From: Alphaproteobacteria bacterium
GTDB lineage: Bacteria > Pseudomonadota > Alphaproteobacteria > Bin95
Length of the DNA: 64,000 bases
Assembly: GCA_964291285.2 (NCBI GenBank)
Contig: OZ219788.1
Span: 320,001 to 384,000 of the forward strand
Direction of reading: 5' to 3'
Every line of letters starts with the position of its first letter. Positions within the stretch are counted from its first letter, which is position 1. The translations under genes were made by a program, and so were the position numbers. The notes beneath the pieces were generated by a model, which worked only from the letters and a program-made list of their open reading frames with translations, did not search any database and was not told the DNA's origin. Shown one piece after another: positions 1 through 64,000 of the stretch.

Positions 1-28
1 GCAAGAGGTAATCTCCGCCGAGAGAGGC

Positions 29-262
29 TTATCGGGTCTTATCTGTGGCCGCTGGCGTGGGCAGACGCCCAAGGATGCGGTTGATCTTGGCGTCGATCTT
101 GGCGTCAACCCTTGCAAAGGCGGCCTTGAATGCCTTTCGGTCATTGTTGACGGAACCCGCCCACATGCCCCCGCTGAACAGGATAACCATCAGCGTCAGG
201 GCAGCAGCCCCGACCCGCAGGGGGTCCGCCAATATCCACTCAAACACCGTCTCAAACACCAT
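29..262 (-). CDS. Small membrane-anchored hypothetical protein (77 aa)
   Basis: ATG at 262 with a purine-rich RBS; one hydrophobic segment followed by a DAKIDAKI coiled-coil-like stretch. Confidence 0.5.
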   Translation of the reverse strand: MVFETVFEWILADPLRVGAAALTLMVILFSGGMWAGSVNNDRKAFKAAFARVDAKIDAKINRILGRLPTPAATDKTR

Positions 263-569
263 CGTTCCCCTTCCTTCTCGCGCTAATTCTATCCCCGCCG
301 CACCTGCCTGATCAGTAAGCGGTGCGGCTGAGCCCCCTTCCAGTTGCAGGCGTGTGTCAATGGCAGCCGAAAATTGCGCATTTTTGGCAAGTGAAAATTG
401 CTCACTTTTGTCTTTGATCCCTTTCGCCCGGCACGGTGCTTGGGGTGTGGGCCTCGATGGAGCTGTGGGTAACCGGGTTGGCGCAGCGACCGCCGCGAGT
501 CTGGCGGCGACAACCCGGTTATCCATAGCGGGCGGCGGTCACCGTTGCCGTTTTTGCTCCGGGCGGGGA

Positions 570-1367
570 TCACGCGGCGGCCCTCTTGCGTCGCCGGTCC
601 GAGCCGGACTGCAGCAGGTTCTGATGATCGCGCATCCGGTAGGAGTTCCCCCGGATGTTGACGATGTGGCAGTGGTGGACCAGGCGGTCGATGAGAGCCG
701 CCGCCATGACCTCGTCGCCGAGCACGCCGCCCCAGTCCTCGAAGCCCTTGTTCGAGGTCAGCACGGTCGATGCCTTCTCGTGCCTGGCGTTGATGAGCTG
801 GAAGAAGAGCACGGCGCCGTCCTGGTTGACGGGCAGGTAGCCGATCTCGTCGACCACCAGCAGCGCCGGGTGTGTGAGCACGCGCAGCCGGTGGGACAGG
901 TTGCCGGCGGCCTTGGCCTCGGTGAGGGAGTCGATCAGCCCTGCGAGCGTGCCGTAGTAGACGCGCCGTCCAGCTTCGGCCGCGGCGATCGCGAGGCTTA
1001 TGGCCAGATGCGTTTTGCCGACCCCGGGCGGACCAAGCAGGATCACGTTCTCGCGGCGGTCGACGAAGCCGAGCTCGTGCAGGCTCTCGATCTGCTCGCG
1101 CTTGATGCTGGGCTGGAAGGCGAAGTCGAACTGGTCGAGCGTCTTCACCGCGGGCAGCCTGGACGAGCGCATGGCGGTCTGGAGCCTGCGGTTGTTGCGG
1201 AGCACGATCTGGGCGTTCAGCAACTGCTGGATGGCCTCGGCCGCGGTGATCGAGCCGCCGTCGGCTTCGGACAGGATGCCGTCGACGGCCTCCAGCGCGC
1301 CGGGCATCTTCAGGTCGGCCAGCATCGCCCGCAGCCTGTCGCGCCGGCTCGGCGCCGGGGGCTTCAT
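570..1367 (-). CDS. istB: IS21 helper ATPase IstB
   Basis: GPPGVGKT Walker A, LLVVDEIGY, TSN, AALIDRLVHH; ATGA overlap with istA. Confidence 0.95.
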   Translation of the reverse strand: MKPPAPSRRDRLRAMLADLKMPGALEAVDGILSEADGGSITAAEAIQQLLNAQIVLRNNRRLQTAMRSSRLPAVKTLDQFDFAFQPSIKREQIESLHELGFVDRRENVILLGPPGVGKTHLAISLAIAAAEAGRRVYYGTLAGLIDSLTEAKAAGNLSHRLRVLTHPALLVVDEIGYLPVNQDGAVLFFQLINARHEKASTVLTSNKGFEDWGGVLGDEVMAAALIDRLVHHCHIVNIRGNSYRMRDHQNLLQSGSDRRRKRAAA

Positions 1368-2386
1368 TGCAGCGCCTCCGCATAGACGCTGAGCGGGCGC
1401 CGTTCGACCTCCACACTTGTCGGAAAGCGCCGTCGTGCGGGCTCCGGAGCCTGGCGGAGGCCGAGACGCCGGTAGGGAGAGATGGCCAGGGGGCGAAGCG
1501 CCGCCCGTTCGTCGCGCTCGAAGCGGTCGACGGGGCGTTCCCCGGTCGTGGCGTGCCGGCGAACGTTGGCCGTACCCTCCAGCCAGCCCGCGGCCTGTTG
1601 GTTGAGATCGTCGTCGTTCGCGAAGCTGCGTCCGTAGAAGAAGCTCTCGCGGATGTAGCGGATCGGACGCTCCACCTTGCCCCTCGTCCGGGCCCGACAG
1701 GGGCGGCACGAGCGGGGCATGAACCCCCAGTGCGTGGCGAAGCGCAGGAACTCCGCGTTGAGCACCAGGCCGCCGGCGCCGGTGCGGTCGTCGGACAGCA
1801 CCACCGCGCGCATCTGGTCGAACAGCAGCTCCTCCGGAACCCCGCCGAACCGACCGAAGGCGCTCTCCAGTCCCTCCATCAGCACTGCCATCGTCTGCCG
1901 GGGGAAGAACCGCAGCCACAGAAGCCGGGAGTAGCCCAGCACCACCACCAGGGCATGACGCCGGCCCCAGGGAAGCCGGAACGTCCCGAAGTCCACCTGG
2001 CCCTGGCGACCCGCCGGCGTCTCGAACCGCACCACCGCCTCGACCGGCTCGCGCGGCCGCGTCGCACGCACATAGTCCAGCACGCGGCGATAGCCGCCCG
2101 GGTAGCCCGCCGCGCGAACCTCGTCGAACAGACGCTTCGCCGAGAGCTTCGGGAACTCCTCAAGGCGCGCGTCGATGATCCCCTTGTAGGGATCCAGCTT
2201 GTGAGCCACCGGGGGGCGCGGCGCATAACCTCGCGGGCCGGCCGACAGATCACGGTCCAGTTGGCCCGTCTCGATCCAGTAATGGATCGTGCGCCGGTTC
2301 ACCCCGAACCGGCGCGACAGCTCCGCCTTCGAAACGCCCCGGTCCAGATAGTGCTTCAACAACATCCTCGTCTCCCATCCATACAT
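1364..2386 (-). CDS. istA: IS21 transposase IstA
   Basis: N-terminal HTH, RFETPAGRQGQVDF, LFDQM, KGKVER-type DDE motifs. Confidence 0.95.
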   Translation of the reverse strand: MYGWETRMLLKHYLDRGVSKAELSRRFGVNRRTIHYWIETGQLDRDLSAGPRGYAPRPPVAHKLDPYKGIIDARLEEFPKLSAKRLFDEVRAAGYPGGYRRVLDYVRATRPREPVEAVVRFETPAGRQGQVDFGTFRLPWGRRHALVVVLGYSRLLWLRFFPRQTMAVLMEGLESAFGRFGGVPEELLFDQMRAVVLSDDRTGAGGLVLNAEFLRFATHWGFMPRSCRPCRARTRGKVERPIRYIRESFFYGRSFANDDDLNQQAAGWLEGTANVRRHATTGERPVDRFERDERAALRPLAISPYRRLGLRQAPEPARRRFPTSVEVERRPLSVYAEALQ

Positions 2387-2548
2387 CCGCGCGCCGCACC
2401 CCGCTCCGTTGGCAAAGCCAACAGAGCGGCCCGACGCATCTTCAGCGACAAGCCAAAAGTGAGAAATTTCGGGTTGCCAGAAATGGGAAACTTACGGGTG
2501 CCACCAACAGCGTGATTTGGGATTCCCCTTTTGTGATTTGAACAGGAG

Positions 2549-2947
2549 GTGAGTTTCACAATGTTGGGCTCAGTTGAGACACTCAGGAGCGTAGAAGTGC
2601 TTCCGGTTGGAGGCGGTTGTCGTCGCTGGCCGGATGATTTGAAGGCGCGGATTGTGGCGGAGACGCTGGAGCCGGGTGCGACGGTTCGCGAGGTTGCGCG
2701 CAGACATGGCGTCCATGCGAACCAGTTGACGGGCTGGCGTCGCCTGGCGCGGGAAGGTCGGCTTGTTTTGCCTGCGGCGGAAGTGGCGTTTGCGCCGCTG
2801 GTTGTCCGGGCGGAGGGTAGCGGTGTCGGTGAGGCGAGCGGCGCGCGTCTGGAAGTCGTTATGGACAGGGTTACGGTCCGTCTGGACGCGGCCGTGCCGG
2901 CGGGACGGTTGGCGGAGATCGTTTCTGCGCTGAACGCGGCGTCATGA
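2549..2947 (+). CDS. tnpA: IS66 accessory protein TnpA (HTH)
   Basis: RRW...KARIVAETLEPGATVREVARRHGV...LTGWRR; start codon uncertain. Confidence 0.85.
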   Translation: MSFTMLGSVETLRSVEVLPVGGGCRRWPDDLKARIVAETLEPGATVREVARRHGVHANQLTGWRRLAREGRLVLPAAEVAFAPLVVRAEGSGVGEASGARLEVVMDRVTVRLDAAVPAGRLAEIVSALNAAS

Positions 2948-3297
2948 TCTTCCCATCGAACCGTGTGCGGATCGTCGTTGCGACGAAGCCCGTGGACTTC
3001 AGGAAGCAGCACGACGGCCTTGTTGCGCATGTGAAGAGCGTGTTGCGCAAGGACCCGTTCACGGGAACGGTCTTCCTCTTCAGGGCAAAACGAAGCGACA
3101 GGCTGAAGCTCGTCTTCCATGACGGGACCGGGTTGGTGATGGTCTACAAGCGTCTGGAGGATCAGGGCTTCGTGTGGCCTGCGATCCGCGACGGTGTCAT
3201 GACGCTGAACCATGCACAGTTCGAGGCGCTGTTCTGCGGGCTGGACTGGCGTCGTGTTCGGGCGCTGTCCGTCCGGGCCCCGGCTGAGGCGGAATGA
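2944..3297 (+). CDS. tnpB: IS66 accessory protein TnpB
   Basis: PVDFRKQHDGL, FRAKRSDRLKL, KRLE-F-WP motifs. Confidence 0.93.
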   Translation: MIFPSNRVRIVVATKPVDFRKQHDGLVAHVKSVLRKDPFTGTVFLFRAKRSDRLKLVFHDGTGLVMVYKRLEDQGFVWPAIRDGVMTLNHAQFEALFCGLDWRRVRALSVRAPAEAE

Positions 3298-3348
3298 CTC
3301 AGCGGATCGGGGCCCCCGGCTCCCCGACACTGTGCTATCGAGCGGGCC

Positions 3349-4881
3349 ATGGCAGCGCTTGCGGAGATGGACCTCGACACGCTGACGCCGGAACAGGCGG
3401 CGGCTGCGAGGCAGGCGCTTGCGGCTCTGGAGACGCTTCGCACCGGGAACAGGACGCTGACGGAAGAGAAGGTCTGCCTCGCGGGTGAGAATGAGGCGCT
3501 GTCGGCGCGCATCCGCCGTCTGGAGCATCTGAACCTTGAACTGGTCCGCCTTGTGTATGGCAAGAGGTCGGAGAAGCTGTCGGCGGACGAGCGCCAGCTG
3601 GCGTTCGAGGAGCTGGAGGGCGCGTCTGCGGAGGGGGAAGCACAGGCCGCGGCCGACAATCCGTCGCCGCCGCGCGCACCGAGGAAGCCCCGCCCGGAGC
3701 GCAATCCCGGCCATTTGCCGGAGCACCTGGAACGGATCGAGCAGGTGATCGAGCCGGAGAGCACGCTGTGCCCCTGCGGCTGCGGGGAGATGGTGAAGAT
3801 CGGCGAGGACCGCGCCGAGAGGCTCGACATCGTGCCGGCGCAGTTGCGGGTAATCGTCACGGTGCGCCCGAAATACGCCTGCCGCAAGTGCGAGGAAGGC
3901 GTTACCCAGGCGCCGGCGCCGGCGCGGCTGATCGAGGGCGGGCTGCCGACCGAAGGCGCCATCGCCCATGTCCTGATCTCCAAATATGCCGACCACCTTC
4001 CGCTGTACCGCCAGGCCCGGATCCATGCCCGCTCGGGGCTGCAACTGGACCGCTCGACGCTGGCCGGCTGGGTCGGCAAGGCGGCGTTCCACCTCGGGCC
4101 CGTGTATGAGCGCCTGAAGACGGCGCTGAAGATGTCGAGCACCCTGGGTCTGGACGAAACCACGGTTCGGGTTCTCGACCCGGGCCGGGGCAAGACCAAA
4201 ACCGGCTATCTGTGGACCATGGTGCGCGACCAGCGGGCCTGGTCCGGGGCGGACCCGCCGGGGGTGGTCTATGAGTATGCGCCCGGGCGCAGCGGCAAGC
4301 ATGGCGAGAAGCTGCTCGAGGGCTTCCAGGGATCGGTGCAGGTCGACGGCTATGCCGGCCACAACCGGCTCGGCCGGGCGGATCGCCCGGGCGGGGCGCT
4401 GACGCTCTGTGCCTGTTGGGCACACGCCAGGCGCGGCCTTGAGACGGTGTTCGACAGCAGCCGCTCGCCGATCGCGAAGGCCGGACTGGAGCGCATCGCG
4501 CAGCTCTACAGGATCGAGGACAGGATCCGGGGCGAGGAGCCGGCGACGCGCCAGTTCGTCCGCTGGACCGGGTCCGCGCCGCTGGTGAACGCCTTCGGGG
4601 TGTGGCTCGACGAGCAGCGCTCGCGCGTCTCGCCCAAGTCCCGCCTCGGCGAGAAGTTGACCTACATCGCCAACCAGTGGGACGGGCTGCTGGTCTTCCT
4701 GCACGACGGGCGCGTCGAGATGGACAGCAACTTCGTCGAAAATCGGATCCGGCCGATCAAGCTCACCGCGAAAAATGCGTTGTTCGCCGGCCACGACGAG
4801 GGCGCGCGCTCCTGGGGCCGCATCGGCTCGCTCATCGAGACGGCGAAGATGAACGGCGTCGAGCCCTACGCCTGGCTCAAG
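3349..4881 (+). pseudogene. tnpC: IS66 transposase TnpC, 5' part (interrupted near the C-terminus by IS1634)
   Basis: CPCGC/CRKC zinc ribbon, KYADHLPLYRQ, DETT, DGY, CWAHARR; breaks after PYAWLK. Confidence 0.92.
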
Positions 4882-4980
4882 CCCAACTTCAACAGTGACG
4901 ATTAAAAGTATTCGATAGAACAGGGAGTTACACCGGCATCGCCGGGTGTACCCACTACATTTCGTTGATTTTGGGGACGG

Positions 4981-6289
4981 TCAGGCTTTGTGTTCGCGCC
5001 AGTTCGGCGGCAGCGCGATGCCGACGGCCTGGAAGACCTTTCCGACCTGGCCCTCGACATGGGTGCGGGTGGTGATGCGCTTGCCGTCCTTCTCGATGGT
5101 GGCCTCTTGCAGGCGGTCGAGATCGCGGATCAGGTCGTCCCATTCGACGTTGACGTTGGCGGCGGCGCAGCGGTCGGCCAGTTCCTTCTGGAGGACGAGC
5201 GCGAGGAAGGAGCAGAAGACGTGGCCGCGGATCGCGGCGTCGCAGGAGTGGTAGATCGGGCGGGTGCGCAACTGGGCCTTCGCCCGGCGGAACAGGTCTT
5301 CCACCGTGAGCAGCTCCCGGTAGCGGAGCACGGCATTGAGCGGCGTCATGCCGGCGTTGGTGCGCAGCACGAAGATGCCGTCGAAGCGGGCCTCCTCGGC
5401 GAGCTTGCCGGCGTCGATCTCGAACGCCTTGCCCGCGCCCGTGCGGCGCAGATAACGCCGGTAGGCGCTGTTGCCGATCAGCGCTTTCTCGCCGTCCGCA
5501 AGGCGGCGCTGGAGGCCGTCCACCACGGCCTGCCGGTCGGCGCGGTCCTTCTGTGCCTCCGCCTCGTTGCGGCACACGATGTAGCGCGCGCCGCCCACCG
5601 TGACTTCCTTCACGAACAGCTGCGTCTCGCCGCGCGGACGCTTGAGGAGCAGCGGCACAAAGGGCTTCGTGTCCTTCAGCACCACCTCGCGGACCACCTT
5701 CGTGCGCCGCTCGCGCGCGCCCAGGATGTAGTCCAGCCCCCGCTCTTCCAGCGCCGCTATCGTCGCCGCCGAGATCATCCCCCGGTCCGCCACCACGCAC
5801 ACACGACCGATCCCGAAGCGTGACCGAAGACGGTCCACGATCGGCAGCAGCACCCTGGTGTCGGCCGTGTTGCCCGGCAGCATCTCCGTGCACACAGGCC
5901 GGCCCTCGCCGTCCAGCACCACCGCCAGAACCATCTGGCGCAAGTCCGGGCGATGGTCCTTCGAGTAGCCGTGCGCGCCCAGCGTCTCGCCGCCCGCGCC
6001 GTGGAACGACAGCGTCGTGGTGTCCATGAACACCACAGACAGGTCGGTGAACAGGTCCCGCCTGTGCTCGAACAGACGCTCCTCGATCCCGTCCTTCACG
6101 CAGCGCGGCGCAAGCGCGCCTTCCGCCGGCGCCTCCAGCTCCTCCCCGAGCCAGGCCATCGCCCGATACAGCTGATGAAGCCGCAGCCCCTCGATCCCCT
6201 CGATCGCGTAGTCGGCCATCCACTTCTCGCACGACCGGTCCGAACCCGACACGAACAGACGGTGCAGAACGCTCACGAACACCGCGCGC
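4981..6289 (-). pseudogene. IS1634 transposase, 3' part
   Basis: VFMDTT, GYSKDHRPDLRQ, VVADRGM, YRELLTVEDLFR, IRGHVFCSFLAL; its N-terminus lies at 28104-28440. Confidence 0.9.
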
Positions 6290-6408
6290 CGCACCTGTCG
6301 GTTCTAACCTGTTGATACAGCGTCTGTTTTTCCTCGTGCAACAGCGGGTCAGGGGTGCAACTGCAACCGCAATGTGCCCCGCCTGCAAATGGATGCAGGA
6401 GGAAATCC

Positions 6409-7530
6409 ATGCCCATCGTACGCCTCAACGAGAGCCGGATCGAGGCCCTTGAATCCCGAAAGGCGCCATATGATGTCCGCGACGCAGAGCTGAAGGGCTT
6501 CGGCGTCCGCATCCTGCCTTCGGGCAGCAAACGCTATTTCATTCACAGCCAGCATCAGGGCCGGCGCCTCTGGAAGACCGTGGGCGACGCCGGCAGCATC
6601 GGCTTCGACGAAGCCCGCCGGCAGGCAACGGAACTGCTTGCCGCCATCCGGCGCGACGAACCCGCCGCGCTTCCCGAAGACAGGCTCTTCGAGGCCGTGG
6701 CGGAGGAAGTCTTCTCCCGCTACGGGCGGCACTGGAAGCCCGGAACCATGAAGGTCAACCGGGGCTATCTGCGCAGCACGATCCTTCCCCGGTTCGCCGG
6801 GATGAACATCGCCGACATCACGAAAGCCGACGTGCAGCGCTGGTTCGCGTCCCTTCATGCCACGCCGGTGGCGGCCGACCGGTCGGCGCCGATCCTGTCC
6901 GTCATCATGCGCCAGGCCGAACTCTACGGCTACCGCCCCGAGGGCAGCAATCCCTGCACCGGCATCCGCCGCTACCGGCGCAAGGGACGGGAGCGGTTTC
7001 TTTCGGCGACCGAGCTTCGCCGCCTCGCGCGCGTGCTCGGAGATCATGAAGACCGGCATTCGCGCTGCGTCGCATTCATCCGCCTGCTGCTGCTGACCGG
7101 CTGCCGCAAGAGCGAGATACTGACCCTGCAATGGTCCGACTGCCGCGAGGGGCGCCTGTTCCTGCGCGACGGCAAGACCGGGCCCCGGACCGTGTGGCTG
7201 TCCTCGCCCGCGCGCGCCGTCCTGGACGGGCTTGCCCGGCAGGGCAAATGGGTCTTTCCCTCGCCGCAGAGGCAGGGGCCGGTATCCGCAACCGTCTTCG
7301 AGACCTTCTGGTGGCGGGTCCGGGAGGAGGCGGGGATTGCCGATGTGCGCCTGCATGACCTTCGGCATACATATGCCAGCATCGCCATCATGGGGGGCGA
7401 GACCGTCACGGCGACGGCGCGGCTGCTCGGGCACAACGATGCGCAGACAACACTGAAATACGCTCATTTGTCCGACCGTTCGGTCCGGGAGGCCGCCGAC
7501 GCCCTCGGCTCCATCCTCGGGGAGAGCTGA
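6409..7530 (+). CDS. Tyrosine recombinase/integrase 1 with N-terminal arm-binding domain
   Basis: RBS AGGAGG; DAELKGFGVRI arm domain; catalytic R (TGCRKSE), K (KTG), HDLRH, LLGH, Y (KYAH). Confidence 0.93.
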   Translation: MPIVRLNESRIEALESRKAPYDVRDAELKGFGVRILPSGSKRYFIHSQHQGRRLWKTVGDAGSIGFDEARRQATELLAAIRRDEPAALPEDRLFEAVAEEVFSRYGRHWKPGTMKVNRGYLRSTILPRFAGMNIADITKADVQRWFASLHATPVAADRSAPILSVIMRQAELYGYRPEGSNPCTGIRRYRRKGRERFLSATELRRLARVLGDHEDRHSRCVAFIRLLLLTGCRKSEILTLQWSDCREGRLFLRDGKTGPRTVWLSSPARAVLDGLARQGKWVFPSPQRQGPVSATVFETFWWRVREEAGIADVRLHDLRHTYASIAIMGGETVTATARLLGHNDAQTTLKYAHLSDRSVREAADALGSILGES

Positions 7531-7533
7531 TCC

Positions 7534-8679
7534 ATGCCGAGGCGGAAAAGGCTCACCGACGCCGGCATCGCAAGGCTTCGGGCCGGGGCGCGCGAATATA
7601 CGGTCTGGGATACCGGGGTCGCCGGGCTCGGGGTCAGGGTTCGCCCCTCCGGCAGCCGGACGTTCATCTACCATCGCAAGACGGCCGACGGGTTGCGGAA
7701 GATGTCCTTCGGTCCGGCAGCGCTGCGCAAGGTCGCGGATGTGCGCCGCGCCTGCATGGAGGCCGCGACCGGGGCCGCCGACGCGGACGCAGCCTGTCGC
7801 GAAAGGGCGCCGCTGTTCGGGAATTTCGTGGCCGGTCAGTGGGAGGCGGATTGTTTCGAGCGCTGCAAGCCGTCCACGCAGAGGAACTTTGCCGGCATTC
7901 TGAGACGGCAGCTGCTTCCGGCCTTCGGCTCCCGGCGCCTCGACCGCATCACCCGCAGCATGGTGCTCCGCTGGTTCGAGGCTTGCAGCCGGACCGCGCC
8001 GGGGGCGGCCAACGCCGCCCTCGCCCTGCTGCGGCAGATCCTCAACCACGCCATCGCCTGCGGGTACATCGAAACCAACCCGGTGCGCGGCATCCGCCGC
8101 AATCCCGGCCGGAAGATGACGCGCTTCCTGTCCCGAGAGGAAATCACACGGCTTCACCGTGTCCTCGATCGGTATGCGCAAGGGACGGTCTCGCAGGCTC
8201 AGCAGGCCGACATCATCCGCCTGCTGCTGCTCACCGGCTGCCGCAAGGGTGAGATCGTGTATTTGCGCCGGGAGGAAGTGAAGGACGCCCGGCTCGAACT
8301 TGCAGACGCCAAGACGGGACCGAGAACGGTCCTGCTGAACGCGCCGGCACGGGAGATCGTCGCGCGCCGGATGCGGCAGGGAAACGGCCCCTGGGTCTTC
8401 CCCTCCGTCAGGGACCCGTCCCGGCCCCGATGCCGGGAGCTTCCCCTCTGGTATCGGGTTCGGCGCGAGGCCCGCATAGAGGACGTGCGCCTGCACGACC
8501 TTCGCCATACCGTCGCCAGCCAGGCGGCGATGAACGGCGTGCCGCTGCCGGTCGTCGCTCGCCTGCTCGGACACGGCAATGTGCGCATGACGATGCGCTA
8601 TGCCCATGTCGGAGACCGCGAGATCGAGGCGGCGGCGGAACGGGTCGGGCGGGCGATTGCAAACTTGATGGCGAAGTGA
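7534..8679 (+). CDS. Tyrosine recombinase/integrase 2
   Basis: WDTGVAGLGVRV arm domain; TGCRKGE, KTG, HDLRH, LLGH, RYAH. Confidence 0.93.
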   Translation: MPRRKRLTDAGIARLRAGAREYTVWDTGVAGLGVRVRPSGSRTFIYHRKTADGLRKMSFGPAALRKVADVRRACMEAATGAADADAACRERAPLFGNFVAGQWEADCFERCKPSTQRNFAGILRRQLLPAFGSRRLDRITRSMVLRWFEACSRTAPGAANAALALLRQILNHAIACGYIETNPVRGIRRNPGRKMTRFLSREEITRLHRVLDRYAQGTVSQAQQADIIRLLLLTGCRKGEIVYLRREEVKDARLELADAKTGPRTVLLNAPAREIVARRMRQGNGPWVFPSVRDPSRPRCRELPLWYRVRREARIEDVRLHDLRHTVASQAAMNGVPLPVVARLLGHGNVRMTMRYAHVGDREIEAAAERVGRAIANLMAK

Positions 8680-8759
8680 TCGAGCTTCGCCGATGGCATA
8701 CCGTTTCTCACGGCCCCGGAACACGCTCCCAGGCATGACGACACGGCACACGGCACACG

Positions 8760-11897
<3,138 letters not shown>

Positions 11898-11899
11898 CG

Positions 11900-12449
11900 G
11901 GAAGGGACAGTCAACTGGTTCATGACGCGACGGATCATCAGGTCTTTGTTGGCCGGTGCGCTCTCGGCAATCAACGGGGTGAGCCGGTCAGCACTCGGGG
12001 ATCAAGCCGGCGCGCGACGCACTCCTGCGCCAGATAGGGCAGGAAGAGGAGCGCAGATGCGTTTGTAGTCGTCGGTGACGGACGGCCCTTACCAATGAAG
12101 TAGAGCAGATGCACCACCTCCTCCTCACAGCTGCGGCAGAGCGGTTCGCCGGACATGGTCCGCTTGATGTTGCGACGATAGCGTCCAGGGCATCGCTGCG
12201 CTGGTTGCCGAAGAGCGGCGATGCCTCGCCTCTCGCTACGAGAACGCGTCTCGGGTCCTTGATGGCATGGGTTGCGCGGTCGGCGTCGAGTGCACCGACA
12301 GCCGGTTTCACGCCGGCCGGCCTTTCCATGCGGTTTTCGTCGTATTCCAGGAAAAGACGCCACATCTCGGTATTGGCCGAGCTGATGTCGGAAACAGCCG
12401 AGCCGGTATCGCCGGCCGGTTCAACCATATTCCGGATTATCTTCGTCAT
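11900..12449 (-). pseudogene. Degraded RhuM/Fic-Doc family gene
   Basis: Fragments in several frames: WRLFLEYDE, RGEASPLFGNQR, GEPL, HLLYFI, eroded HPF-DGNKR region. Confidence 0.6.
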
Positions 12450-13563
12450 CGCGCAGGACGCTCTCCAGTTGGGGGTTCAGCAGCTTCCATCGCTGACGTA
12501 CCCGCTCGAGATCACCCTTGAGGATGACCGGCACCCGGTCCTTATGGGCCTGAACCACGCGCTCGTAATCGGCCTGTTCCAGAACCGCCGCGACCGACTG
12601 CCATTGCCCGTCGATTTCGGTGCGGAACCTGATCGTCCCGTCCACATCTTCCTCTTTGCGTTCCAGGACACGAACGAAGCCATACAGAAGCACATCGGGC
12701 CTTGGCGCACGCTCTCGCAGGGAGCGCGCGGCCTCGCGCAGCAATACGGCATCCTTCGATCCGAACTGGGAAACCGACGGCGGCGTCTTCACCGGCCGCG
12801 TCCGTGCCCACGAGACGCTGATATCCAGCTTCGGGAACGGTTCGACGATTCTGGCAAGCGCCTCACAGAGATTGGCGCTCACCCCGCTGGATACTGCCTC
12901 TCCGAAGGCACCGCCATCGTCGGAACCCGCCCGCTCTGCCGCCCGACGTACCGCGGCCAGCGCCTCGACAAGCCGTTTCGTCATCCGGCGAAAGATCGGC
13001 GCGTTAAGGTCATCCGAAGCCTCATCCTCGAACAACATTAGCATGGGCGGCGGCATGGCCGGTGTCAGCAATGTCACCACAAAACTGCCCTGGTCCGTCT
13101 GCCCAAGCCGCATCTGCCGCAAAAGGTCCGCCGCGTCCCTGTTTGCACGAGCACGGTACACCGGCCGCGGGTCATGAAGCGAGCACGCCGCCGCCAGCAC
13201 CAGGTCGCTGGCGCCATCGATCAGGGTCACGCCGTCGTTCAGTCCCAGGCTGCCGTCGTCGCTCTCCGCCGCCCGGATGCGAATCGCATCGCGGTCCGCT
13301 GTCGTGAGCGCACGGTAAACGGTCAACGTGTCCTGGTCGGCTACCTGCGCGAAGGTCTCGATCAACGCCGCCACGGCACTTGCATAGTCCCCGAGGCGCG
13401 TCGTCAGCGGCACGACGATTTCCGGCAACGTGTCGCCGACATAGATGTCCGAATGCTCGCGATACGAGTCGCAGCGGCTCCAACCCGCGATGCGGGCGTA
13501 GGCGGACAGCGCCGCCGGTGAAATCGCCAGCAGCGCGTCGCGGTCTTGAATGCTGACTTGCAT
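12421..13563 (-). CDS. Hypothetical protein (380 aa), partner of the DUF4365-like gene
   Basis: Clean ORF overlapping the upstream gene's stop; GQTDQGSFVVTL motif; beta-rich C-terminus. Confidence 0.8.
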   Translation of the reverse strand: MQVSIQDRDALLAISPAALSAYARIAGWSRCDSYREHSDIYVGDTLPEIVVPLTTRLGDYASAVAALIETFAQVADQDTLTVYRALTTADRDAIRIRAAESDDGSLGLNDGVTLIDGASDLVLAAACSLHDPRPVYRARANRDAADLLRQMRLGQTDQGSFVVTLLTPAMPPPMLMLFEDEASDDLNAPIFRRMTKRLVEALAAVRRAAERAGSDDGGAFGEAVSSGVSANLCEALARIVEPFPKLDISVSWARTRPVKTPPSVSQFGSKDAVLLREAARSLRERAPRPDVLLYGFVRVLERKEEDVDGTIRFRTEIDGQWQSVAAVLEQADYERVVQAHKDRVPVILKGDLERVRQRWKLLNPQLESVLRDDEDNPEYG

Positions 13564-14063
13564 CAGAGTTCTCCCGTCCTGGATTGCTCCATCAGCCTTT
13601 GCAGGGCCTCAACATCGAGTATGTTCCGCTCGGGGATATGAACGGTAACGGTCTTCTGACCGGCGACTTCATCATGGCCCCGTTGCAGGCTCAGCCAGTA
13701 GGCGCGACGCCGCAGGATGAGAGCCTCCTCGGTCACGGACAACCAGCGCGCTTCGTCTTCGGGAAGCTCCAGCACCACGAGCAGCCGAGGCGTCTGCGTC
13801 CCGGCACGTAGATCGTCGTAGTTCTTCAAGGACAGTCGAAACGGCAGGACGCCGTTTCTTGGCCCGCTGAGATCGGCAGTGGCCTTGAGTTGCAAGTCGA
13901 GGGCCGGGCGATATGTACCTCCCGCCTGAACCCGCAGGTCGACGCTGTCGCGGTCCGGCGCCGGCACAGAAGTCAGAAACCCTGCACGCGCCGCCAGCGC
14001 CTTGACATAGACCAGGGACAGCCCCTCCTTCCTGTCAGGAGAGGTGAGCAGGCCGCCAGTCAT
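13563..14063 (-). CDS. DUF4365-like PD-(D/E)xK fold protein
   Basis: D-D-SVD...LDLQLKAT, NYDDLR, PRLLVVL, AYWLSL motifs. Confidence 0.75.
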   Translation of the reverse strand: MTGGLLTSPDRKEGLSLVYVKALAARAGFLTSVPAPDRDSVDLRVQAGGTYRPALDLQLKATADLSGPRNGVLPFRLSLKNYDDLRAGTQTPRLLVVLELPEDEARWLSVTEEALILRRRAYWLSLQRGHDEVAGQKTVTVHIPERNILDVEALQRLMEQSRTGEL

Positions 14064-15679
14064 GCAATCTCTCCGACAATCTGTTCAGCATCCCGAAGTC
14101 GGACTTCGCCGGACATCAGTTTGGGAAGCAGCCCGTGTAGAATGCCGACGAGAGAATGACTTTGCCGGGAAGCCGCACTTGCTCGAGCGATAGGCGGACG
14201 AACCAGATTTCCGAACGCGACGGCGACTTGCTCTGTCGGGCACGCAAGTGGGAATTTTTGCAAGGCTTGGGCCTGCACCCGCTGGCGACCGCTTGTACCG
14301 GTCATGTTCTGAATGGCAAATTCGCGGAAACGAAAACTTCGGGCGAGACAATATGCGAATTCATACGGAAGCGGAGACTTGGGGCGCAAGACAATGTACT
14401 CTGTGGATCCCCAACCTACCTCGCCTTCCTGCAAGAAATCGACATAGGCCGTCTTTCCGTTCTCTAGGCATGGCGTGATACGAGCCATAAGTGTATCGCC
14501 GTTCATGAACTTTGTCCCCGAGCCAAAGGGACGAGCAGAGATGGTATCAGGTATATGTCCCTTGGCTGGCATGTTCGCCATATCGAGGTACGGAGCGGTT
14601 TGCCCCTTGGGCAAACGCCGCAGGGGATTGACTGAGATCAGATCGTCGAGCGGGCTCACTTCCCACCCCTCCGGTATCTCGCCGATTTCGGAATTGGCGA
14701 AGCGGTCGGGAAACAGTTTCCATATTTCGGGAGGCAGATAGGGCGCACGCCCTTCCATCTTCGCCCGGACCGGCCCGAAATCGACGAACCAGTCCTTGAA
14801 GATCGCCCGCGCCATCGCCTCCAGCGTCCCGTTCATGCGCCGGTTCAACGCGATCTTGTCGTCCAGCGCGCCGAGGATGCCCGCAATCGCCCGCTGCTCG
14901 GGAAGGGGTGGTAAATCGATGTTCAGATTCTTGATATCCGAGGGCCTTATTGACGGATAAGCCGAAGTACTGTGTTCGGCAATGGTATGAAGCTGGTTGA
15001 TAATTCGTTCCTGAACAAGAAACCAATAGATGAAACCAGTGTCAGCAATGTCTTCACGCGCACGAAACACCGCAAAGCCAGTAGATGCGAGAAAATTCTC
15101 TGGAACATCCCGTAGCAACCCGAAGTGCCTCTGATTGGGCCGGACGGTTGAGAATACGATGTCGCCCGGTTCAATTTTGCGACGCGCACGGTCAGGCAGC
15201 TTGTCTTTGTTCAGCTTCAGGCATTGAATCCTCTCTATTCGGTTATCTGTGATGCTGCCTGTATCAAGGTAATTGACAAATGGCCAATCTTCCTTCGGGG
15301 AATATGTTGCTTCATTCATTACGGTGCATTCGCCAAGTCGTATCCTGTGCCAATGATTGGCAGGAACTAGCGGTTTGGCCAGTACCACATGGTCTCGCTC
15401 AATTTGCTTCCGGAAGGAGCCCGGCACGTCATCCCAGACGAACAGGTCCACCCGGAATGGGAGACTGCTTTCCTCCAACGCTTCCCGGAGGTCGGAAACG
15501 GCGCGCTTCTGTTCGGGCGTCGCGAACACCACCATATCGATGTCGGATTGGGGGCGAGAGGTCCAACTGACCCGGGAACCGTAAGCCCAAGCCTTGGTGT
15601 CCGGGAGATGGCGTTCGAGCAACGCCAGAATATCTTTGCGTTGCCCGGCGGTGATGTCGATGGAGAAGTTTATTCCCAT
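14060..15679 (-). CDS. hsdS: Type I R-M specificity subunit with N-terminal MNT nucleotidyltransferase domain
   Basis: aa 1-100: AYGSR-x-SDID and PFRVDL; then two low-GC TRDs separated by PPLPEQRAIAGILGALDDKI. Confidence 0.9.
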   Translation of the reverse strand: MGINFSIDITAGQRKDILALLERHLPDTKAWAYGSRVSWTSRPQSDIDMVVFATPEQKRAVSDLREALEESSLPFRVDLFVWDDVPGSFRKQIERDHVVLAKPLVPANHWHRIRLGECTVMNEATYSPKEDWPFVNYLDTGSITDNRIERIQCLKLNKDKLPDRARRKIEPGDIVFSTVRPNQRHFGLLRDVPENFLASTGFAVFRAREDIADTGFIYWFLVQERIINQLHTIAEHSTSAYPSIRPSDIKNLNIDLPPLPEQRAIAGILGALDDKIALNRRMNGTLEAMARAIFKDWFVDFGPVRAKMEGRAPYLPPEIWKLFPDRFANSEIGEIPEGWEVSPLDDLISVNPLRRLPKGQTAPYLDMANMPAKGHIPDTISARPFGSGTKFMNGDTLMARITPCLENGKTAYVDFLQEGEVGWGSTEYIVLRPKSPLPYEFAYCLARSFRFREFAIQNMTGTSGRQRVQAQALQKFPLACPTEQVAVAFGNLVRPPIARASAASRQSHSLVGILHGLLPKLMSGEVRLRDAEQIVGEIA

Positions 15680-16086
15680 ATCTGTTCGGTCATCGTTTGG
15701 TAGAGGCCTATGGCGTCGTCGATAAACGTGGGCATCAATGCCAGGCAGGCTTTCGCTTTCTCGCCGTCGTAATCGTGCGACGTATTGATACGCGCTTCCG
15801 CATATTCAAGCCAATCTTCCAACGGAGAAGCGAACAGGCTGTTTTCATGTGCAAGCCTGAAGAGAGGCTTGGGACTGTTGGGTACTTCGGCAATGCCGAG
15901 TTTCTCGTTAAGGTATCTTTTCAGTACCTTCCACAAGTAGTCGTAGCAGGTCTCGAAGCGCTGAATGACCGACTCGGCGACCCCTTCCCGGGTCATTTCG
16001 GATAGTCCTTCGTCGGGCGACTGATAGTTGTCATGTTGCTCCTCCAGGCGTTTCAAGGACAACTCGAATTTTCCATAGTCGATCAT
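15670..16086 (-). CDS. HEPN-domain protein (nucleotidyltransferase substrate-binding, HI0074-like)
   Basis: IQRFETCYDYLWK, SPKPLFR, Rx4H motif RINTSH followed by DYD. Confidence 0.88.
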   Translation of the reverse strand: MIDYGKFELSLKRLEEQHDNYQSPDEGLSEMTREGVAESVIQRFETCYDYLWKVLKRYLNEKLGIAEVPNSPKPLFRLAHENSLFASPLEDWLEYAEARINTSHDYDGEKAKACLALMPTFIDDAIGLYQTMTEQIWE

Positions 16087-16108
16087 GTACAGCCCTTCCG
16101 CACCGCTT

Positions 16109-16356
16109 TCACCAGGAAGAGCGGCGCAAGACCAGCGCCTCAACGGTTCCGGCCGCATCCGGCTCCCCGTCAGGCAACCCTTCGGGGTCGCCGTGCTTTC
16201 CCTGCCAGGACTCCGTTCCCGTATCGAGGTCGATCTTCTTCACAATCATGCGCTCGGGAGACAGATCATCGTAACCCCCTTCGTAGCCGTCCACCACGAC
16301 ATGCAGCACGGGCGGATAGCCGCCAGGCAGCTCGATCAATTCCGCAACCGTCATGC

Positions 16357-16360
<4 letters not shown>
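16109..16360 (-). CDS. Small acidic hypothetical protein
   Basis: ATGA overlap with hsdM; MTVAELIE...[12 protein letters not shown]. Confidence 0.6.
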
Positions 16361-17961
<1,601 letters not shown>

Positions 17962-18179
17962 GCTGCGCCCTTTCCGGTCAAATCCTGCGCCGCCACCCTA
18001 GGTCTCCGCTTGCCGGACATTTCCCCGAAGGCGCTCCGCGATGGTCGGCGCAAGGCAACCTTTAGCGCGCCGCCAGACAGCCTGCAATCGACCCCATGAG
18101 ACGACCGGCGCGGGAACGGCTTATGGCGGATCCCGGCCCGGCGCAAGAAAACGCCGATGCTGCCCTTGCCCGCGCCTGC

Positions 18180-21100
18180 TCATTGTGTGGCGATTCCGTA
18201 CAATTTTTGAAACCGGAGGTCGCCAGAAATTCCGCAATTCCCGGCGCACAGAGCGTCAAGCAATTTCTTGAGACCGGGCTTGTTATAGTCCGGCAGAACA
18301 TCGATTACCTTATTCAGCACCTTGAGCAATGGCTCCGGATGCTGTTTCGCGCAGCCATTCCTGTTGAGAACGAAGAAGCTATGCCCGACGCCGCCGCTGC
18401 CTTCCACGGGCCGCAAATATGTCAGCCACCATTCCGCCGCCTGAGGAAATGCATCGCCGCACTCCGCAAGCATCTTCAGTATCGCTTCCGAGATCTTCGC
18501 AGTATTGCGGCCCTGCTCTCGCGGCCAGTAGCTGCAAAGCCAGCGGTGCAATTTCTCGTCCCAGATCCGCTGCCGTTCGTCAGGTGTCCCGGTGAGGCGC
18601 CGCCTCAGGCTCCCAAGCACAGTCACCAGCCCTTGTTCGGGCATGGGGGCGACAACGTCGCGAATCTCTTTCTCAGTCAGATCTCCCGGCGCATCAAGGC
18701 AGACCGCCATGAACAGGTCTCTCAGTCGGCGCATTCTCCGGTCTTCAAGCCTGTCGTCGTGCAGGATTTCGAGAAACGGCGCCCTGATGGCTTTCAGGAG
18801 GTCCGGACCCAGACCTGGCGACCAGCTGTATGCAGACCATAGGTCGACAGCTTCCTGTGACTTCAGGCAGGCGAGGCGCGCGATCAGGTGCTGCCGGGTC
18901 CACTCAGCGTCGACCGCAAACAGCGGGCGCAATCTGGTCGCCAGAAGCACGCGGCCTGGATGCCCGAGCGGGTCTTCGGCCATGGCGTCGAAATACGGCC
19001 GGACCGGTGGAGGGAATCCCGCTCCGGCTGGCAGTTCGTATTTCGACAGCCGGGTCAATGCCGCTTCCGCCAGCTTTCCGGCCGGATGGTTCAAGGCGTT
19101 CGTCAGGGTTTCATTCTGGTCGGCCATCTCCGATTCGCCCTCGCCCTTTCCGACCCAGGATTTCATCCAAAGGACACCGAATTCAGCTTCCCGATCGGTT
19201 TCCCATGCGTCCGCAAGCTGTTTCACGAAGCCCGCGACGGCGGACGCTACCTCGCCGAACAGCTCGCCGGGAGCCTCGGCAAGGATTCTTGCCGCACAGG
19301 CGTGCAGTTCCGCCGGCCGCTTTGGTTCCGGCAGCTCCCAGAGGAAATCCCGCCAGTACCCTGCAGGCCATTTGCCCTGTTTTCCGAGCTGTCGCAGCGC
19401 GGAAAAAACCTCTGCCGGTTTCCGGGCAGCCAGCCCTCGCAGTCCGTCCTGAACGATTTCCCCGGTATCGAGCGCCACCACGATGTCTTCGACCGATCCC
19501 TTGAGGAGATGCTTGGGCGCATAATCTTCGATGCCGATTCGTTCATACTTTACCTCGCCAAAAAATTCATCGATCTCTCCCTCGATTTCCTCCATTTTCT
19601 GGGTTATTGTTTCAGCCATCGCTCTTGATTTCTTGTCCAGCTTTATCCCGGACATGCCCAGCATGTGCAGGAACAATGCCTGTTCTTTGCGCAACCCTTC
19701 GTCACTGCCGAAGGATTCCCGGATTTTATTCGATTTCGGTCCAGCGTGAATTGCGTCAATGATGTCGCTGCGGAGATCTCGGGGTAACCGCTTGCCCGCC
19801 AATCTCAGAAAACGCATCGTTTCGCGCCGCATATCGAAGTCCCAGAGACCGAGGTTTCGACCTCCCAGAAGCAATTTCTGGGCAAGCCGAATATCGGCTC
19901 TCGGGTTTTCGGTCAGCGCGTGCAGCGCCAGCCTCCCGAACAGCGGCTCTTCGGAGTCCGCCCAGCGAAGGAGAAGATTGTACGCGCGTCGGCTCTCGTC
20001 GGGAACCAGCGCAAGATAACTGTCCCGCGCCAGATCGATGAGGCGGGTCCAGTTGTCGAAATCGTTGTTTTGCTCGTGAGGCGCGATCGACGGCCGATAC
20101 AGGTACGACCGCTGGTAGACATTGCCATCGGCCTTACCCAGGGAAAGGGCGTGTTCGAGATGATCGGTCAGCGTCTCGGCGTGTCTCGAAAGCACTTCCC
20201 GGTCATCGAGAATAGCCTTGAATAGCGCCCAAACCCTGTCGCATGCCGACATCAATTCGAGATGTCCGCATGTATCGATGGGCTGCGGCGCTTGCGGGGT
20301 ATTCTCGTAATTCAGCCGTACTTGCCGGACCATGGAAAGACCCGGTCGGACGACGAGACGCGGCCGGATACTCTCCATGACCTTGTCCTCGATGAGCCTG
20401 CGTTCGTCGGGGGACATCGCGGCCCGATGACGGTCGGAAAGCCAGAGCCCGTTCCAGGGATCATCGGGCCTGCTGCCCAGAAGAACGGTCCAGAGCAGTC
20501 GCAGCCTGTCGGGAATGTCCGGAAGCGCGGAAGCCCGCTCAGTCAGACGGCTCTCGACCTGCTGGCGAAGAAGAGGGTGGAGATGAGCGCCGTTCCGAAG
20601 CGCCCAGGCCAGCAGTTGCGGCACATGCAGATGGTTGGCCAGCCAAACCGAGAGATGGTGCCTTGTCCTATCCAGATTGTAGGGATTCACCGATTCGAGA
20701 CCGGTATCTACGAGATGCCGGTCCGTCCCGTTAGCGGCAGAGCGCAGCAGACCCTTTTCCGCGAACATGTCGAGCCACTTCTCGAACTTTGCATGGTCCT
20801 CCTCGTTCGACATGGGAGGGGCTTCGGCAAGCGCCTGTGCGGCCGATGCGTCCTGTAGCGCCCAGACGACCCGTTCCACAACCGGCCCGGCCGGCATCTT
20901 GTTAATCTCGTCGATGGCGATCCGGGAACGGGCTCGAAGGGGATCGCTTCGGATCCGCGCCCATTCAATCAGTGTGTCTGCGAGAAGGCGGTGTCCGTCC
21001 CGCTCGTCATAGAGGATCGGTTCGACATTCTTCGCGACCCAGGCGTCACGCGCCCTGGATATCCCGGCTTCGGAACCATCCATGGCGGCGAATGCCCAAG

Positions 21101-21836
21101 CCATTCCGAAGCCCGCGCCCTTTGACCGCTCGGCGGCAAGGGCGTCGACCATGTACCCCATGACAGGATCGTCGAGGCTGTAGCCGACGAAGACGACCGA
21201 GAATTCGCGAAACAGTTCGGTGACGAACCTCGCCGCCCAGCGCTCGGTCAGATATGCGCGCCCGAAATCTGCCGCGGTCAGCACCAGGTTCGAGCCATCT
21301 TCCTTCGGTGCGATGCGGCCGTGCAGATGCACCAGGCTCGACCAGGCATGAGGCTTGGGTATCGGAAGCCGGGGCGCGGCATCGACCGTCAGGGATTCTT
21401 CCGCCGCTTCGGCAAAGCGGTTGTCGAAATTGGTGGTAACAAGTCGGACGCCGCTGTCGAAATTGGTGGTAACAGGTCGGACGCCGCGTTCAGTCCGCGA
21501 CAGCTTGAGCAATGCCTTGTGGAGTTTCAGGTCACCGCTTCGCGGTCGAGAAAGCCGGTCGATGACCGCACCCCGCAAGTGGTTCGCGCCCAGGCGGCGT
21601 TCCAGAAGCCCGAGCGCCCTGTCCCAGGCCCCGCTACATAGCGCTTGCCGTTCGGCGGGATCGGGTTCGATGTGGTTGGCATCATATACATGTTTCACGA
21701 GGGCTTTGAAGCTCGGCAGGTCAGACCCTTCTGCCATCGAGACCCCGGCGCCGCAGAAGAAAACGACATTGCCGTCGTCCAGCCCGTTCAGGAGGGGCGC
21801 CGGAATGTCCGGGCCGTCTTCAATCAGTTCAGGCAT
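18180..21836 (-). CDS. SIR2-domain anti-phage protein, Dsr1-like
   Basis: GPDIP...VVFFCGAGVS, TTNFD, HLHG, DFGRAYLTERWAARFV, FVGYSLDDP; long helical C-terminus. Confidence 0.85.
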   Translation of the reverse strand: MPELIEDGPDIPAPLLNGLDDGNVVFFCGAGVSMAEGSDLPSFKALVKHVYDANHIEPDPAERQALCSGAWDRALGLLERRLGANHLRGAVIDRLSRPRSGDLKLHKALLKLSRTERGVRPVTTNFDSGVRLVTTNFDNRFAEAAEESLTVDAAPRLPIPKPHAWSSLVHLHGRIAPKEDGSNLVLTAADFGRAYLTERWAARFVTELFREFSVVFVGYSLDDPVMGYMVDALAAERSKGAGFGMAWAFAAMDGSEAGISRARDAWVAKNVEPILYDERDGHRLLADTLIEWARIRSDPLRARSRIAIDEINKMPAGPVVERVVWALQDASAAQALAEAPPMSNEEDHAKFEKWLDMFAEKGLLRSAANGTDRHLVDTGLESVNPYNLDRTRHHLSVWLANHLHVPQLLAWALRNGAHLHPLLRQQVESRLTERASALPDIPDRLRLLWTVLLGSRPDDPWNGLWLSDRHRAAMSPDERRLIEDKVMESIRPRLVVRPGLSMVRQVRLNYENTPQAPQPIDTCGHLELMSACDRVWALFKAILDDREVLSRHAETLTDHLEHALSLGKADGNVYQRSYLYRPSIAPHEQNNDFDNWTRLIDLARDSYLALVPDESRRAYNLLLRWADSEEPLFGRLALHALTENPRADIRLAQKLLLGGRNLGLWDFDMRRETMRFLRLAGKRLPRDLRSDIIDAIHAGPKSNKIRESFGSDEGLRKEQALFLHMLGMSGIKLDKKSRAMAETITQKMEEIEGEIDEFFGEVKYERIGIEDYAPKHLLKGSVEDIVVALDTGEIVQDGLRGLAARKPAEVFSALRQLGKQGKWPAGYWRDFLWELPEPKRPAELHACAARILAEAPGELFGEVASAVAGFVKQLADAWETDREAEFGVLWMKSWVGKGEGESEMADQNETLTNALNHPAGKLAEAALTRLSKYELPAGAGFPPPVRPYFDAMAEDPLGHPGRVLLATRLRPLFAVDAEWTRQHLIARLACLKSQEAVDLWSAYSWSPGLGPDLLKAIRAPFLEILHDDRLEDRRMRRLRDLFMAVCLDAPGDLTEKEIRDVVAPMPEQGLVTVLGSLRRRLTGTPDERQRIWDEKLHRWLCSYWPREQGRNTAKISEAILKMLAECGDAFPQAAEWWLTYLRPVEGSGGVGHSFFVLNRNGCAKQHPEPLLKVLNKVIDVLPDYNKPGLKKLLDALCAGNCGISGDLRFQKLYGIATQ
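21422..21487. repeat. 33-bp in-frame tandem duplication inside the SIR2 domain
   Basis: TGTCGAAATTGGTGGTAACA(A/G)GTCGGACGCCGC twice. Confidence 0.95.
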
Positions 21837-21929
21837 GGCGAATTGTACCGTCGTTCATTTGGCGCCGGCCTCATGCGGGTCATCGGGTAATGTTGCCGCC
21901 TCCCAGTAGCGGTTTCTGTAGAATTTCGC

Positions 21930-21961
21930 TGCACTGCTAAACTCGTGCACTGCTAAACTCG
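21930..21961. repeat. 16-bp tandem repeat x2
   Basis: TGCACTGCTAAACTCG twice, between the divergent sirtuin and relaxase genes. Confidence 0.9.
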
Positions 21962-22260
21962 TGAACCCGTGCACCCGAAGCGTCTTTAACCTTCATAGCC
22001 CGATTCGCAATCCGCTTGCTGATCCTGTCGGGAGCGCCGCACAGCCCGGGCCCGGCATAGGCGCCAGCAGCGAACAGGCGGCGCAGCCAGAGAGGATGAA
22101 TGGCGCATGGATTTCAGCACGGGCGTCGCGACGTCGTTTCCCTAAATACCCGTGCCGAGCCTCGGCCTTGAGCCTTTCCGGCAGCTGGCACGGCGGTCAC
22201 GGCTTCGGCGGCCTCTGGACGGTTGACACGCCGCCGTCCGCGATGGGGTAAGCTCCGCCG

Positions 22261-25200
22261 ATGGTGGCGACGGTCTTCAACCTGACCTCGGCTTCCTCGA
22301 CGGTGCACTATTTCCGGCGCGAGGGGCACGGGCTCGGGCCGAACCTGCCGGCGAACGACGACGAGGCGGGCGACTACTACGCGCGCAAGGATGACGAGCA
22401 CCGCAAGGCGAGCCGGTGGCGGGGCAGCGGGGCGGCGGCGCTGGGGCTGACGGGCCATGTCGAGCCGGTGGAGTTCCGGCGTGTGCTGCAGGGATACGTT
22501 CCCGGCACGGACATCCGGCTGGGGCGGCTGCGCGACGGCGAACACGAGCACCGCCCGGGTGTGGACATCACGTTTTCGGCGCCGAAGTCGGTGTCGCTCG
22601 AGGCGCTGCTCGGCGGTGCGGGTTCGGCCAGGGCGATGCGGGCGCACGATGCGGCGGTGCGGGCGACGCTGGACTACATCGAGACACGGCTCTTGCGAAC
22701 CCGGCGCTGGAGCCGCGAGGAGCGGCGCTCGGTGCAGGTGAATGCGCCCATGCTGGTGGCGGCGACCTTCCGGCATATCACGAGCCGCAACAACGACCCG
22801 CAGCTTCACACCCATTGCGTGGTCGCGAACATGACGCGCGACGGCGGGCAGTGGCGGAGTGCGGAGACCGGTCTGCTGCGCCGGTCGGAGAAGCTGGTCG
22901 GGGCCTTCTACCGCAACGAGCTGGCGCACCGTCTGCGCCGTGAGGGTTTCGCGCTGCGTCCGTCGATGATCGGGCGGGTTCCGGGGTTCGAGATCTCGGG
23001 CTGGCCGCGTGCGGTGCTGGAGGCGTTCTCGAGCCGGCGGCAACAGATACTGGCCTACATCCGGGAGAAGGGCTGGCGCTACGATGCGCACACCGCGCAG
23101 GCGGCGACGCTGGCGACGCGGGCGCGCAAGAACGAGCCGCGCCGGGCGGAGCTTGAGGCGCTGTGGCGGGCGTTTGCCGAGGAAAATGGCCTCGCCAGGC
23201 GGACGCTGCGGAAGATCGGGGTGCGGCATGCGGCGCCGCCGACGGCGCTGGAGATCGCCTGGCGGGCTCTTGAGCAGCTGGAGGAGCGGGCGAGCGTCTT
23301 CCCGGCGCGGGACGCGCTGGCGCTGGCGCTGGCGCTGGCGCATTCGCCCGGCCTCTACCGGCTTGAGGAGATCGAGGGGGCCTTTGCGGAGCTTCGACGG
23401 GACAAGCATTTGCTGCCGGCGATCCGGCGCGGGGCGGGCGAGGCCTGGACGACGGCGCGGGCGGTCAACGCCGAACGCGAGGTGCGCGAGCGCACGATCG
23501 CCAATATCGGTGCTGTCAGGGCGCTCTCCGAAGCTCCCGTCCCCGGAGAGGCGCTGGAGGGCCTGACCGGGGGCCAGCGCGAGGCGGTGCGGCTGATCCT
23601 GGAGAGCCGGGACCGGGCGGTCGGGGTGCAGGGCCATGCGGGCACCGGCAAGACGGTGATGCTGCGCCGGGCCGTGTCGTGCATGGGAGAAAGGCGGGTG
23701 CTGGGACTGGCGCCGTCGGCCTCGGCGGCGCGGACGCTGTCGCGCGAAACGGGCCTCGCCTGCCGGACGCTGCAATGGTTCCTGACGCGCTGCCAGGAGG
23801 TGTCCGACGGGGTGGCGGACGCAAGGACGCTCGCCGCGCTGAGAGAGCGCCATGGCGGCGCGGTGGTGGTGGTGGTGGACGAGATGTCGCTGGCGGGCAC
23901 GGCGCAGGCGCGCGCGCTGCTGCGGATTGCCGAGCGCCTCGACATTGCCCGGCTTGTGCTTGTGGGCGACAGCCGGCAGCTGCGGGGCGTGCAGGCGGGC
24001 CAGCCCTTCCGGCAGATGCAGCAGGCGGGCTTGGGCGTCGCGGAGATGGACGAGGTTCGCCGGCAGCAGGACCCGGACCTGCTGGCCGCCGTCCAGGACA
24101 TGATCGAGGGCGAGCCGGGCGCGGCGCTGGAGCGTCTCGGAGGCAACCTGCGGGAACTGCCGGCGGAGGAGATCGCGGGCATGGCGGCCGCGCTCTGGCT
24201 GCGGCTTTCGCCCGGGGCGCGGGCGGGTACGGCGTTGCTGGTTCCGACGCGCGCGCTCAGGGCCGAGGTCGAGGAGGCGGTGCGCGAAGGCCTCGAAGCC
24301 GAGGGCGCCCTGCACGGGTCCTCCATCGGGATCGAGACGCTCGTGCCCCTCAACCTCACGCGCGCGGAGACGGGGTCGTGCGGCTGATACCGAGCTTCTC
24401 CCACGGCCCCTCAACCTCACGCGCGCGGAGACGGGCGACGTGCGCAACTGGCGCGAGGGCGACATCGCGCTCTTCAACCGCGAGCGGAAGAACTACCGCA
24501 TCCGCAAGGACGACGCCTGCACGGTGATGGAGGTGGAGGAGGACCGGGTGATCCTCGCCCATCCCGATGGCCGGCCGCGCCACCTGAAGCCCGGCGGCGA
24601 CCTGCGCTACCGGCTGGACCTGTTCGAGGCGAAGACGCTGCGGATCAGGGAGGGCGAGCAACTGCGCTGGACGCGCAACGACAGGGAGCGCGGCCTCGTC
24701 AACGGCGACCGTGTGGAGGTGGCCGCCATGGGAACCGGAGCGCTCCGCATGCGCCTCTCCGACGGGCGGGAGATGCGATTCGCGCGCGACGACCCGCAGC
24801 TTCGTCATCTTGCATACGCCTATGCGTCCACCGTGCATGCGGCGCAGGGGCAGACGCACGACCGTGTGGTCGCGGTGCTGGACACAGGCGCGGGGCCGCT
24901 GGTGAACCAGCAGACGCTCTACGTGCAGCTCAGCCGCGCGCGGGAAGAGGCGCTGGTGCTGACCGACAACCGCGAGCAGCTTGTGGAGACGCTGGAGGCG
25001 AACACGGGCGAGCGGCTGACGGCGCTGGAAGCCATCGGCGAGACGGAGACGATGAAGGCGCCGGCGAAGCGGACGGTCTCCGGGGAGGCGGCGTCTGCGT
25101 TCCTTGACGGCCTGCGCGCGGAGCGGGAGCGCCGCGCCGAAGCGGAGGCGGCCTTGCGCCGGCTGGCGGAGGCCGAAGCAGCGCTTGCCGCAGCCCGCGC

Positions 25201-26569
25201 CCATGCGCAGGAAGCCGGATACACCTTCGCCGCCCTGCCGGCGGTCGATCCGGACGACGGACAGACCCTTCAGGACCGTCTCGCGGCGGCCAAAATTGTG
25301 CAGGAAGCGGCGCATGATGTCTCGGCTGCCGCCCATGCGGTGCTGGAGGCGGCGAAGGCGGCGGACCGCGTCCCGCCGCTCGACGATGCCGCGATGGAGG
25401 CGGCGAAGACCGGCGAAACCGAGGCAGCGGCGCGCCTTGTGGCATACCGGTCGCTGGAGACGGCCTTGACGGCGGCGAACAGGGCGTCCGGACGGCTGGC
25501 GCCCGCAGGCGCGCTCCGCGACAAGGATATCGACGGGGCTTCGATGCAGCGCCATGGCGCCGCCGCCCGGGAGGCGGCCGCCGCCTTCGACGCCCTCGCG
25601 CAAAAGGCGCGGGCAGCGGGCGAGGCGGCGCTGGCCCGGCGCGCGCGGGAGAGGGCTTCGGACCTCGGGCTGGCGGCGCTGCACTGGAGCTACAGGCTGG
25701 CGGGCCACCGGTTCGCGGTGGCGCGGCTGGCCGAGCGGGACATGGCGCCGCCGCACACGGTCGGGGACGTGCGGCGCTGGCAGGACCTGCGCCAGCGCCA
25801 GGCGGACGCGCGGACCGGGGCGGCAGCCGCGGCCGAGGCGGTCGCGCCGGAGAGCGCGGACGCGGCGGCCCGGTGGCGTGAACAGGCGGCGGACTACCGC
25901 AAGCAGGCCGGCGCGATACGCGGCTCGCTGGCGGAACTGGAGGGGCTGAAGACGCTGGTGCGGACCGCGGAAGCCGCGTCGGACGACGCGGCGGCATGGA
26001 GCGCGGCGGCGGGCGCGGCGGAGACGATCCGGAAAGGCTCCGGCCGGGGTCTGGAGGACGAGGCCGCGCGCGTGCGTGACGAGGAGGCGCGCCGCCGACA
26101 GGAAGGGCGCGAGGCGGCGCGGGCACGTTTCGAGACCCTGAGCTCGGAATGGGACGCGTTCGAGAGGAAGGTCAGGGCCGGGGGGCGGGTCGGCTTTGCG
26201 GACAAGCGCAGCCGGCAATATGTCGACCGCGCGCGGCGGCTGGAGGCGGACCCCGATCTCGATGCGGAAGCGAAGGAGACGCTCGCGGCGTTCCTGCACG
26301 AGCACGATGTCGTGCGCCCGAAGGTCGTCCGGCGCTGCCGGGAGCTGTTCGCGCAGTGGAACGCGGTCCGCGCAACGGCAAGGGCCCGCGGCGTCGGCCG
26401 GTTCATCCCTCCGGAGAGCGCGGAGGTCGTTGCGGGGATGCGCAAGCTCGCCGCCGGGAGCCCGGAGCACCTGACGCGCAGACAGAAGGAGACATTCGAG
26501 ACGATCACCGAGGAATACGCCCTCCATGTCGAGCGGCAGCGGACATGGGTGATGACCATGAGGCCGTGA
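22261..26569 (+). pseudogene. MOBF (TrwC/TraI-like) relaxase-helicase, frameshifted by a 61-bp insertion
   Basis: DYY, DITFSAPKSVS, H-TSR-DPQLHTH, GHAGTGKT, DE, TVHAAQG, YVQLSRAR; removing 61 bp gives a single 1415-aa ORF. Confidence 0.9.
24345..24435. repeat. 30-bp direct repeat flanking a 31-bp foreign segment
   Basis: GCCCCTCAACCTCACGCGCGCGGAGACGGG at 24345-24374 and 24406-24435. Confidence 0.95.
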
Positions 26570-26920
26570 GCGAGCGGGCCGGACCCCGGCGGCGGGCGCT
26601 GTTGTCCTCATCGGTCGGACAGCAGGGCGACGGGACGACTGCAACCATGGCCGAAGACCCTGGCAGAAGACGGGGAACGCGTCAGCTTCCGGGAACGCCG
26701 CCTGCCCGCGACGCGAGAGCCGCATGTCCGGCGCTGCAACGGCCATGCAATTCAGGCCCGGAAGCCACATGATCCACCATGCAATCCGGCAATATGTGAC
26801 ACAGTGAATATTGTATAGCCATTCCCGATTCAACAATGAAAACAGAATGTTGATGCCATGACTGAACTATATAATATATCCACAACATCCGTAATGAAGG
26901 CCATATGACCTCCTGTCCGG

Positions 26921-27466
26921 TCATCCTGCGCCGCCCGCTTTCCCGCCACCGGCCCGCATCGCCGCCCGGCGGGCGATGTCGGCAGCGCGCTCCGGGCCGG
27001 TGACCGGCGCCAGCAACGCTTCCATCCCGTCCCTTCGGCCCTCGCGCGCCATTTCGTCGAGGCGCGCCTCGAACAGCAGCGCGACGGTCTCGCGAAGCCC
27101 GGCGGGCGCATCGCCGGAAAGGCCCGACAGCACCGCCGCCGCGCCTCGCACGGCCTTCCTTCCGCTGCCGGAACCGAAGCTCGCTGGCAAGGAATGCGAG
27201 CGCCTCGGCCATCGTCACCCCGCTGCCGGGCAGGGGGCCGGCAAGCCCGTCGCCGAGGGACGCAAGCTGGACCGCGCTGTCGTGCAGGGCGGCTGCTCGT
27301 CGCCCGTCAGCGCCATCCGGCAGTCCTCGCCCAGCACCTCCCTCAGGATGAAGGACGAGGTCTTCATCCCCGCTTCCTCCGCCAGCACCCGGATCGCCCA
27401 CCAGTCCGACTGCGGGCAGGTGATGCAATACTGCCGTGCGCCGCTTACGTCAGCCCTCCCGCCCAT
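26921..27466 (-). pseudogene. Degraded/frameshifted ribbon-helix-helix accessory gene(s)
   Basis: QYCITCPQSDWWAIRVLAEEAGMKTSSFIL RHH-like start; continuation appears in other frames. Confidence 0.5.
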
Positions 27467-27827
27467 CGTCGGCCACAGACGCCTCGGCTTCCTCCACCAG
27501 CCGCCGCCAGACACCGCCCCGGCCCTCGTCCTCGAAGCGCATGCGCTCCGCCAGAACGAGAAGGCGCAGGTCCACCAGCGCGCGGCGCCTCACCGCCAGG
27601 GAGAAGTCTTCCGCGATCTCCGCCGCCAGCTCCTCAGGCGCGAGCCCGCGCGAGATCAGGAAGTCCGAGGCCGACATGTCCGCCCTGCCGGCGCGGCTGC
27701 GGACCAGGCGCCAGTCGCTGTCGGTCGCCATCACCGAGCGCGGTCTCTTCCTGCCGTCATCCGCCGCCATCACACCTCTCCGGCCCCGGGACACAGGCAT
27801 GACCCGTGCCTTTTTACCGTGAACCAC
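27450..27827 (-). CDS. Ribbon-helix-helix protein (MobC/TrwA-like relaxosome accessory)
   Basis: RSVMATDSDWRLVRSRAGRADMSASDFL pattern; the true start is probably downstream (MAADDGRK). Confidence 0.6.
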   Translation of the reverse strand: MVHGKKARVMPVSRGRRGVMAADDGRKRPRSVMATDSDWRLVRSRAGRADMSASDFLISRGLAPEELAAEIAEDFSLAVRRRALVDLRLLVLAERMRFEDEGRGGVWRRLVEEAEASVADDGREG

Positions 27828-28103
27828 AGGAACGATACATCAATGTTGTATCCATGTTCATACGGTATGACCTTCTCCTGTCCATTCCTTGCCTTGCTTT
27901 CAGACAGGCACAGGCTCAAGTCCCTACAAAATTCCCAATCCGTTACCGAAGTGCCTCACTCTTCCAAATCTCCTACAAGAATGATCATGACACAAGGTGC
28001 TTGCATCTACCTCCATGATCTCCTATCATGAGCCACCTTGCGAGGAAGTCAGTGCTTCGGTCAACAGGGTGTTCCTATAGCCAAGAATTCGACTATCTTT
28101 GGC

Positions 28104-28440
28104 ACACCGCGCGCTCCACCGCGAACCCGAAGCCGCGACCGTCCAGAAGCTCCTTCACGACAGCGCCCACGCCCAGCCGATCCCACAGCCGACCGAACAG
28201 CAGCGGACCGCCGACCCGCACGCAGGCCAGCGCGCCCGCCTCCATGTCCTCCAGCACCACGGACCGCTCCGAATGGCGCGCCAGGGACGCGATCAGACGG
28301 TCCAGCTCCCCGCTCGCCTGCAACACGTCCTTGCGGCCGAGCGCGCGGATCGTGCGCTGGCGCACCCGCTTGCCCTCGCGCACGCTCTCCACGAGGTAGA
28401 GATAGCGGTGGCCCCGGGCGGTCGTTTGGCGCACGAACAT
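28104..28440 (-). pseudogene. IS1634 transposase, 5' part
   Basis: MFVRQ...YLYLVESVREGKRVRQRTIRALGR; joins the 3' part as FAVERAV|FVSVLHRL (544 aa in total). Confidence 0.92.
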
Positions 28441-28618
28441 GACCGCGTTGTATGTCTTCGATATCGACCAATCAAGAAAACAAGGCCAAATCAGCAAAAA
28501 TGTTTCACTACATTTTTCTCAACCCGCGCCAATCATCACCCCACTATCCAATCATTTCAACAACTTGGCGAAACCGCGCCCGGCAAAAATCGACACCGAC
28601 TGTTCAAGTTGGGTCAAG

Positions 28619-28705
28619 ATCACGCTGGAGAGAATCGCCGCCGGCCATCCAAACAGCCGCATCGACGAACTCCTGCCCTGGAGCTTCAAGCCCCCGTCAA
28701 GCTGA
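28619..28705 (+). pseudogene. tnpC: IS66 tnpC 3' end
   Basis: ITLERIAAGHPNSRIDELLPW, the canonical IS66 C-terminus, in frame with AWLK at 4881. Confidence 0.92.
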
Positions 28706-28783
28706 AAGCCGGGTGCCGCCGCCGCACCGCTTACCTTGGCGCGGGCAGAAGAGCTCTCCGGAGTGGAAGAACCGGACCACTAA

Positions 28784-29950
28784 TACCAGCGGGCATAGTT
28801 CAGAACCCATTGGCCCATTTTCGGGTTCCGATGGAGGCGATGCGTTCTGGTTGTGAGACGAGATTGTTCCAGGCCTGGCAGCAGTGATCGAGTATGTCGT
28901 CGTAGTTCTGGAAGACGCGGTTCGAGAGCCAATTTTCGCGCATGAACTGCCAGACATTCTCGACGGGATTGAGCTCGGGGGACCGGGGCGGGAGCGGCAT
29001 CAGGGTTATGTTGTCGGGGACTTTGAGGGCCGGGGATGTGTGCCATCCGGCCCGGTCGAGCATGACGAGGGCATGGGCTCCGGGTTCAACGGTGAGGGCG
29101 ACCTCGGCGAGGTGGGCGTTGAGTGCCTCCGTGTTGGCGTGGGGCATGACGAGGCCGGCGGCCTTGCCCTTCTGCGGGCATATGGCGCCGAAGATGTAGG
29201 CCGAGATGGTTCTCTGGTCCTTGGGCGCTGACGGTCGGGTGCCGCGTTTAGCCCATCGCCGGGTGATCTTGTTCTTCTGCCCGACGCGCGCCTCGTCCTG
29301 CCACCAGACTTCGACCTCGACGCCGTCGCCGAGTGCAGCGCGGATCTCCTTCAGGCGGTCGGGGAAGTTTTTTTGAACCCTGCCAGCGCGGCTTCGTCCT
29401 GGGCATAGTGGCGCGGGCGCGCAGAGAGCTTGGCGTAGCCCATCCGGCGCAACTCCCGCCCGACCGTCGTCTCCGCCAACGAGATGCCGAACTGCTCGCT
29501 GAGCCATGCCGCCAGGTCGCAGCGCCGCCACCGCACCACGCCGTGGATCGCCGGGTCCGGACCGCTCTCCACAACCGCCGCCAGCGCCGCGCGCTGCTCC
29601 CCGTTCAACTTGCGCGGCGGACCTGAGGCCTTGCGATCCTTCAATCCCTCCGGGCCTTCCGCGTTGAAGCGAAGAACCCAGTCCCGGATGATCTGCAAGC
29701 CCACCCCCGCAAAACGCGCCGCATCCGAACGACGGTAACCGTCGTAAATCACCGCAAGCGCAAGAAGGCGACGGTTCTGCGAACCATCCCGGCTCCGCTG
29801 CGCCAAGCCGCGCAACTGCGCCGCATCAAAATCCTCCCTCAAGGGGATTGCTGCCCTCATAACGACCCTCCAATCGCAGAATCGCTATTGAGTCAGAACT
29901 CGATAACCTTGGGAATCCCCTCAATGAGTCTCAACCCTCAACCGCTGGTA
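28784..29950 (-). mobile_element. IS630-family element
   Basis: IR TACCAGCGG/CCGCTGGTA, each end flanked by TAA. Confidence 0.88.
28800..29860 (-). CDS. IS630 transposase, two ORFs joined by a probable programmed frameshift
   Basis: HTH ORF 29351-29860; DDE ORF (WQDEAR, DRAGWH, SPELNPVENVW); A7C slippery site near 29367-29374. Confidence 0.88.
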
Positions 29951-29953
29951 TAA

Positions 29954-30380
29954 GGTCTAACCCGGCTACTTGCCGGGATGAATCAAGGCACTTTTCTTCC
30001 ATAATCTGCCATGCCATGCTGCCCGGCAGGGAGGACATGCCATGACCGAGACACGCAAACGAGGACGCCCGGTAGAGAAGCCGGAGCCGGACCCCATACC
30101 CGACAGCCCGGAGAATGTGCTGCGCGCGCTTGTGACTGCGCCGCCGCGCGCGGAGGACGATTGGGACTATCTCAAGCGGGTGCCCCGGCCGTGAGTCTGG
30201 AGTATCGCGAATATGTCGAATGGTGGTGTAGGTCGTTCCTTGACGTGTCTCATGAATCTGGAAGCATGCCGGCTAACTGGACGGACATAATTGCAGCGTG
30301 CATTGAGTTGGCTGCAAAGTGCGAGGCTCTGCCACCGATTCCTCCAGGATAGGTGCCTTGGCACTTTCGTATATAATCCC
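29954..30380 (+). mobile_element. Probable IS1595-like terminal remnant with passenger ORFs
   Basis: AT-rich end GGCACTTTCGTATATAATCCC abuts a truncated integrase; family call is from memory. Confidence 0.45.
30042..30194 (+). CDS. Small hypothetical protein (50 aa)
   Basis: RBS GGAGG; MTETRKRGRP...PIPDSPENVLRALVTAPP...WDYLK. Confidence 0.55.
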   Translation: MTETRKRGRPVEKPEPDPIPDSPENVLRALVTAPPRAEDDWDYLKRVPRP

Positions 30381-30917
30381 CAGGGAAAAGGCCATTGCCG
30401 CCATCGCCGAAGCCAAAGCCGACCGCGAGACCGGGCCGCTGTTCGCCGACTTCGCGGCCGACTTCATGCGCCGCCAGGGGCGGCGCTGGAAACCCTCCAC
30501 GAGGAAGGCCAACGCCCATCTGATCGAGCGCCGCCTCGCGCCCTTCTTCGGCGCGATGCCCGTCGCGAAGATCGACCGCGCCGATGTGCGGCGCTGGTTC
30601 GATTCCCTCAGCGGAACCCCCGGCAGCGCCAACCGGACCCTGCCGGTGCTCTCGGTGATGATGCGCCAGGCGGAGCTATGGGACCTTCGCCCGCAGGGCT
30701 CCAACCCCTGCCGCAACATGCGGCGCTACAGGACGGCGCCGCGCGAGCGGTTCCTGTCCCTGGACGAGTTGAAGCGCCTCGGCTTCGTCCTCGACCATGC
30801 GGAGGACCGGCAGGCCGCCGCCGCCATCCGCCTGCTGCTGTTCACCGGCGCCCGGTCGTCCGAGATCGCCGGCCTGCAATGGGACTGGATACGGGACACC
30901 CGCGCGGTGTTGCCGGA
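30381..30917 (+). pseudogene. Tyrosine integrase fragment, paralogue of integrase 1
   Basis: WKPST, SANRTLPVLSVMMRQAELW, GSNPC, LLLFTGARSSEI; both ends cut by IS termini. Confidence 0.88.
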
Positions 30918-31107
30918 TGTCAATCGGCGTTCAAAGTTGACCCCGGATCGGCGCGGAAGATTGACCCCTCTGTAGGTTGTCCCGGTAGTCAACAGGAGGG
31001 CCCCGCGCGGCTCCGCGTAGCGCCCTGCGATACGTGGAGCGGAGCCGCGCGGGAGGTGCCTGTTGACCCACCGGGGCAACCGGGCCGCCGGCCTGGGCGT
31101 CGCCGGG

Positions 31108-31836
31108 TCACGATCGATGTTTGAAGCGCCAGCTCTCGTTGCCGGTTTCGACAATGTCGCAATGATGGGTCAGGCGGTCGAGGAGCGCGGTGGTCATCTT
31201 GGGATCGCCGAACACGGAGGGCCATTCGCCGAAGGCGAGGTTTGTGGTGATGATGATCGAGGTGCGCTCGTAGAGCCGGCTCATCAGGTGGAAGAGCAGC
31301 TGTCCTCCGGCCTGGGCGAAGGGGAGGTATCCGAGTTCGTCGAGGACGACGAAGTCGCGCCGGGCGAGCTGCTGGGCGGTACGACCCTGGCGCCCGGCGC
31401 GATGCTCGGCCTCAAGCAGATTGACCAGGTCGACGGTGTTGTAGCAGCGCCCGCGGCAGCCCTGCCGGATGCAGGCGCGCACGATGGCGACGGCAAGATG
31501 CGTTTTGCCGCTGCCGGTTCCGCCGACCAGGACGAGATTGCGCTTTCCTTCCAGGAAGGCGCCGGTGACCAGTTCCTGGATCAGGGCCTCGTTGACCGGG
31601 GAGGCCGCGAAGTCGAAGTCGGCCAGTTCCTTGGCCATCGGCAGCCTGGCGCTTGCCATCTGGTATTTGATCGAGCGCGCCGTCTTGTCGGCGATCTCGG
31701 CCTGCAGCAGCGCGGCGATGATCTTCGGCGCCGGGTGGCGGCGCTTGATGGCGTCGGCGAGGATATCGTCCCAGGCGGCGCGCATGCCCGACAGCTTGAG
31801 GGCGGTCATCATCGCCAACACGTCATGACGCTCCAT
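31108..31836 (-). CDS. istB: IS21 helper ATPase IstB
   Basis: [27 protein letters not shown]. Confidence 0.95.
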
Positions 31837-33337
31837 GGCCGGCCTCCCTCAGACGGTCGTAGCGGTGGCAGTCGGCCACTGGCTGATGGCGAAGCTGCAA
31901 GCCCTCGGGCGTCGGGATGGGCGGAACCGGCGCCGGCTGGCGATGCCGGGCGAGGATGTTGAGCACGACGTCGGCGCTGCAGGCGCCATTGGCGAGCGCC
32001 TCGGCGCAGGCGGCTTCGACCGCCTCAAGTCCGTCCTCCAGAACCGCTGTAAGGATCCGGACGATCTGGCGGTCGCCATCGTCATGGCCGGACAGCCGGG
32101 CTCGCAGCCGACCGAGGGCATCGGGCAACGGCCAGTCCTTGAAGGGCGCGCCGTTGCGCAGCGCGCCGGGCTTGCGTGCCAGGATCGGCACGTAGTGCCA
32201 CGGATCGCAGGTGACCGTGCCGCGCGCGAAGCTCCGGGGGTGCTCGGCAACCGTCTCGCCGTCCTGGCGGATGACGATCCGGTTGGCGTAGGCCCGCACG
32301 TCGACCGGCCGGCCGACGGCGCGGGCGGCAACGCTGTAGTGGTTGTTGTCGAAGCGCACCAGGCAGGTCTTCGAGACCGCCGACTCAACCGCGTGGAAGC
32401 CGTCGAACGGACCGCAATACCCCACCAGGAACGGCTGCTCCTCCTCGAACACCTCCCACACCGTCTTGCCCGCGATCGACGGATGCGCGCGGCGCTTGGC
32501 GTCCCGGATGCAGGCGTCCATGAGCCATGCGTTCAGCTCATCATGGGAGCGGCCCCGCAGGCGCGGCACGAACAGGCGGCTGCGGGCGTAGCCCACCTGG
32601 TTCTCTACCTGGCCCTTCTCCCATGCCGCCCCGGGGGTGCAGGCCACAGGCTCTACCAGGTGATGGGAGCACATCTCCAGGAAGCGACGGTTGTAGGCGC
32701 GCTCCTTGCCGATGAAGATCGCGCTCACCGCCGTCTTCATATTGTCGTAGATCCCCCGGCGGCACGACCCGCCGAAGAGCCGGAACGCCCGCTCGTGCGC
32801 CTCGAACACCATCTCCTGGCCTTCGCGCGGGAAGACCTGCACCAGCATCATGCGGCTGTGGCAAAGGCGCATGTGCGCCGCCTTCACCCGGGTCGTCACG
32901 CCCGACAGAACCGCGTATTCGTGGCTCCAGTCGAACTGGTAGGCCTCGCCGGGGGCAAAGCTCAGCGGCACGAACGCCTGCGAAGCCGACAAGGCACGGC
33001 GCTCGCGGCGCCAGACGCCGGCATAGCGACGAACGGCGTCATAACCGCCGGCATAGCCCAACGCCGCCAGCTCCTCATACATCCGCATCAGCGACAGGCG
33101 ATCCCGGCGAGCCTTCTTCTCGTTCGCCTCCAGATAGCCGTCCAGAACCTCGATCCACGGACCCGGCTTTGGACGCGACTGAACCTTCCGCCCGTAGCTG
33201 AACGACGTCTCTCCGCTCCGGACCGCCTTGCGGACCGTGTTCCGGGATACCTTCAGCTCCCGGACAAGCTTCTTGATCGGGACCCCCTTGCCCAGATGCT
33301 CTCGACGGATACGCGCGATCGTCTCCACAACCAACAT
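31823..33337 (-). CDS. istA: IS21 transposase IstA
   Basis: [35 protein letters not shown]. Confidence 0.95.
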
Positions 33338-33691
33338 CTCCCACCTCCTCGTCCATCAAGAAAACGAGGCGGCTTCAAAGGACACAGCCCTCGGGGGGTC
33401 AATTTTGGAAGCCGATCACCCCCGAACGGGGGTCAATATTCCACGCCGAATTACACACAGTGCAGCCGTCGACTGGATGCTCTCGGCCATCCGTCCCCAT
33501 GAGTGCTCGATTCTGCTTGCCGGCTGCGGGGTCACGGTCGAGGATCTGGCCCGACATGCCCGGACTCACCACTACCAGCGCCGTCTCTTGTGCGCTACCT
33601 CAACCAATTCGTCTTTCCCCCGCTGTAGCCTCCACGCCCTGAAGGGGATGGGGCGTGCCGCGCCAAAGCTGCTCGAGAGAGAGGCCACGAA

Positions 33692-33865
33692 ATGACGGAC
33701 ATCGACAGGAACCGGCCGGAGGCGCCCGCCGAAGCGGAGCCGAAAGAGGAGACGAGCCGGGCATCGACGGCGCGGCGCGAGGCAACATCCGATGCGATGA
33801 TGCAGGCCATCGAGGACGACATAGACCGGCGCTCGGGCGTCTATCGGCACCTGGCGGCTTCCTGA
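33692..33865 (+). CDS. Small hypothetical protein (57 aa)
   Basis: RBS GAGAGG; MTDIDRNR...DRRSGVYRHLAAS. Confidence 0.3.
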   Translation: MTDIDRNRPEAPAEAEPKEETSRASTARREATSDAMMQAIEDDIDRRSGVYRHLAAS

Positions 33866-34036
33866 CAGCCCGGAGGCGCTGCGATGGCCCCTGACCTCCA
33901 CTGGTCGCATGATCCCGCGGGTATGAAGCTCCCGGTGCACCGGCCGTCTCCCCCCGGGATCCCGTAGATCCCGGGAGAAGAAAAGACCCTGCGTGAGCGC
34001 ATGCGTCTGCGAATCGCGCCGGTCTGGGGGCGGCCG

Positions 34037-37000
34037 TTAGAGCGCTGTCCACGCATTGCGGACCTCTACGAATTCACTGGAGTCGCTACAGATCGCCCGC
34101 CAGCGCCTGATCGATCCCGGCTCCTCCTTCCCCAACGCGCTGTAGCGCTCAGCCAACGCCGATGCCAGGGCCGCGGCCGAGGCCCGGGTCGGGATCAGTT
34201 CGTCCCCATCGTTACCCCTGACGCGGTTCTGATCGGTTTCTTCGGAGATATGACCGAGGCCTGCCAGCAGACCGCATTCTCTCTCCCTGGGCAGGAACCA
34301 GGGCAGCCTCCTGACCAGGCTCCCCGTATAGCGCAGCCTCGCGGCAAGCGCTGGACGGTGGCGCCACCAGATACCATCGGCAAGCGTCGTCTCCACTGCG
34401 GAAAATGTCTCGCGCCTGTCCTCCGGCAGCGTATGCGCCGCCAGAAGTTCCGTCGCAGACAGCGCATCGACTATCACGCCGCGCTCGGTGTCAGACAACG
34501 CGGCCTTCACTCGCCCGATCACCCGTTCCAGCATTTCGGGCACGACCTTCAAGGCCGCCGCTTCGAGCCTCAATGCAGGGATGCCGTCTCCCTCTAGGTC
34601 CGCAAGGAACGTCCGTAGCGCATCTGCCAGATTGTCGTTGTCGACTGCTGCGGGGACGCGGGCAAATACGGCTGAAAGGGCGTCAACGCCTCCAGAAATT
34701 ACCTTATGAGTGTGTTCAGCAACTGAACCGACAAACGGATCCGGCTGGGAGTCATGCGTCCCGTGCTTGTTGCTCCGCCACCAGTTCGAGGCTTCCGCAA
34801 GCAGCTCCTTCGCCTCCGGACGGGTCCATTTGACCCAAAACGCCGAGTTGCGTAGCTCGTTCATGGAGTTGTCCGGGACGGTGCGTCCCCAATGTGGAAT
34901 TTTCGACCTCAAGCGCTGCTTCACGAGCGGCTCAGGGTCGATGTCGGCGGGGTGAGGCAATCTCAGACACATGAAGTCGGGGTATCCAGGCACCACCGGC
35001 ACTTCCGGCGCTTCCACGCCGTCCCACACCAAGTTCCCGAGGCGTTTGGACTGTTCTTCGTCCAGCTGGTCTTTCTCGTGCAGCCAGACAAGCGGCGCTG
35101 CCGCCCAGTCCCGCTCGGCCTTGGAGGTGCTGCACGACATCCGATCTAGCAATTCGTCGACCTTGCCGGGCTGTATGCCGAGTGCTCCTGGCCGAACCGG
35201 TTCAGGCAGATTCACCAACAATACCGGGTGAACGTGTTCCCCAACCGGAATCCCTCCGCCAGGCCCCATCGGTAACGGCTGCGGGAGCCCGATCAACGTC
35301 GGCGCTGCCCGCGCCAGCTCCACTGCCGACATGCTTTCGAGAAGACGATGAACAAACCGGGGGATGTTGAACACCAGCCTCCATCTGAGCGGCAGGCCGT
35401 AGATCCGACCGAGCATTTCCACCAGGCACTCTCGGTATTCTGGTGAGCACTTGCAGCAGAGGCGCGAAAACACCTCCGGGAGCGTACGCGCGAGCGGCTC
35501 GAGAATTCCGTCGCCGGACGGAGCCGTTCCTTCGAACATGGACACTATGCGGTCCAGCGCCTTTAGGTAAGCGTCGCAATGCCTATCGACTTCGGTTTGC
35601 GTCAGGCCAGCGAGATACTCACGGTCGAACAGGCTGTCTGCGGCTCTCTCGCTGCCCAGGCGGGCGATGGCCACCAATGCCCAGTGCGGCGACTGCATGC
35701 CCATGCGACGCACTGCGCCCTCGAGCCACCTGCCAACGAACGTTGTGTATCCAATGCGGTAGGGCATGCCGAGGTCTTCGTACATCCGCAGCAGCCTGTA
35801 GGCCGAAAGCGCCTCTTCATCGGGGCCGAAGCGGTAGTTTCTGAATACAAGGCCGGTATCGAAATCAGGGGTCTCTACCCTCGTGCTCCAAGGAGGAGTC
35901 GGCGGAGCAGACCGGACATGCGCGGACAACAATTCCACCTCGCGATGCGGCGCGCAGTTGTATCGGACCAGCTCGTTCTGCCGCTCCGTCAGGTCCCGCA
36001 GGTCGATGCCGCTGGGTTGCTCCGAATCCTCTTCCACCGTCAGCAGGCCGGAGTCGAGCATCTGGTAATGAAGCATTACCACTGACTCCTGCGAGACGAG
36101 CGTGTAGTCGTCGGCGCCCCGGTTCTGGCGCTGCTGTCGACGGATGGTCGCAAGGCTCGATTCAAGAGCCGGGCGGGCGTCCTTATCCCCCTGCAACTCT
36201 GCCAGCAGGACGGTGCGGTTTGCGTCCAGGAAGGGCGTGGCATCGTTGTCTGGCCACTCGTCGGCCAGCAGCTGCCTGGCTTCCTCCGGGTCGAAACGGA
36301 ACAGCGCCTGCAACGCTGTCTCAAGCCGGAACCGGGCCCTGTATTCGAGCGTTATGGCGTTGAGGTTGAGGCTTGCCTCGAGCCTCCTCCTTACCGCCTC
36401 CCATTCGTCATGCAGGCCCTGCTCACGATAGTGCCGCATCAGCCATAGCCGGACTTCGAAGACGGCGGCGACTACACAGGTTGTCTCCCTGCCAACCTCT
36501 TCCAGAAACTCCGCCGAAGCGTTGCCGTATTTGTGCTCAACCTCTTCCAGAAACGACGACAGGTCGCCCACCGTCGGCACCCTGAGCGGCATAAGGCACC
36601 GGTCTAGGCGCCACGCCAGCTCGAACGCCAGGTCCAGGTCTAGGCCCGGCTCCAGCGCTTGTCGTTCCGCTCCCGACAATCCGGACAGATGCGACAGCCA
36701 GTTTTCGGTGTGGAGCCAAAGTTGCAGTCGCCCTTCTGCCGGCGCCACCACCCAGCCCGGGTAGTCGAGGCGTTGTCGGCGCCATTCCTCCACGACTTCG
36801 CCGTACCTGTGGGGATCGCTCTGCCGTAACCAAGGCTGCTCTTCCGGCGACACCCTTGGCCATTCCGAGACCCGCGGCTTGCGCTCCTCAAGTTCCTTCA
36901 GGAGCCAGTTCAACGCTTCTTCTTCGCGTTTTTCGTGGCCCGGCGCGATCCACGACAGGTCGATCGGGACAATGCCCCGGTCGCAGAGCAGCTGGTTGTC

Positions 37001-37720
37001 TGCCTCACCAAGGCGACCGAGTGCGACAAGATAAATCCCGAGCGCGTCCTTCCTCCCGATATGGTCGCGCATCCAGCCGAGCCATTGCAGGAAGTTCGGG
37101 TCGTCCGCCGAAAAGCCGACTAGGCATAGCTTGTTCTCAAGCAGGGCCTGGCGAACCGTGTTTACAAACGGATCGTGGTCGAGAGGATATCGGCGATAGT
37201 CCTCCTCGGTGATGATGAACGGCCCCTCCGGGAAGCTGCCGTGCAGCTTGACGATCCTCGCCCCCTCCGCATCCGGGATTTCCTTCTCCGTGGTGACGAC
37301 GGTGTAATGCTTGAGCGGTACGGCCGGCAACGCCCGCTCCAGGAGCGTGTCGTAGTTCGTCGTGAACACATCCTTCCAGGGCAAGCCCAGCAACCGGCTA
37401 TGTAACAGCGATGGCGGATGCCGGTCGGGGATGGCCTGACGGAGCAGGTCGTCCAGGGCAGGTCGCCCGAACATGGCCTGGACCTGCCCGGCCAATTTGA
37501 GAATGTCCAGATACCTGGCGTCATCTCCCGGAGAACATCCGTGAATTCTTTCGTAGAACCGGTCCCCCAGCTTCTGCCAGATCGGGAATTCCGAACTCGC
37601 ATTCAGGCTGAACCCCGCGCCGACCATCACGGCAGCCTTGTTCGCCCACAACCGGGCTGCGAGATCGTCGAGACAGCATTTCACATGGGCAGGGGCCTCG
37701 TCGGACATTGCCAGCCTCAT
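34037..37720 (-). CDS. SIR2-domain anti-phage protein, Dsr2-like (proteobacterial type)
   Basis: AVMVGAGFS, FTTNYDTLLER, VKLHGSFP, ITEEDYRRYP, GFSADDPNFLQW; long helical C-terminus. Confidence 0.85.
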   Translation of the reverse strand: MRLAMSDEAPAHVKCCLDDLAARLWANKAAVMVGAGFSLNASSEFPIWQKLGDRFYERIHGCSPGDDARYLDILKLAGQVQAMFGRPALDDLLRQAIPDRHPPSLLHSRLLGLPWKDVFTTNYDTLLERALPAVPLKHYTVVTTEKEIPDAEGARIVKLHGSFPEGPFIITEEDYRRYPLDHDPFVNTVRQALLENKLCLVGFSADDPNFLQWLGWMRDHIGRKDALGIYLVALGRLGEADNQLLCDRGIVPIDLSWIAPGHEKREEEALNWLLKELEERKPRVSEWPRVSPEEQPWLRQSDPHRYGEVVEEWRRQRLDYPGWVVAPAEGRLQLWLHTENWLSHLSGLSGAERQALEPGLDLDLAFELAWRLDRCLMPLRVPTVGDLSSFLEEVEHKYGNASAEFLEEVGRETTCVVAAVFEVRLWLMRHYREQGLHDEWEAVRRRLEASLNLNAITLEYRARFRLETALQALFRFDPEEARQLLADEWPDNDATPFLDANRTVLLAELQGDKDARPALESSLATIRRQQRQNRGADDYTLVSQESVVMLHYQMLDSGLLTVEEDSEQPSGIDLRDLTERQNELVRYNCAPHREVELLSAHVRSAPPTPPWSTRVETPDFDTGLVFRNYRFGPDEEALSAYRLLRMYEDLGMPYRIGYTTFVGRWLEGAVRRMGMQSPHWALVAIARLGSERAADSLFDREYLAGLTQTEVDRHCDAYLKALDRIVSMFEGTAPSGDGILEPLARTLPEVFSRLCCKCSPEYRECLVEMLGRIYGLPLRWRLVFNIPRFVHRLLESMSAVELARAAPTLIGLPQPLPMGPGGGIPVGEHVHPVLLVNLPEPVRPGALGIQPGKVDELLDRMSCSTSKAERDWAAAPLVWLHEKDQLDEEQSKRLGNLVWDGVEAPEVPVVPGYPDFMCLRLPHPADIDPEPLVKQRLRSKIPHWGRTVPDNSMNELRNSAFWVKWTRPEAKELLAEASNWWRSNKHGTHDSQPDPFVGSVAEHTHKVISGGVDALSAVFARVPAAVDNDNLADALRTFLADLEGDGIPALRLEAAALKVVPEMLERVIGRVKAALSDTERGVIVDALSATELLAAHTLPEDRRETFSAVETTLADGIWWRHRPALAARLRYTGSLVRRLPWFLPRERECGLLAGLGHISEETDQNRVRGNDGDELIPTRASAAALASALAERYSALGKEEPGSIRRWRAICSDSSEFVEVRNAWTAL

Positions 37721-37834
37721 CCATCGAAGCGAATGGCCAACCCTAGTCCCGTTCTCTCCACAGCGCTACGCCGGCCTTCAGCGGCATCCTTCGGCCGCAT
37801 TGTCGTAATCGGGATGAGCCTGAATTTTTTGTTG

Positions 37835-38900
37835 CCCCACTTCCAGTCTGAAGTGCAACATCCGGCCCTCATCGCAGTGAGGGGCGTAGCCCGAACGGAG
37901 ATGAGGTCCAGATGTTACACAAATTTTCCCCCTCTGTCCCTCTCGATTCCGCCCGGGAACAGCTTCAGTTCCTTCAACATCGAGCTTATGCAACGCCTTT
38001 GTCGGCTTCAAGCCACTGTTTCGCCGTCGCGCGGCATGGACCCTGCTGCACGTTGCGGCTTCGGAACGCAGATGGTCAGGGCGGTTTCACTTCAAGATTA
38101 CCTCCGTCGGCGATCCCGGGACTTTCCGAGTGTTGAGCCGATCCTGTACCTTCTGAACATCTTCGTTGCATGTCGCGCGAAAGTCCGTGCCCTTCGGGAA
38201 GTACTCCCGCACCAGGCCGTTGGTGTGCTCATTCAAGCCGCGCTCCCGGGAATGGAAAGGCGAAGAAGAAATCTGCGTCAAGTGCGACACGGCTGTGGTC
38301 TGCGAACTCCTTGCCGTTGTGATTGTGTGGACCAATAGCGCACCAGAGCCGAGCAGGCGGATCATGACCGAACCGACCGTGTCTTTCTGTCCACCCGGCC
38401 GGAATGGCATCCGCCCTTCCAGTTCGGCTTCTTGCCGCGCCGCCGAAGCTTCTTCCACAAGACGCCCCCGGCTCTCCGGTCTTCGGCGATCATGGATCCG
38501 TTCACGGCCCTCCAGTCGAAAACGGCCGCTGCTCGGAACCCTCCCGCAGCTTTTCCTGAGCTTCAACCCGAGGCGTCAACCGCCAGGAAACAGACGAGGC
38601 TGCCCTGCGTTTCTGCCATCCTTTGCGCCTGCTTGTGACGGTAACCCCGTCCCCCGGTGTTGCGCTTGATCTCCCGGAAAATTCGGTCACGGCCCGGCTG
38701 CCGAGCAATCGTACCTTGTGAAAGACCGCTTTTCTGCCTCAATCTGGCATCGCTCTTCGCAGGTGACGGTAGCCTTTGGACATGAACAAGCCCCCTTCAT
38801 CTTGTACAGGAACTCTCGCCACTACCGCTCCGCAACATCATGCGTCTAAAAACACATGGCCACAGCCCATCATGTGTTGCACTTCACTATGGAACAGGGG
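37835..38900 (-). mobile_element. Degenerate IS30-family element
   Basis: 26-bp IR (21/26 match) ending TGAAGTGCAACA; transposase relics MSKGYRHL, REIKRN, ERGLNEHTNGLVREYFPKGTDF. Confidence 0.8.
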
Positions 38901-39803
38901 TTGTATCCCTGATCGGCGAGCTGATTTTTTTGGGTTCTTTTTGGTCGCTTGGGGAAGCGCTGACGATAGTTGTCTGGTGGTTTCCGCTGCCCCGGGCGGG
39001 TCTGGAGCGTTTGATGATCGGGCCGGGTGCAATTTTTGGGGGCTCGGGGGGGCGCCGGTCGTTGCCACCAAGCAGACGGGGCCGGCGCCGCATCGTTCTC
39101 AGCAGCCCCAGTCTACCCCCTCGCGCAGCCCGGCGACCCTCGCTGCGGTCGCCAGCACATCCCCTCCCTCAGGCAGGCGAAAATCTCAACGCAACGGGGG
39201 CCGGCGACTCCAGTCGGGCTACGCCCTCCTTACGTCCCTGGCCCCCGTCGCAAATGCCGCGGCGCCACCATCACAATCCTCGGCGCGCTCAACAAAAAAG
39301 CGCAACGCCAGCAAATAAGCGCCTTTTGTGACCGTCACCTACACGAGCATAGAATTCCGGTTCGATCGCGCCCATCCCGCTCTCCTCCAGGTCCCGGTCC
39401 TTTCCGGCGCCGCCCGCAGCGAACCGGCAACCGGCGCCACTCTGGAGGCCGCCCCCTGTCTTGCAAAGGAATCAGTCAGGGGATTTCCATCGCCCCGGAC
39501 ATGCGCGCCAGCCCGCGGACACGCCGGATGCGCGCACCCCCGAAGTTCACGGCCGCCACACGATTGCCGCCCGGCGCATTCGGACCGGTGTCCGCGGATG
39601 TACGGCCGACCGCCGCTTGCCCGTCCGCTCGCCGAACAACTCGACGGCGTTTCACGCGCGCGACGGGCGACGGACCGTTTACCGGCATGCGCGAGCCGGC
39701 AACGCCCCATTTCGGATCGGTCCGGTCTCGGACCGCTATCTGGAAAGAGGTTTGATTTTCAGGAGGGCTGGAAAAATCCGTAATATCAGCGTTTTATATA
39801 CGA

Positions 39804-39845
39804 TTAGGAATATCCCGCAACATTGGTGTCCAGGAGATATTTCAC
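39804..39845 (-). pseudogene. vapC: 5' stub of a VapC/PIN toxin gene
   Basis: GTG start 2 bp after the antitoxin stop; reads MKYLLDTNV, then stops after 13 aa. Confidence 0.7.
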
Positions 39846-39847
39846 GG

Positions 39848-40129
39848 CTACAGGCGCACGTCGCGGCCCGGCGTTCTCTCGCGCAGATCGCCGAACAGCT
39901 CGCCGGGGTCGAGGGCAAGTTCCTCAAGCCGGACTGCGCTTGCGAATTCGCGGCAGGCGTTCGCGAAGCCCTGCCGGCCCGAGGAGAGCCGCTCGAATTC
40001 CCGGCGGCCCACCAGAACGGCCACCGGCTCGCCCCGCCGGGTAAGCTCCACGGCCTTTCCGCTCTCCGCATCGCGCACCAAGGACGGCAGGTTGCGCCGC
40101 GCTTCCGCAATCGAATGCCGGTCCGCCAT
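39848..40129 (-). CDS. Phd/YefM family antitoxin
   Basis: SIAEARRNLPSLVRDAESGKAVELTRRGEPVAVLV. Confidence 0.88.
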   Translation of the reverse strand: MADRHSIAEARRNLPSLVRDAESGKAVELTRRGEPVAVLVGRREFERLSSGRQGFANACREFASAVRLEELALDPGELFGDLRERTPGRDVRL

Positions 40130-40204
40130 TGTCTCCGCCGCAATGTTCATCGGTATGTACACAATAGACGGTTCCGCAGAAGAACGGAACCCCCGGCGGC
40201 CGGA

Positions 40205-41578
40205 TCAGGAAGGGCTGAACTCCAGACTCACCCTGAGCCCGGGCGGGCGGTCGTCCGGCGCCGCGTCGGAAAGCACTAGGCGGGCGTTGTGGCGCCGGGC
40301 GGCGGCAGTGGCCAGCGCCAGGCCGAGGCCGTTGCCGGGCAGGTGGCGGCTCGGGTCGAGGCGCACGAAGCGTTCGAGCACGCGCTCCCGGTCTTCCGGC
40401 GCGATGCCGGGGCCGCTGTCGGCCACCGCCACGCCCGATGGGCCGACGATGACGGCGACCCGGCCGCCTTCCGGCGTGTATTTGACTGCGTTGTCGATGA
40501 GGTTGGAGAGCGCCTGGGCCAGCAATTCCGGCTGCCCCCGGACTTCCGGGGCCGGCCCTTCCTTTGCGAATTCGAGCGCAATACCCCGCTCTTCCGCCGA
40601 GGGTGCATGGAGCTCGACCAAGTCTTCCGCGAGCCCGGCAACATCGACCGGAACGGGCGGCGTCGGACCGGACTCCGCCCGCGCGATCGCCAGCAGCATG
40701 TTGAACGTGTCTATCAGCTCCGTGACTTCCTGGCCGGTGCGGACCAGCGCATCCCGGTAGCTGCCGGCATCCACCGGCCCCCGCAGCACATCCTCCAGCC
40801 GCGCATGGAGCCGGGCCAGGGGCCGGCGGAGGTCGTGGGCGACATTGTCTGTCACCTCGCGCAACTCGTTCATCAGCAGCTCGATGCGCGCCAGCATCCG
40901 GTTGACGCTCGTTGCCAGGTCGTCGAATTCGTCGCCGCGCCCTGTCACCGGCACCCGGCGGGACAGGTCCCCGTCCTCCATGATGCGGCGGCCGGTCTCA
41001 TCCACCGCCTCTGCCCGCCGGCGCAGGTCGCGGGAAACCAGAATGCCCGCCGCCAGCCCCGCCAGCAGGATCAGCCCCCCGGCCGCAGCGCCGAAAACGA
41101 CGATCCGGCGGCTGAGCGCGACCTCCTCGTCGATATCGTGAGCGACCAGAAGCCTGAAGCCGCCGGCAAGGTTGGCGACATAAGCGCGGGCGGTGTGCCG
41201 GTGGGCGGGCTCGCCGCCGTGCGCGCGGCGATAGTGGAAATCGTGCCACCGGCCGGGCTCCTGCGCCGTTTCGGGCCATGAGGCGAGATTGCCGGCGACC
41301 TTGCGGCCCCGCCGGTCCGCCAGCAGGTATAGTGATTGGCCCTCGCGCCTGCTTCGCCCCTCTATGACGGCGCTGAGCCGCAGAGGCCCGAACGCCCGGT
41401 AATGCTCCGCCAGCCCCTCCAGTTCCGCCCGAACGATCTGCCGGCTCTCCTCCTGCAGCGCTTCCAAGGACGCGCTGTAGAGAAAGCGGAAGCCGGCGAA
41501 GCCGAAGACCCCCAACACGGCCAGATAAACCAGGGTCAGCCGGAAGGCCGACGTGCGCAGAAGCTCAATCGGCCGCAA
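40205..41578 (-). CDS. Two-component sensor histidine kinase (HAMP)
   Basis: Two TM segments, HAMP, VAHDLRRP, NLIDNAVKY, DSGPG, GLGL. Confidence 0.93.
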   Translation of the reverse strand: MRPIELLRTSAFRLTLVYLAVLGVFGFAGFRFLYSASLEALQEESRQIVRAELEGLAEHYRAFGPLRLSAVIEGRSRREGQSLYLLADRRGRKVAGNLASWPETAQEPGRWHDFHYRRAHGGEPAHRHTARAYVANLAGGFRLLVAHDIDEEVALSRRIVVFGAAAGGLILLAGLAAGILVSRDLRRRAEAVDETGRRIMEDGDLSRRVPVTGRGDEFDDLATSVNRMLARIELLMNELREVTDNVAHDLRRPLARLHARLEDVLRGPVDAGSYRDALVRTGQEVTELIDTFNMLLAIARAESGPTPPVPVDVAGLAEDLVELHAPSAEERGIALEFAKEGPAPEVRGQPELLAQALSNLIDNAVKYTPEGGRVAVIVGPSGVAVADSGPGIAPEDRERVLERFVRLDPSRHLPGNGLGLALATAAARRHNARLVLSDAAPDDRPPGLRVSLEFSPS

Positions 41579-42245
41579 GGCGGTATCCGACGCCCCTGAC
41601 GGTATGCAGCAGCGGAGCGTCGAAGTCCCTGTCGATCTTGGCGCGCAGCCGCGAAATCTGCGCGTCGATCACATTGGTGCCCGGGTCGAAACTGAAGTCC
41701 CAGACCTGCTCCAGCAGCATGGTCCTCGTGACCACCCGCCCGGCATGTTCGGCCAGCACCTCCAGCAACCGGAACTCTCTGGGCTTGAGGGCCACCGGCT
41801 TCCCCGCCCGGTACACACGGCGCTCCACGCGGCGGATCTCGAGATCGCCTATGGCGAAATCGGTTTCCGCTGCCGCCGCCGGGGACCGCCGCCGGGCGAG
41901 CGCTTCGATGCGCGCGCGCAGTTCCGCAAAGGCGAAGGGCTTGACGAGGTAGTCGTCCCCCCCGGAGTTCAGCCCCTTCACGCGGTCGCCGACACTGCTG
42001 AGCGCGGTGAGGAAAAGGACTGGCGTGCGGTCGCCCTCGGCGCGCAACGCCCGCACCAGGCTGAGTCCGTCCAACTCCGGCAGCATACGGTCCACCACCA
42101 GCACGTCGAAGCCGCCGCCGCGTGCCGTTTCGAGTCCTTCCGGGCCGTCAGCGGCGATCTCGACCCGATGCCCGTCCTCGCGCAGGCCCTTGGCCGTGTA
42201 GGCCGCCGTCTCGCAGTCATCTTCAATAATGAGAATCTTGAGCAT
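41565..42245 (-). CDS. OmpR-family response regulator
   Basis: IIEDD, VVDRMLP, DDYLVKPF, winged helix TVRGVGY. Confidence 0.95.
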   Translation of the reverse strand: MLKILIIEDDCETAAYTAKGLREDGHRVEIAADGPEGLETARGGGFDVLVVDRMLPELDGLSLVRALRAEGDRTPVLFLTALSSVGDRVKGLNSGGDDYLVKPFAFAELRARIEALARRRSPAAAAETDFAIGDLEIRRVERRVYRAGKPVALKPREFRLLEVLAEHAGRVVTRTMLLEQVWDFSFDPGTNVIDAQISRLRAKIDRDFDAPLLHTVRGVGYRLAAD

Positions 42246-42346
42246 GACGGGGGCATCCTAGCATGGCCCGGCATTGAGCCGGGCCGGGAAAAGGCCGGAC
42301 GCCCGCCGGCGGGAGGAGGAACCGGCGGGCGTCCGGAGGCGAGGAA

Positions 42347-43768
42347 TCAGGCCGTGTCCAGCGGCAATGCCACGAACCGGTCCCTGTTCTCCCGCCTGAG
42401 GAGCATGAGCACGGCCTTGCGGCCGGCCGTCCTGAGCTCGGCGACGATCCCTTCCACATCGCCGGGCGTCTCGACAGCCCGGCGGTCCACCGAAAGGAGC
42501 ACATCGCCTTCGCGCACGCCCTTGCGGGCAGCCGGGCTGCCGGGCATCACATCGGCAACCACGACCTTGCCGTCCGCCACGCCGAGATCGAGCCCCGCAA
42601 AGCCGCCTTCGGGCACACCGGCTTTCGCGACTTCGTTGCCGGCCGGCATGGCGGCAAGCACCGCCTCCACGCTCGCCTCCGCGCCGTTCCGCCAGAGCTT
42701 CAGCCTCACCGTCCGGCCGGGGTCCCGCTCGGCGATCATGCGAGGCAGGCGCCGCATTTCGACCACGCGCTCGCCGTCCACCCCCAGGATTACGTCGCCC
42801 GCCTTCAGGCCCGCTGCGGCCGCCGGTCCGGAAGGATCGACCGAGGCCACAAGCGCGCCTTCGGGCTGTTCGAGGCCGAGGCTTTCCGCAAGGTCTTCGC
42901 CGACATGCTGGATGCGGACGCCGAGCTGCCCGCGCTCGACCGCGCCGTTTGCCTTCAACTCCGCCACGATGTCGTTCGCGAGAGCCGAGGGCACGGCGAA
43001 ACCGATGCCGACATTGCCGCCGTTGGGCGAGAAGATCGCCGTGTTCACGCCGATGACCTCGCCCTGGAGGTTGAAGGCCGGGCCGCCGGAATTGCCGCGG
43101 TTGATCGGGGCGGAAATCTGGAGGAAGTCGTCATAGGGGCCCGCGCCGATCTGGCGCCCGCGCGCGGAGACGATGCCGGCCGTGGCGGAATGGCCGAGAC
43201 CGAAGGGGTTGCCGACCGCCACCACCCAGTCACCGACCCGCACCTGCCGGGAGTCGCCGAACGCGACGTGCGGCAGTGCTTCCTCCGCCTCCACCTTGAG
43301 GAGGGCGAGGTCCGTCTTCGGGTCGGCGCCGACGAGGCGGGCCGGCAGTTTCCGCTTGTCGTGGAAGGTGACGGCGATCTCCTTCGCGCCCGCCACGACA
43401 TGGTGGTTGGTGACGATATGGCCGTCCGCCGAGATGACGAAGCCGGAGCCGACGCCCGTCGCCGGCTGCCAGTCGCGCCATTTCTCGGGCCAGGGCGCAC
43501 GGTCGCCGAAGAAGCGGCGCATGAACTCCTGCGGACCGGCGGGCATCTCCGCCTTGAGGCTCTTCTCGACGCGGATGTTCACCACGGCGGGCGTCACCCG
43601 CTCGATGGTGCCTGCCAGGCTCGGCAGCGCGGCCGCTGCGGCGTCGGGTGCCCCGGAGGCCTGGAGCGCGCCCACATGGTACGCGCCGCCGGCCGCAAGC
43701 GCGCTCCCGAGCAGGATCGCGGCGACCGTGCGCCGGGCGGGCCGGCTCACAAACAGTCTGGTTTGCAT
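42347..43768 (-). CDS. DegP/Do family periplasmic serine protease
   Basis: Signal peptide, TNHHV, TDLAL, GNSGG, two PDZ domains. Confidence 0.93.
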   Translation of the reverse strand: MQTRLFVSRPARRTVAAILLGSALAAGGAYHVGALQASGAPDAAAAALPSLAGTIERVTPAVVNIRVEKSLKAEMPAGPQEFMRRFFGDRAPWPEKWRDWQPATGVGSGFVISADGHIVTNHHVVAGAKEIAVTFHDKRKLPARLVGADPKTDLALLKVEAEEALPHVAFGDSRQVRVGDWVVAVGNPFGLGHSATAGIVSARGRQIGAGPYDDFLQISAPINRGNSGGPAFNLQGEVIGVNTAIFSPNGGNVGIGFAVPSALANDIVAELKANGAVERGQLGVRIQHVGEDLAESLGLEQPEGALVASVDPSGPAAAAGLKAGDVILGVDGERVVEMRRLPRMIAERDPGRTVRLKLWRNGAEASVEAVLAAMPAGNEVAKAGVPEGGFAGLDLGVADGKVVVADVMPGSPAARKGVREGDVLLSVDRRAVETPGDVEGIVAELRTAGRKAVLMLLRRENRDRFVALPLDTA

Positions 43769-43854
43769 GAAGTCTTCCCTTCTGCTGACGGTGCGGCGCA
43801 AGCCGCGCTCAGCAGAAGATAAGAACCGGGCCTTACCGGAACCTTGCCGGCGCC

Positions 43855-44835
43855 TTACGATCCGGCAAGGAAGCGGGAGAGAAGCCGCCGGGCGGCCGCG
43901 GCCGGCGCCGCGCGGCCCGCCGCCACCTCGCCTTCCAGCCTGCCGGCCAGCGCGCGGAGCGCGCGGTCGCGCCGGACCGCATCCAGCGCGCCCTCGGAGA
44001 CCTCGTTCCACATCCAGGCGGTCGCCTGCCGGGCCCGTCGTTCCCTCAGCCCGGCGCCCAGCGCCTCGCGGAACGCGCCGACCGCCTCCCAAGCTTCCGG
44101 GATGCCGGCTCCGGTAAGCGCCGAGCAGGTCTGCACCCGGACCGTCCAGCCGGGTGCGGACGAACGCAGCAGGTGGATTGCCGCCTCGTAATCGGCCGCC
44201 GTGCGCCGCGCCTGGCTCTCCAGCTCGCCGTCGGCCTTGTTGACGAGCACCAGGTCGGCAAGCTCGATGATGCCCCGCTTGATGCCCTGGAGTTCGTCGC
44301 CGCCGGCCGGCAGCAGCATGAGCAGGAACATGTCCACCATGTCGGCGACGGCTGTTTCCGACTGGCCGACCCCGACCGTCTCGACCAGCACCACGTCGAA
44401 GCCGGCGGCCTCGCAGGCGAGCATCGCCTCGCGCGTGCGCCGCGCGACGCCGCCGAGCGTCGTCCCGGCGGGCGAGGGGCGGATGAAGGCGGCGCCGTCC
44501 CGCGCGAGCGCTTCCATGCGCGTCTTGTCGCCCAGAATGGAGCCGCCCGAGCGCTTCGAACTCGGATCGACCGCAAGCACGGCGACCCGGTGGCCCGCCT
44601 CGATGAGGTGCCGGCCGAACGCCTCGATGAAGGTCGATTTCCCGACCCCCGGCGAACCGCTGACGCCGAGCCTCACCGACCGGCCGGCCTCCGGTAGCAG
44701 CGCCTCCAGAAGCGCATCGGCCCGGTCCCGGTGGTCGGGGCGCGAGGACTCGATCAGCGTGATCGCGCGCGCCAGCGCCCGGCGTTCACCCGTGAGCACC
44801 GCCGCCGCGAGGCGGGAAGGGTCGGTCTCCTCCAT
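43855..44835 (-). CDS. meaB: Methylmalonyl-CoA mutase-associated GTPase
   Basis: [32 protein letters not shown]. Confidence 0.95.
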
Positions 44836-44848
44836 GCGTTCCGGGCGC

Positions 44849-46999
<2,151 letters not shown>

Positions 47000-47078
47000 G
47001 GCAGCCTCTCCCTCCGTCCGGCGGGCCGACCCATATTACCGCGACTCGGCGGCGGGGCGTCAGTCCGCCCGCCGGGCG

Positions 47079-47369
47079 TCAGTCCGCCCCGTCCACAGCG
47101 ATGAACTCGCCGACGCCGGCATGCGCCCTGAGCGCCCTGATCTCGGTATATTCCGGCGAGTTGTAGAATTCCTTCGCCCGTTCGAGCGAGGGAAACTCGA
47201 TGATGACCATGCGGTCGCTGAACTCGGGGCCCTCGAGCGTCACCGTTTCGCCGCCGCGTGCGATGAAGCGTCCGCCGAAGGAGGCGACGCAATCGGGCGT
47301 GCGGGCGGCATAGCGCTTGTACTGCTCGGGATCGGTCACCTTCATGCGGACGACGATATAGGCGCTCAT
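47079..47369 (-). CDS. DUF1330 family protein
   Basis: GGRFIARGG, IIEFPS, YNSPEY. Confidence 0.88.
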   Translation of the reverse strand: MSAYIVVRMKVTDPEQYKRYAARTPDCVASFGGRFIARGGETVTLEGPEFSDRMVIIEFPSLERAKEFYNSPEYTEIRALRAHAGVGEFIAVDGAD

Positions 47370-47430
47370 CGGGGGCTTCTCCTTCCTGCCGGCGGACTTC
47401 GACCGGCATCCACTCTACCGCAGCTCCGGT

Positions 47431-47997
47431 TCACGGGACATGAGGCCGGGGCATCATCGCCGTGCCGGCCTCGCGGTCCGTCAGGGCGGGGTAGCGGCGT
47501 GGGCGGAACAGCTGGTAGTGCCACCATTCGCGCATGTAGAAGTCCCAGCCCGCCGCGCTCATCAGGCCGAGCAGCAGGGCGCGGTTGCGCTGCGCTTCCG
47601 GGGAAACCGCCGCAGACCCGTGATGCGAGGCGGGCGTGAGGTCGTCGAAGCCCGTGCCCATGTCGAGCGGCTTGTCGTCCGGCCCGGTGAGCGTCAGATC
47701 GACGGCGACGCCGCGCGTGTGGATGCCGCCCCGGCGCGGGTCGCTGATGTAGGCCGGGTCCGGGACGGCGCGCCAGAGCGCCCATTGCGCCTCCAGCGGC
47801 CGGAAGGCGTCGAACAGCAGCAGGCCGAGCCCCTGCGCCTGCGCGAGCTCCGCCGCCTGGACCAGCGCCGCCTCCGCCTCCGGCACCAGCCACGCGGCCG
47901 GGCGGGAATAGATCGGCTTGCCCGCGACATTGTCCGCCCGCGCATAGGCGATATCGAAGGCGATGCCGTGGCGCTCCGGCGACAGTTCGACAAGCAT
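47431..47997 (-). CDS. ddpX: D-alanyl-D-alanine dipeptidase
   Basis: DAFRP, HTRGVAVD, DMGTGFD, EWWHY. Confidence 0.9.
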   Translation of the reverse strand: MLVELSPERHGIAFDIAYARADNVAGKPIYSRPAAWLVPEAEAALVQAAELAQAQGLGLLLFDAFRPLEAQWALWRAVPDPAYISDPRRGGIHTRGVAVDLTLTGPDDKPLDMGTGFDDLTPASHHGSAAVSPEAQRNRALLLGLMSAAGWDFYMREWWHYQLFRPRRYPALTDREAGTAMMPRPHVP

Positions 47998-48008
47998 GGC
48001 GCCGGACT

Positions 48009-48482
48009 CTAGCGGGCGGAACCGGGTTCGAGGAAGATCAGGACGATCCCGGCCGCGACCATCGCGGTTCCGGCGAATTGCCGCCAGCCGAAGCTTTCGC
48101 CGAAGACGACCGCCGAGGCGACCGCCGCGATGACGACGGTGCCTGCGACGATCACCGGAATCGCCACCCCGGCCCGCATGGGCCTGTCCAGGCCGGTCCC
48201 GCCGAAGAGGTAGAAATACCCGATCTCCGCGGCGCCGATGCACAGGCCGGCCAGCACGGCCCACAAATACGCCCTCGGCGCGAGCGCGAAGACATGGCCC
48301 CCCTGCGCCGCCAGGAAGCCCAGGAACAGCACCGAGGTCGAAAGCGCCGCGACCTGCAGGCAGACGGTCGCCAGCACCGTCGTGGTGGCCGACGCCGGGA
48401 CATGGGCTCCCGACAGCTTGATCAGCAGGTTGTAGCCCGCATAGAGCAGCGTCACCGCCGCCAGGAGCATCGCCGCGACCAT
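48009..48482 (-). CDS. Small DMT/EamA-like membrane protein
   Basis: About five hydrophobic segments; FGESFGWRQFAG. Confidence 0.7.
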   Translation of the reverse strand: MVAAMLLAAVTLLYAGYNLLIKLSGAHVPASATTTVLATVCLQVAALSTSVLFLGFLAAQGGHVFALAPRAYLWAVLAGLCIGAAEIGYFYLFGGTGLDRPMRAGVAIPVIVAGTVVIAAVASAVVFGESFGWRQFAGTAMVAAGIVLIFLEPGSAR

Positions 48483-48520
48483 GAGCGCCCTCCCTCCGTT
48501 TCCCGGGCAGGCCGGATCGC

Positions 48521-49156
48521 TCAGGCGACCCTCATCCTGCCGTAGCTGTCCATCGCCGCCAGCACTTCGTCCAGGGACCGCCGGGCGCCGGTCTGCAGAT
48601 ATTCCATCGCCCGCAACGCGGCCTCATGCGCCTCCGGGCTGGACCCGGCGACGCAATCCTCGATCACGCGGCAGAAATAGTCGCCCTGGTGGCCGTCGAC
48701 GAAGGTGTAGTGGACGCAGACATCGGTCAGCCCGCCCGTCAGCAGCAGCGTATCGGCCCCGAGCCCCCGCAGCAGGATTTCCAGATCGGTGCCGTAGAAG
48801 GCCGAGTAGCGGCGTTTCTGGACGAGGTAGTCCCCGTCGCGGAAGTCGATCACCTCCTTCGCGAGCGCCGTTTCCGGGTTGTCGTCGAGGCAGTGGACGT
48901 CCTCGCTGCCGTCGAGTTCCCGGCCGAAATCCACCAGGTCGGCCCGGTGGATTTCCTGGATGAAGACGACCGGGATTCCCGCCTCGCGCGCCCGGTCGAT
49001 GGCGAAGCGCGCCCGGGCGACCCGCCCGGCATAGTCCGGCATGTGGGGGATCGAACGGACCTCCTTCTCCACGAAGGCGGATTGCTGGATGTCTATGACG
49101 ATCAGGGCCGGGCGGCCTTCGATCAGCTTGCGTTTCGGATTTCCGGTACCGGTCAT
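48521..49156 (-). CDS. Isochorismatase-family cysteine hydrolase
   Basis: ALIVIDIQ, KRRYSAF, TDVCV. Confidence 0.9.
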   Translation of the reverse strand: MTGTGNPKRKLIEGRPALIVIDIQQSAFVEKEVRSIPHMPDYAGRVARARFAIDRAREAGIPVVFIQEIHRADLVDFGRELDGSEDVHCLDDNPETALAKEVIDFRDGDYLVQKRRYSAFYGTDLEILLRGLGADTLLLTGGLTDVCVHYTFVDGHQGDYFCRVIEDCVAGSSPEAHEAALRAMEYLQTGARRSLDEVLAAMDSYGRMRVA

Positions 49157-49204
49157 GCGAGGACCCCGCTTCAAGGTCGGGCCGTTCTGCACCGGCCCAT
49201 GCCG

Positions 49205-50281
49205 TCAGGCCGCCCGGATCCGGGTCCAGGCCGCTTCGTAGAGCCGGGCGGTCTCCTCGCCCCGGTAGAGCGCCGGCTCGCAGGCCGCCAGCGTCTCTTC
49301 CGTCGGGAAGATGCCCGGATTGCCCGTGTAGTCCGCCGGCAGCAGCGCCTTGGCGGCGGCATTGGGCGTGGCGTAGCGGATCGCCTCCGCAATGGCCGCG
49401 CCCGCCTCGGCCTCCAGGATGAAATTGATGAAGGCGTGCGCGTTTTCGGGATGCGGCGCGCCCCGCGGGATGGCGAGCGTATCCTGCCACAGGATCGACC
49501 CCTCGCGCGGCACGACATAGGAGAGGTCGTCGTCCTCCGCCATCGCCTGCAGCATGTCGCCGTTCCATTCCATCGCGATGTCCACCTCGCCGGAGAGCAG
49601 CAGGTCCTGCCCGTTGTCCGGCGCGAACAGCCTGAGATGCGGCTTCTGCGCGACGATCAGCTTTTCGGCCGCCCCGACGATCTCCGGATCGGCCGTGTTG
49701 AGCGGATGGCCCATATATTTGAAGGCCGCGCCCAGCACTGTGCCCGCCTCGCTCAGCAGCGCGCAGCGCCCGCTGTAGCGGTCGGAGTCGTAGAGCCAGC
49801 GCCAGCTGTCGGGCACGCCGTCGCAGCGGGACTTGCGGTAGCCGATCCCCATCGTGCCCCACATATAGGGGATGGAGTGGCGCCGGCCGGGGTCGAAGGC
49901 GGCGTCCCGGAAGGCCGGCTCGATATTCGCCATGTTGGGAATCGCCGCATGGTCGAGCGGCATGAGCATGCCGGCGGCGATCATGCGCTCGACGAAATCG
50001 TTGGTCGGCACGACCACGTCGTAGCCGGGATTGCCGTCCTTCAGCGTTGCGAACAGCTCGTCATTGTCCGCATAGAGGTCCATCCGGACCGCGATGCCGG
50101 TCAGCGCCCTGAAATCCGCAAGCGTGGTCGCGCCGGTATAGGTGTCCCAGTTGTAGAAATTGAGCCTGGGCTCCTCGCCGGCGGGCGCCGCTCCCGGCAG
50201 GAAGGAGAGGCCCGCCGCCGCCGCGCCCGCGCCTGCGAGGAAGCGGCGGCGCGTCGGCCGGATTCCGAAAGCCGTGCGCAT
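49205..50281 (-). CDS. Polyamine ABC transporter substrate-binding protein (PotD/PotF-like)
   Basis: Tat signal TRRRFL, YNWDTY, PYMWGTMGIGY, WNGD. Confidence 0.9.
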   Translation of the reverse strand: MRTAFGIRPTRRRFLAGAGAAAAGLSFLPGAAPAGEEPRLNFYNWDTYTGATTLADFRALTGIAVRMDLYADNDELFATLKDGNPGYDVVVPTNDFVERMIAAGMLMPLDHAAIPNMANIEPAFRDAAFDPGRRHSIPYMWGTMGIGYRKSRCDGVPDSWRWLYDSDRYSGRCALLSEAGTVLGAAFKYMGHPLNTADPEIVGAAEKLIVAQKPHLRLFAPDNGQDLLLSGEVDIAMEWNGDMLQAMAEDDDLSYVVPREGSILWQDTLAIPRGAPHPENAHAFINFILEAEAGAAIAEAIRYATPNAAAKALLPADYTGNPGIFPTEETLAACEPALYRGEETARLYEAAWTRIRAA

Positions 50282-50480
50282 CGGCGCCTCCCTGGGCTTT
50301 CCGGGGCAGGATCCCGGCGAGTGTCGAGCCGGCGCGGGGAGAAGTCAAACGCCGGCGGGCGCCGCCCTGCCGACGGTCCCGGCCCCGACAGCGTCGCCCG
50401 CGACGTCGTGCCGGCCGCTGTCGCGCGCCGCGCCTTATACCACCCTTCGCGAGCCGGAGCCGGCGGCCGGCGGGACCCCC

Positions 50481-50743
50481 CGGAAATGTCATGGAATGTC
50501 ATGTTTCGTCATGCGGCCGGTCTCCGCCCCGGTCGTTCGCAAGGCATCGCAGCCTCCTTGGCCGAGCCATGGTCCCGGACGCCCCCGTTGCCGGAGGAGC
50601 GCCGCCCGCCCGCGCATAATGCGCGCCTGCCCGTGCGTGCGCGCCCGCCCGCGCGAGGCGGCGGGACCGGCCTCCCCACCGTGGATGTCATGGAATGTCA
50701 TGTTTCGTCATGGAGTCCTGCGGAAATGTCATGGAATGTCATG
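50481..50743. repeat. Three clusters of 10-bp-phased GTCATG repeats
   Basis: ATGTCATGGAATGTCATG(TTTCGTCATG) at 50481-50513, 50685-50712 and 50721-50743. Confidence 0.9.
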
Positions 50744-51366
50744 GTCCGCTGTCGTCTCCGCCTCTGCGGGCCGGCGCGGCGCGGGCTTGGGCTGCGGGTG
50801 CGAGGCGCTCCGGCAGCATCGCCGCCAGTGCGGGGCGGGGGTCGGTTGCGGTCATCGTCTCTCCTCTCCGACGGGGAGCGGGTCCCTGTTTCGCGCGTAT
50901 CCCGCGCGGGCGCGTGTCGGCGCCGGCGCGGTTCGCGCGCCTGATTGCGCGCGCGAGGCGGAGGACGCACGTCTCCCGTCGGCTTCTCACGGGTTTTCAG
51001 AAACTGGCGCCGCCCGGCCGCGCGGCACCCGGGGACGCGGCTCCGGAGTCCGCTTCCCTGGGGACCATCATACCACAATCCGCCAGATGTCAAGATCAAA
51101 ACACGAATAAAAATCAAACTTATCCGAAATTGTTCATATTCCGCTTGCGGGAGAGGCAGGGAGAGGGCCTTGCGGACGGTCCTTCCTCCGGCCCGGGGAC
51201 GCCGGCGCGGACTCCCCACCGGCGGGCGTGACCTGTTGCAGCGGCGCCACACATTCGCCAATCAGATAATTCCGTCCCTGAAAATCGGAAAATCAAGCCT
51301 TTTGCCGCCGCAAAACCGCAACAGGAATTATGGGCAATTTCAGCAGAACGTCCCGCAACGGGGATT

Positions 51367-52641
51367 ATGAGAAATTTCCTCATGACGACCGCAGCCGCCG
51401 GCGCTCTGGCATGCGCCGGAGTCATGGCGGCGGGGCCGGCTTCGGCGGCTGACATGTTGTCGGTCGGCGTCGGCGGTTACATGGAACAGTGGGTGGGCTA
51501 CGCCAACCGCGACGACAGCGGCGCGGACGGCGGCATCACCGTGCAGTCGGACTCGGAAATCTATTTCCAGGGTTCGCTGGAAGCCGACAGCGGGCTCAAG
51601 TTCACGGTCCATGTGCAGCTTGAGGCCAACAACGACGAAGACAAGATCGGGGACGACACCCCCGAAAACACCGAGATCGACGAGTCGTTCGCGCGCATGA
51701 GCGGCGAGTTCGGCACGATCGAGATCGGCCAGCGCGACCCGATCCATGCGCGCACGCATTATGCGGCGGCGTTCGGCGCGGGCGTCGGCCTGAACGCCGG
51801 CGACACGCAGAAGTGGATCCCGGGCGCCTATCTGGAGACCGCCGGCTGGACGATCCCGGGCGACGACCTGGGCGTGATCTACATCACCCCGCGCGTGAAC
51901 GGCGTGCAGGTGGGCGTGTCCTACCACCCGGACTCGACGAACGAGGACGCCCCGACCAGGGCGCCGGAAAACAACGACAACGCCGCCATGGCCGCGGGCA
52001 TCAACTTCAACCACACCATCGGCGATATGTCGGTCAAGGTCTCACTGGGGCATGTCAACGTCTCGAACCCCGGCAGCCTGTCGTACAACGCGGAGAACTC
52101 CGCCGCCGATAGCGACGACATGATGAAGGGCTTCGAGGACAAGACCTTCACCAATGCGGGCCTGTCGATCGGCATGGGCGCGTTCACCTTCCAGGCCTCC
52201 TACGCCACCCGCGACGACGGCGGCTATGTGGCGGAGTGCTGGACCGGTGCCGGCACGGAGGATGCGGCCCTAGTTGACTGCGGCAAACTGCCGGAGGACT
52301 TGGCCCATACGGCGGCCGACGAAGCGACCGGTGTTTACCCGAACATTGACCCCGATGGTGCTAATACTCCCATCAACGGCATCCTCGCCGTCGAGGACAA
52401 GTCGGGCCAGCACGACACCTTCGCCATCGGCATCGGCTACACGGACGGCCCGATGTCGGTGAGCATCGGCCACATGGTCCGCGATGCCGAGAACGGCGAC
52501 GAGCGGACCGCGACCATGGTCTCGGCCGGCTACAAGCTGGCGCCGGGCGTGGACTGGAAGACCTCGATCTTCGGCGTCGAGGACACCGCCAAGGGCACGG
52601 AAGGCACCGCCTTCGTGACCGGCATCGACATCCACTTCTAG
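51367..52641 (+). CDS. Outer-membrane porin
   Basis: Signal peptide, SDSEIYFQG, GEFGTIEIG, YITPRVNG, C-terminal Phe. Confidence 0.88.
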   Translation: MRNFLMTTAAAGALACAGVMAAGPASAADMLSVGVGGYMEQWVGYANRDDSGADGGITVQSDSEIYFQGSLEADSGLKFTVHVQLEANNDEDKIGDDTPENTEIDESFARMSGEFGTIEIGQRDPIHARTHYAAAFGAGVGLNAGDTQKWIPGAYLETAGWTIPGDDLGVIYITPRVNGVQVGVSYHPDSTNEDAPTRAPENNDNAAMAAGINFNHTIGDMSVKVSLGHVNVSNPGSLSYNAENSAADSDDMMKGFEDKTFTNAGLSIGMGAFTFQASYATRDDGGYVAECWTGAGTEDAALVDCGKLPEDLAHTAADEATGVYPNIDPDGANTPINGILAVEDKSGQHDTFAIGIGYTDGPMSVSIGHMVRDAENGDERTATMVSAGYKLAPGVDWKTSIFGVEDTAKGTEGTAFVTGIDIHF

Positions 52642-52668
52642 ACCGTCTCCCTCACCGGGAACTGACGG

Positions 52669-52699
52669 GCGGGCCGCCTCCGGGCGGCCCGCTTTTTTT
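52669..52699 (+). terminator. Rho-independent terminator
   Basis: GCGGGCCGCC-TCCG-GGCGGCCCGC followed by T7. Confidence 0.9.
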
Positions 52700-52771
52700 C
52701 CGTGGCCGGCGGCCAGCAGGCAAGCCGCCCGCCCCCAGCCGCCGCCCGTTTGATACCGGCCGGATACCGCC

Positions 52772-53239
52772 CTAGTCCTGCCGTCCTTCGAGGTCCAGTT
52801 CCGGTTCCGCGACTGCGGGCTCTTCGATGGCGAGGGGCGGGCTGCCGATCCGCCCGCTATTGCCGATCAGGGCCGCGTCGAAGGTGTTCAGCACGTCAAC
52901 CCCGGCAGCGAGCGCCGAGGCGACATGAACGGAATCCCTCGGATGAACGCCATGATCCCATACCAGGTCGCGCGCCGCCTCCGAGATCCGCCGCGTCAGC
53001 ATCATCGTTCGGATGGACGGGCGGTTGAAGAAGGCTTCAACCGTTGCGCGCCGCTCCGCCGGCAAGGCGTCCCTGGGCCGAAGCCGCAAAACCTCGGTGA
53101 GGGTGAACACGCTTGTCACGATCCCGATTTCGCCGCGCTCCGCCAGCAGCAATACATCCGAGCATCTATCGGCCCGGCCGTCCTCCTCCTGCAGGTATGC
53201 GAGGAAACAGTTCGAGTCCCAGTACCGGCGCTCCACCAT
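52772..53239 (-). CDS. PIN-domain (VapC-like) toxin
   Basis: YWDSNCF, TSVFTLTE, DSVHVASA, TFD. Confidence 0.85.
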   Translation of the reverse strand: MVERRYWDSNCFLAYLQEEDGRADRCSDVLLLAERGEIGIVTSVFTLTEVLRLRPRDALPAERRATVEAFFNRPSIRTMMLTRRISEAARDLVWDHGVHPRDSVHVASALAAGVDVLNTFDAALIGNSGRIGSPPLAIEEPAVAEPELDLEGRQD

Positions 53240-53916
53240 CAACCGGAAGCAAGCAGTCCGCGGAATTCGCCGACCGGGGTTTCGTCGTAGGGGAACAATT
53301 CGACTTCCTCGGCCCTGATGCTTGTCGGCACCCCTGCCCGGTCGTAGTGAACCATGCCGTGAGCCGCGACACGCTGTCTCCACATGCCCTGCATGGACTC
53401 GACGAGATCATCCGGCACAGTGCATCGCACAGCCATATTCCAGACCGGTTCGGAAATCGTGAAGTGGAGGCGGCCCCGGGCACTCAGGGTATCGAGAGTG
53501 CCTTCGACGGTGCCATATTCGGCTATCCGGCTCGGGTGCCGAACGGTCTCCCGCCGGTCTTCGGCCAGGATATCCCGGCGGTCCGCGCCTGCCAGAAGGC
53601 GCGTTGCCGGAACCGCACGCGGAAACCGGTGAAGACTCCTGCGGATGCGCCCCGTCGGTTCCCGCACGGTTTCATGAATCCGGCTGGCCGTTTCGGTGTC
53701 GGTCGCCGCCGGCAGATTGGCCGCAATCAACACGCTGCCCTCGGAGACCGAAATCTCCCAGTGAACGGCATCGGGGTCGCCACAGGCTTCTTCCGAAATC
53801 TCGCTCAGCAATCCGGTGAAGGCCCGCACGACCCGCTGGAAATCGCGGTAAGGCACCTTGCCTGGACCGAGTTCCAGAGTCAGGGCGGGGGTATCTTCGG
53901 CGGCGGCCATGCTCAT
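53239..53916 (-). CDS. Hypothetical protein coupled to the PIN gene
   Basis: Stop overlaps the PIN start; beta-rich C-terminus. Confidence 0.7.
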   Translation of the reverse strand: MSMAAAEDTPALTLELGPGKVPYRDFQRVVRAFTGLLSEISEEACGDPDAVHWEISVSEGSVLIAANLPAATDTETASRIHETVREPTGRIRRSLHRFPRAVPATRLLAGADRRDILAEDRRETVRHPSRIAEYGTVEGTLDTLSARGRLHFTISEPVWNMAVRCTVPDDLVESMQGMWRQRVAAHGMVHYDRAGVPTSIRAEEVELFPYDETPVGEFRGLLASG

Positions 53917-54084
53917 TGCCTCCCGAACAGGGGCGAAGCCTACGCCATGGACGGGCCCCGGTAAAGCAACCGCCTGGCCTCGATGCCCGGCAAGGCGCCG
54001 GCAGCGCGCCCGCGCCCGCCCCTGCATGTCTCCGGGCCGCCGCCGCGGCTATAGTGGCGGCGGCGGAGGCGAACGGAGGTCGGG

Positions 54085-55527
54085 ATGGCGGCTTTTGCGG
54101 ACTATGAAAACCACGATGCGGTGGGGCTGGCCGCGCTGGTCGCAAGCGGCGGGGCCGCGCCGGAGGAGCTTCTGGAGGCCGCGATCGAGCGGGTCGAGGC
54201 GCGCAACGGCGCCGTCAACGCCGTCACCGCCCGGCTCTACGACCACGGCCGGCAGGCCATCGCCGACGGGCTGCCCGACGGGCCGCTCCGGGGCGTGCCC
54301 TACCTGCTGAAGGACCTGAGCGCCTCGCTCGCCGGCTTCCCGACCACGCGCGGCTGCCGGTTCTTCGAGGACGCCGTGCCGGCCGAGGACAGCGAGCTCG
54401 TGAAGCGGCTGAAGCGCGCCGGCGTGGTGATCTTCGGGCGGACCAACACCTGCGAGCTCGGCCTCAGCCTCACCTGCGAGCCGCAATTGCACGGGGCGAC
54501 GAAGAACCCCTGGGACACGGCGCGCATATCCGGCGGCTCCAGCGGCGGGGCGGCCGCGGCCGTCGGCGCGCGCATGCTGCCGGCCGCCCACGCCTCGGAC
54601 GGCTTCGGCTCGATCCGCGCGCCGGCGGCCTGCTGCGGGCTGGTCGGGCTCAAGCCCACCCGCAACCGCAACACCATGGCGCCCTTCATGGGCGAGGGGC
54701 TGGGGGGCCTGTCCACCGAGCACGCCGTCACGCTCACCGTGCGCGACAGCGCCGCCCTGCTCGACGCCACGCGCGGGCCGGGCGCGGGCGACCCCTACAG
54801 CGCCGCACCCCCGGCCCGGCCCTTCCTGGAGGAGGCCGGCGCCGACCCCGGCCGGCTGCGCATCGCCTTTACCCGCCGCGCACCGAACGGCGCCGAAGTC
54901 GGGGCGGACGCGCTCCGCGTGCTGGAGGAGACCGCGGGCCTCGCCGCCGGGCTCGGGCACGAGGTGGAGGAGGCCGACCCCGCCATCGACGGCGGGGCCG
55001 TGGTGCCGGTCTTCCTCACCCTCATGGCGGCCAACACCGCGGTCAATCTCGCGAGCCACCCGACCGCCGGGCGCGCGGCCCGCGAGGACGAGGTGGAGCG
55101 CGTCACCTGGCTCTCCGCGCAGATGGCCGAACGGGTGAGCGGGGCGGACTATGTGCGCGCGACGCAGGCCATGCACCGGCTCGGCCGGCAGATGGCCGCC
55201 TTCCACGCCGGTTACGACCTGCTGCTGACGCCGGGGCTGGCGACGGGCGCCGCGGTCGAGCTCGGCTGGCTCGACATGATGATGGAGGACGTGGACGAAT
55301 ACTGGCGGCGCGTGTTCGCCTTCTCGCCCTTCACCGTCTGGTTCAACATCACCGGCCAGCCGGCGGTCATGCTGCCGGTCGGCACGAACGCCGCCGGCCT
55401 GCCGGTCGCCGTGCAGGCGGTGGCGCCCTACGGGGACGAGGCCGCGCTGTTGCGCTTCTCCGCCCAGATCGAGGCCGCCCGCCCCTGGTTCGCCCGCAAG
55501 CCGCCGCTCGCAGGCGGAACGGGCTGA
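54085..55527 (+). CDS. Amidase signature enzyme
   Basis: LLKD, SGGSSGG, SDGFGSIRAP. Confidence 0.93.
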   Translation: MAAFADYENHDAVGLAALVASGGAAPEELLEAAIERVEARNGAVNAVTARLYDHGRQAIADGLPDGPLRGVPYLLKDLSASLAGFPTTRGCRFFEDAVPAEDSELVKRLKRAGVVIFGRTNTCELGLSLTCEPQLHGATKNPWDTARISGGSSGGAAAAVGARMLPAAHASDGFGSIRAPAACCGLVGLKPTRNRNTMAPFMGEGLGGLSTEHAVTLTVRDSAALLDATRGPGAGDPYSAAPPARPFLEEAGADPGRLRIAFTRRAPNGAEVGADALRVLEETAGLAAGLGHEVEEADPAIDGGAVVPVFLTLMAANTAVNLASHPTAGRAAREDEVERVTWLSAQMAERVSGADYVRATQAMHRLGRQMAAFHAGYDLLLTPGLATGAAVELGWLDMMMEDVDEYWRRVFAFSPFTVWFNITGQPAVMLPVGTNAAGLPVAVQAVAPYGDEAALLRFSAQIEAARPWFARKPPLAGGTG

Positions 55528-55619
55528 GCCAGGGCCGGCGGGCGTTCCCGCCCATTCCGGGTGCATTGCCGATTTGCCCTTGCCCATCCTGCAACAACAA
55601 ATTATACATACACAGCGCA

Positions 55620-55910
55620 ATGCAATTCGAATGGGACGAAGCCAAGGACCGGGCGAATGTCGCCAAGCATGGGATCGATTTCGAGACCGCGAAACGGATA
55701 TTCGACGGTCCGGTGCTCACGCGGCCGGACCGGCGCCGGGATTACGGCGAGGAGCGGTATATCGGCATCGGCCGGGTGGCGGCCGCCACGGTCGTCGTAG
55801 CATATACCGAACGCGGCGGCCGCCTGCGGCTCATCTCGGCGCGCCCGGCGTCCGGCAAGGAGAGAAGGGCATATCGTGAGCGGATATTCGAGACCCCTGA
55901 CGCCGGCTGA
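55620..55910 (+). CDS. brnT: BrnT family toxin
   Basis: FEWDEAK, KHGIDF, YGEER, RLISAR. Confidence 0.92.
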   Translation: MQFEWDEAKDRANVAKHGIDFETAKRIFDGPVLTRPDRRRDYGEERYIGIGRVAAATVVVAYTERGGRLRLISARPASGKERRAYRERIFETPDAG

Positions 55911-56133
55911 GATCGCGTCCGTCCCGGACGAGGAGATCGATTTCACCGACATCCCGGAACTGGACGCGGATTTCTGGCGCGAGGCCGAACTCGGCCGGCC
56001 CGACCGCACGGAGCAGATCACCATGCGCGTCAAGCGTTCGGTGCTGGACTATTTCCGCGCGCCCGGCAAGGGATACCAGACCCGGATCAACCGCGTGCTC
56101 GAAAGCTATGTGCGGGCGCAAGGCGGGTCGTGA
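55876..56133 (+). CDS. brnA: BrnA family antitoxin
   Basis: IDFTDIPEL, ITMRV, GYQTRINRVL. Confidence 0.9.
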   Translation: MSGYSRPLTPAEIASVPDEEIDFTDIPELDADFWREAELGRPDRTEQITMRVKRSVLDYFRAPGKGYQTRINRVLESYVRAQGGS

Positions 56134-56214
56134 CGGTGACGAGAAAACCGCGCTGACGGGCCGGATCTGCGCTATCCTGCCGGTTGACGCTTGCGGCTGC
56201 TGGAGGACGCCCGG

Positions 56215-57813
56215 ATGGACGACATTCTCATCAGGGGCGGCGAGGTCGTGAACGGGACCGGCGCGCCCGCGCGCAAGGCGGACGTGGCGATCCGGGGCGG
56301 GCGCATCCAGGCCGTCGAGGAGGGCTACACGGGCAGCGCGGAGACGGTGATCGACGCCGAGGGCCTGACCGTCGCGCCCGGCTTCATCGACATCCACACC
56401 CATTCCGACTTCACCCTGCCGCTCAACCCGAAGGCGGAATGCAAGATCCGCCAGGGCGTGACCACAGAGGTGGTCGGCAATTGCGGCTTCTCCGTGGCGC
56501 CCGCGCTGCCCGGCAAGGTGGAGATGCTGCGCGACTACCTCTCCGCGAGCGCGCCCTGGCTGCCCTTCGAGGAGACGGACTTCGCCCGCTACATGGACAC
56601 ATGGCCGGCGCTTTCGCTGAACACCGTCATGCAGGCCGGCCACAACACGCTACGCCTGATGGCGATGGGCATGGAGGACCGCGACCCCTCCGAGGCGGAG
56701 CTCCGGCACATGCAGGAGATGCTGGCGGAGGCGCTGGAGGCGGGCGCGCTCGGGCTTTCCTCCGGCCTCTTCACCGCGCCCGGCTGCTACGCCAGGCCGG
56801 AGGAGGTGCTGGCGCTCGGCCGGGTGGTGAAGGCGCATGGCGGGCGCTATTCGAGCCATGTGCGCGACGAGAGCCACGGCGTGCACGAGGCGGTGGCGGA
56901 AGCGATCGATGTCGGCGAGCAGTGCGGCATCCATGTCCAGGTGGCGCATCTCAAGCTCTCCGGCACCGGGCGCTGGGGCGAGGCGGATGAGCTGCTCGGC
57001 CAGTTCACGCGGGCGCGGGCGCGCGGCGTGGACGTGCACTGCGACCAGTATCCCTATGACTGGGCGACCAACCCGCTGCGTTTCCTGCTGCCGGTCTGGC
57101 TGCAGGAGGGCGGCATCGACGCGATGCTGGCGCGGCTCGCCAACCCGGAGATCCGCTCGCGCGTGCGCCAGAAGATCGCCGAGGTCGGCTTCAACAATTT
57201 CGGCCATATCGAGAGCTGGGACGATATCCGCATCGCCAACTCGCCCGGCGCCGCCCGGCCGGGCATGACCATCGCCGAGATCGCCGCCGAGCGCGACTGC
57301 GACCCGCTGGAGGCCGTGTTCGACATCACCGTCGAGGACCGGGGCGGGACGCGCATCCTGGTGCGCAGCATGTCGGAGGAGGACGTGCGGCGGATCGCGG
57401 CCGAGCCCTCCATGACGGTCGGCTCCGACGGCCCCTGCGTCGCGCCCTACGGCGTCACCTCCCAGGGCAAGCCGCATCCGAGGCTCTACGGCACCTTCCC
57501 GCGCGTGCTCGGCCGCTACGCCCGCGACGAGGGCCTGCTGAGCCTGCCGCAGGCGGTCGCGAAGATGACCGGCAACGCGGCCCGCGCCCTCGGCATGGCG
57601 GACCGGGGCCTGCTGCGCGGAGGCCAGGCGGCCGATGTCGCGCTGTTCGACGCAGGCACGATCCGCGACGAGGCGACCTTCGACGAGCCGCACACCTACC
57701 CGGCGGGCGTCGAGACGGTGATCGTCAACGGCGAGGTGGTCATCCACGGGGGCGAACACACCGGCGCGCTCCCCGGCCGCCTCCTCCGCCGCCGCGAGGG
57801 CGTGCTGGGTTAG
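56215..57813 (+). CDS. N-acyl-D-amino-acid deacylase
   Basis: PGFIDIHTHSD, GNCG, HVRDE, HPRLYGTFPR. Confidence 0.92.
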   Translation: MDDILIRGGEVVNGTGAPARKADVAIRGGRIQAVEEGYTGSAETVIDAEGLTVAPGFIDIHTHSDFTLPLNPKAECKIRQGVTTEVVGNCGFSVAPALPGKVEMLRDYLSASAPWLPFEETDFARYMDTWPALSLNTVMQAGHNTLRLMAMGMEDRDPSEAELRHMQEMLAEALEAGALGLSSGLFTAPGCYARPEEVLALGRVVKAHGGRYSSHVRDESHGVHEAVAEAIDVGEQCGIHVQVAHLKLSGTGRWGEADELLGQFTRARARGVDVHCDQYPYDWATNPLRFLLPVWLQEGGIDAMLARLANPEIRSRVRQKIAEVGFNNFGHIESWDDIRIANSPGAARPGMTIAEIAAERDCDPLEAVFDITVEDRGGTRILVRSMSEEDVRRIAAEPSMTVGSDGPCVAPYGVTSQGKPHPRLYGTFPRVLGRYARDEGLLSLPQAVAKMTGNAARALGMADRGLLRGGQAADVALFDAGTIRDEATFDEPHTYPAGVETVIVNGEVVIHGGEHTGALPGRLLRRREGVLG

Positions 57814-58217
57814 TGCCCCGCGGGCAGTTCCGCCAGTTCGATGACGATGCCGCCGGTGGACGCCGGGTCGAGGAAGGCGATGCGGCTGCCGCCGTGGCCG
57901 GTGCGGGGCGTCTCGTCGATCAGGCGCACGCCCTTGCCTTTCAGTTCCGCGAGCGCGGCGTCGATGTCGTCCACCTCGAAGCAGAGATGGTAGATGCTCT
58001 CGCCCTTGTCCTCGATCCAGCCGTTCACCTGCGAGGCCGGGCCCTCGGCCTGCAGCAGCTCGATGCTGGTCTCGCCGACCGGATACATGGCGAGCCGCGT
58101 GTCGCCGATGCGCTCCTCATAGTCGAGTTCGAGACCGAGCGTCTCCTCCAGCATCTTCATCGATGCCTTCATGTCGCGCACCGCGATGGCGACATGTTCC
58201 ACGCGCTTGAGTTTCAT
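57810..58217 (-). CDS. mce: Methylmalonyl-CoA epimerase (VOC family)
   Basis: HVAIAV, IELL, YHLCFEVDDI, AFLDP, IEL. Confidence 0.8.
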   Translation of the reverse strand: MKLKRVEHVAIAVRDMKASMKMLEETLGLELDYEERIGDTRLAMYPVGETSIELLQAEGPASQVNGWIEDKGESIYHLCFEVDDIDAALAELKGKGVRLIDETPRTGHGGSRIAFLDPASTGGIVIELAELPAGH

Positions 58218-58257
58218 GCTTTGCTCACCCGTTCATCCGTTACCCGTTCGGGCGGGC

Positions 58258-59325
58258 ATGTTCCTCCGCGAATCCGGCCATTACAAGACCAGTTACCGCG
58301 CCGACATGGCGCTGTTCCCGCATCCGGCCGTCGCCCGGACCGTGTGGGCCTCGCTGTTCCTGCTGTTCGTGCCGGTGCCGCTGTTCGGCAGCGAGCACCT
58401 GCTGGCGGTGCTGACGCTCAACGCGATCAACCTCACGGGCGCGCTCGGGCTCACCATCCTGCTCGGCTATGCCGGCCAGATCTCGCTCGGCCACGGCGCC
58501 TTCATGTCGGTCGGCGCCTACACGGCCGCCAATCTCGCGGTGCGGCTCGACATGCCGTTCTGGCTCACGCTCCCGGCCGGCGCGGCCATGGCGGCACTGG
58601 TCGGCATCGTCGTCGGCCTGCCGTCGCTGCGCATCCGCGGCTTCTACCTCGCCATCGCCACGCTCGCCGCGCAGCTCGTCATCGAGTGGATCATCAACCG
58701 CACGCCGGCGATCTCGGGCGGCATCCAGGCCTCGATCCACGTGCCGCGCCCGGAACTGTTCGGGCTCAGGCTCGACAGCGCGGCGGAGCTCTACCTGTTC
58801 GTCATGGCCGTGGCCGTCGCCGGGCTGCTGGCGGCGCTCAATCTCGGCCGCTCCCGCCTCGGCCGCGCCATGGTGGCCGTGCGCGAGCACGAGACCGCGG
58901 CCTCCCTCATGGGCGTGGACACCGCCCGGGTGAAGCTCGCCGCCTTCGCCCTCTCGGCGGCCTATGGCGGCGTTGCGGGCGTGCTGTTCACCTACTATCT
59001 GGGCGTCGCCAACTACCAGCAATACACCTTCGCCATTTCCATCTACTACCTCGCCGTCAACATCATCGGCGGGCTCGGCAGCGTGTGGGGCGCGCTGCTG
59101 GGGCTCGCCTTCCTCAGCCTCGTGCCGCGCTTTGTCTTCCTCGCCATGACCTCGGTCGGGTCCTGGTTCGTGGACCTCGCCTATATGGCGCAGGCGGTCG
59201 CCCAGGTGCGCCAGATGACCTTCGGCATCCTGATCCTGGTCTTCCTGGTGCTGGAGCCGGAGGGCCTGGCCGCGCTCTGGCGGCGGGCGCGCAATTGGCT
59301 CCGCGTCTGGCCCTTCTCCTACTGA
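58258..59325 (+). CDS. Branched-chain amino-acid ABC permease (LivM-like)
   Basis: GYAGQISLGHGAF, GFYLAIATLA, IIGGLGS, EPEGL. Confidence 0.9.
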   Translation: MFLRESGHYKTSYRADMALFPHPAVARTVWASLFLLFVPVPLFGSEHLLAVLTLNAINLTGALGLTILLGYAGQISLGHGAFMSVGAYTAANLAVRLDMPFWLTLPAGAAMAALVGIVVGLPSLRIRGFYLAIATLAAQLVIEWIINRTPAISGGIQASIHVPRPELFGLRLDSAAELYLFVMAVAVAGLLAALNLGRSRLGRAMVAVREHETAASLMGVDTARVKLAAFALSAAYGGVAGVLFTYYLGVANYQQYTFAISIYYLAVNIIGGLGSVWGALLGLAFLSLVPRFVFLAMTSVGSWFVDLAYMAQAVAQVRQMTFGILILVFLVLEPEGLAALWRRARNWLRVWPFSY

Positions 59326-60365
59326 ACGCCGCCGAGGCAGTCCGCGAGGCTCTGCGCAAGCTCTTGGATCAGCGCCGGGTAGAGTCCCGGACCGGCTTCG
59401 AGGTCCGCGCCCAGCGGGTCGAGCACGGCGATGCGCGCGCCGGTTCCCTCCGCCGCCGTCTGCGCCAGCTTCGGATCGAGTTGCGGCTCGATGAACACGC
59501 AGAGCGCGCTGTGTTCGCGCATCTCGCTGCGGATACGGTCGAGGCGCGCCGGGCCGGGCGGTGCGGCGTCGGACAGCGCCACCGAACCGGCAGCCTCGAT
59601 CCCGAAGCGGTGCTCGAAATAGTGGTAGGCGTCATGCGCGGTGAAGAACGCCTTGCCGCGCACGGGCGCCACGACGGCCTCCACCCGCGCCGCCAGCGCA
59701 TCGAGCTCTGCCGCCCCGGCCGCGGCATTGGCCTTGTAGGCATCCGCATTGGCCGGGTCGATTGCCGCCAGGCGCGCGGCCATTTCGACGAGCATGGCCT
59801 TGCCGTTGGCGGGGTCGAGCCAGATATGCGGGTCCATGTCGCCATGGTGCTCGTGGCCGTGCTCGTCCTTGTGAGCGTGTTCGTCCTTATGGCCGTGCTC
59901 GTCCTTGTGGTCTTCGTCCTCCTTGTGGGCGTGCTCGTCCTTATGGTCGTCGTCCTCGTGGGCGTGCTTCTCCTTGCCGTCATGGTCGTCGTCATGGTCG
60001 CCGTGCCCGTCCTCGCCGAACGCCAGCAGCGCCACCCCCGGCGCCTCCATCAGCTCGACCGACACGGCGTCCGCGGCGAGGCTCTCCACCGCGTCCTCGA
60101 GCCAGGGGGTCAGCCCCTCGCCTATCCAGAACACGATATCGGCCGCTTGCAGCCGGGCCGCCTCGGAGGGCCGCATGGAATAGCCGTGCGGCGTCACGCC
60201 CGGCGGCAGGATCGATATCGGCTCGCCCACGCCCTGCATCACGCGCGCCGCGAGCGAGTGGACCGGCGGAATGTCCGTCACGACCTCGGGCGCCGCCGCG
60301 GCCGGCAGGGCGGCGAAGGAGGCGAGCGCGGCGAACAGCGGGAGTCGAAAGAAGCGGCGTTTCAT
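59319..60365 (-). CDS. znuA: Zinc ABC transporter substrate-binding protein
   Basis: TPHGY, His-rich loop, DPHIWLDP, HDAYHYF. Confidence 0.93.
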   Translation of the reverse strand: MKRRFFRLPLFAALASFAALPAAAAPEVVTDIPPVHSLAARVMQGVGEPISILPPGVTPHGYSMRPSEAARLQAADIVFWIGEGLTPWLEDAVESLAADAVSVELMEAPGVALLAFGEDGHGDHDDDHDGKEKHAHEDDDHKDEHAHKEDEDHKDEHGHKDEHAHKDEHGHEHHGDMDPHIWLDPANGKAMLVEMAARLAAIDPANADAYKANAAAGAAELDALAARVEAVVAPVRGKAFFTAHDAYHYFEHRFGIEAAGSVALSDAAPPGPARLDRIRSEMREHSALCVFIEPQLDPKLAQTAAEGTGARIAVLDPLGADLEAGPGLYPALIQELAQSLADCLGGVQ

Positions 60366-60402
60366 GCTGGCATCCTGTATCCTGAGGATGGATCGATCTG
60401 CT

Positions 60403-60425
60403 CGTTAGCACAGTATAACATTCCG
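60403..60425. promoter_or_regulatory. Possible Zur box
   Basis: TATAACATTCC half-site between divergent znuA and zur; the second half-site is weak. Confidence 0.4.
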
Positions 60426-60442
60426 GAACGGCGGGAAGGCGG

Positions 60443-60964
60443 ATGGCGGCAGCAAGACGGACGGAACGGACAGCGGCTGCTGAGGCCATGCACCCGCACG
60501 ATCACGGCGACTGCATCCGCCGCGTGCTCGACGAGGCCGAACGCCGGGCCTCGGAGGACAAGGTCAATTTCACGCCCGTCCGCCGGCATGCTCTCGAAAT
60601 TCTGCTGGAAAGCCACGCCGCCATGCCCGCATACGGCTTGCTGAAGCGCCTGGATGAGGACGGCTTCGGTTCGCAGCCGCCGGTGGCTTACCGGGCGCTC
60701 GATTTCCTCATCGAGCAGGGTTTCGTCCACAAGGTCGAGCGGCTGAACGCATATGTCGCCTGCATGTATCCGCATGAAACGCACACGCCGGCCTTCCTGA
60801 TCTGCCGCAATTGCCGCTCGGTGGCCGAGACTTGCGTGTCGCCCACCCCGGCCGCGCTGCGGCAGGAGGCGCGGGCGGCGGGCTTCACCATCGAACGCTC
60901 CATGATGGAGGCGGAAGGACTCTGCCGCGCCTGCGCCGCGGAAGGCGGCCCGCCTTGCAACTGA
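60443..60964 (+). CDS. zur: Zinc uptake regulator (Fur family)
   Basis: PPVAYRALDFL, CRNC, CRAC. Confidence 0.9.
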   Translation: MAAARRTERTAAAEAMHPHDHGDCIRRVLDEAERRASEDKVNFTPVRRHALEILLESHAAMPAYGLLKRLDEDGFGSQPPVAYRALDFLIEQGFVHKVERLNAYVACMYPHETHTPAFLICRNCRSVAETCVSPTPAALRQEARAAGFTIERSMMEAEGLCRACAAEGGPPCN

Positions 60965-61674
60965 TCGCGGCGCACGGCCTTTCGGTCAGGCTCGGAGCGC
61001 AACTGGCGCTGCAGGATATCGACCTCGCGGTGGAGCGCGGCGAGATCGTGACCGTCGTCGGCCCCAACGGCTCGGGCAAGACCACGCTGCTGCGCGCGCT
61101 GGTCGGCGCCGTGGCCCCGGCGGCCGGGCGCGTCGAACAGGCGCCCGGGTTGCGCATCGGCTATGTGCCGCAGCGCCTGCATCTCGACTCGACCCTGCCG
61201 ATTACGGTCGCGCGCTTCCTCCGGCTCGGGGCCCGGCGGCGGAACGGCAGCGTCGCGCGCGCGCTGGAGGAGACCGGCGTGCCGGAGCTCGCCAAGCGGC
61301 AGATGACGGCGCTCTCCGGCGGGCAGTTCCAGCGCGTGCTGCTCGCGCGCGCGCTGCTGGCCGAGCCCGACCTGCTGCTGCTCGACGAGCCGGCGCAGGG
61401 CCTGGACCATCCGGGCATGGCCGCGCTCTACCGGCTGGTCGGGGCGGTGCGCGACCGGCTGGACTGCGGCGTGCTGATGGTCAGCCACGACCTGCATGTG
61501 GTGATGGGGGCGACAGACCGCGTGATCGCGCTCAACGGCGTCATCTGGTGCGAGGGGCCGCCCGTGGCCGTGTCCTCGGCTGAGGAATACCGCATGCTGT
61601 TCGGCGAGGCGGAGCCGGGCGCGCTCGCCTTCAACCGCCACACGCCGGAGGACGGGTGCTCGACGACTTCCTGA
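60955..61674 (+). CDS. znuC: Zinc ABC transporter ATPase
   Basis: TTG start; GPNGSGKT, LSGGQ, LLDEP, SHD. Confidence 0.92.
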   Translation: MQLIAAHGLSVRLGAQLALQDIDLAVERGEIVTVVGPNGSGKTTLLRALVGAVAPAAGRVEQAPGLRIGYVPQRLHLDSTLPITVARFLRLGARRRNGSVARALEETGVPELAKRQMTALSGGQFQRVLLARALLAEPDLLLLDEPAQGLDHPGMAALYRLVGAVRDRLDCGVLMVSHDLHVVMGATDRVIALNGVIWCEGPPVAVSSAEEYRMLFGEAEPGALAFNRHTPEDGCSTTS

Positions 61675-62453
61675 CACGCGCCTGTCTTGCCGGCATCGGA
61701 GTGGCGCTCGCGGCGGGTCCGCTCGGCTGCTTCGTCGTCTGGCGGCGGATCGCCTATTTCGGCGATGCGACCGCTCACGCCGCGATACTGGGCGTCGCCA
61801 TTTCGCTCGCCTTTTCGATGTCCATCGTCATCGGCGTGCTCGCCGCTGCGGTGGCGATGGCGGTCACCGTCTCGACGCTCTCCGGGCGGGGCCTCGCCAT
61901 GGACACGCTGCTGGGCGTCGCCTCGCATGGCAGCCTCGCCGTCGGCCTGGTCGCGGTTGCGGTCGCATCGCCGCGCGCCATCGATGTGGAAGCCTATCTG
62001 TTCGGTGAAATCCTGGCCGTGACGCGCGGCGACCTCGCGGTGATCTGGGGCGGGGCAGCGGTGGTGCTGGGCCTGGTCGTCTGGTGCTGGCCGGCGCTTC
62101 TGACCGCAACGCTCAGCCCCGAACTGGCGCGCGGCGGCGGCATCGACCCGCAGCGCGAGCAGCTCATCCTGACCATAGCAATCGCGGTGCTCGTCGCCGT
62201 CTCGATCAAGGTGGTCGGCGCGTTGCTGATTACCGCCATGCTCATCATTCCCGCCGCCGCCGCCCGGCCGGTCTCCGGCACGCCGGAGCGCATGGCGGCA
62301 GCCGCCGCGCTCATTGCCGTCGCATCCGTCTTCGCCGGCCTTGCCGCGTCCTGGCGCTGGGACACGCCGACCGGCCCCAGCATCGTGACCCTGGCCGTGC
62401 TGTTCTTCGCCGTCTCCTGCTCGCTGGGCGCGCTCCGGCGGAAAGCGGGTTGA
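61656..62453 (+). CDS. znuB: Zinc ABC transporter permease
   Basis: [32 protein letters not shown]. Confidence 0.93.
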
Positions 62454-62560
62454 ACCGGGCCGCGGCCCCGACGCGGAATCGGGGTCAATCGGCGTTTGCG
62501 CCGAGCGCCCCGGCTTGTCATTCTGCGTCCCTTCCGTCCGGCGAGGAGAGGGCGCCCCCC

Positions 62561-64000
62561 ATGGCCAAGAGCGATATCGAAATTGCGCGCGAAGCGGTTT
62601 TGCGGCCGATCGGCGAGATCGGCGAGCGCCTCGGAATCCCCGGGAGCGCGCTGGTGCCTTACGGCAGCGACAAGGCCAAGGTGAGCGCGGATTTCATCGA
62701 CGGTCTGGCCGGCCGGCCCGACGGCAAGCTCATCCTGGTGACCGCCATGACGCCGACGCCCGCGGGCGAAGGCAAGACGACCACCACGGTCGGCCTCGGC
62801 GACGGGCTGAACCGCATAGGCCGGAACACGGCGATCTGCCTGCGGGAGCCTTCGCTCGGCCCCTGCTTCGGCATGAAGGGCGGCGCTGCCGGCGGCGGCT
62901 ACGCACAGGTCGTGCCGATGGAGGACATCAACCTCCATTTCACCGGCGACATGCACGCCATCGGCGCCGCGCACAACCTGCTCTCGGCCATGACGGACAA
63001 CCACATCTACTGGGGCAACGGGCTGGAGCTGGACGCGCGCCGGGTGACATGGCGGCGCGTGGTGGACATGAACGACCGGGCGCTCCGCGACATCGCGGTC
63101 TCGCTCGGCGGCGTCGCCAACGGCTTCCCGCGCCAGACCGGATACGACATCACCGTGGCCTCCGAGATCATGGCGATCCTCTGCCTCGCCTCGGACCGCG
63201 CGGACCTGCAGCGCCGGCTCGGCCAGATCCATGTCGGCGGGCGGCGCGACCAGTCGCCGGTCACGGCGAGCGACCTGAAGGCGGACGGCGCGATGACCGT
63301 GCTGCTGAAGGACGCGCTGCAGCCGAACCTCGTGCAGACGCTGGAAGGCAACCCGGCTTTCGTCCACGGCGGCCCGTTCGCCAATATCGCGCATGGCTGC
63401 AACAGCGTGGTCGCGACGAAGGCGGCGCTCAAGCTGGCCGACTATGTGGTCACGGAAGCGGGCTTCGGGGCGGACCTCGGCGCGGAGAAGTTCTTCGACA
63501 TCAAGTGCCGCAAGGCGGGGCTCGAGCCCGATGCGGTTGTGGTGGTGGCAACGGTGCGCGCGCTCAAGATGCATGGCGGCATCGAGCGGGGTGCGCTCGG
63601 CGAGGAGGACGTCACTGCCGTCGAGCGGGGCTTCGCCAATCTCGGCCGCCATCTCGACAATGTCGCCAAATTCGGGGTGCCGGCGGTGGTGGCGATCAAC
63701 CGTTTCACGGCGGACACGGATGCTGAAATCGCGGCGGTCCGGCGCCTTGCCGACGAGCGCGGCGCCTCCGCCCATGTCTGCACGCACTGGGCCGAGGGCG
63801 GCGCGGGCACGGAGAGCCTGGCTGAGGCGGTCGCCGCGCTCGCGGACAGCGGCGATGCGGAGTTCGTCCCGATCTACCCGGACGGGCTGCCGCTCTGGGA
63901 GAAGATCGAGGCCGTCGCGCGCGAAATCTACCGAGCCGACGGGGCCGAGGCGCCGGCGCGGGTGAAGGACCAGCTCGCGCGCTTCGAGGCCGGCGGGTTC
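62561..64000 (+). CDS. fhs: Formate--tetrahydrofolate ligase (runs off the window)
   Basis: [51 protein letters not shown]; absent from the ORF track because it has no stop in the window. Confidence 0.96.

Follow-up and report, generated by a model that had tools for sequence, protein, structure and literature searches.

Mobile elements with more than one tyrosine recombinase, namely Tn554, RIT, GInt, SE and GMT, form a small and recently recognised group whose mechanisms are unsolved. In systems of the CTnDOT, NBU1 and Tn916 type, a short conserved target motif lies beside a mismatch-tolerant crossover segment with coupling sequences. As far as the available text of PMC10214605 describes them, SE, GInt and RIT elements end in terminal inverted repeats and are built on a core of four or three genes, some of which lack catalytic residues, while for SE and Tn554-type elements copy-out/copy-in movement has been proposed and a 6-bp footprint described. 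GMT islands, according to the accessible part of bioRxiv 10.1101/2023.03.28.534373, are defence-rich, move through a circle and have two recombinases encoded at their 5' border. The tandem integrase pair analysed here marks a large and apparently undescribed family of mobile elements: we found no description of it in the literature, and none of RIT, GInt, SE, Tn554 and GMT fits, so that the earlier suggestion of an under-described family holds. The pair family is a newly seen variant among multi-tyrosine-recombinase elements.

The window, by which we mean the whole stretch of 64,000 nucleotides analysed, contains a discrete insert of 21,814 bp (6290-28103) inside one copy of an IS1634-family insertion sequence (IS). 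The 11-mer ACACCGCGCGC, made up of the target motif ACACC and a 6-nt crossover or coupling segment, occurs without mismatch just twice in the window, at 6279-6289 and 28104-28114 on the plus strand. About 15 other copies of the IS in the genome are without the insert and hold one ACACCGCGCGC each, and in intact copies the matches to the left and right flanks overlap by 11 bp. The left portion of the interrupted IS (4877-6289, minus strand) includes the C-terminal 437 aa of a transposase (ORF 4981-6294; NCBIfam transpos_IS1634, 343 bits, cut-off 100; Pfam DDE_Tnp_1) and matches 14 other places in the genome at full length (1408-1414 bp, 99.6-99.9% identity) and two more partially. The right portion (28104-28618, minus strand), with the N-terminal part of the transposase, was recognised by its matches to other IS copies, 12 places over 510-518 bp at 98.6-99%. 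Because both halves are still 98.6-99.9% identical to other copies, the insertion is recent. The preliminary description, which placed the element in a transposase gene between 11-bp repeats, was thus correct on both counts. The island has its own integration module, a single pair of defined ends and an empty site, as an IME does; no tRNA genes were found in window positions 1-40000. Its surroundings are a nest of IS copies.

The left terminus, CGCACCTGTCGGTTCTAA (6290-6307, plus strand), recurs in conserved form at 27 left ends in this genome and at nine in other genomes. In most relatives it forms the palindrome GCACC-N4-GGTGC, with GGTTC in the island copy. It is followed by an inverted repeat that is subterminal and bipartite: its left arm (6308-6336, plus strand; CCTGTTGA at 6308-6315 and TTCCTCG at 6330-6336) matches the right arm (28041-28068, plus strand; CGAGGAA at 28041-28047 and TCAACAGG at 28061-28068). 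A subterminal inverted repeat had been proposed before and is present, but inverted end-to-end matches of at least 8 bases arose in 512 out of 2000 shuffles, so that the 8-bp repeat alone is not significant. It gains weight only because there is a second arm at similar spacing and because the repeat covaries in relatives, whose left ends read ACTATCTGAC ... TTCTCCC and whose right ends read the inverse of ACTATCTGAC ... TTCCTCCC. The right terminus (28069-28103, plus strand), with the end ...TTTGGC, is common to two other right ends in the genome. Direct repeats of the form GTGCAAC/TGCAAC/CTGCAA 5' of the first integrase gene (6336-6388, plus strand) are candidate arm-type or operator sites.

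The two integrase genes lie on the plus strand and are separated by 3 bp. Int1, of the upstream clade (6409-7530, 373 aa), has arm, SAM-like and catalytic domains; its ORF opens at 6355, with an ATG at 6409 behind GGAGG. Int2, of the downstream clade (7534-8679, 381 aa), has the same architecture by homology and is 38% identical to Int1. Both match Pfam Phage_integrase (E 1.4e-20 and 1.2e-19), contain SAM-like or central domains and, as first noted, carry the complete R-K-HxxR-H-Y set. An arm-binding domain had been claimed for each. Pfam Arm-DNA-bind_3 finds it in Int1 (34.7 bits against a cut-off of 27) and gives no match to Int2 even at E 10, where the claim stands instead by homology: a profile-profile alignment of the two families pairs residues 1-371 with 1-376 at 100% probability, N-terminus included. 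On these grounds both are P4-like (arm-domain) integrases. No excisionase, RDF or Xis gene was identified among the island ORFs. Structure prediction gave an Int1-Int2 complex 'weak support', with a score of 0.52 against 0.01 for the best control, at least 70% contact agreement between runs and a partner pLDDT of at least 77. The mark that it passed is reached by 58 out of 80 solved complexes and two out of 110 mismatched pairs; those reaching it with scores of 0.60 or less comprise seven of the 80 solved complexes and both passing mismatches. Because solved tyrosine-recombinase assemblies exist, the pass may reflect likeness only.

The cargo, already taken to be of defence type, consists of a Dsr1-like sirtuin and a type I restriction-modification (R-M) system in which PDC-M02 and MNT/HEPN pairs are embedded, all on the minus strand. 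The R-M genes are hsdR (8760-11897; Pfam HSDR_N, SWI2_SNF2 and T1RH-like_C; PADLOC REase_I, 1064 bits), hsdM (16357-17961; profile matches) and a single 539-aa ORF (14060-15679) in which profiles place an MNT-type nucleotidyltransferase at aa 21-100 and HsdS at aa 107-537; its MNT partner is a HEPN-type NTase_sub_bind protein (15670-16158; profile match). Between hsdR and the fused ORF lie a 153-aa ORF with a partial PDC-S23 match (11988-12449; E 2.5e-11, profile positions 153-234 of 331), the 380-aa candidate defence protein PDC-M02B (12421-13563; 383 bits over the full length, no Pfam match) and PDC-M02A, a DUF4365 protein (13563-14063; Pfam and PADLOC profile matches). The 1218-aa sirtuin (18180-21836; Pfam SIR2_2, PADLOC Dsr1 562.8 bits) is called Dsr1-like because its full-length NCBIfam Dsr1 score of 682.7 bits is below the equivalog cut-off of 1400.

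The island seems to have been built for mobilisation, with a MOBF relaxase and RHH genes and no T4SS. The MOBF/TrwC relaxase previously noted is present (NCBIfam MobF, 259.9 bits, cut-off 100) but not intact: profile matches place the TrwC relaxase and AAA_30 helicase parts in one ORF (22261-24387, plus strand) and the UvrD_C_2 helicase end and tail in another (24440-26569, plus strand), and the gene is split by a frameshifting insertion of 61 bp (24345-24405, plus strand), about 29-30 bp of it duplicated and about 32 bp other sequence by alignment with the sister copy on contig C1, from which the insertion is absent. Contigs from two public runs (X2 and X3) join 24344 directly to 24406. Because the relaxase is interrupted, conjugative mobilisation of this island copy is probably impaired. 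At the far end, where RHH genes had been reported, there are indeed two overlapping minus-strand RHH-like ORFs (27215-27827; 27450-27827 and 27215-27514), possible relaxosome accessory proteins, but their NikA-like matches are sub-threshold only (E 0.019 and 0.11). Neither a T4SS gene nor a coupling protein gene was found among the island ORFs, as stated before; T4CP genes occur at six other places in the genome, outside the island. No oriT was identified.

These tandem pairs characterise a genuine family and do not come from the accretion of two elements. The genome contains 41 tandem integrase pairs, at spacings from 3 bp to short, and five partial solos; 26 out of 29 loci from other genomes and all seven plasmid matches inspected are pairs, the genes overlapping by 4 bp in six of the plasmid pairs and by 40 bp in pPHDD1. 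The upstream gene is closer to Int1, and its downstream partner to Int2, in 37 of these 41 pairs (groups a-c); the four pairs of group d are ambiguous in this assignment and do not follow the upstream/downstream split of the tree. In the midpoint-rooted integrase tree, one side takes in 13 out of 14 upstream genes, and on the opposite side 12 out of 13 downstream genes form one clade (95/94); the branch separating the sides has a support of 88/94 (not starred), and the order of subclades is parallel. These mirror-image clades, which bear out the earlier idea of a two-integrase family, include pairs on plasmids of Paracoccus, Sphingomonadales, Shewanella and Vibrionaceae (Photobacterium, Aliivibrio). 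The catalytic set is complete in 26 out of 27 sequences from Alpha- and Gammaproteobacteria, a Paracoccus downstream gene having G aligned at the second Arg. Contrary to the first proposal, the pair family as a whole does not qualify as one of IMEs: an 8.2-kb member (C3:1616819-1625006) carries Slam and a porin and has no relaxase, and the relaxase of the island is broken. Relatives' genomes have up to 44 matches each. An uncultured, apparently sponge-associated alphaproteobacterial genus carries the pair family in abundance. The genome also contains nested and chimeric elements.

The members insert at ACACC followed by six bases. In 22 out of 27 elements ACACC is found no more than 14 nt upstream of the left end, or in 18 out of 23 when each distinct outer flank is counted once, compared with 0.7% of random positions. 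The motif is also present at eight out of nine left ends in other genomes; it comes next at 15 out of 17 right ends, with the one-base variants ACACG and ACGCC at the other two. Among the eight left/right pairs tallied, two further pairs standing outside the tally, the 11-mers agree at 11/11 positions in three, 10/11 in three and 8/11 in one, with no agreement in one chimera; the 11-mer thus recurs at the right end with at most one mismatch in six out of eight. Two elements 99.8% identical sit at different sites, each with one 11-mer mismatch, and the left 11-mer of one of them is the empty-site sequence in two out of five relatives. This recurrence with mismatches agrees with a crossover core that the element carries and not with a newly made target duplication, as judged from the junction sequences. 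A 36.3-kb relative (C1:412420-448755) lies inside a second IS with at least 25 copies, four empty ones of which, when read, had a single ACACCCCTGAA, and the 8.2-kb member has empty sites in all five congeneric loci read. Targeting had been suggested to be relaxed or IS-directed. It is relaxed, but the short motif and the insertion of one member in a conserved chromosomal gene region reject IS direction. The core half-sites ACACC and GCACC are oriented directly and not as an inverted pair, an uncommon arrangement among tyrosine-recombinase cores. One enzyme per half-site would suit such an asymmetric core no less well than the suggested one per end.

These features set the family beside several known systems. 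IMEs with a P4-like integrase resemble the island in their arm-type integrase at one end, short terminal direct repeats, relaxase (split in the island) and RHH genes, lack of a T4SS and defence cargo. However, they have one integrase, are directed to tRNA or housekeeping genes and are defined by a relaxase, whereas the pair family has two co-evolving integrases, many sites sharing ACACC and no relaxase as a family feature. CTnDOT, NBU1 and Tn916-type elements likewise differ in using a single integrase. Tn554 shares two tyrosine recombinases and transposon-like spread, and its six junction bases act as a carried footprint (PMC10214605, available text). It requires TnpA, a large TnpB and TnpC, whereas the pair consists of two enzymes of about 375 aa, both with an arm domain, in Proteobacteria, without a TnpC-like gene; the next gene in the island is hsdR, on the opposite strand. 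SE, GInt and RIT likewise have a multi-recombinase module at one end, cargo and selected targets, but the pair family has two genes only, both catalytic. All 41 pairs consist of two genes, not the three of RIT, and the four-gene core of GInt and SE, which in the available text of PMC10214605 includes a recombinase-fold protein that is not catalytic as well as a small accessory one, is absent. GMT islands, which are defined by GmtY, GmtZ and GmtX in tandem, likewise combine many defence genes with two recombinases encoded at the 5' border; Int2 scores 21.5 bits with GmtZ against a cut-off of 600, a GmtX-like third gene is absent, and Gmt models gave no match to Int1 at E 0.01 or below and none to the pPHDD1 pair. 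XerC/XerD at dif, two paralogous recombinases from separate genes on an asymmetric core, serve as a working model. Xer proteins are chromosomal housekeeping enzymes without an arm domain, whereas the pair integrases are arm-type and score 47.7-59 bits against NCBIfam cut-offs of 330-335.

We consider it likely that 6290-28103 is an integrative element moved by the co-evolving tandem P4-like pair on a shared asymmetric core. The circular form would hold one core, arranged as right end - ACACC - N6 - CGCACC... left end, on which Int1 and Int2 would act jointly in the fashion of XerC/XerD. One integrase would bind the ACACC arm common to all partner sites and the other the element-borne CGCACC arm, and each would exchange one strand pair across the 6-nt segment. 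Recombination would then require ACACC and near-identical six bases, with mismatches tolerated; because of this tolerance, the carried six bases could be overwritten by the last target, so that specificity would drift and the element would behave like a transposon. Counting against this reading are the direct orientation of the half-sites, the weakness of the complex prediction, the lack of a Pfam arm match in Int2, the failure to find a circular junction or an RDF gene, the group d pairs, the Paracoccus gene with G at the second Arg, the modest support of the central branch and the broken relaxase.

It is conceivable, if rather unlikely, that movement is replicative, by copy-out/copy-in, instead of conservative excision and integration. 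The many copies per genome would suit this reading, as would junctions with the target's own six bases on the left and a slightly different six on the right, resembling the SE/Tn554 footprint (PMC10214605, available text), and GMT islands are reported to transfer replicatively in the accessible part of bioRxiv 10.1101/2023.03.28.534373. However, heteroduplex resolution after conservative recombination would leave the same junction pattern, and the gene set, with no Tfp/Srap, TnpC or GmtX, is unlike those of SE, Tn554 and GMT. It also seems unlikely that only one integrase is the recombinase, the other being an accessory paralogue (architectural, RDF-like or regulatory) or the two dividing integration and excision. 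The lack of a separate Xis/RDF gene, a 38% identity that would let their jobs differ and the weak heteromer prediction speak for such a reading, but a purely architectural role would not need the catalytic set found in 26 of the 27 sequences, and both integrases keep the arm, core-binding and catalytic layout.

That the island is a dead relic, intact-looking but immobile, we regard as improbable. The island has a broken relaxase and lies amid a cluster of IS copies, and no circular or attP-type junction was found in the genome or in 17 genomes of the genus; against this stand the intact integrase ORFs, the identical 11-mers, the recent insertion indicated by the host IS halves and the 99.8%-identical sister elements at different sites. 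Tandem accretion of site-specific elements is common, and the nested and chimeric elements of this genome would allow two separate elements to have piled up at one site and been paired by accident. This is extremely improbable, being already contradicted by the pair counts and the mirror phylogeny: gene order and close spacing are conserved in 41 pairs, the same architecture recurs in distant taxa, and the island has one pair of ends only.

More tentatively, and with some doubt on our part, the pair may represent a superfamily of transposons, widespread in Alpha- and Gammaproteobacteria and as yet without a name, that use tyrosine recombinases. In it, an obligate heteromer of the two arm-type integrases would read ACACC and pick targets whose adjacent six bases nearly match a copy carried in the element and rewritten at each hop. 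If true, it would be a natural, partly sequence-guided integration system for cargo of 8-40 kb, with a target specificity that is heritable yet drifting as the carried copy is rewritten. With only two genes, both catalytic and arm-type, and a clear short target motif, the pair family is useful and offers a tractable way to learn why two tyrosine recombinases are required in certain elements, and its integration rules can be read from sequence because one genome holds dozens of natural insertions. The family moves defence cargo (R-M, Dsr1, PDC-M02) and, elsewhere, other cargo such as Slam and a porin; DRT3 adjoins a Novosphingobium pair. Recognising the integrase pair should improve the annotation of islands. 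Its homologues on plasmids are annotated merely as 'site-specific integrase'.

The window corresponds to positions 320001-384000 of contig C4 of the source genome (G000), which comprises 6.1 Mb in five contigs at 68% G+C. The island (6290-28103) is bounded by an 11-bp repeat, ACACCGCGCGC, whose exact copies at 6279-6289 and 28104-28114 are the only ones in the window. When one mismatch is allowed, the window holds nine matches against 7.7 expected, no rarer than chance, so the repeat by itself proves nothing and the proof lies in the empty site. The flanks of the island, ending at 6289 on the left and beginning at 28104 on the right, are the two halves of a ~1.9-kb insertion sequence (IS) of the IS1634 family (NCBIfam, 343 bits; DDE_Tnp_1 also matched). 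Its left portion (window 4877-6289) has 14 other full-length matches in the genome (1408-1414 bp, 99.6-99.9%) and two more partial ones, and its right portion has 12 over 510-518 bp. In the other IS copies, the left and right matches overlap by exactly the 11-mer, for instance at C5:365611-367023 and C5:367013-367527, and the insert therefore consists of 21,814 bp and a second copy of the 11-mer. The region around the interrupted IS is a nest of insertion sequences, with other repeats flanking it at window 4000-4881 (three further copies) and 28781-29400 (~14 further copies). A tRNA search of window 1-40000 found none.

The two adjacent P4-like integrases of the island, Int1 (6409-7530) and Int2 (7534-8679), are separated by 3 bp, share 38% identity, and each match catalytic and SAM-like integrase domains. 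The complete catalytic set (R, K, HxxR, H, and Y) read from the sequence is present in both. An arm-binding domain had also been ascribed to each; Pfam detects it in Int1, whereas in Int2, which has no Pfam match to an arm domain, it is shown by homology. Profile-profile alignment of the Int1 and Int2 families (27 sequences each) gave end-to-end coverage at 100% probability, indicating that the N-terminus of Int2 is the same arm domain, diverged.

The pair recurs far beyond the island. Searching with both proteins (tblastn) recovered 41 tandem pairs from the source genome along with five partial solos, the pairs including group a (the island and four relatives), group b (~22 pairs), and group c (11 near-identical modules); throughout these three groups the upstream gene is always closer to Int1 and the downstream gene to Int2. 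Of 16 other genomes in the genus, 15 have Int2 homologues (E ≤1e-30), with up to 44 matches each; so do four of 300 further genomes sampled from the class (E ≤1e-70; six candidates scored per genome). At 26 of 29 loci from other genomes an Int1-type gene lies immediately 5' of an Int2-type gene, the three exceptions being truncated or single matches. In a plasmid collection, 22 records match Int2, all at <40% identity, and a second integrase gene lies directly upstream in all seven that were opened: Paracoccus pTAV1, Photobacterium pPHDD1, the Shewanella oneidensis MR-1 megaplasmid, Aliivibrio pAWOD920, Novosphingobium pP6W1, Sphingobium 2pYBL2-2, and a Polymorphobacter plasmid (4-bp overlap in six, 40 bp in pPHDD1). 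In a midpoint-rooted tree of 27 sequences (central branch support 88/94), 13 of 14 upstream genes lie on one side; opposite them, beside the pair of group d of the source genome, 12 of 13 downstream genes form one clade (95/94). Group d is the exception, its two genes being sisters. The order of subclades (sphingomonads, a gammaproteobacterial trio, and groups a and b) is alike on both sides, and a larger quick tree gave the same result for groups a and b. Pair counts, fixed gene order, and parallel phylogeny together argue that the pair is an old co-diverging two-gene module and not a product of accretion.

Comparison of the ends of homologous pairs, proposed in the preliminary description as a check, bears out a family with shared ends. 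A left terminus, CGCACC(T/G)G..GGTGCTAA, is common to 27 elements of the genome and nine loci elsewhere. The motif ACACC occurs within 14 nt upstream of it in 22 of the 27 elements, or 18 of 23 distinct outer flanks, as compared with 0.7% of random positions, and in eight of the nine loci from other genomes; the five of the 27 elements without it have ACACG, ACACA (twice), AGACC, and CACTC. At the seven distant plasmid pairs, ACACC is found 50-250 nt 5' of the first integrase, by eye mostly as ACACC-C(C/G/T)A(C/T)GC. Seventeen right ends were found, of two sequence types, 15 of them directly followed by ACACC and the other two by ACACG and ACGCC. Among eight candidate pairings of left and right ends, the 11-mers agree at 11 of 11 positions in three (the island, C1:412420-448755, and C3:123444-145042), at 10 of 11 in three, and at 8 of 11 in one; the eighth, C2:218497-224592, is chimeric, joining a b-type left end to an a-type right end. 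This 6.1-kb stretch has group b integrases and unrelated flanking 11-mers, and an extra Int2 gene lies inverted next to it; it probably either arose by recombination or consists of two partial elements. Two further left/right pairs have a GCGCC segment in common. For two other left ends, candidate recurrences of the 11-mer at downstream distances of 45 kb and 116 kb lack right-end features and were dismissed as chance.

Two further insertions can be read against their sites. The 36.3-kb element at C1:412420-448755 lies inside a second IS with at least 25 copies, and its 11-mer is single in all four copies read. The site of E1, an 8.2-kb family member on contig C3, is conserved across the genus and is uninterrupted, with one 11-mer, in five relatives; the left junction of E1 has the sequence of the empty site of two of these, and the right junction is one base off. 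Like E1, a sister that is 99.8% identical but lies at a different site shows one mismatch between its left and right 11-mers. Because the two elements diverge by only 0.2%, two later mutations in 44 bases are unlikely, and the mismatch more probably dates from recombination itself. As judged from these junctions, the pattern fits a carried core with a mismatch-tolerant crossover segment, unlike a staggered-cut duplication. In close relatives, the six bases are one or two steps apart (AGCGAG, AGAGAG, CGAGAG, CGGGAG, and GGTGAG), a drift that would be expected if the carried copy were overwritten at each move. Targeting directed by IS copies, suggested previously, was not upheld: two of the three verified sites lie in IS copies, but these are no target as such, and are probably so represented because insertions there are harmless in an IS-rich genome.

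The 8-bp subterminal inverted repeat of the island is real, although chance yields one in 26% of shuffles. It forms one arm of a bipartite repeat, CCTGTTGA-N14-TTCCTCG at the left and its inverse with N13 at the right. Group b has, at the same places, ACTATCTGAC ... TTCTCCC at the left and ACTATCTGAC ... TTCCTCCC in inverse at the right, again self-complementary. Such covariation between groups is better evidence than the 8-bp repeat alone.

Sequence comparison shows a discrete insertion and its empty site, a pair of integrases that looks obligate, a short target motif, and an 11-mer that is repeated imperfectly. We propose that a circular form, in which the right end is joined through ACACC and N6 to CGCACC..., would recombine conservatively and site-specifically with ACACC-N6 targets, and that Int1 and Int2 would split the half-sites between them in the manner of XerC/XerD. 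The core would be asymmetric, with ACACC in all four sites and the CGCACC-N4-GGTGC arm in the element only, and this asymmetry would fit two specialised enzymes. That one of the two integrases is only accessory or directional seems to us improbable. The prediction of contact between Int1 and Int2 scored 0.52 against 0.01 for the best control, with contacts agreeing by at least 70% between runs and partner pLDDT of at least 77. Of 80 solved complexes 58 reached the mark, as did two of 110 mismatched pairs; only seven of the 80 reached it with a score of 0.60 or less, as against both of the passing mismatches. Contact is thus weakly supported by the model, and the pass may reflect likeness to solved recombinase assemblies.

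Replicative movement of the kind suggested for SE/Tn554 and GMT elements is a somewhat less remote alternative to the conservative reaction, though still an unlikely one. Tn554/SE are closest to the present family in lifestyle, and P4-like IME integrases in enzyme type. Junctions of the attP type (right end, ACACC, N5-7, left end) numbered zero in the genome and zero in 17 genomes of the genus. Contigs from three of the four matching public sequencing runs (X1-X3, with no RNA run listed among the four; available as contigs only, the island exceeding the 20-kb span examined) have loose ends at 6289 that continue into the IS; since intact IS copies account for them, they are uninformative on excision. 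As to known systems, a 2023 table of tyrosine-recombinase transposons lists ICE/IME, SE, GInt, RIT, and Tn554-related groups (PMC10214605), to which GMT islands have since been added (bioRxiv 10.1101/2023.03.28.534373). None of these groups is matched by the two-integrase module in its defining genes, in line, for RIT, GInt, and Tn554, with the preliminary description. No description of tandem arm-type integrase pairs was found in the full-text literature, which leaves most subscription journals and supplements outside, so one may exist.

The eleven group c modules (C1:52121, C1:792226, C2:380364, C3:141066, C3:1423806, C3:1511349, C4:237325, C4:464975(-), C5:259806(-), C5:300718, and C5:419501(-)) are 96-99.9% identical, and each starts behind ACACCCGACGC or a one-base variant. 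They were considered as minimal two-gene elements of 2.6-2.9 kb, a reading refuted by a conserved 1.7-kb right-end segment that lies 11-33 kb away and ends in the same 11-mer; the short common piece is therefore the integrase module only. At five places, the 11-mer and the initial 14 nt of a left end come next after this right end, a remnant of attP-like or tandem kind.

Within the family, the island is a member whose cargo is defence-type and whose mobilisation gene is disabled. The defence-type cargo was confirmed and lies entirely on the minus strand: hsdR, a PDC-S23-like fragment, a two-gene PDC-M02 defence candidate (B, and A = DUF4365), an ORF at 14060-15679 (539 aa) joining an MNT-type nucleotidyltransferase (aa 21-100) to HsdS (aa 107-537) as either a fusion or two genes without a stop between them, a HEPN protein, hsdM, and a Dsr1-like sirtuin of 1218 aa that scores below the NCBIfam equivalog cut-off. 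The MOBF relaxase is present on the plus strand, but it is split into two ORFs by 61 extra bases (24345-24405), which an alignment shows to be absent from a 96-98% identical copy on contig C1. The insertion consists of a duplicated 29-30 bp and ~32 unrelated bases, shifts the frame inside the helicase part, and resembles the footprint of another mobile element. Contigs of X2 and X3 have the relaxase without the 61 bases and may stem from the C1 sister copy. As for the RHH genes, the pattern of RHH relaxosome proteins is seen in two minus-strand ORFs close to the right end, with sub-threshold scores only. The island indeed lacks a T4SS and a coupling protein; coupling-protein genes occur at six other places in the genome, in which the VirB4 family PF03135 has no match. 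A promoter and terminator scan of 26400-28200 found nothing. An ORF at 21961-22251, with no family match and a low-complexity translation, was dropped as a gene. Between the Dsr1-like gene and the relaxase, 125 bp (22011-22136) have ~20 genome matches at 79% and look like a small dispersed repeat, perhaps MITE-like.

Defence cargo recurs in distant members, as in Novosphingobium pP6W1 (L095), where a HEPN-nucleotidyltransferase gene and DRT3 antiviral reverse transcriptases come after the pair. In pPHDD1 (L044, NC_014653.1), the 12-mer TGACACCCCACG at 6729-6740 and 15932-15943, 9.2 kb apart, encloses the integrase pair, a replication-initiation gene, an N6 methylase, and PAAR/polymorphic-toxin genes, delimiting a putative 9.2-kb element (6729-15943). 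In place of defence or transfer genes, E1 (L069, C3:1616700-1625200) has a Slam-type surface-lipoprotein assembly protein and a porin, together with an unknown 596-aa protein. A degenerate sister of the island lies at C1:814196-836430. Its Int1 is truncated and its Int2 is 95% identical, and its relaxase region, at 94-98% identity, is rearranged, one part being inverted. Finally, one of the four public sequencing runs that share sequence with the genome is a sponge metagenome, which contains a small share of it and gives only a hint of a sponge habitat.

Follow-up and report, generated by a model that had tools for sequence, protein, structure and literature searches.

Class I HepT/MntA (type VII) toxin-antitoxin pairs are defined by an RX4HXY motif in a HEPN protein of family PF01934 or PF08780, encoded beside a PF01909 nucleotidyltransferase (MNT) with the motif GSX10DXD (PMC7641770). 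What makes these systems add or remove the adenylyl mark is named there as a critical question, and the word "restriction" is absent from the main text of that paper. MNT can also be active as a fusion domain, as reported for FhepTA, which occurs both fused and split, with high identity between the two (PMC13000451).

In PrrC/EcoprrI and Ronin, as in the locus described here, a toxic effector gene (in our case a predicted one) is embedded in a type I restriction-modification (R-M) locus. The effector of the PrrC system has been proposed or shown to fire under anti-restriction proteins (PMC12707154), and in Ronin a toxin held by HsdMS is triggered by Ocr/ArdA (10.1101/2023.04.06.535777). Type I operons often have other genes embedded in them (Payne et al. 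2024, 10.1101/2024.01.29.577857). PrrC-like roles were proposed for HEPNs in R-M operons by Anantharaman et al. 2013 (PMC3710099), who also list occasional fusions of HEPN-M to "nucleic acid methylase domains". The term "nucleotidyltransferase" has no hit in the main text of Payne et al. and "HsdS" none in that of Anantharaman et al.; the passages of both describe no antitoxin-HsdS fusion, and no description of an MNT-HsdS fusion was found in the literature searched. Here we report such a fusion. As judged from its motifs, the toxin-antitoxin is of the already known HepT/MntA kind; what appears to be new is the joining of the antitoxin to HsdS.

Results

A HEPN-MNT pair embedded in a type I operon

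The window, a stretch of 64,000 nucleotides from an alphaproteobacterial contig (OZ219788.1), carries a minus-strand operon in the order hsdM, 83-aa ORF, HEPN, MNT::hsdS, two PADLOC candidates and hsdR:

16357..17961, minus strand: hsdM, 534 aa, methyltransferase subunit of the type I system (Pfam N6_Mtase and HsdM_N; PADLOC MTase_I, E 5e-216; NPPF at 297)
16109..16360, minus strand: 83-aa ORF with no assigned function, its start overlapping the hsdM stop; optional, found in several related loci
15670..16086, minus strand: HEPN of the HI0074/PF08780 type, 138 aa, predicted toxin (Q42/E45, R99-x4-H104-x-Y106)
15374..15679, minus strand: MNT domain of the HI0073 type, residues 1-102 of the fusion, predicted antitoxin (G34-S35-x10-D46-x-D48, D78)
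14060..15373, minus strand: HsdS part of the fusion, with linker, TRD1, conserved helix region, TRD2 and C-terminal helix
13563..14063, minus strand: PDC-M02A (DUF4365), embedded defence candidate (Pfam, PADLOC)
12421..13563, minus strand: PDC-M02B, embedded defence candidate (PADLOC, E 3e-115)
11988..12449, minus strand: partial match to PDC-S23, probably a fragment (PADLOC, 82/331 model positions)
8760..11897, minus strand: hsdR, 1045 aa, with a HindI-like C-terminal domain (PD-x-ExK, GSGKS, DEAH and QAIARVNR motifs intact)

The type I R-M genes are present: hsdM, an hsdS with two TRDs and two conserved helices, and hsdR, all with intact motifs. A scan for promoters and terminators gave signal at or below shuffle expectation. 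The 83-aa ORF in the hsdM-HEPN gap, and PDC-M02A/B with the PDC-S23-like fragment in the hsdS-hsdR gap, had gone unmentioned in the original prediction. The ORF has no match in Pfam, NCBIfam or PADLOC and falls only into unnamed clusters of the Atlas; homologues occupy the same place at L008, L009, L013, L017, L058, L059, L065, L066, L070, L073 and L092. PDC-M02A/B are candidates of the type collected by Payne et al., and PDC-S09 models match MNT.

The HEPN protein belongs to PF08780 (NTase_sub_bind; 76.7 bits, cut-off 31.8), its sole Pfam domain, and is without a PADLOC match at E<=1. As originally predicted, the gene lies upstream of the fusion and overlaps it, its last 10 bases covering the MNT start, and encodes an Rx4H motif followed by a Tyr (RINTSHDY at 99-106, R-x4-H-x-Y); QRFE lies at 42-45. 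RX4HXY is kept in 120/120 HEPN homologues listed. With motif roles taken from PMC7641770 and PMC11586414, Y106 is the AMP acceptor predicted by analogy, and Q42/E45 appears, by motif position, to correspond to the Q44/E47 metal site of the Legionella HEPN.

MNT and HsdS share one reading frame

A single stop-free ORF (14060-15679, minus strand, 539 aa) holds both parts, HsdS opening with a nucleotidyltransferase domain of about 100 aa and continuing in frame through two TRDs, as had been claimed. Pfam places Polbeta at residues 21-100 (35.9 bits, cut-off 26.9), NTP_transf_2 at 20-97 and Methylase_S at 128-287, and PADLOC Specificity_I spans 107-537 (E 3e-112). The catalytic motif is an exact GS-x10-DxD (GSRVSWTSRPQSDID at residues 34-48), with D78 as the third aspartate. 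MNT scores 23.7 bits for PF01909 (cut-off 21) and 34.8 for the NCBIfam MntA equivalog, under its whole-protein cut-off of 60; the domain finishes in a strand and is without the C-terminal alpha4 helix. By these motifs and the Pfam pair, HEPN and MNT are a class I HepT/MntA pair as defined in PMC7641770, and the original assignment holds.

TRD1 (~113-255), the conserved helix region (~256-345) and TRD2 (~346-478) have boundaries estimated from conservation and from an AlphaFold2 model, which resembles HsdS structures (mean pLDDT 88.5, pTM 0.71). Its N-terminal domain matches Haemophilus HI0073 (1no5) with a TM of 0.86 by target length and an rmsd of 1.9; HI0073 is both the best PDB sequence match of MNT (E 3e-13) and its best fold match. 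A predicted complex of MNT::HsdS with two HEPN copies scored 0.01 against a mark of 0.32, controls not having been folded, and counts neither for nor against contact between them.

An error of assembly is an improbable source of the fusion, because P0003 and locus L017, from another record, are 98% identical over residues 1-125 and are fused too. Contigs of three sequencing runs from one study cover all 30 bins of the locus; no contig piece among the 24 listed (967 others) bridges the MNT-TRD1 linker, and these contigs therefore speak neither for nor against the fusion. Translation as two proteins was rejected as a general feature: the window's linker contains no ATG, GTG or TTG, and there is no conserved start at the junction. 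Of the 58 fused junctions, 24 contain an in-frame ATG within 26 codons, but its position varies and a Shine-Dalgarno match is mostly absent; a separate HsdS start is possible at L057, L078, L103 and L246. Thus, as far as the junctions tell, the fusion is probably made as one protein.

The fusion recurs and outlasts exchange of the TRDs

The survey that the original prediction had called for found many such architectures. With the window's protein as query, 948 of 1071 candidates matched at E<=1e-3, and PF18765 occurs together with PF01420 in 118 of the 120 listed; with a divergent query 700 of 779 matched, and again 118 of 120 listed have MNT and HsdS domains. Klebsiella/Raoultella plasmid hits (query 30-538) were not accepted as fusions, the one fetched having no MNT domain, and the viral contigs yielded one weak locus, unfused. 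Across 119 homologues, median identity to the window protein is 74% in MNT and 69% in the conserved region, versus 13% in TRD1 and 15% in TRD2; for P0006 it reaches 99% in MNT at 13-14% in the TRDs. These comparisons indicate that MNT stays while both TRDs are swapped.

Fused MNTs number 58, versus 14 that are unfused and adjacent, and the fusion partner is nearly always HsdS; 107 of 213 MNTs are stand-alone, in mixed neighbourhoods. Fused and unfused forms are interspersed in the MNT tree, where the fused label switches 23 times, at least 5 of them forced by starred branches; this is a quick, unrooted tree of 103 columns in which origins and losses are not told apart. Several divergent MNT lineages include fused members. 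A sample of 301 genomes from the window's class gave 32 hits to this HsdS family; MNT is or formerly was in frame at 13 of them (8 of 20 genomes), and at least 17 of the 32 are without MNT, so this R-M family can do without it.

A cultured example of the fusion is found on plasmid pZMOB01 of Zymomonas mobilis (ATCC 10988), where the protein is annotated only as "restriction endonuclease subunit S", a name that conceals the antitoxin. Acetobacter plasmids carry hsdM-HEPN-MNT-hsdS-hsdR with MNT unfused, and in one of them the MNT stop overlaps the hsdS start. The hsdSp knock-out of Z. mobilis ZM4 (PMC8432527) was set aside as evidence: its genes are arranged differently and none of the 29 MNT hits is on a ZM4 plasmid, so the viability of that deletion is uninformative here.

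Both partners are under selection and tend to decay together

Among fused loci whose hsdS frame is unbroken or open-ended, 46 of 52 keep all four of the HEPN residues E45, R99, H104 and Y106. At fused loci dN/dS is 0.116 for MNT and 0.124 for HEPN (6 disjoint pairs, dS about 0.5); for 19 stand-alone pairs the values are 0.21 and 0.18. By this measure purifying selection acts on both partners, and because a toxin gene should be deletable without cost, retention of HEPN points to use.

The patterns of damage suggest that the two partners tend to degenerate as a pair. In both cases of a stop inside MNT at fused loci HEPN is damaged (loss of Q42, E45 and the R4H histidine at L010, E45G at L148/L180), and at L169 and L170 HEPN is deleted and the MNT DxD has become DxE. 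Four HEPN-less fusions retain GS-x10-DxD (L011, L176, L259, L263); L011 and L259 are relic-like with no hsdM nearby, L011 holding just a C-terminal trace of HEPN. At the stand-alone locus L143/L172 an early MNT stop lies beside an intact-looking HEPN, so toxicity is not assured in every member.

Discussion

What is the pair for? We lean, with slightly less than even confidence, towards a back-up RNase embedded in the operon, with an antitoxin translated as part of HsdS and a trigger that is not specific to R-M. A class I HepT/MntA cassette of the HI0074/HI0073 subfamily sits in the hsdM-hsdS junction of one type I R-M family, its antitoxin turned into the N-terminal domain of HsdS. By analogy with characterised relatives, HEPN would be an RNase and the HsdS-borne MNT would spend ATP to AMPylate Y106 of each new HEPN; because MNT lacks the alpha4 docking helix, the contact between them is probably transient. 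The fused HsdS presumably still joins HsdM, since the HsdS N-terminus tolerates fusions; EcoKI engineered to have HsdM and HsdS as a single fusion is active (PMC3510504). Most likely, HEPN would act as a back-up growth-arrest effector, inherited and expressed along with the R-M system and released once AMPylation trails HEPN synthesis, through a drop in ATP, antitoxin turnover or lost translation of MNT::hsdS. The fusion may have arisen by easy stop loss in the overlapping junction and been kept because it does no harm, couples the amount of antitoxin to that of HsdS and supplants the hsdS start. Sensing the condition of the R-M complex need not be part of its role. Against the back-up RNase, the near-specificity of fusion for HsdS and its excess over the unfused adjacent form (58 versus 14) could reflect selection for physical linkage and not mere convenience, and the broken-hsdS loci considered below look as stricter coupling would predict. 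The broken MNT beside an intact-looking HEPN at L143/L172 and the four HEPN-less fusions with a catalytic motif also speak against it.

Alternatively, and in our view possibly but doubtfully, the fusion guards the R-M complex, combining the logic of PrrC and Ronin, its precedents, with new chemistry. MNT would work, or survive proteolysis, only in an unperturbed M2S1 core; binding of Ocr/ArdA or loss of assembly would halt AMPylation, HEPN synthesis would continue, and the unmodified RNase would abort infection. A covalent off-switch of the kind described in PMC7641770 would make continued MNT activity the gate, here placed on the R-M core. The joining of several divergent MNT lineages nearly always to HsdS, and the 13 of 32 hits with a present or former in-frame MNT, speak for a guard. 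Where hsdS is broken behind MNT, 4 of 6 fused loci have a damaged or absent HEPN, versus 6 of 52 otherwise (Fisher p 0.006, post hoc; the loci are not independent, three of the six coming from one genome, G274, and L178 being a near-copy of L167), and at L013 and L167 neither hsdM nor as much of hsdR as is visible shows a break. However, general decay also explains this difference, and HEPN looks intact beside bare MNT::TRD1 stubs at L178, in the window's genome, where an IS splits hsdS, and at L066/L068, where the same hsdS frameshift occurs in two assemblies. The L178 HEPN could be neutralised in trans by a stand-alone pair of the same genome (59/101 residues identical in MNT, 87/133 in HEPN). 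Moreover, the MNT-HsdS linker is short and poorly conserved (median 9% identity), a conserved MNT-TRD interface was not seen, and selection is similar on unfused copies, whether embedded or stand-alone. The proposed tie of neutralisation to R-M integrity or to Ocr/Ard/Stp-type inhibitors stays a hypothesis, and the intact-looking HEPNs at L178 and L066/L068 argue against a strict need for a whole HsdS. Copies of the cassette that are unfused, within the operon or on their own, are common. Addiction to the whole locus would be mechanistically weak for a covalently silenced toxin; passages of PMC2993543 make no direct statement about post-segregational killing by type I systems. We likewise regard as rather unlikely the fuller claim of a widespread, undescribed enzymatic guard, in which an HsdS AMP-transferase must keep marking HEPN, DNA mimics or M2S1 disassembly silence this writer and bring about abortive infection, and which evolved repeatedly from different MNT lineages and outlasts specificity changes.

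A selfish or neutral passenger seems improbable: a mobile toxin-antitoxin cassette in a tolerant junction (a "genomic sink"), its HEPN kept by recent spread and useless to the host, with fusion as a ratchet in which the stop and then the hsdS start were lost. The junction does gather cargo, with stacked HEPN-MNT pairs (L057, L060, L095, L236), tandem MNTs (L212, L213, L226), the 83-aa ORF and a Fic (L263), and embedding in type I operons is frequent in general. HEPN-less and catalytically dead relics exist, and GC is 51-59% in HEPN and MNT versus 68-69% in hsdM and hsdR. Yet both partners at fused loci show dN/dS of 0.12 at dS about 0.5, the freely deletable toxin is intact at 46 of 52, and the cassette outlasts complete exchange of both TRDs; the purely neutral fusion that had also been envisaged fits poorly with such selection. 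Finally, it is very improbable that MNT has been co-opted for modifying R-M subunits or other proteins (e.g., by reversible AMPylation of HsdM or HsdR) with HEPN secondary, for although four HEPN-less fusions keep the motif and the PADLOC HsdS model PDLC03138 includes MNT at positions 2-96, two other fusions (L169, L170) have lost the motif, L011 and L259 are relic-like, and at least 17 of the 32 HsdS hits in the class sample are without MNT. Passages of the PADLOC paper (PMC8565338) give no account of how PDLC03138 was made, and we do not take the model as a sign of a validated methylation motif for a fused HsdS.

Comparison with known systems

A recurrent antitoxin-HsdS fusion offers a concrete hypothesis for the trigger and purpose of HepT/MntA, and cultured, low-risk hosts with the same gene order provide a natural comparison, fused in Z. 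mobilis ATCC 10988 (pZMOB01) and unfused on the Acetobacter plasmids. Deleting such an hsdS to ease transformation would remove the antitoxin too and could be toxic.

The pair shares its motifs and Pfam families with Shewanella SO_3166/SO_3165 (Yao et al. 2020, PMC7641770) and differs in that HEPN precedes MNT, MNT is without alpha4, and MNT is fused to HsdS in a type I operon. HEPN matches HI0074 (1jog) at E 7e-6 and Legionella 8xdj weakly (E 0.039); in the Legionella HEPN-MNT (PMC11586414; 8xdj, 8xeo, 8xeh) MNT likewise lacks alpha4. Unlike the fusion here, the HI0073/HI0074 and Legionella pairs were solved as free two-protein pairs, and in FhepTA the fusion partner of MNT is the toxin it acts with, whereas here it is an R-M subunit. 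The layout is that of the embedded genes of Payne et al. 2024, same-orientation cargo between hsd genes. PrrC carries an N-terminal ABC-ATPase on its HEPN and is held by the R-M complex, whereas the HEPN here has 138 aa and no ABC domain; RonA of Ronin is a 61-aa membrane toxin, whereas for the pair here we predict covalent silencing by an enzyme within HsdS. If the fusion does guard the complex, it would be a third anti-anti-restriction mechanism beside PrrC and Ronin.

Results

In the window, an MNT antitoxin domain is encoded in frame with hsdS among the following genes:

18180-21836, minus strand: Dsr1-like sirtuin (Sir2); NCBIfam Dsr1 683 bits (below the cut-off of 1400), PADLOC E 4e-169
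16357-17961, minus strand: hsdM
16109-16360, minus strand: 83-aa ORF, no family match
15670-16086, minus strand: HEPN toxin; QRFE at residues 42-45, R-x4-H-x-Y at 99-106
14060-15679, minus strand: MNT::hsdS, 539 aa; Polbeta/NTP_transf_2 at residues 20-100, HsdS spanning about 107 to the C terminus, GS-x10-DxD at 34-48
12421-14063, minus strand: defence candidates PDC-M02A and PDC-M02B
between PDC-M02B and hsdR, minus strand: PDC-S23-like fragment
8760-11897, minus strand: hsdR

The original prediction of a HEPN gene beside an MNT fused to HsdS was correct: a single 539-aa frame holds both domains, and both motifs are present. Junctions from hsdM to PDC-M02B overlap by a few bases, except for a 22-nt gap ahead of HEPN. 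The predicted MNT::HsdS structure (pLDDT 88.5) matched HsdS structures and HI0073; its MNT terminates in a strand, without a further helix.

The sirtuin gene lies directly upstream of hsdM and has two more copies on contig C5 (88-90% identity), one interrupted by about 1.4 kb. The 83-aa ORF between hsdM and HEPN recurs in at least 11 other loci; its nearest Atlas clusters are unnamed, one being mostly viral. On either side of the defence cluster (4981-8679, 22261-26569) lie an IS transposase, a tandem pair of tyrosine integrases and a TrwC relaxase-helicase spread over two reading frames, as in an integrative mobilisable element.

Is the fusion a one-off? A query with residues 1-125 matched 948 of 1071 candidates (proteins of 296-944 aa), and 118 of the best 120 listed contained both MNT and Methylase_S domains; a divergent fused query matched 700 of 779, again with both domains in 118 of the 120 listed. 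The architecture is thus recurrent, and translation as two proteins, another doubt raised at the outset, is disfavoured: fused loci share no conserved internal start at the junction, so one polypeptide is likely. Both partners kept their catalytic motifs in all 120 listed homologues, a conservation partly built in because these are top matches. Median identities to the window protein form a more telling mosaic, being high for MNT (74%) and the conserved region (69%) but low for TRD1 (13%) and TRD2 (15%); in one homologue (P0006), MNT is 99% identical and the TRDs are unrelated. By record titles, fused loci come from Alphaproteobacteria, Binatia, Arenicellales and an acidobacterium. Plasmid pZMOB01 of Zymomonas mobilis ATCC 10988 carries hsdM-HEPN-MNT::hsdS-hsdR, and five Acetobacter plasmid loci have the identical gene order with MNT and hsdS unfused, the MNT stop overlapping the hsdS start in one.

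Other proteins of this HsdS family carry GIY-YIG (PF01541) or DUF559 nuclease-like domains (P0016, P0052, P0053, P0017, P0093, L264), DUF559 being inserted within the central conserved region in L264. We also observed HsdM naturally fused to HsdS (half S) in a 742-aa protein (L266:3065-5290) and a 331-aa chain with PF08780 and MNT domains (P0060).

The 254 surveyed loci yielded 213 distinct MNT domains: 58 HsdS-fused, 14 unfused but at most 1.5 kb from a separate hsdS (some of them extra stacked pairs), 107 stand-alone and 34 truncated or ambiguous; these shares are not population frequencies because locus queries were partly built from fused proteins. Stand-alone copies had mixed neighbours, including housekeeping genes, CRISPR-Cas, Mrr and Fic (73 of 111 candidate ORFs scanned). 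Two such cassettes adjoin CRISPR-Cas genes (L016, L114; Cas7 and Cas4, Cas3 HD). Elsewhere, different HEPN-MNT pairs are stacked between hsdM and hsdS (L057, L060, L095, L236), and L212, L213 and L226 encode tandem MNT-MNT::HsdS proteins, the second MNT of L226 lacking the first aspartate. At L263:1764-4700 (minus strand), hsdM and a Fic gene precede a divergent MNT::HsdS with an intact motif; HEPN was not detected there.

Among 301 genomes of the window's class, this HsdS family had 32 matches in 20 genomes. By our own reading, 13 (8 genomes; 5 matches from G274) have or once had an in-frame MNT, 2 have an embedded but unfused cassette and 3 are beyond judgement. Window-type MNT occurred in 10 of these 20 genomes versus 18 of the 281 others (p 9e-7, overstated since related genomes do not count as independent and one of the 10 scored under the search threshold). 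Across the phylum, 400 genomes gave two full-length matches to the MNT-containing PADLOC model at a strict threshold; thus, the fusion is uncommon overall. Genome G274 has six loci (L165-L170) with MNT fused or once fused to HsdS, in differing states of decay.

A quick unrooted tree was built from 186 MNTs over 103 columns, after 27 rows had been excluded as short, open-ended or unclear. On it, the fused label switches 23 times, at least 5 of them forced by starred branches, suggesting repeated fusion, fission or both. No claim rests alone on L153, a stand-alone row from G072, a genome marked as unpublished.

In fused loci, dN/dS was 0.116 for MNT and 0.124 for HEPN (6 disjoint pairs); stand-alone values were 0.21 and 0.18 (19 pairs). 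There were 52 fused loci that had 500 nt or more of upstream sequence and whose hsdS frame was unbroken or open-ended; HEPN residues E45, R99, H104 and Y106 were all kept in 46 of them, three lacked HEPN and three had it damaged. Both fused loci with a stop within MNT (L010, L148/L180) have damaged HEPN, and two fusions without HEPN (L169, L170) have DxE in place of DxD. Against a functional pair, stand-alone L143/L172 has an early MNT stop yet an intact-looking HEPN, and four HEPN-less fusions (L011, L176, L259, L263) retain the MNT motif. Overall, MNT::HsdS is a genuine and recurring arrangement that is subject to selection.

Is an intact HsdS needed to silence HEPN? Where hsdS is broken behind MNT, HEPN is damaged or absent at four of six fused loci (L013, L167, L168, L170) and intact at two (L178, L066/L068), versus 6 of 52 otherwise (post hoc Fisher p 0.006; three of the six belong to one genome). 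However, general decay would give the same pattern; at L170, MNT is dead and hsdM frameshifted as well. The window's genome contains L178 (G000:C3:93500-105800) as its second, divergent hsdM-HEPN-MNT::hsdS-hsdR locus, in which an IS, presumably IS5-like from its translated transposase, splits hsdS and leaves MNT::TRD1. L178 also carries a truncated extra MNT and a Schlafen/AlbA_2-RecG_C gene ahead of hsdR. The genome has a related stand-alone pair too, which might compensate.

Discussion

What could the fused antitoxin do? If HEPN is silenced covalently, it would be dangerous only when newly made, and classical addiction would be weak because losing the whole operon ends HEPN synthesis too. 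The decisive events would be those that halt MNT while HEPN synthesis continues. Generic triggers, namely ATP shortage, antitoxin turnover or failed translation of MNT::hsdS, would not depend on the state of the R-M system and would also serve unfused and stand-alone copies; we tentatively rank them first. A cyanobacterial MNT reportedly senses ATP. A guard function, plausible but less likely, would require Ocr, ArdA or disassembly of the R-M complex to inhibit or destabilise the N-terminal MNT, whose linker is short and variable. That the cassette is a selfish or neutral passenger is improbable, and action of MNT on R-M subunits more improbable still. The hypotheses are testable at once in cultured hosts.

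Published work describes HEPN genes in R-M operons and the PrrC analogy (PMC3710099) and gene embedding in type I operons (10.1101/2024.01.29.577857). Our literature searches, covering few subscription journals, turned up no paper describing MNT::HsdS; the supplements of both papers and of PMC7641770 could list it, and PADLOC's HsdS model PDLC03138 already contains it without comment. Known parts are thus joined in an apparently undescribed fusion.

Yao et al. (PMC7641770) reserve the name class I HepT/MntA for pairs of a HEPN (PF01934 or PF08780, with RX4HXY) and an adjacent PF01909 MNT with GSX10DXD, and demonstrated AMPylation of the tyrosine. The window pair has both signatures, and by analogy would have RNase and AMPylation activity. 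PMC11586414 describes a Legionella HEPN-MNT pair whose MNT has low modification efficiency; its HEPN matches that of the window weakly in sequence (E 0.039). Like the window MNT, the Legionella MNT lacks helix alpha4, and the Legionella Q/E metal site apparently corresponds to Q42 and E45 of the window HEPN.
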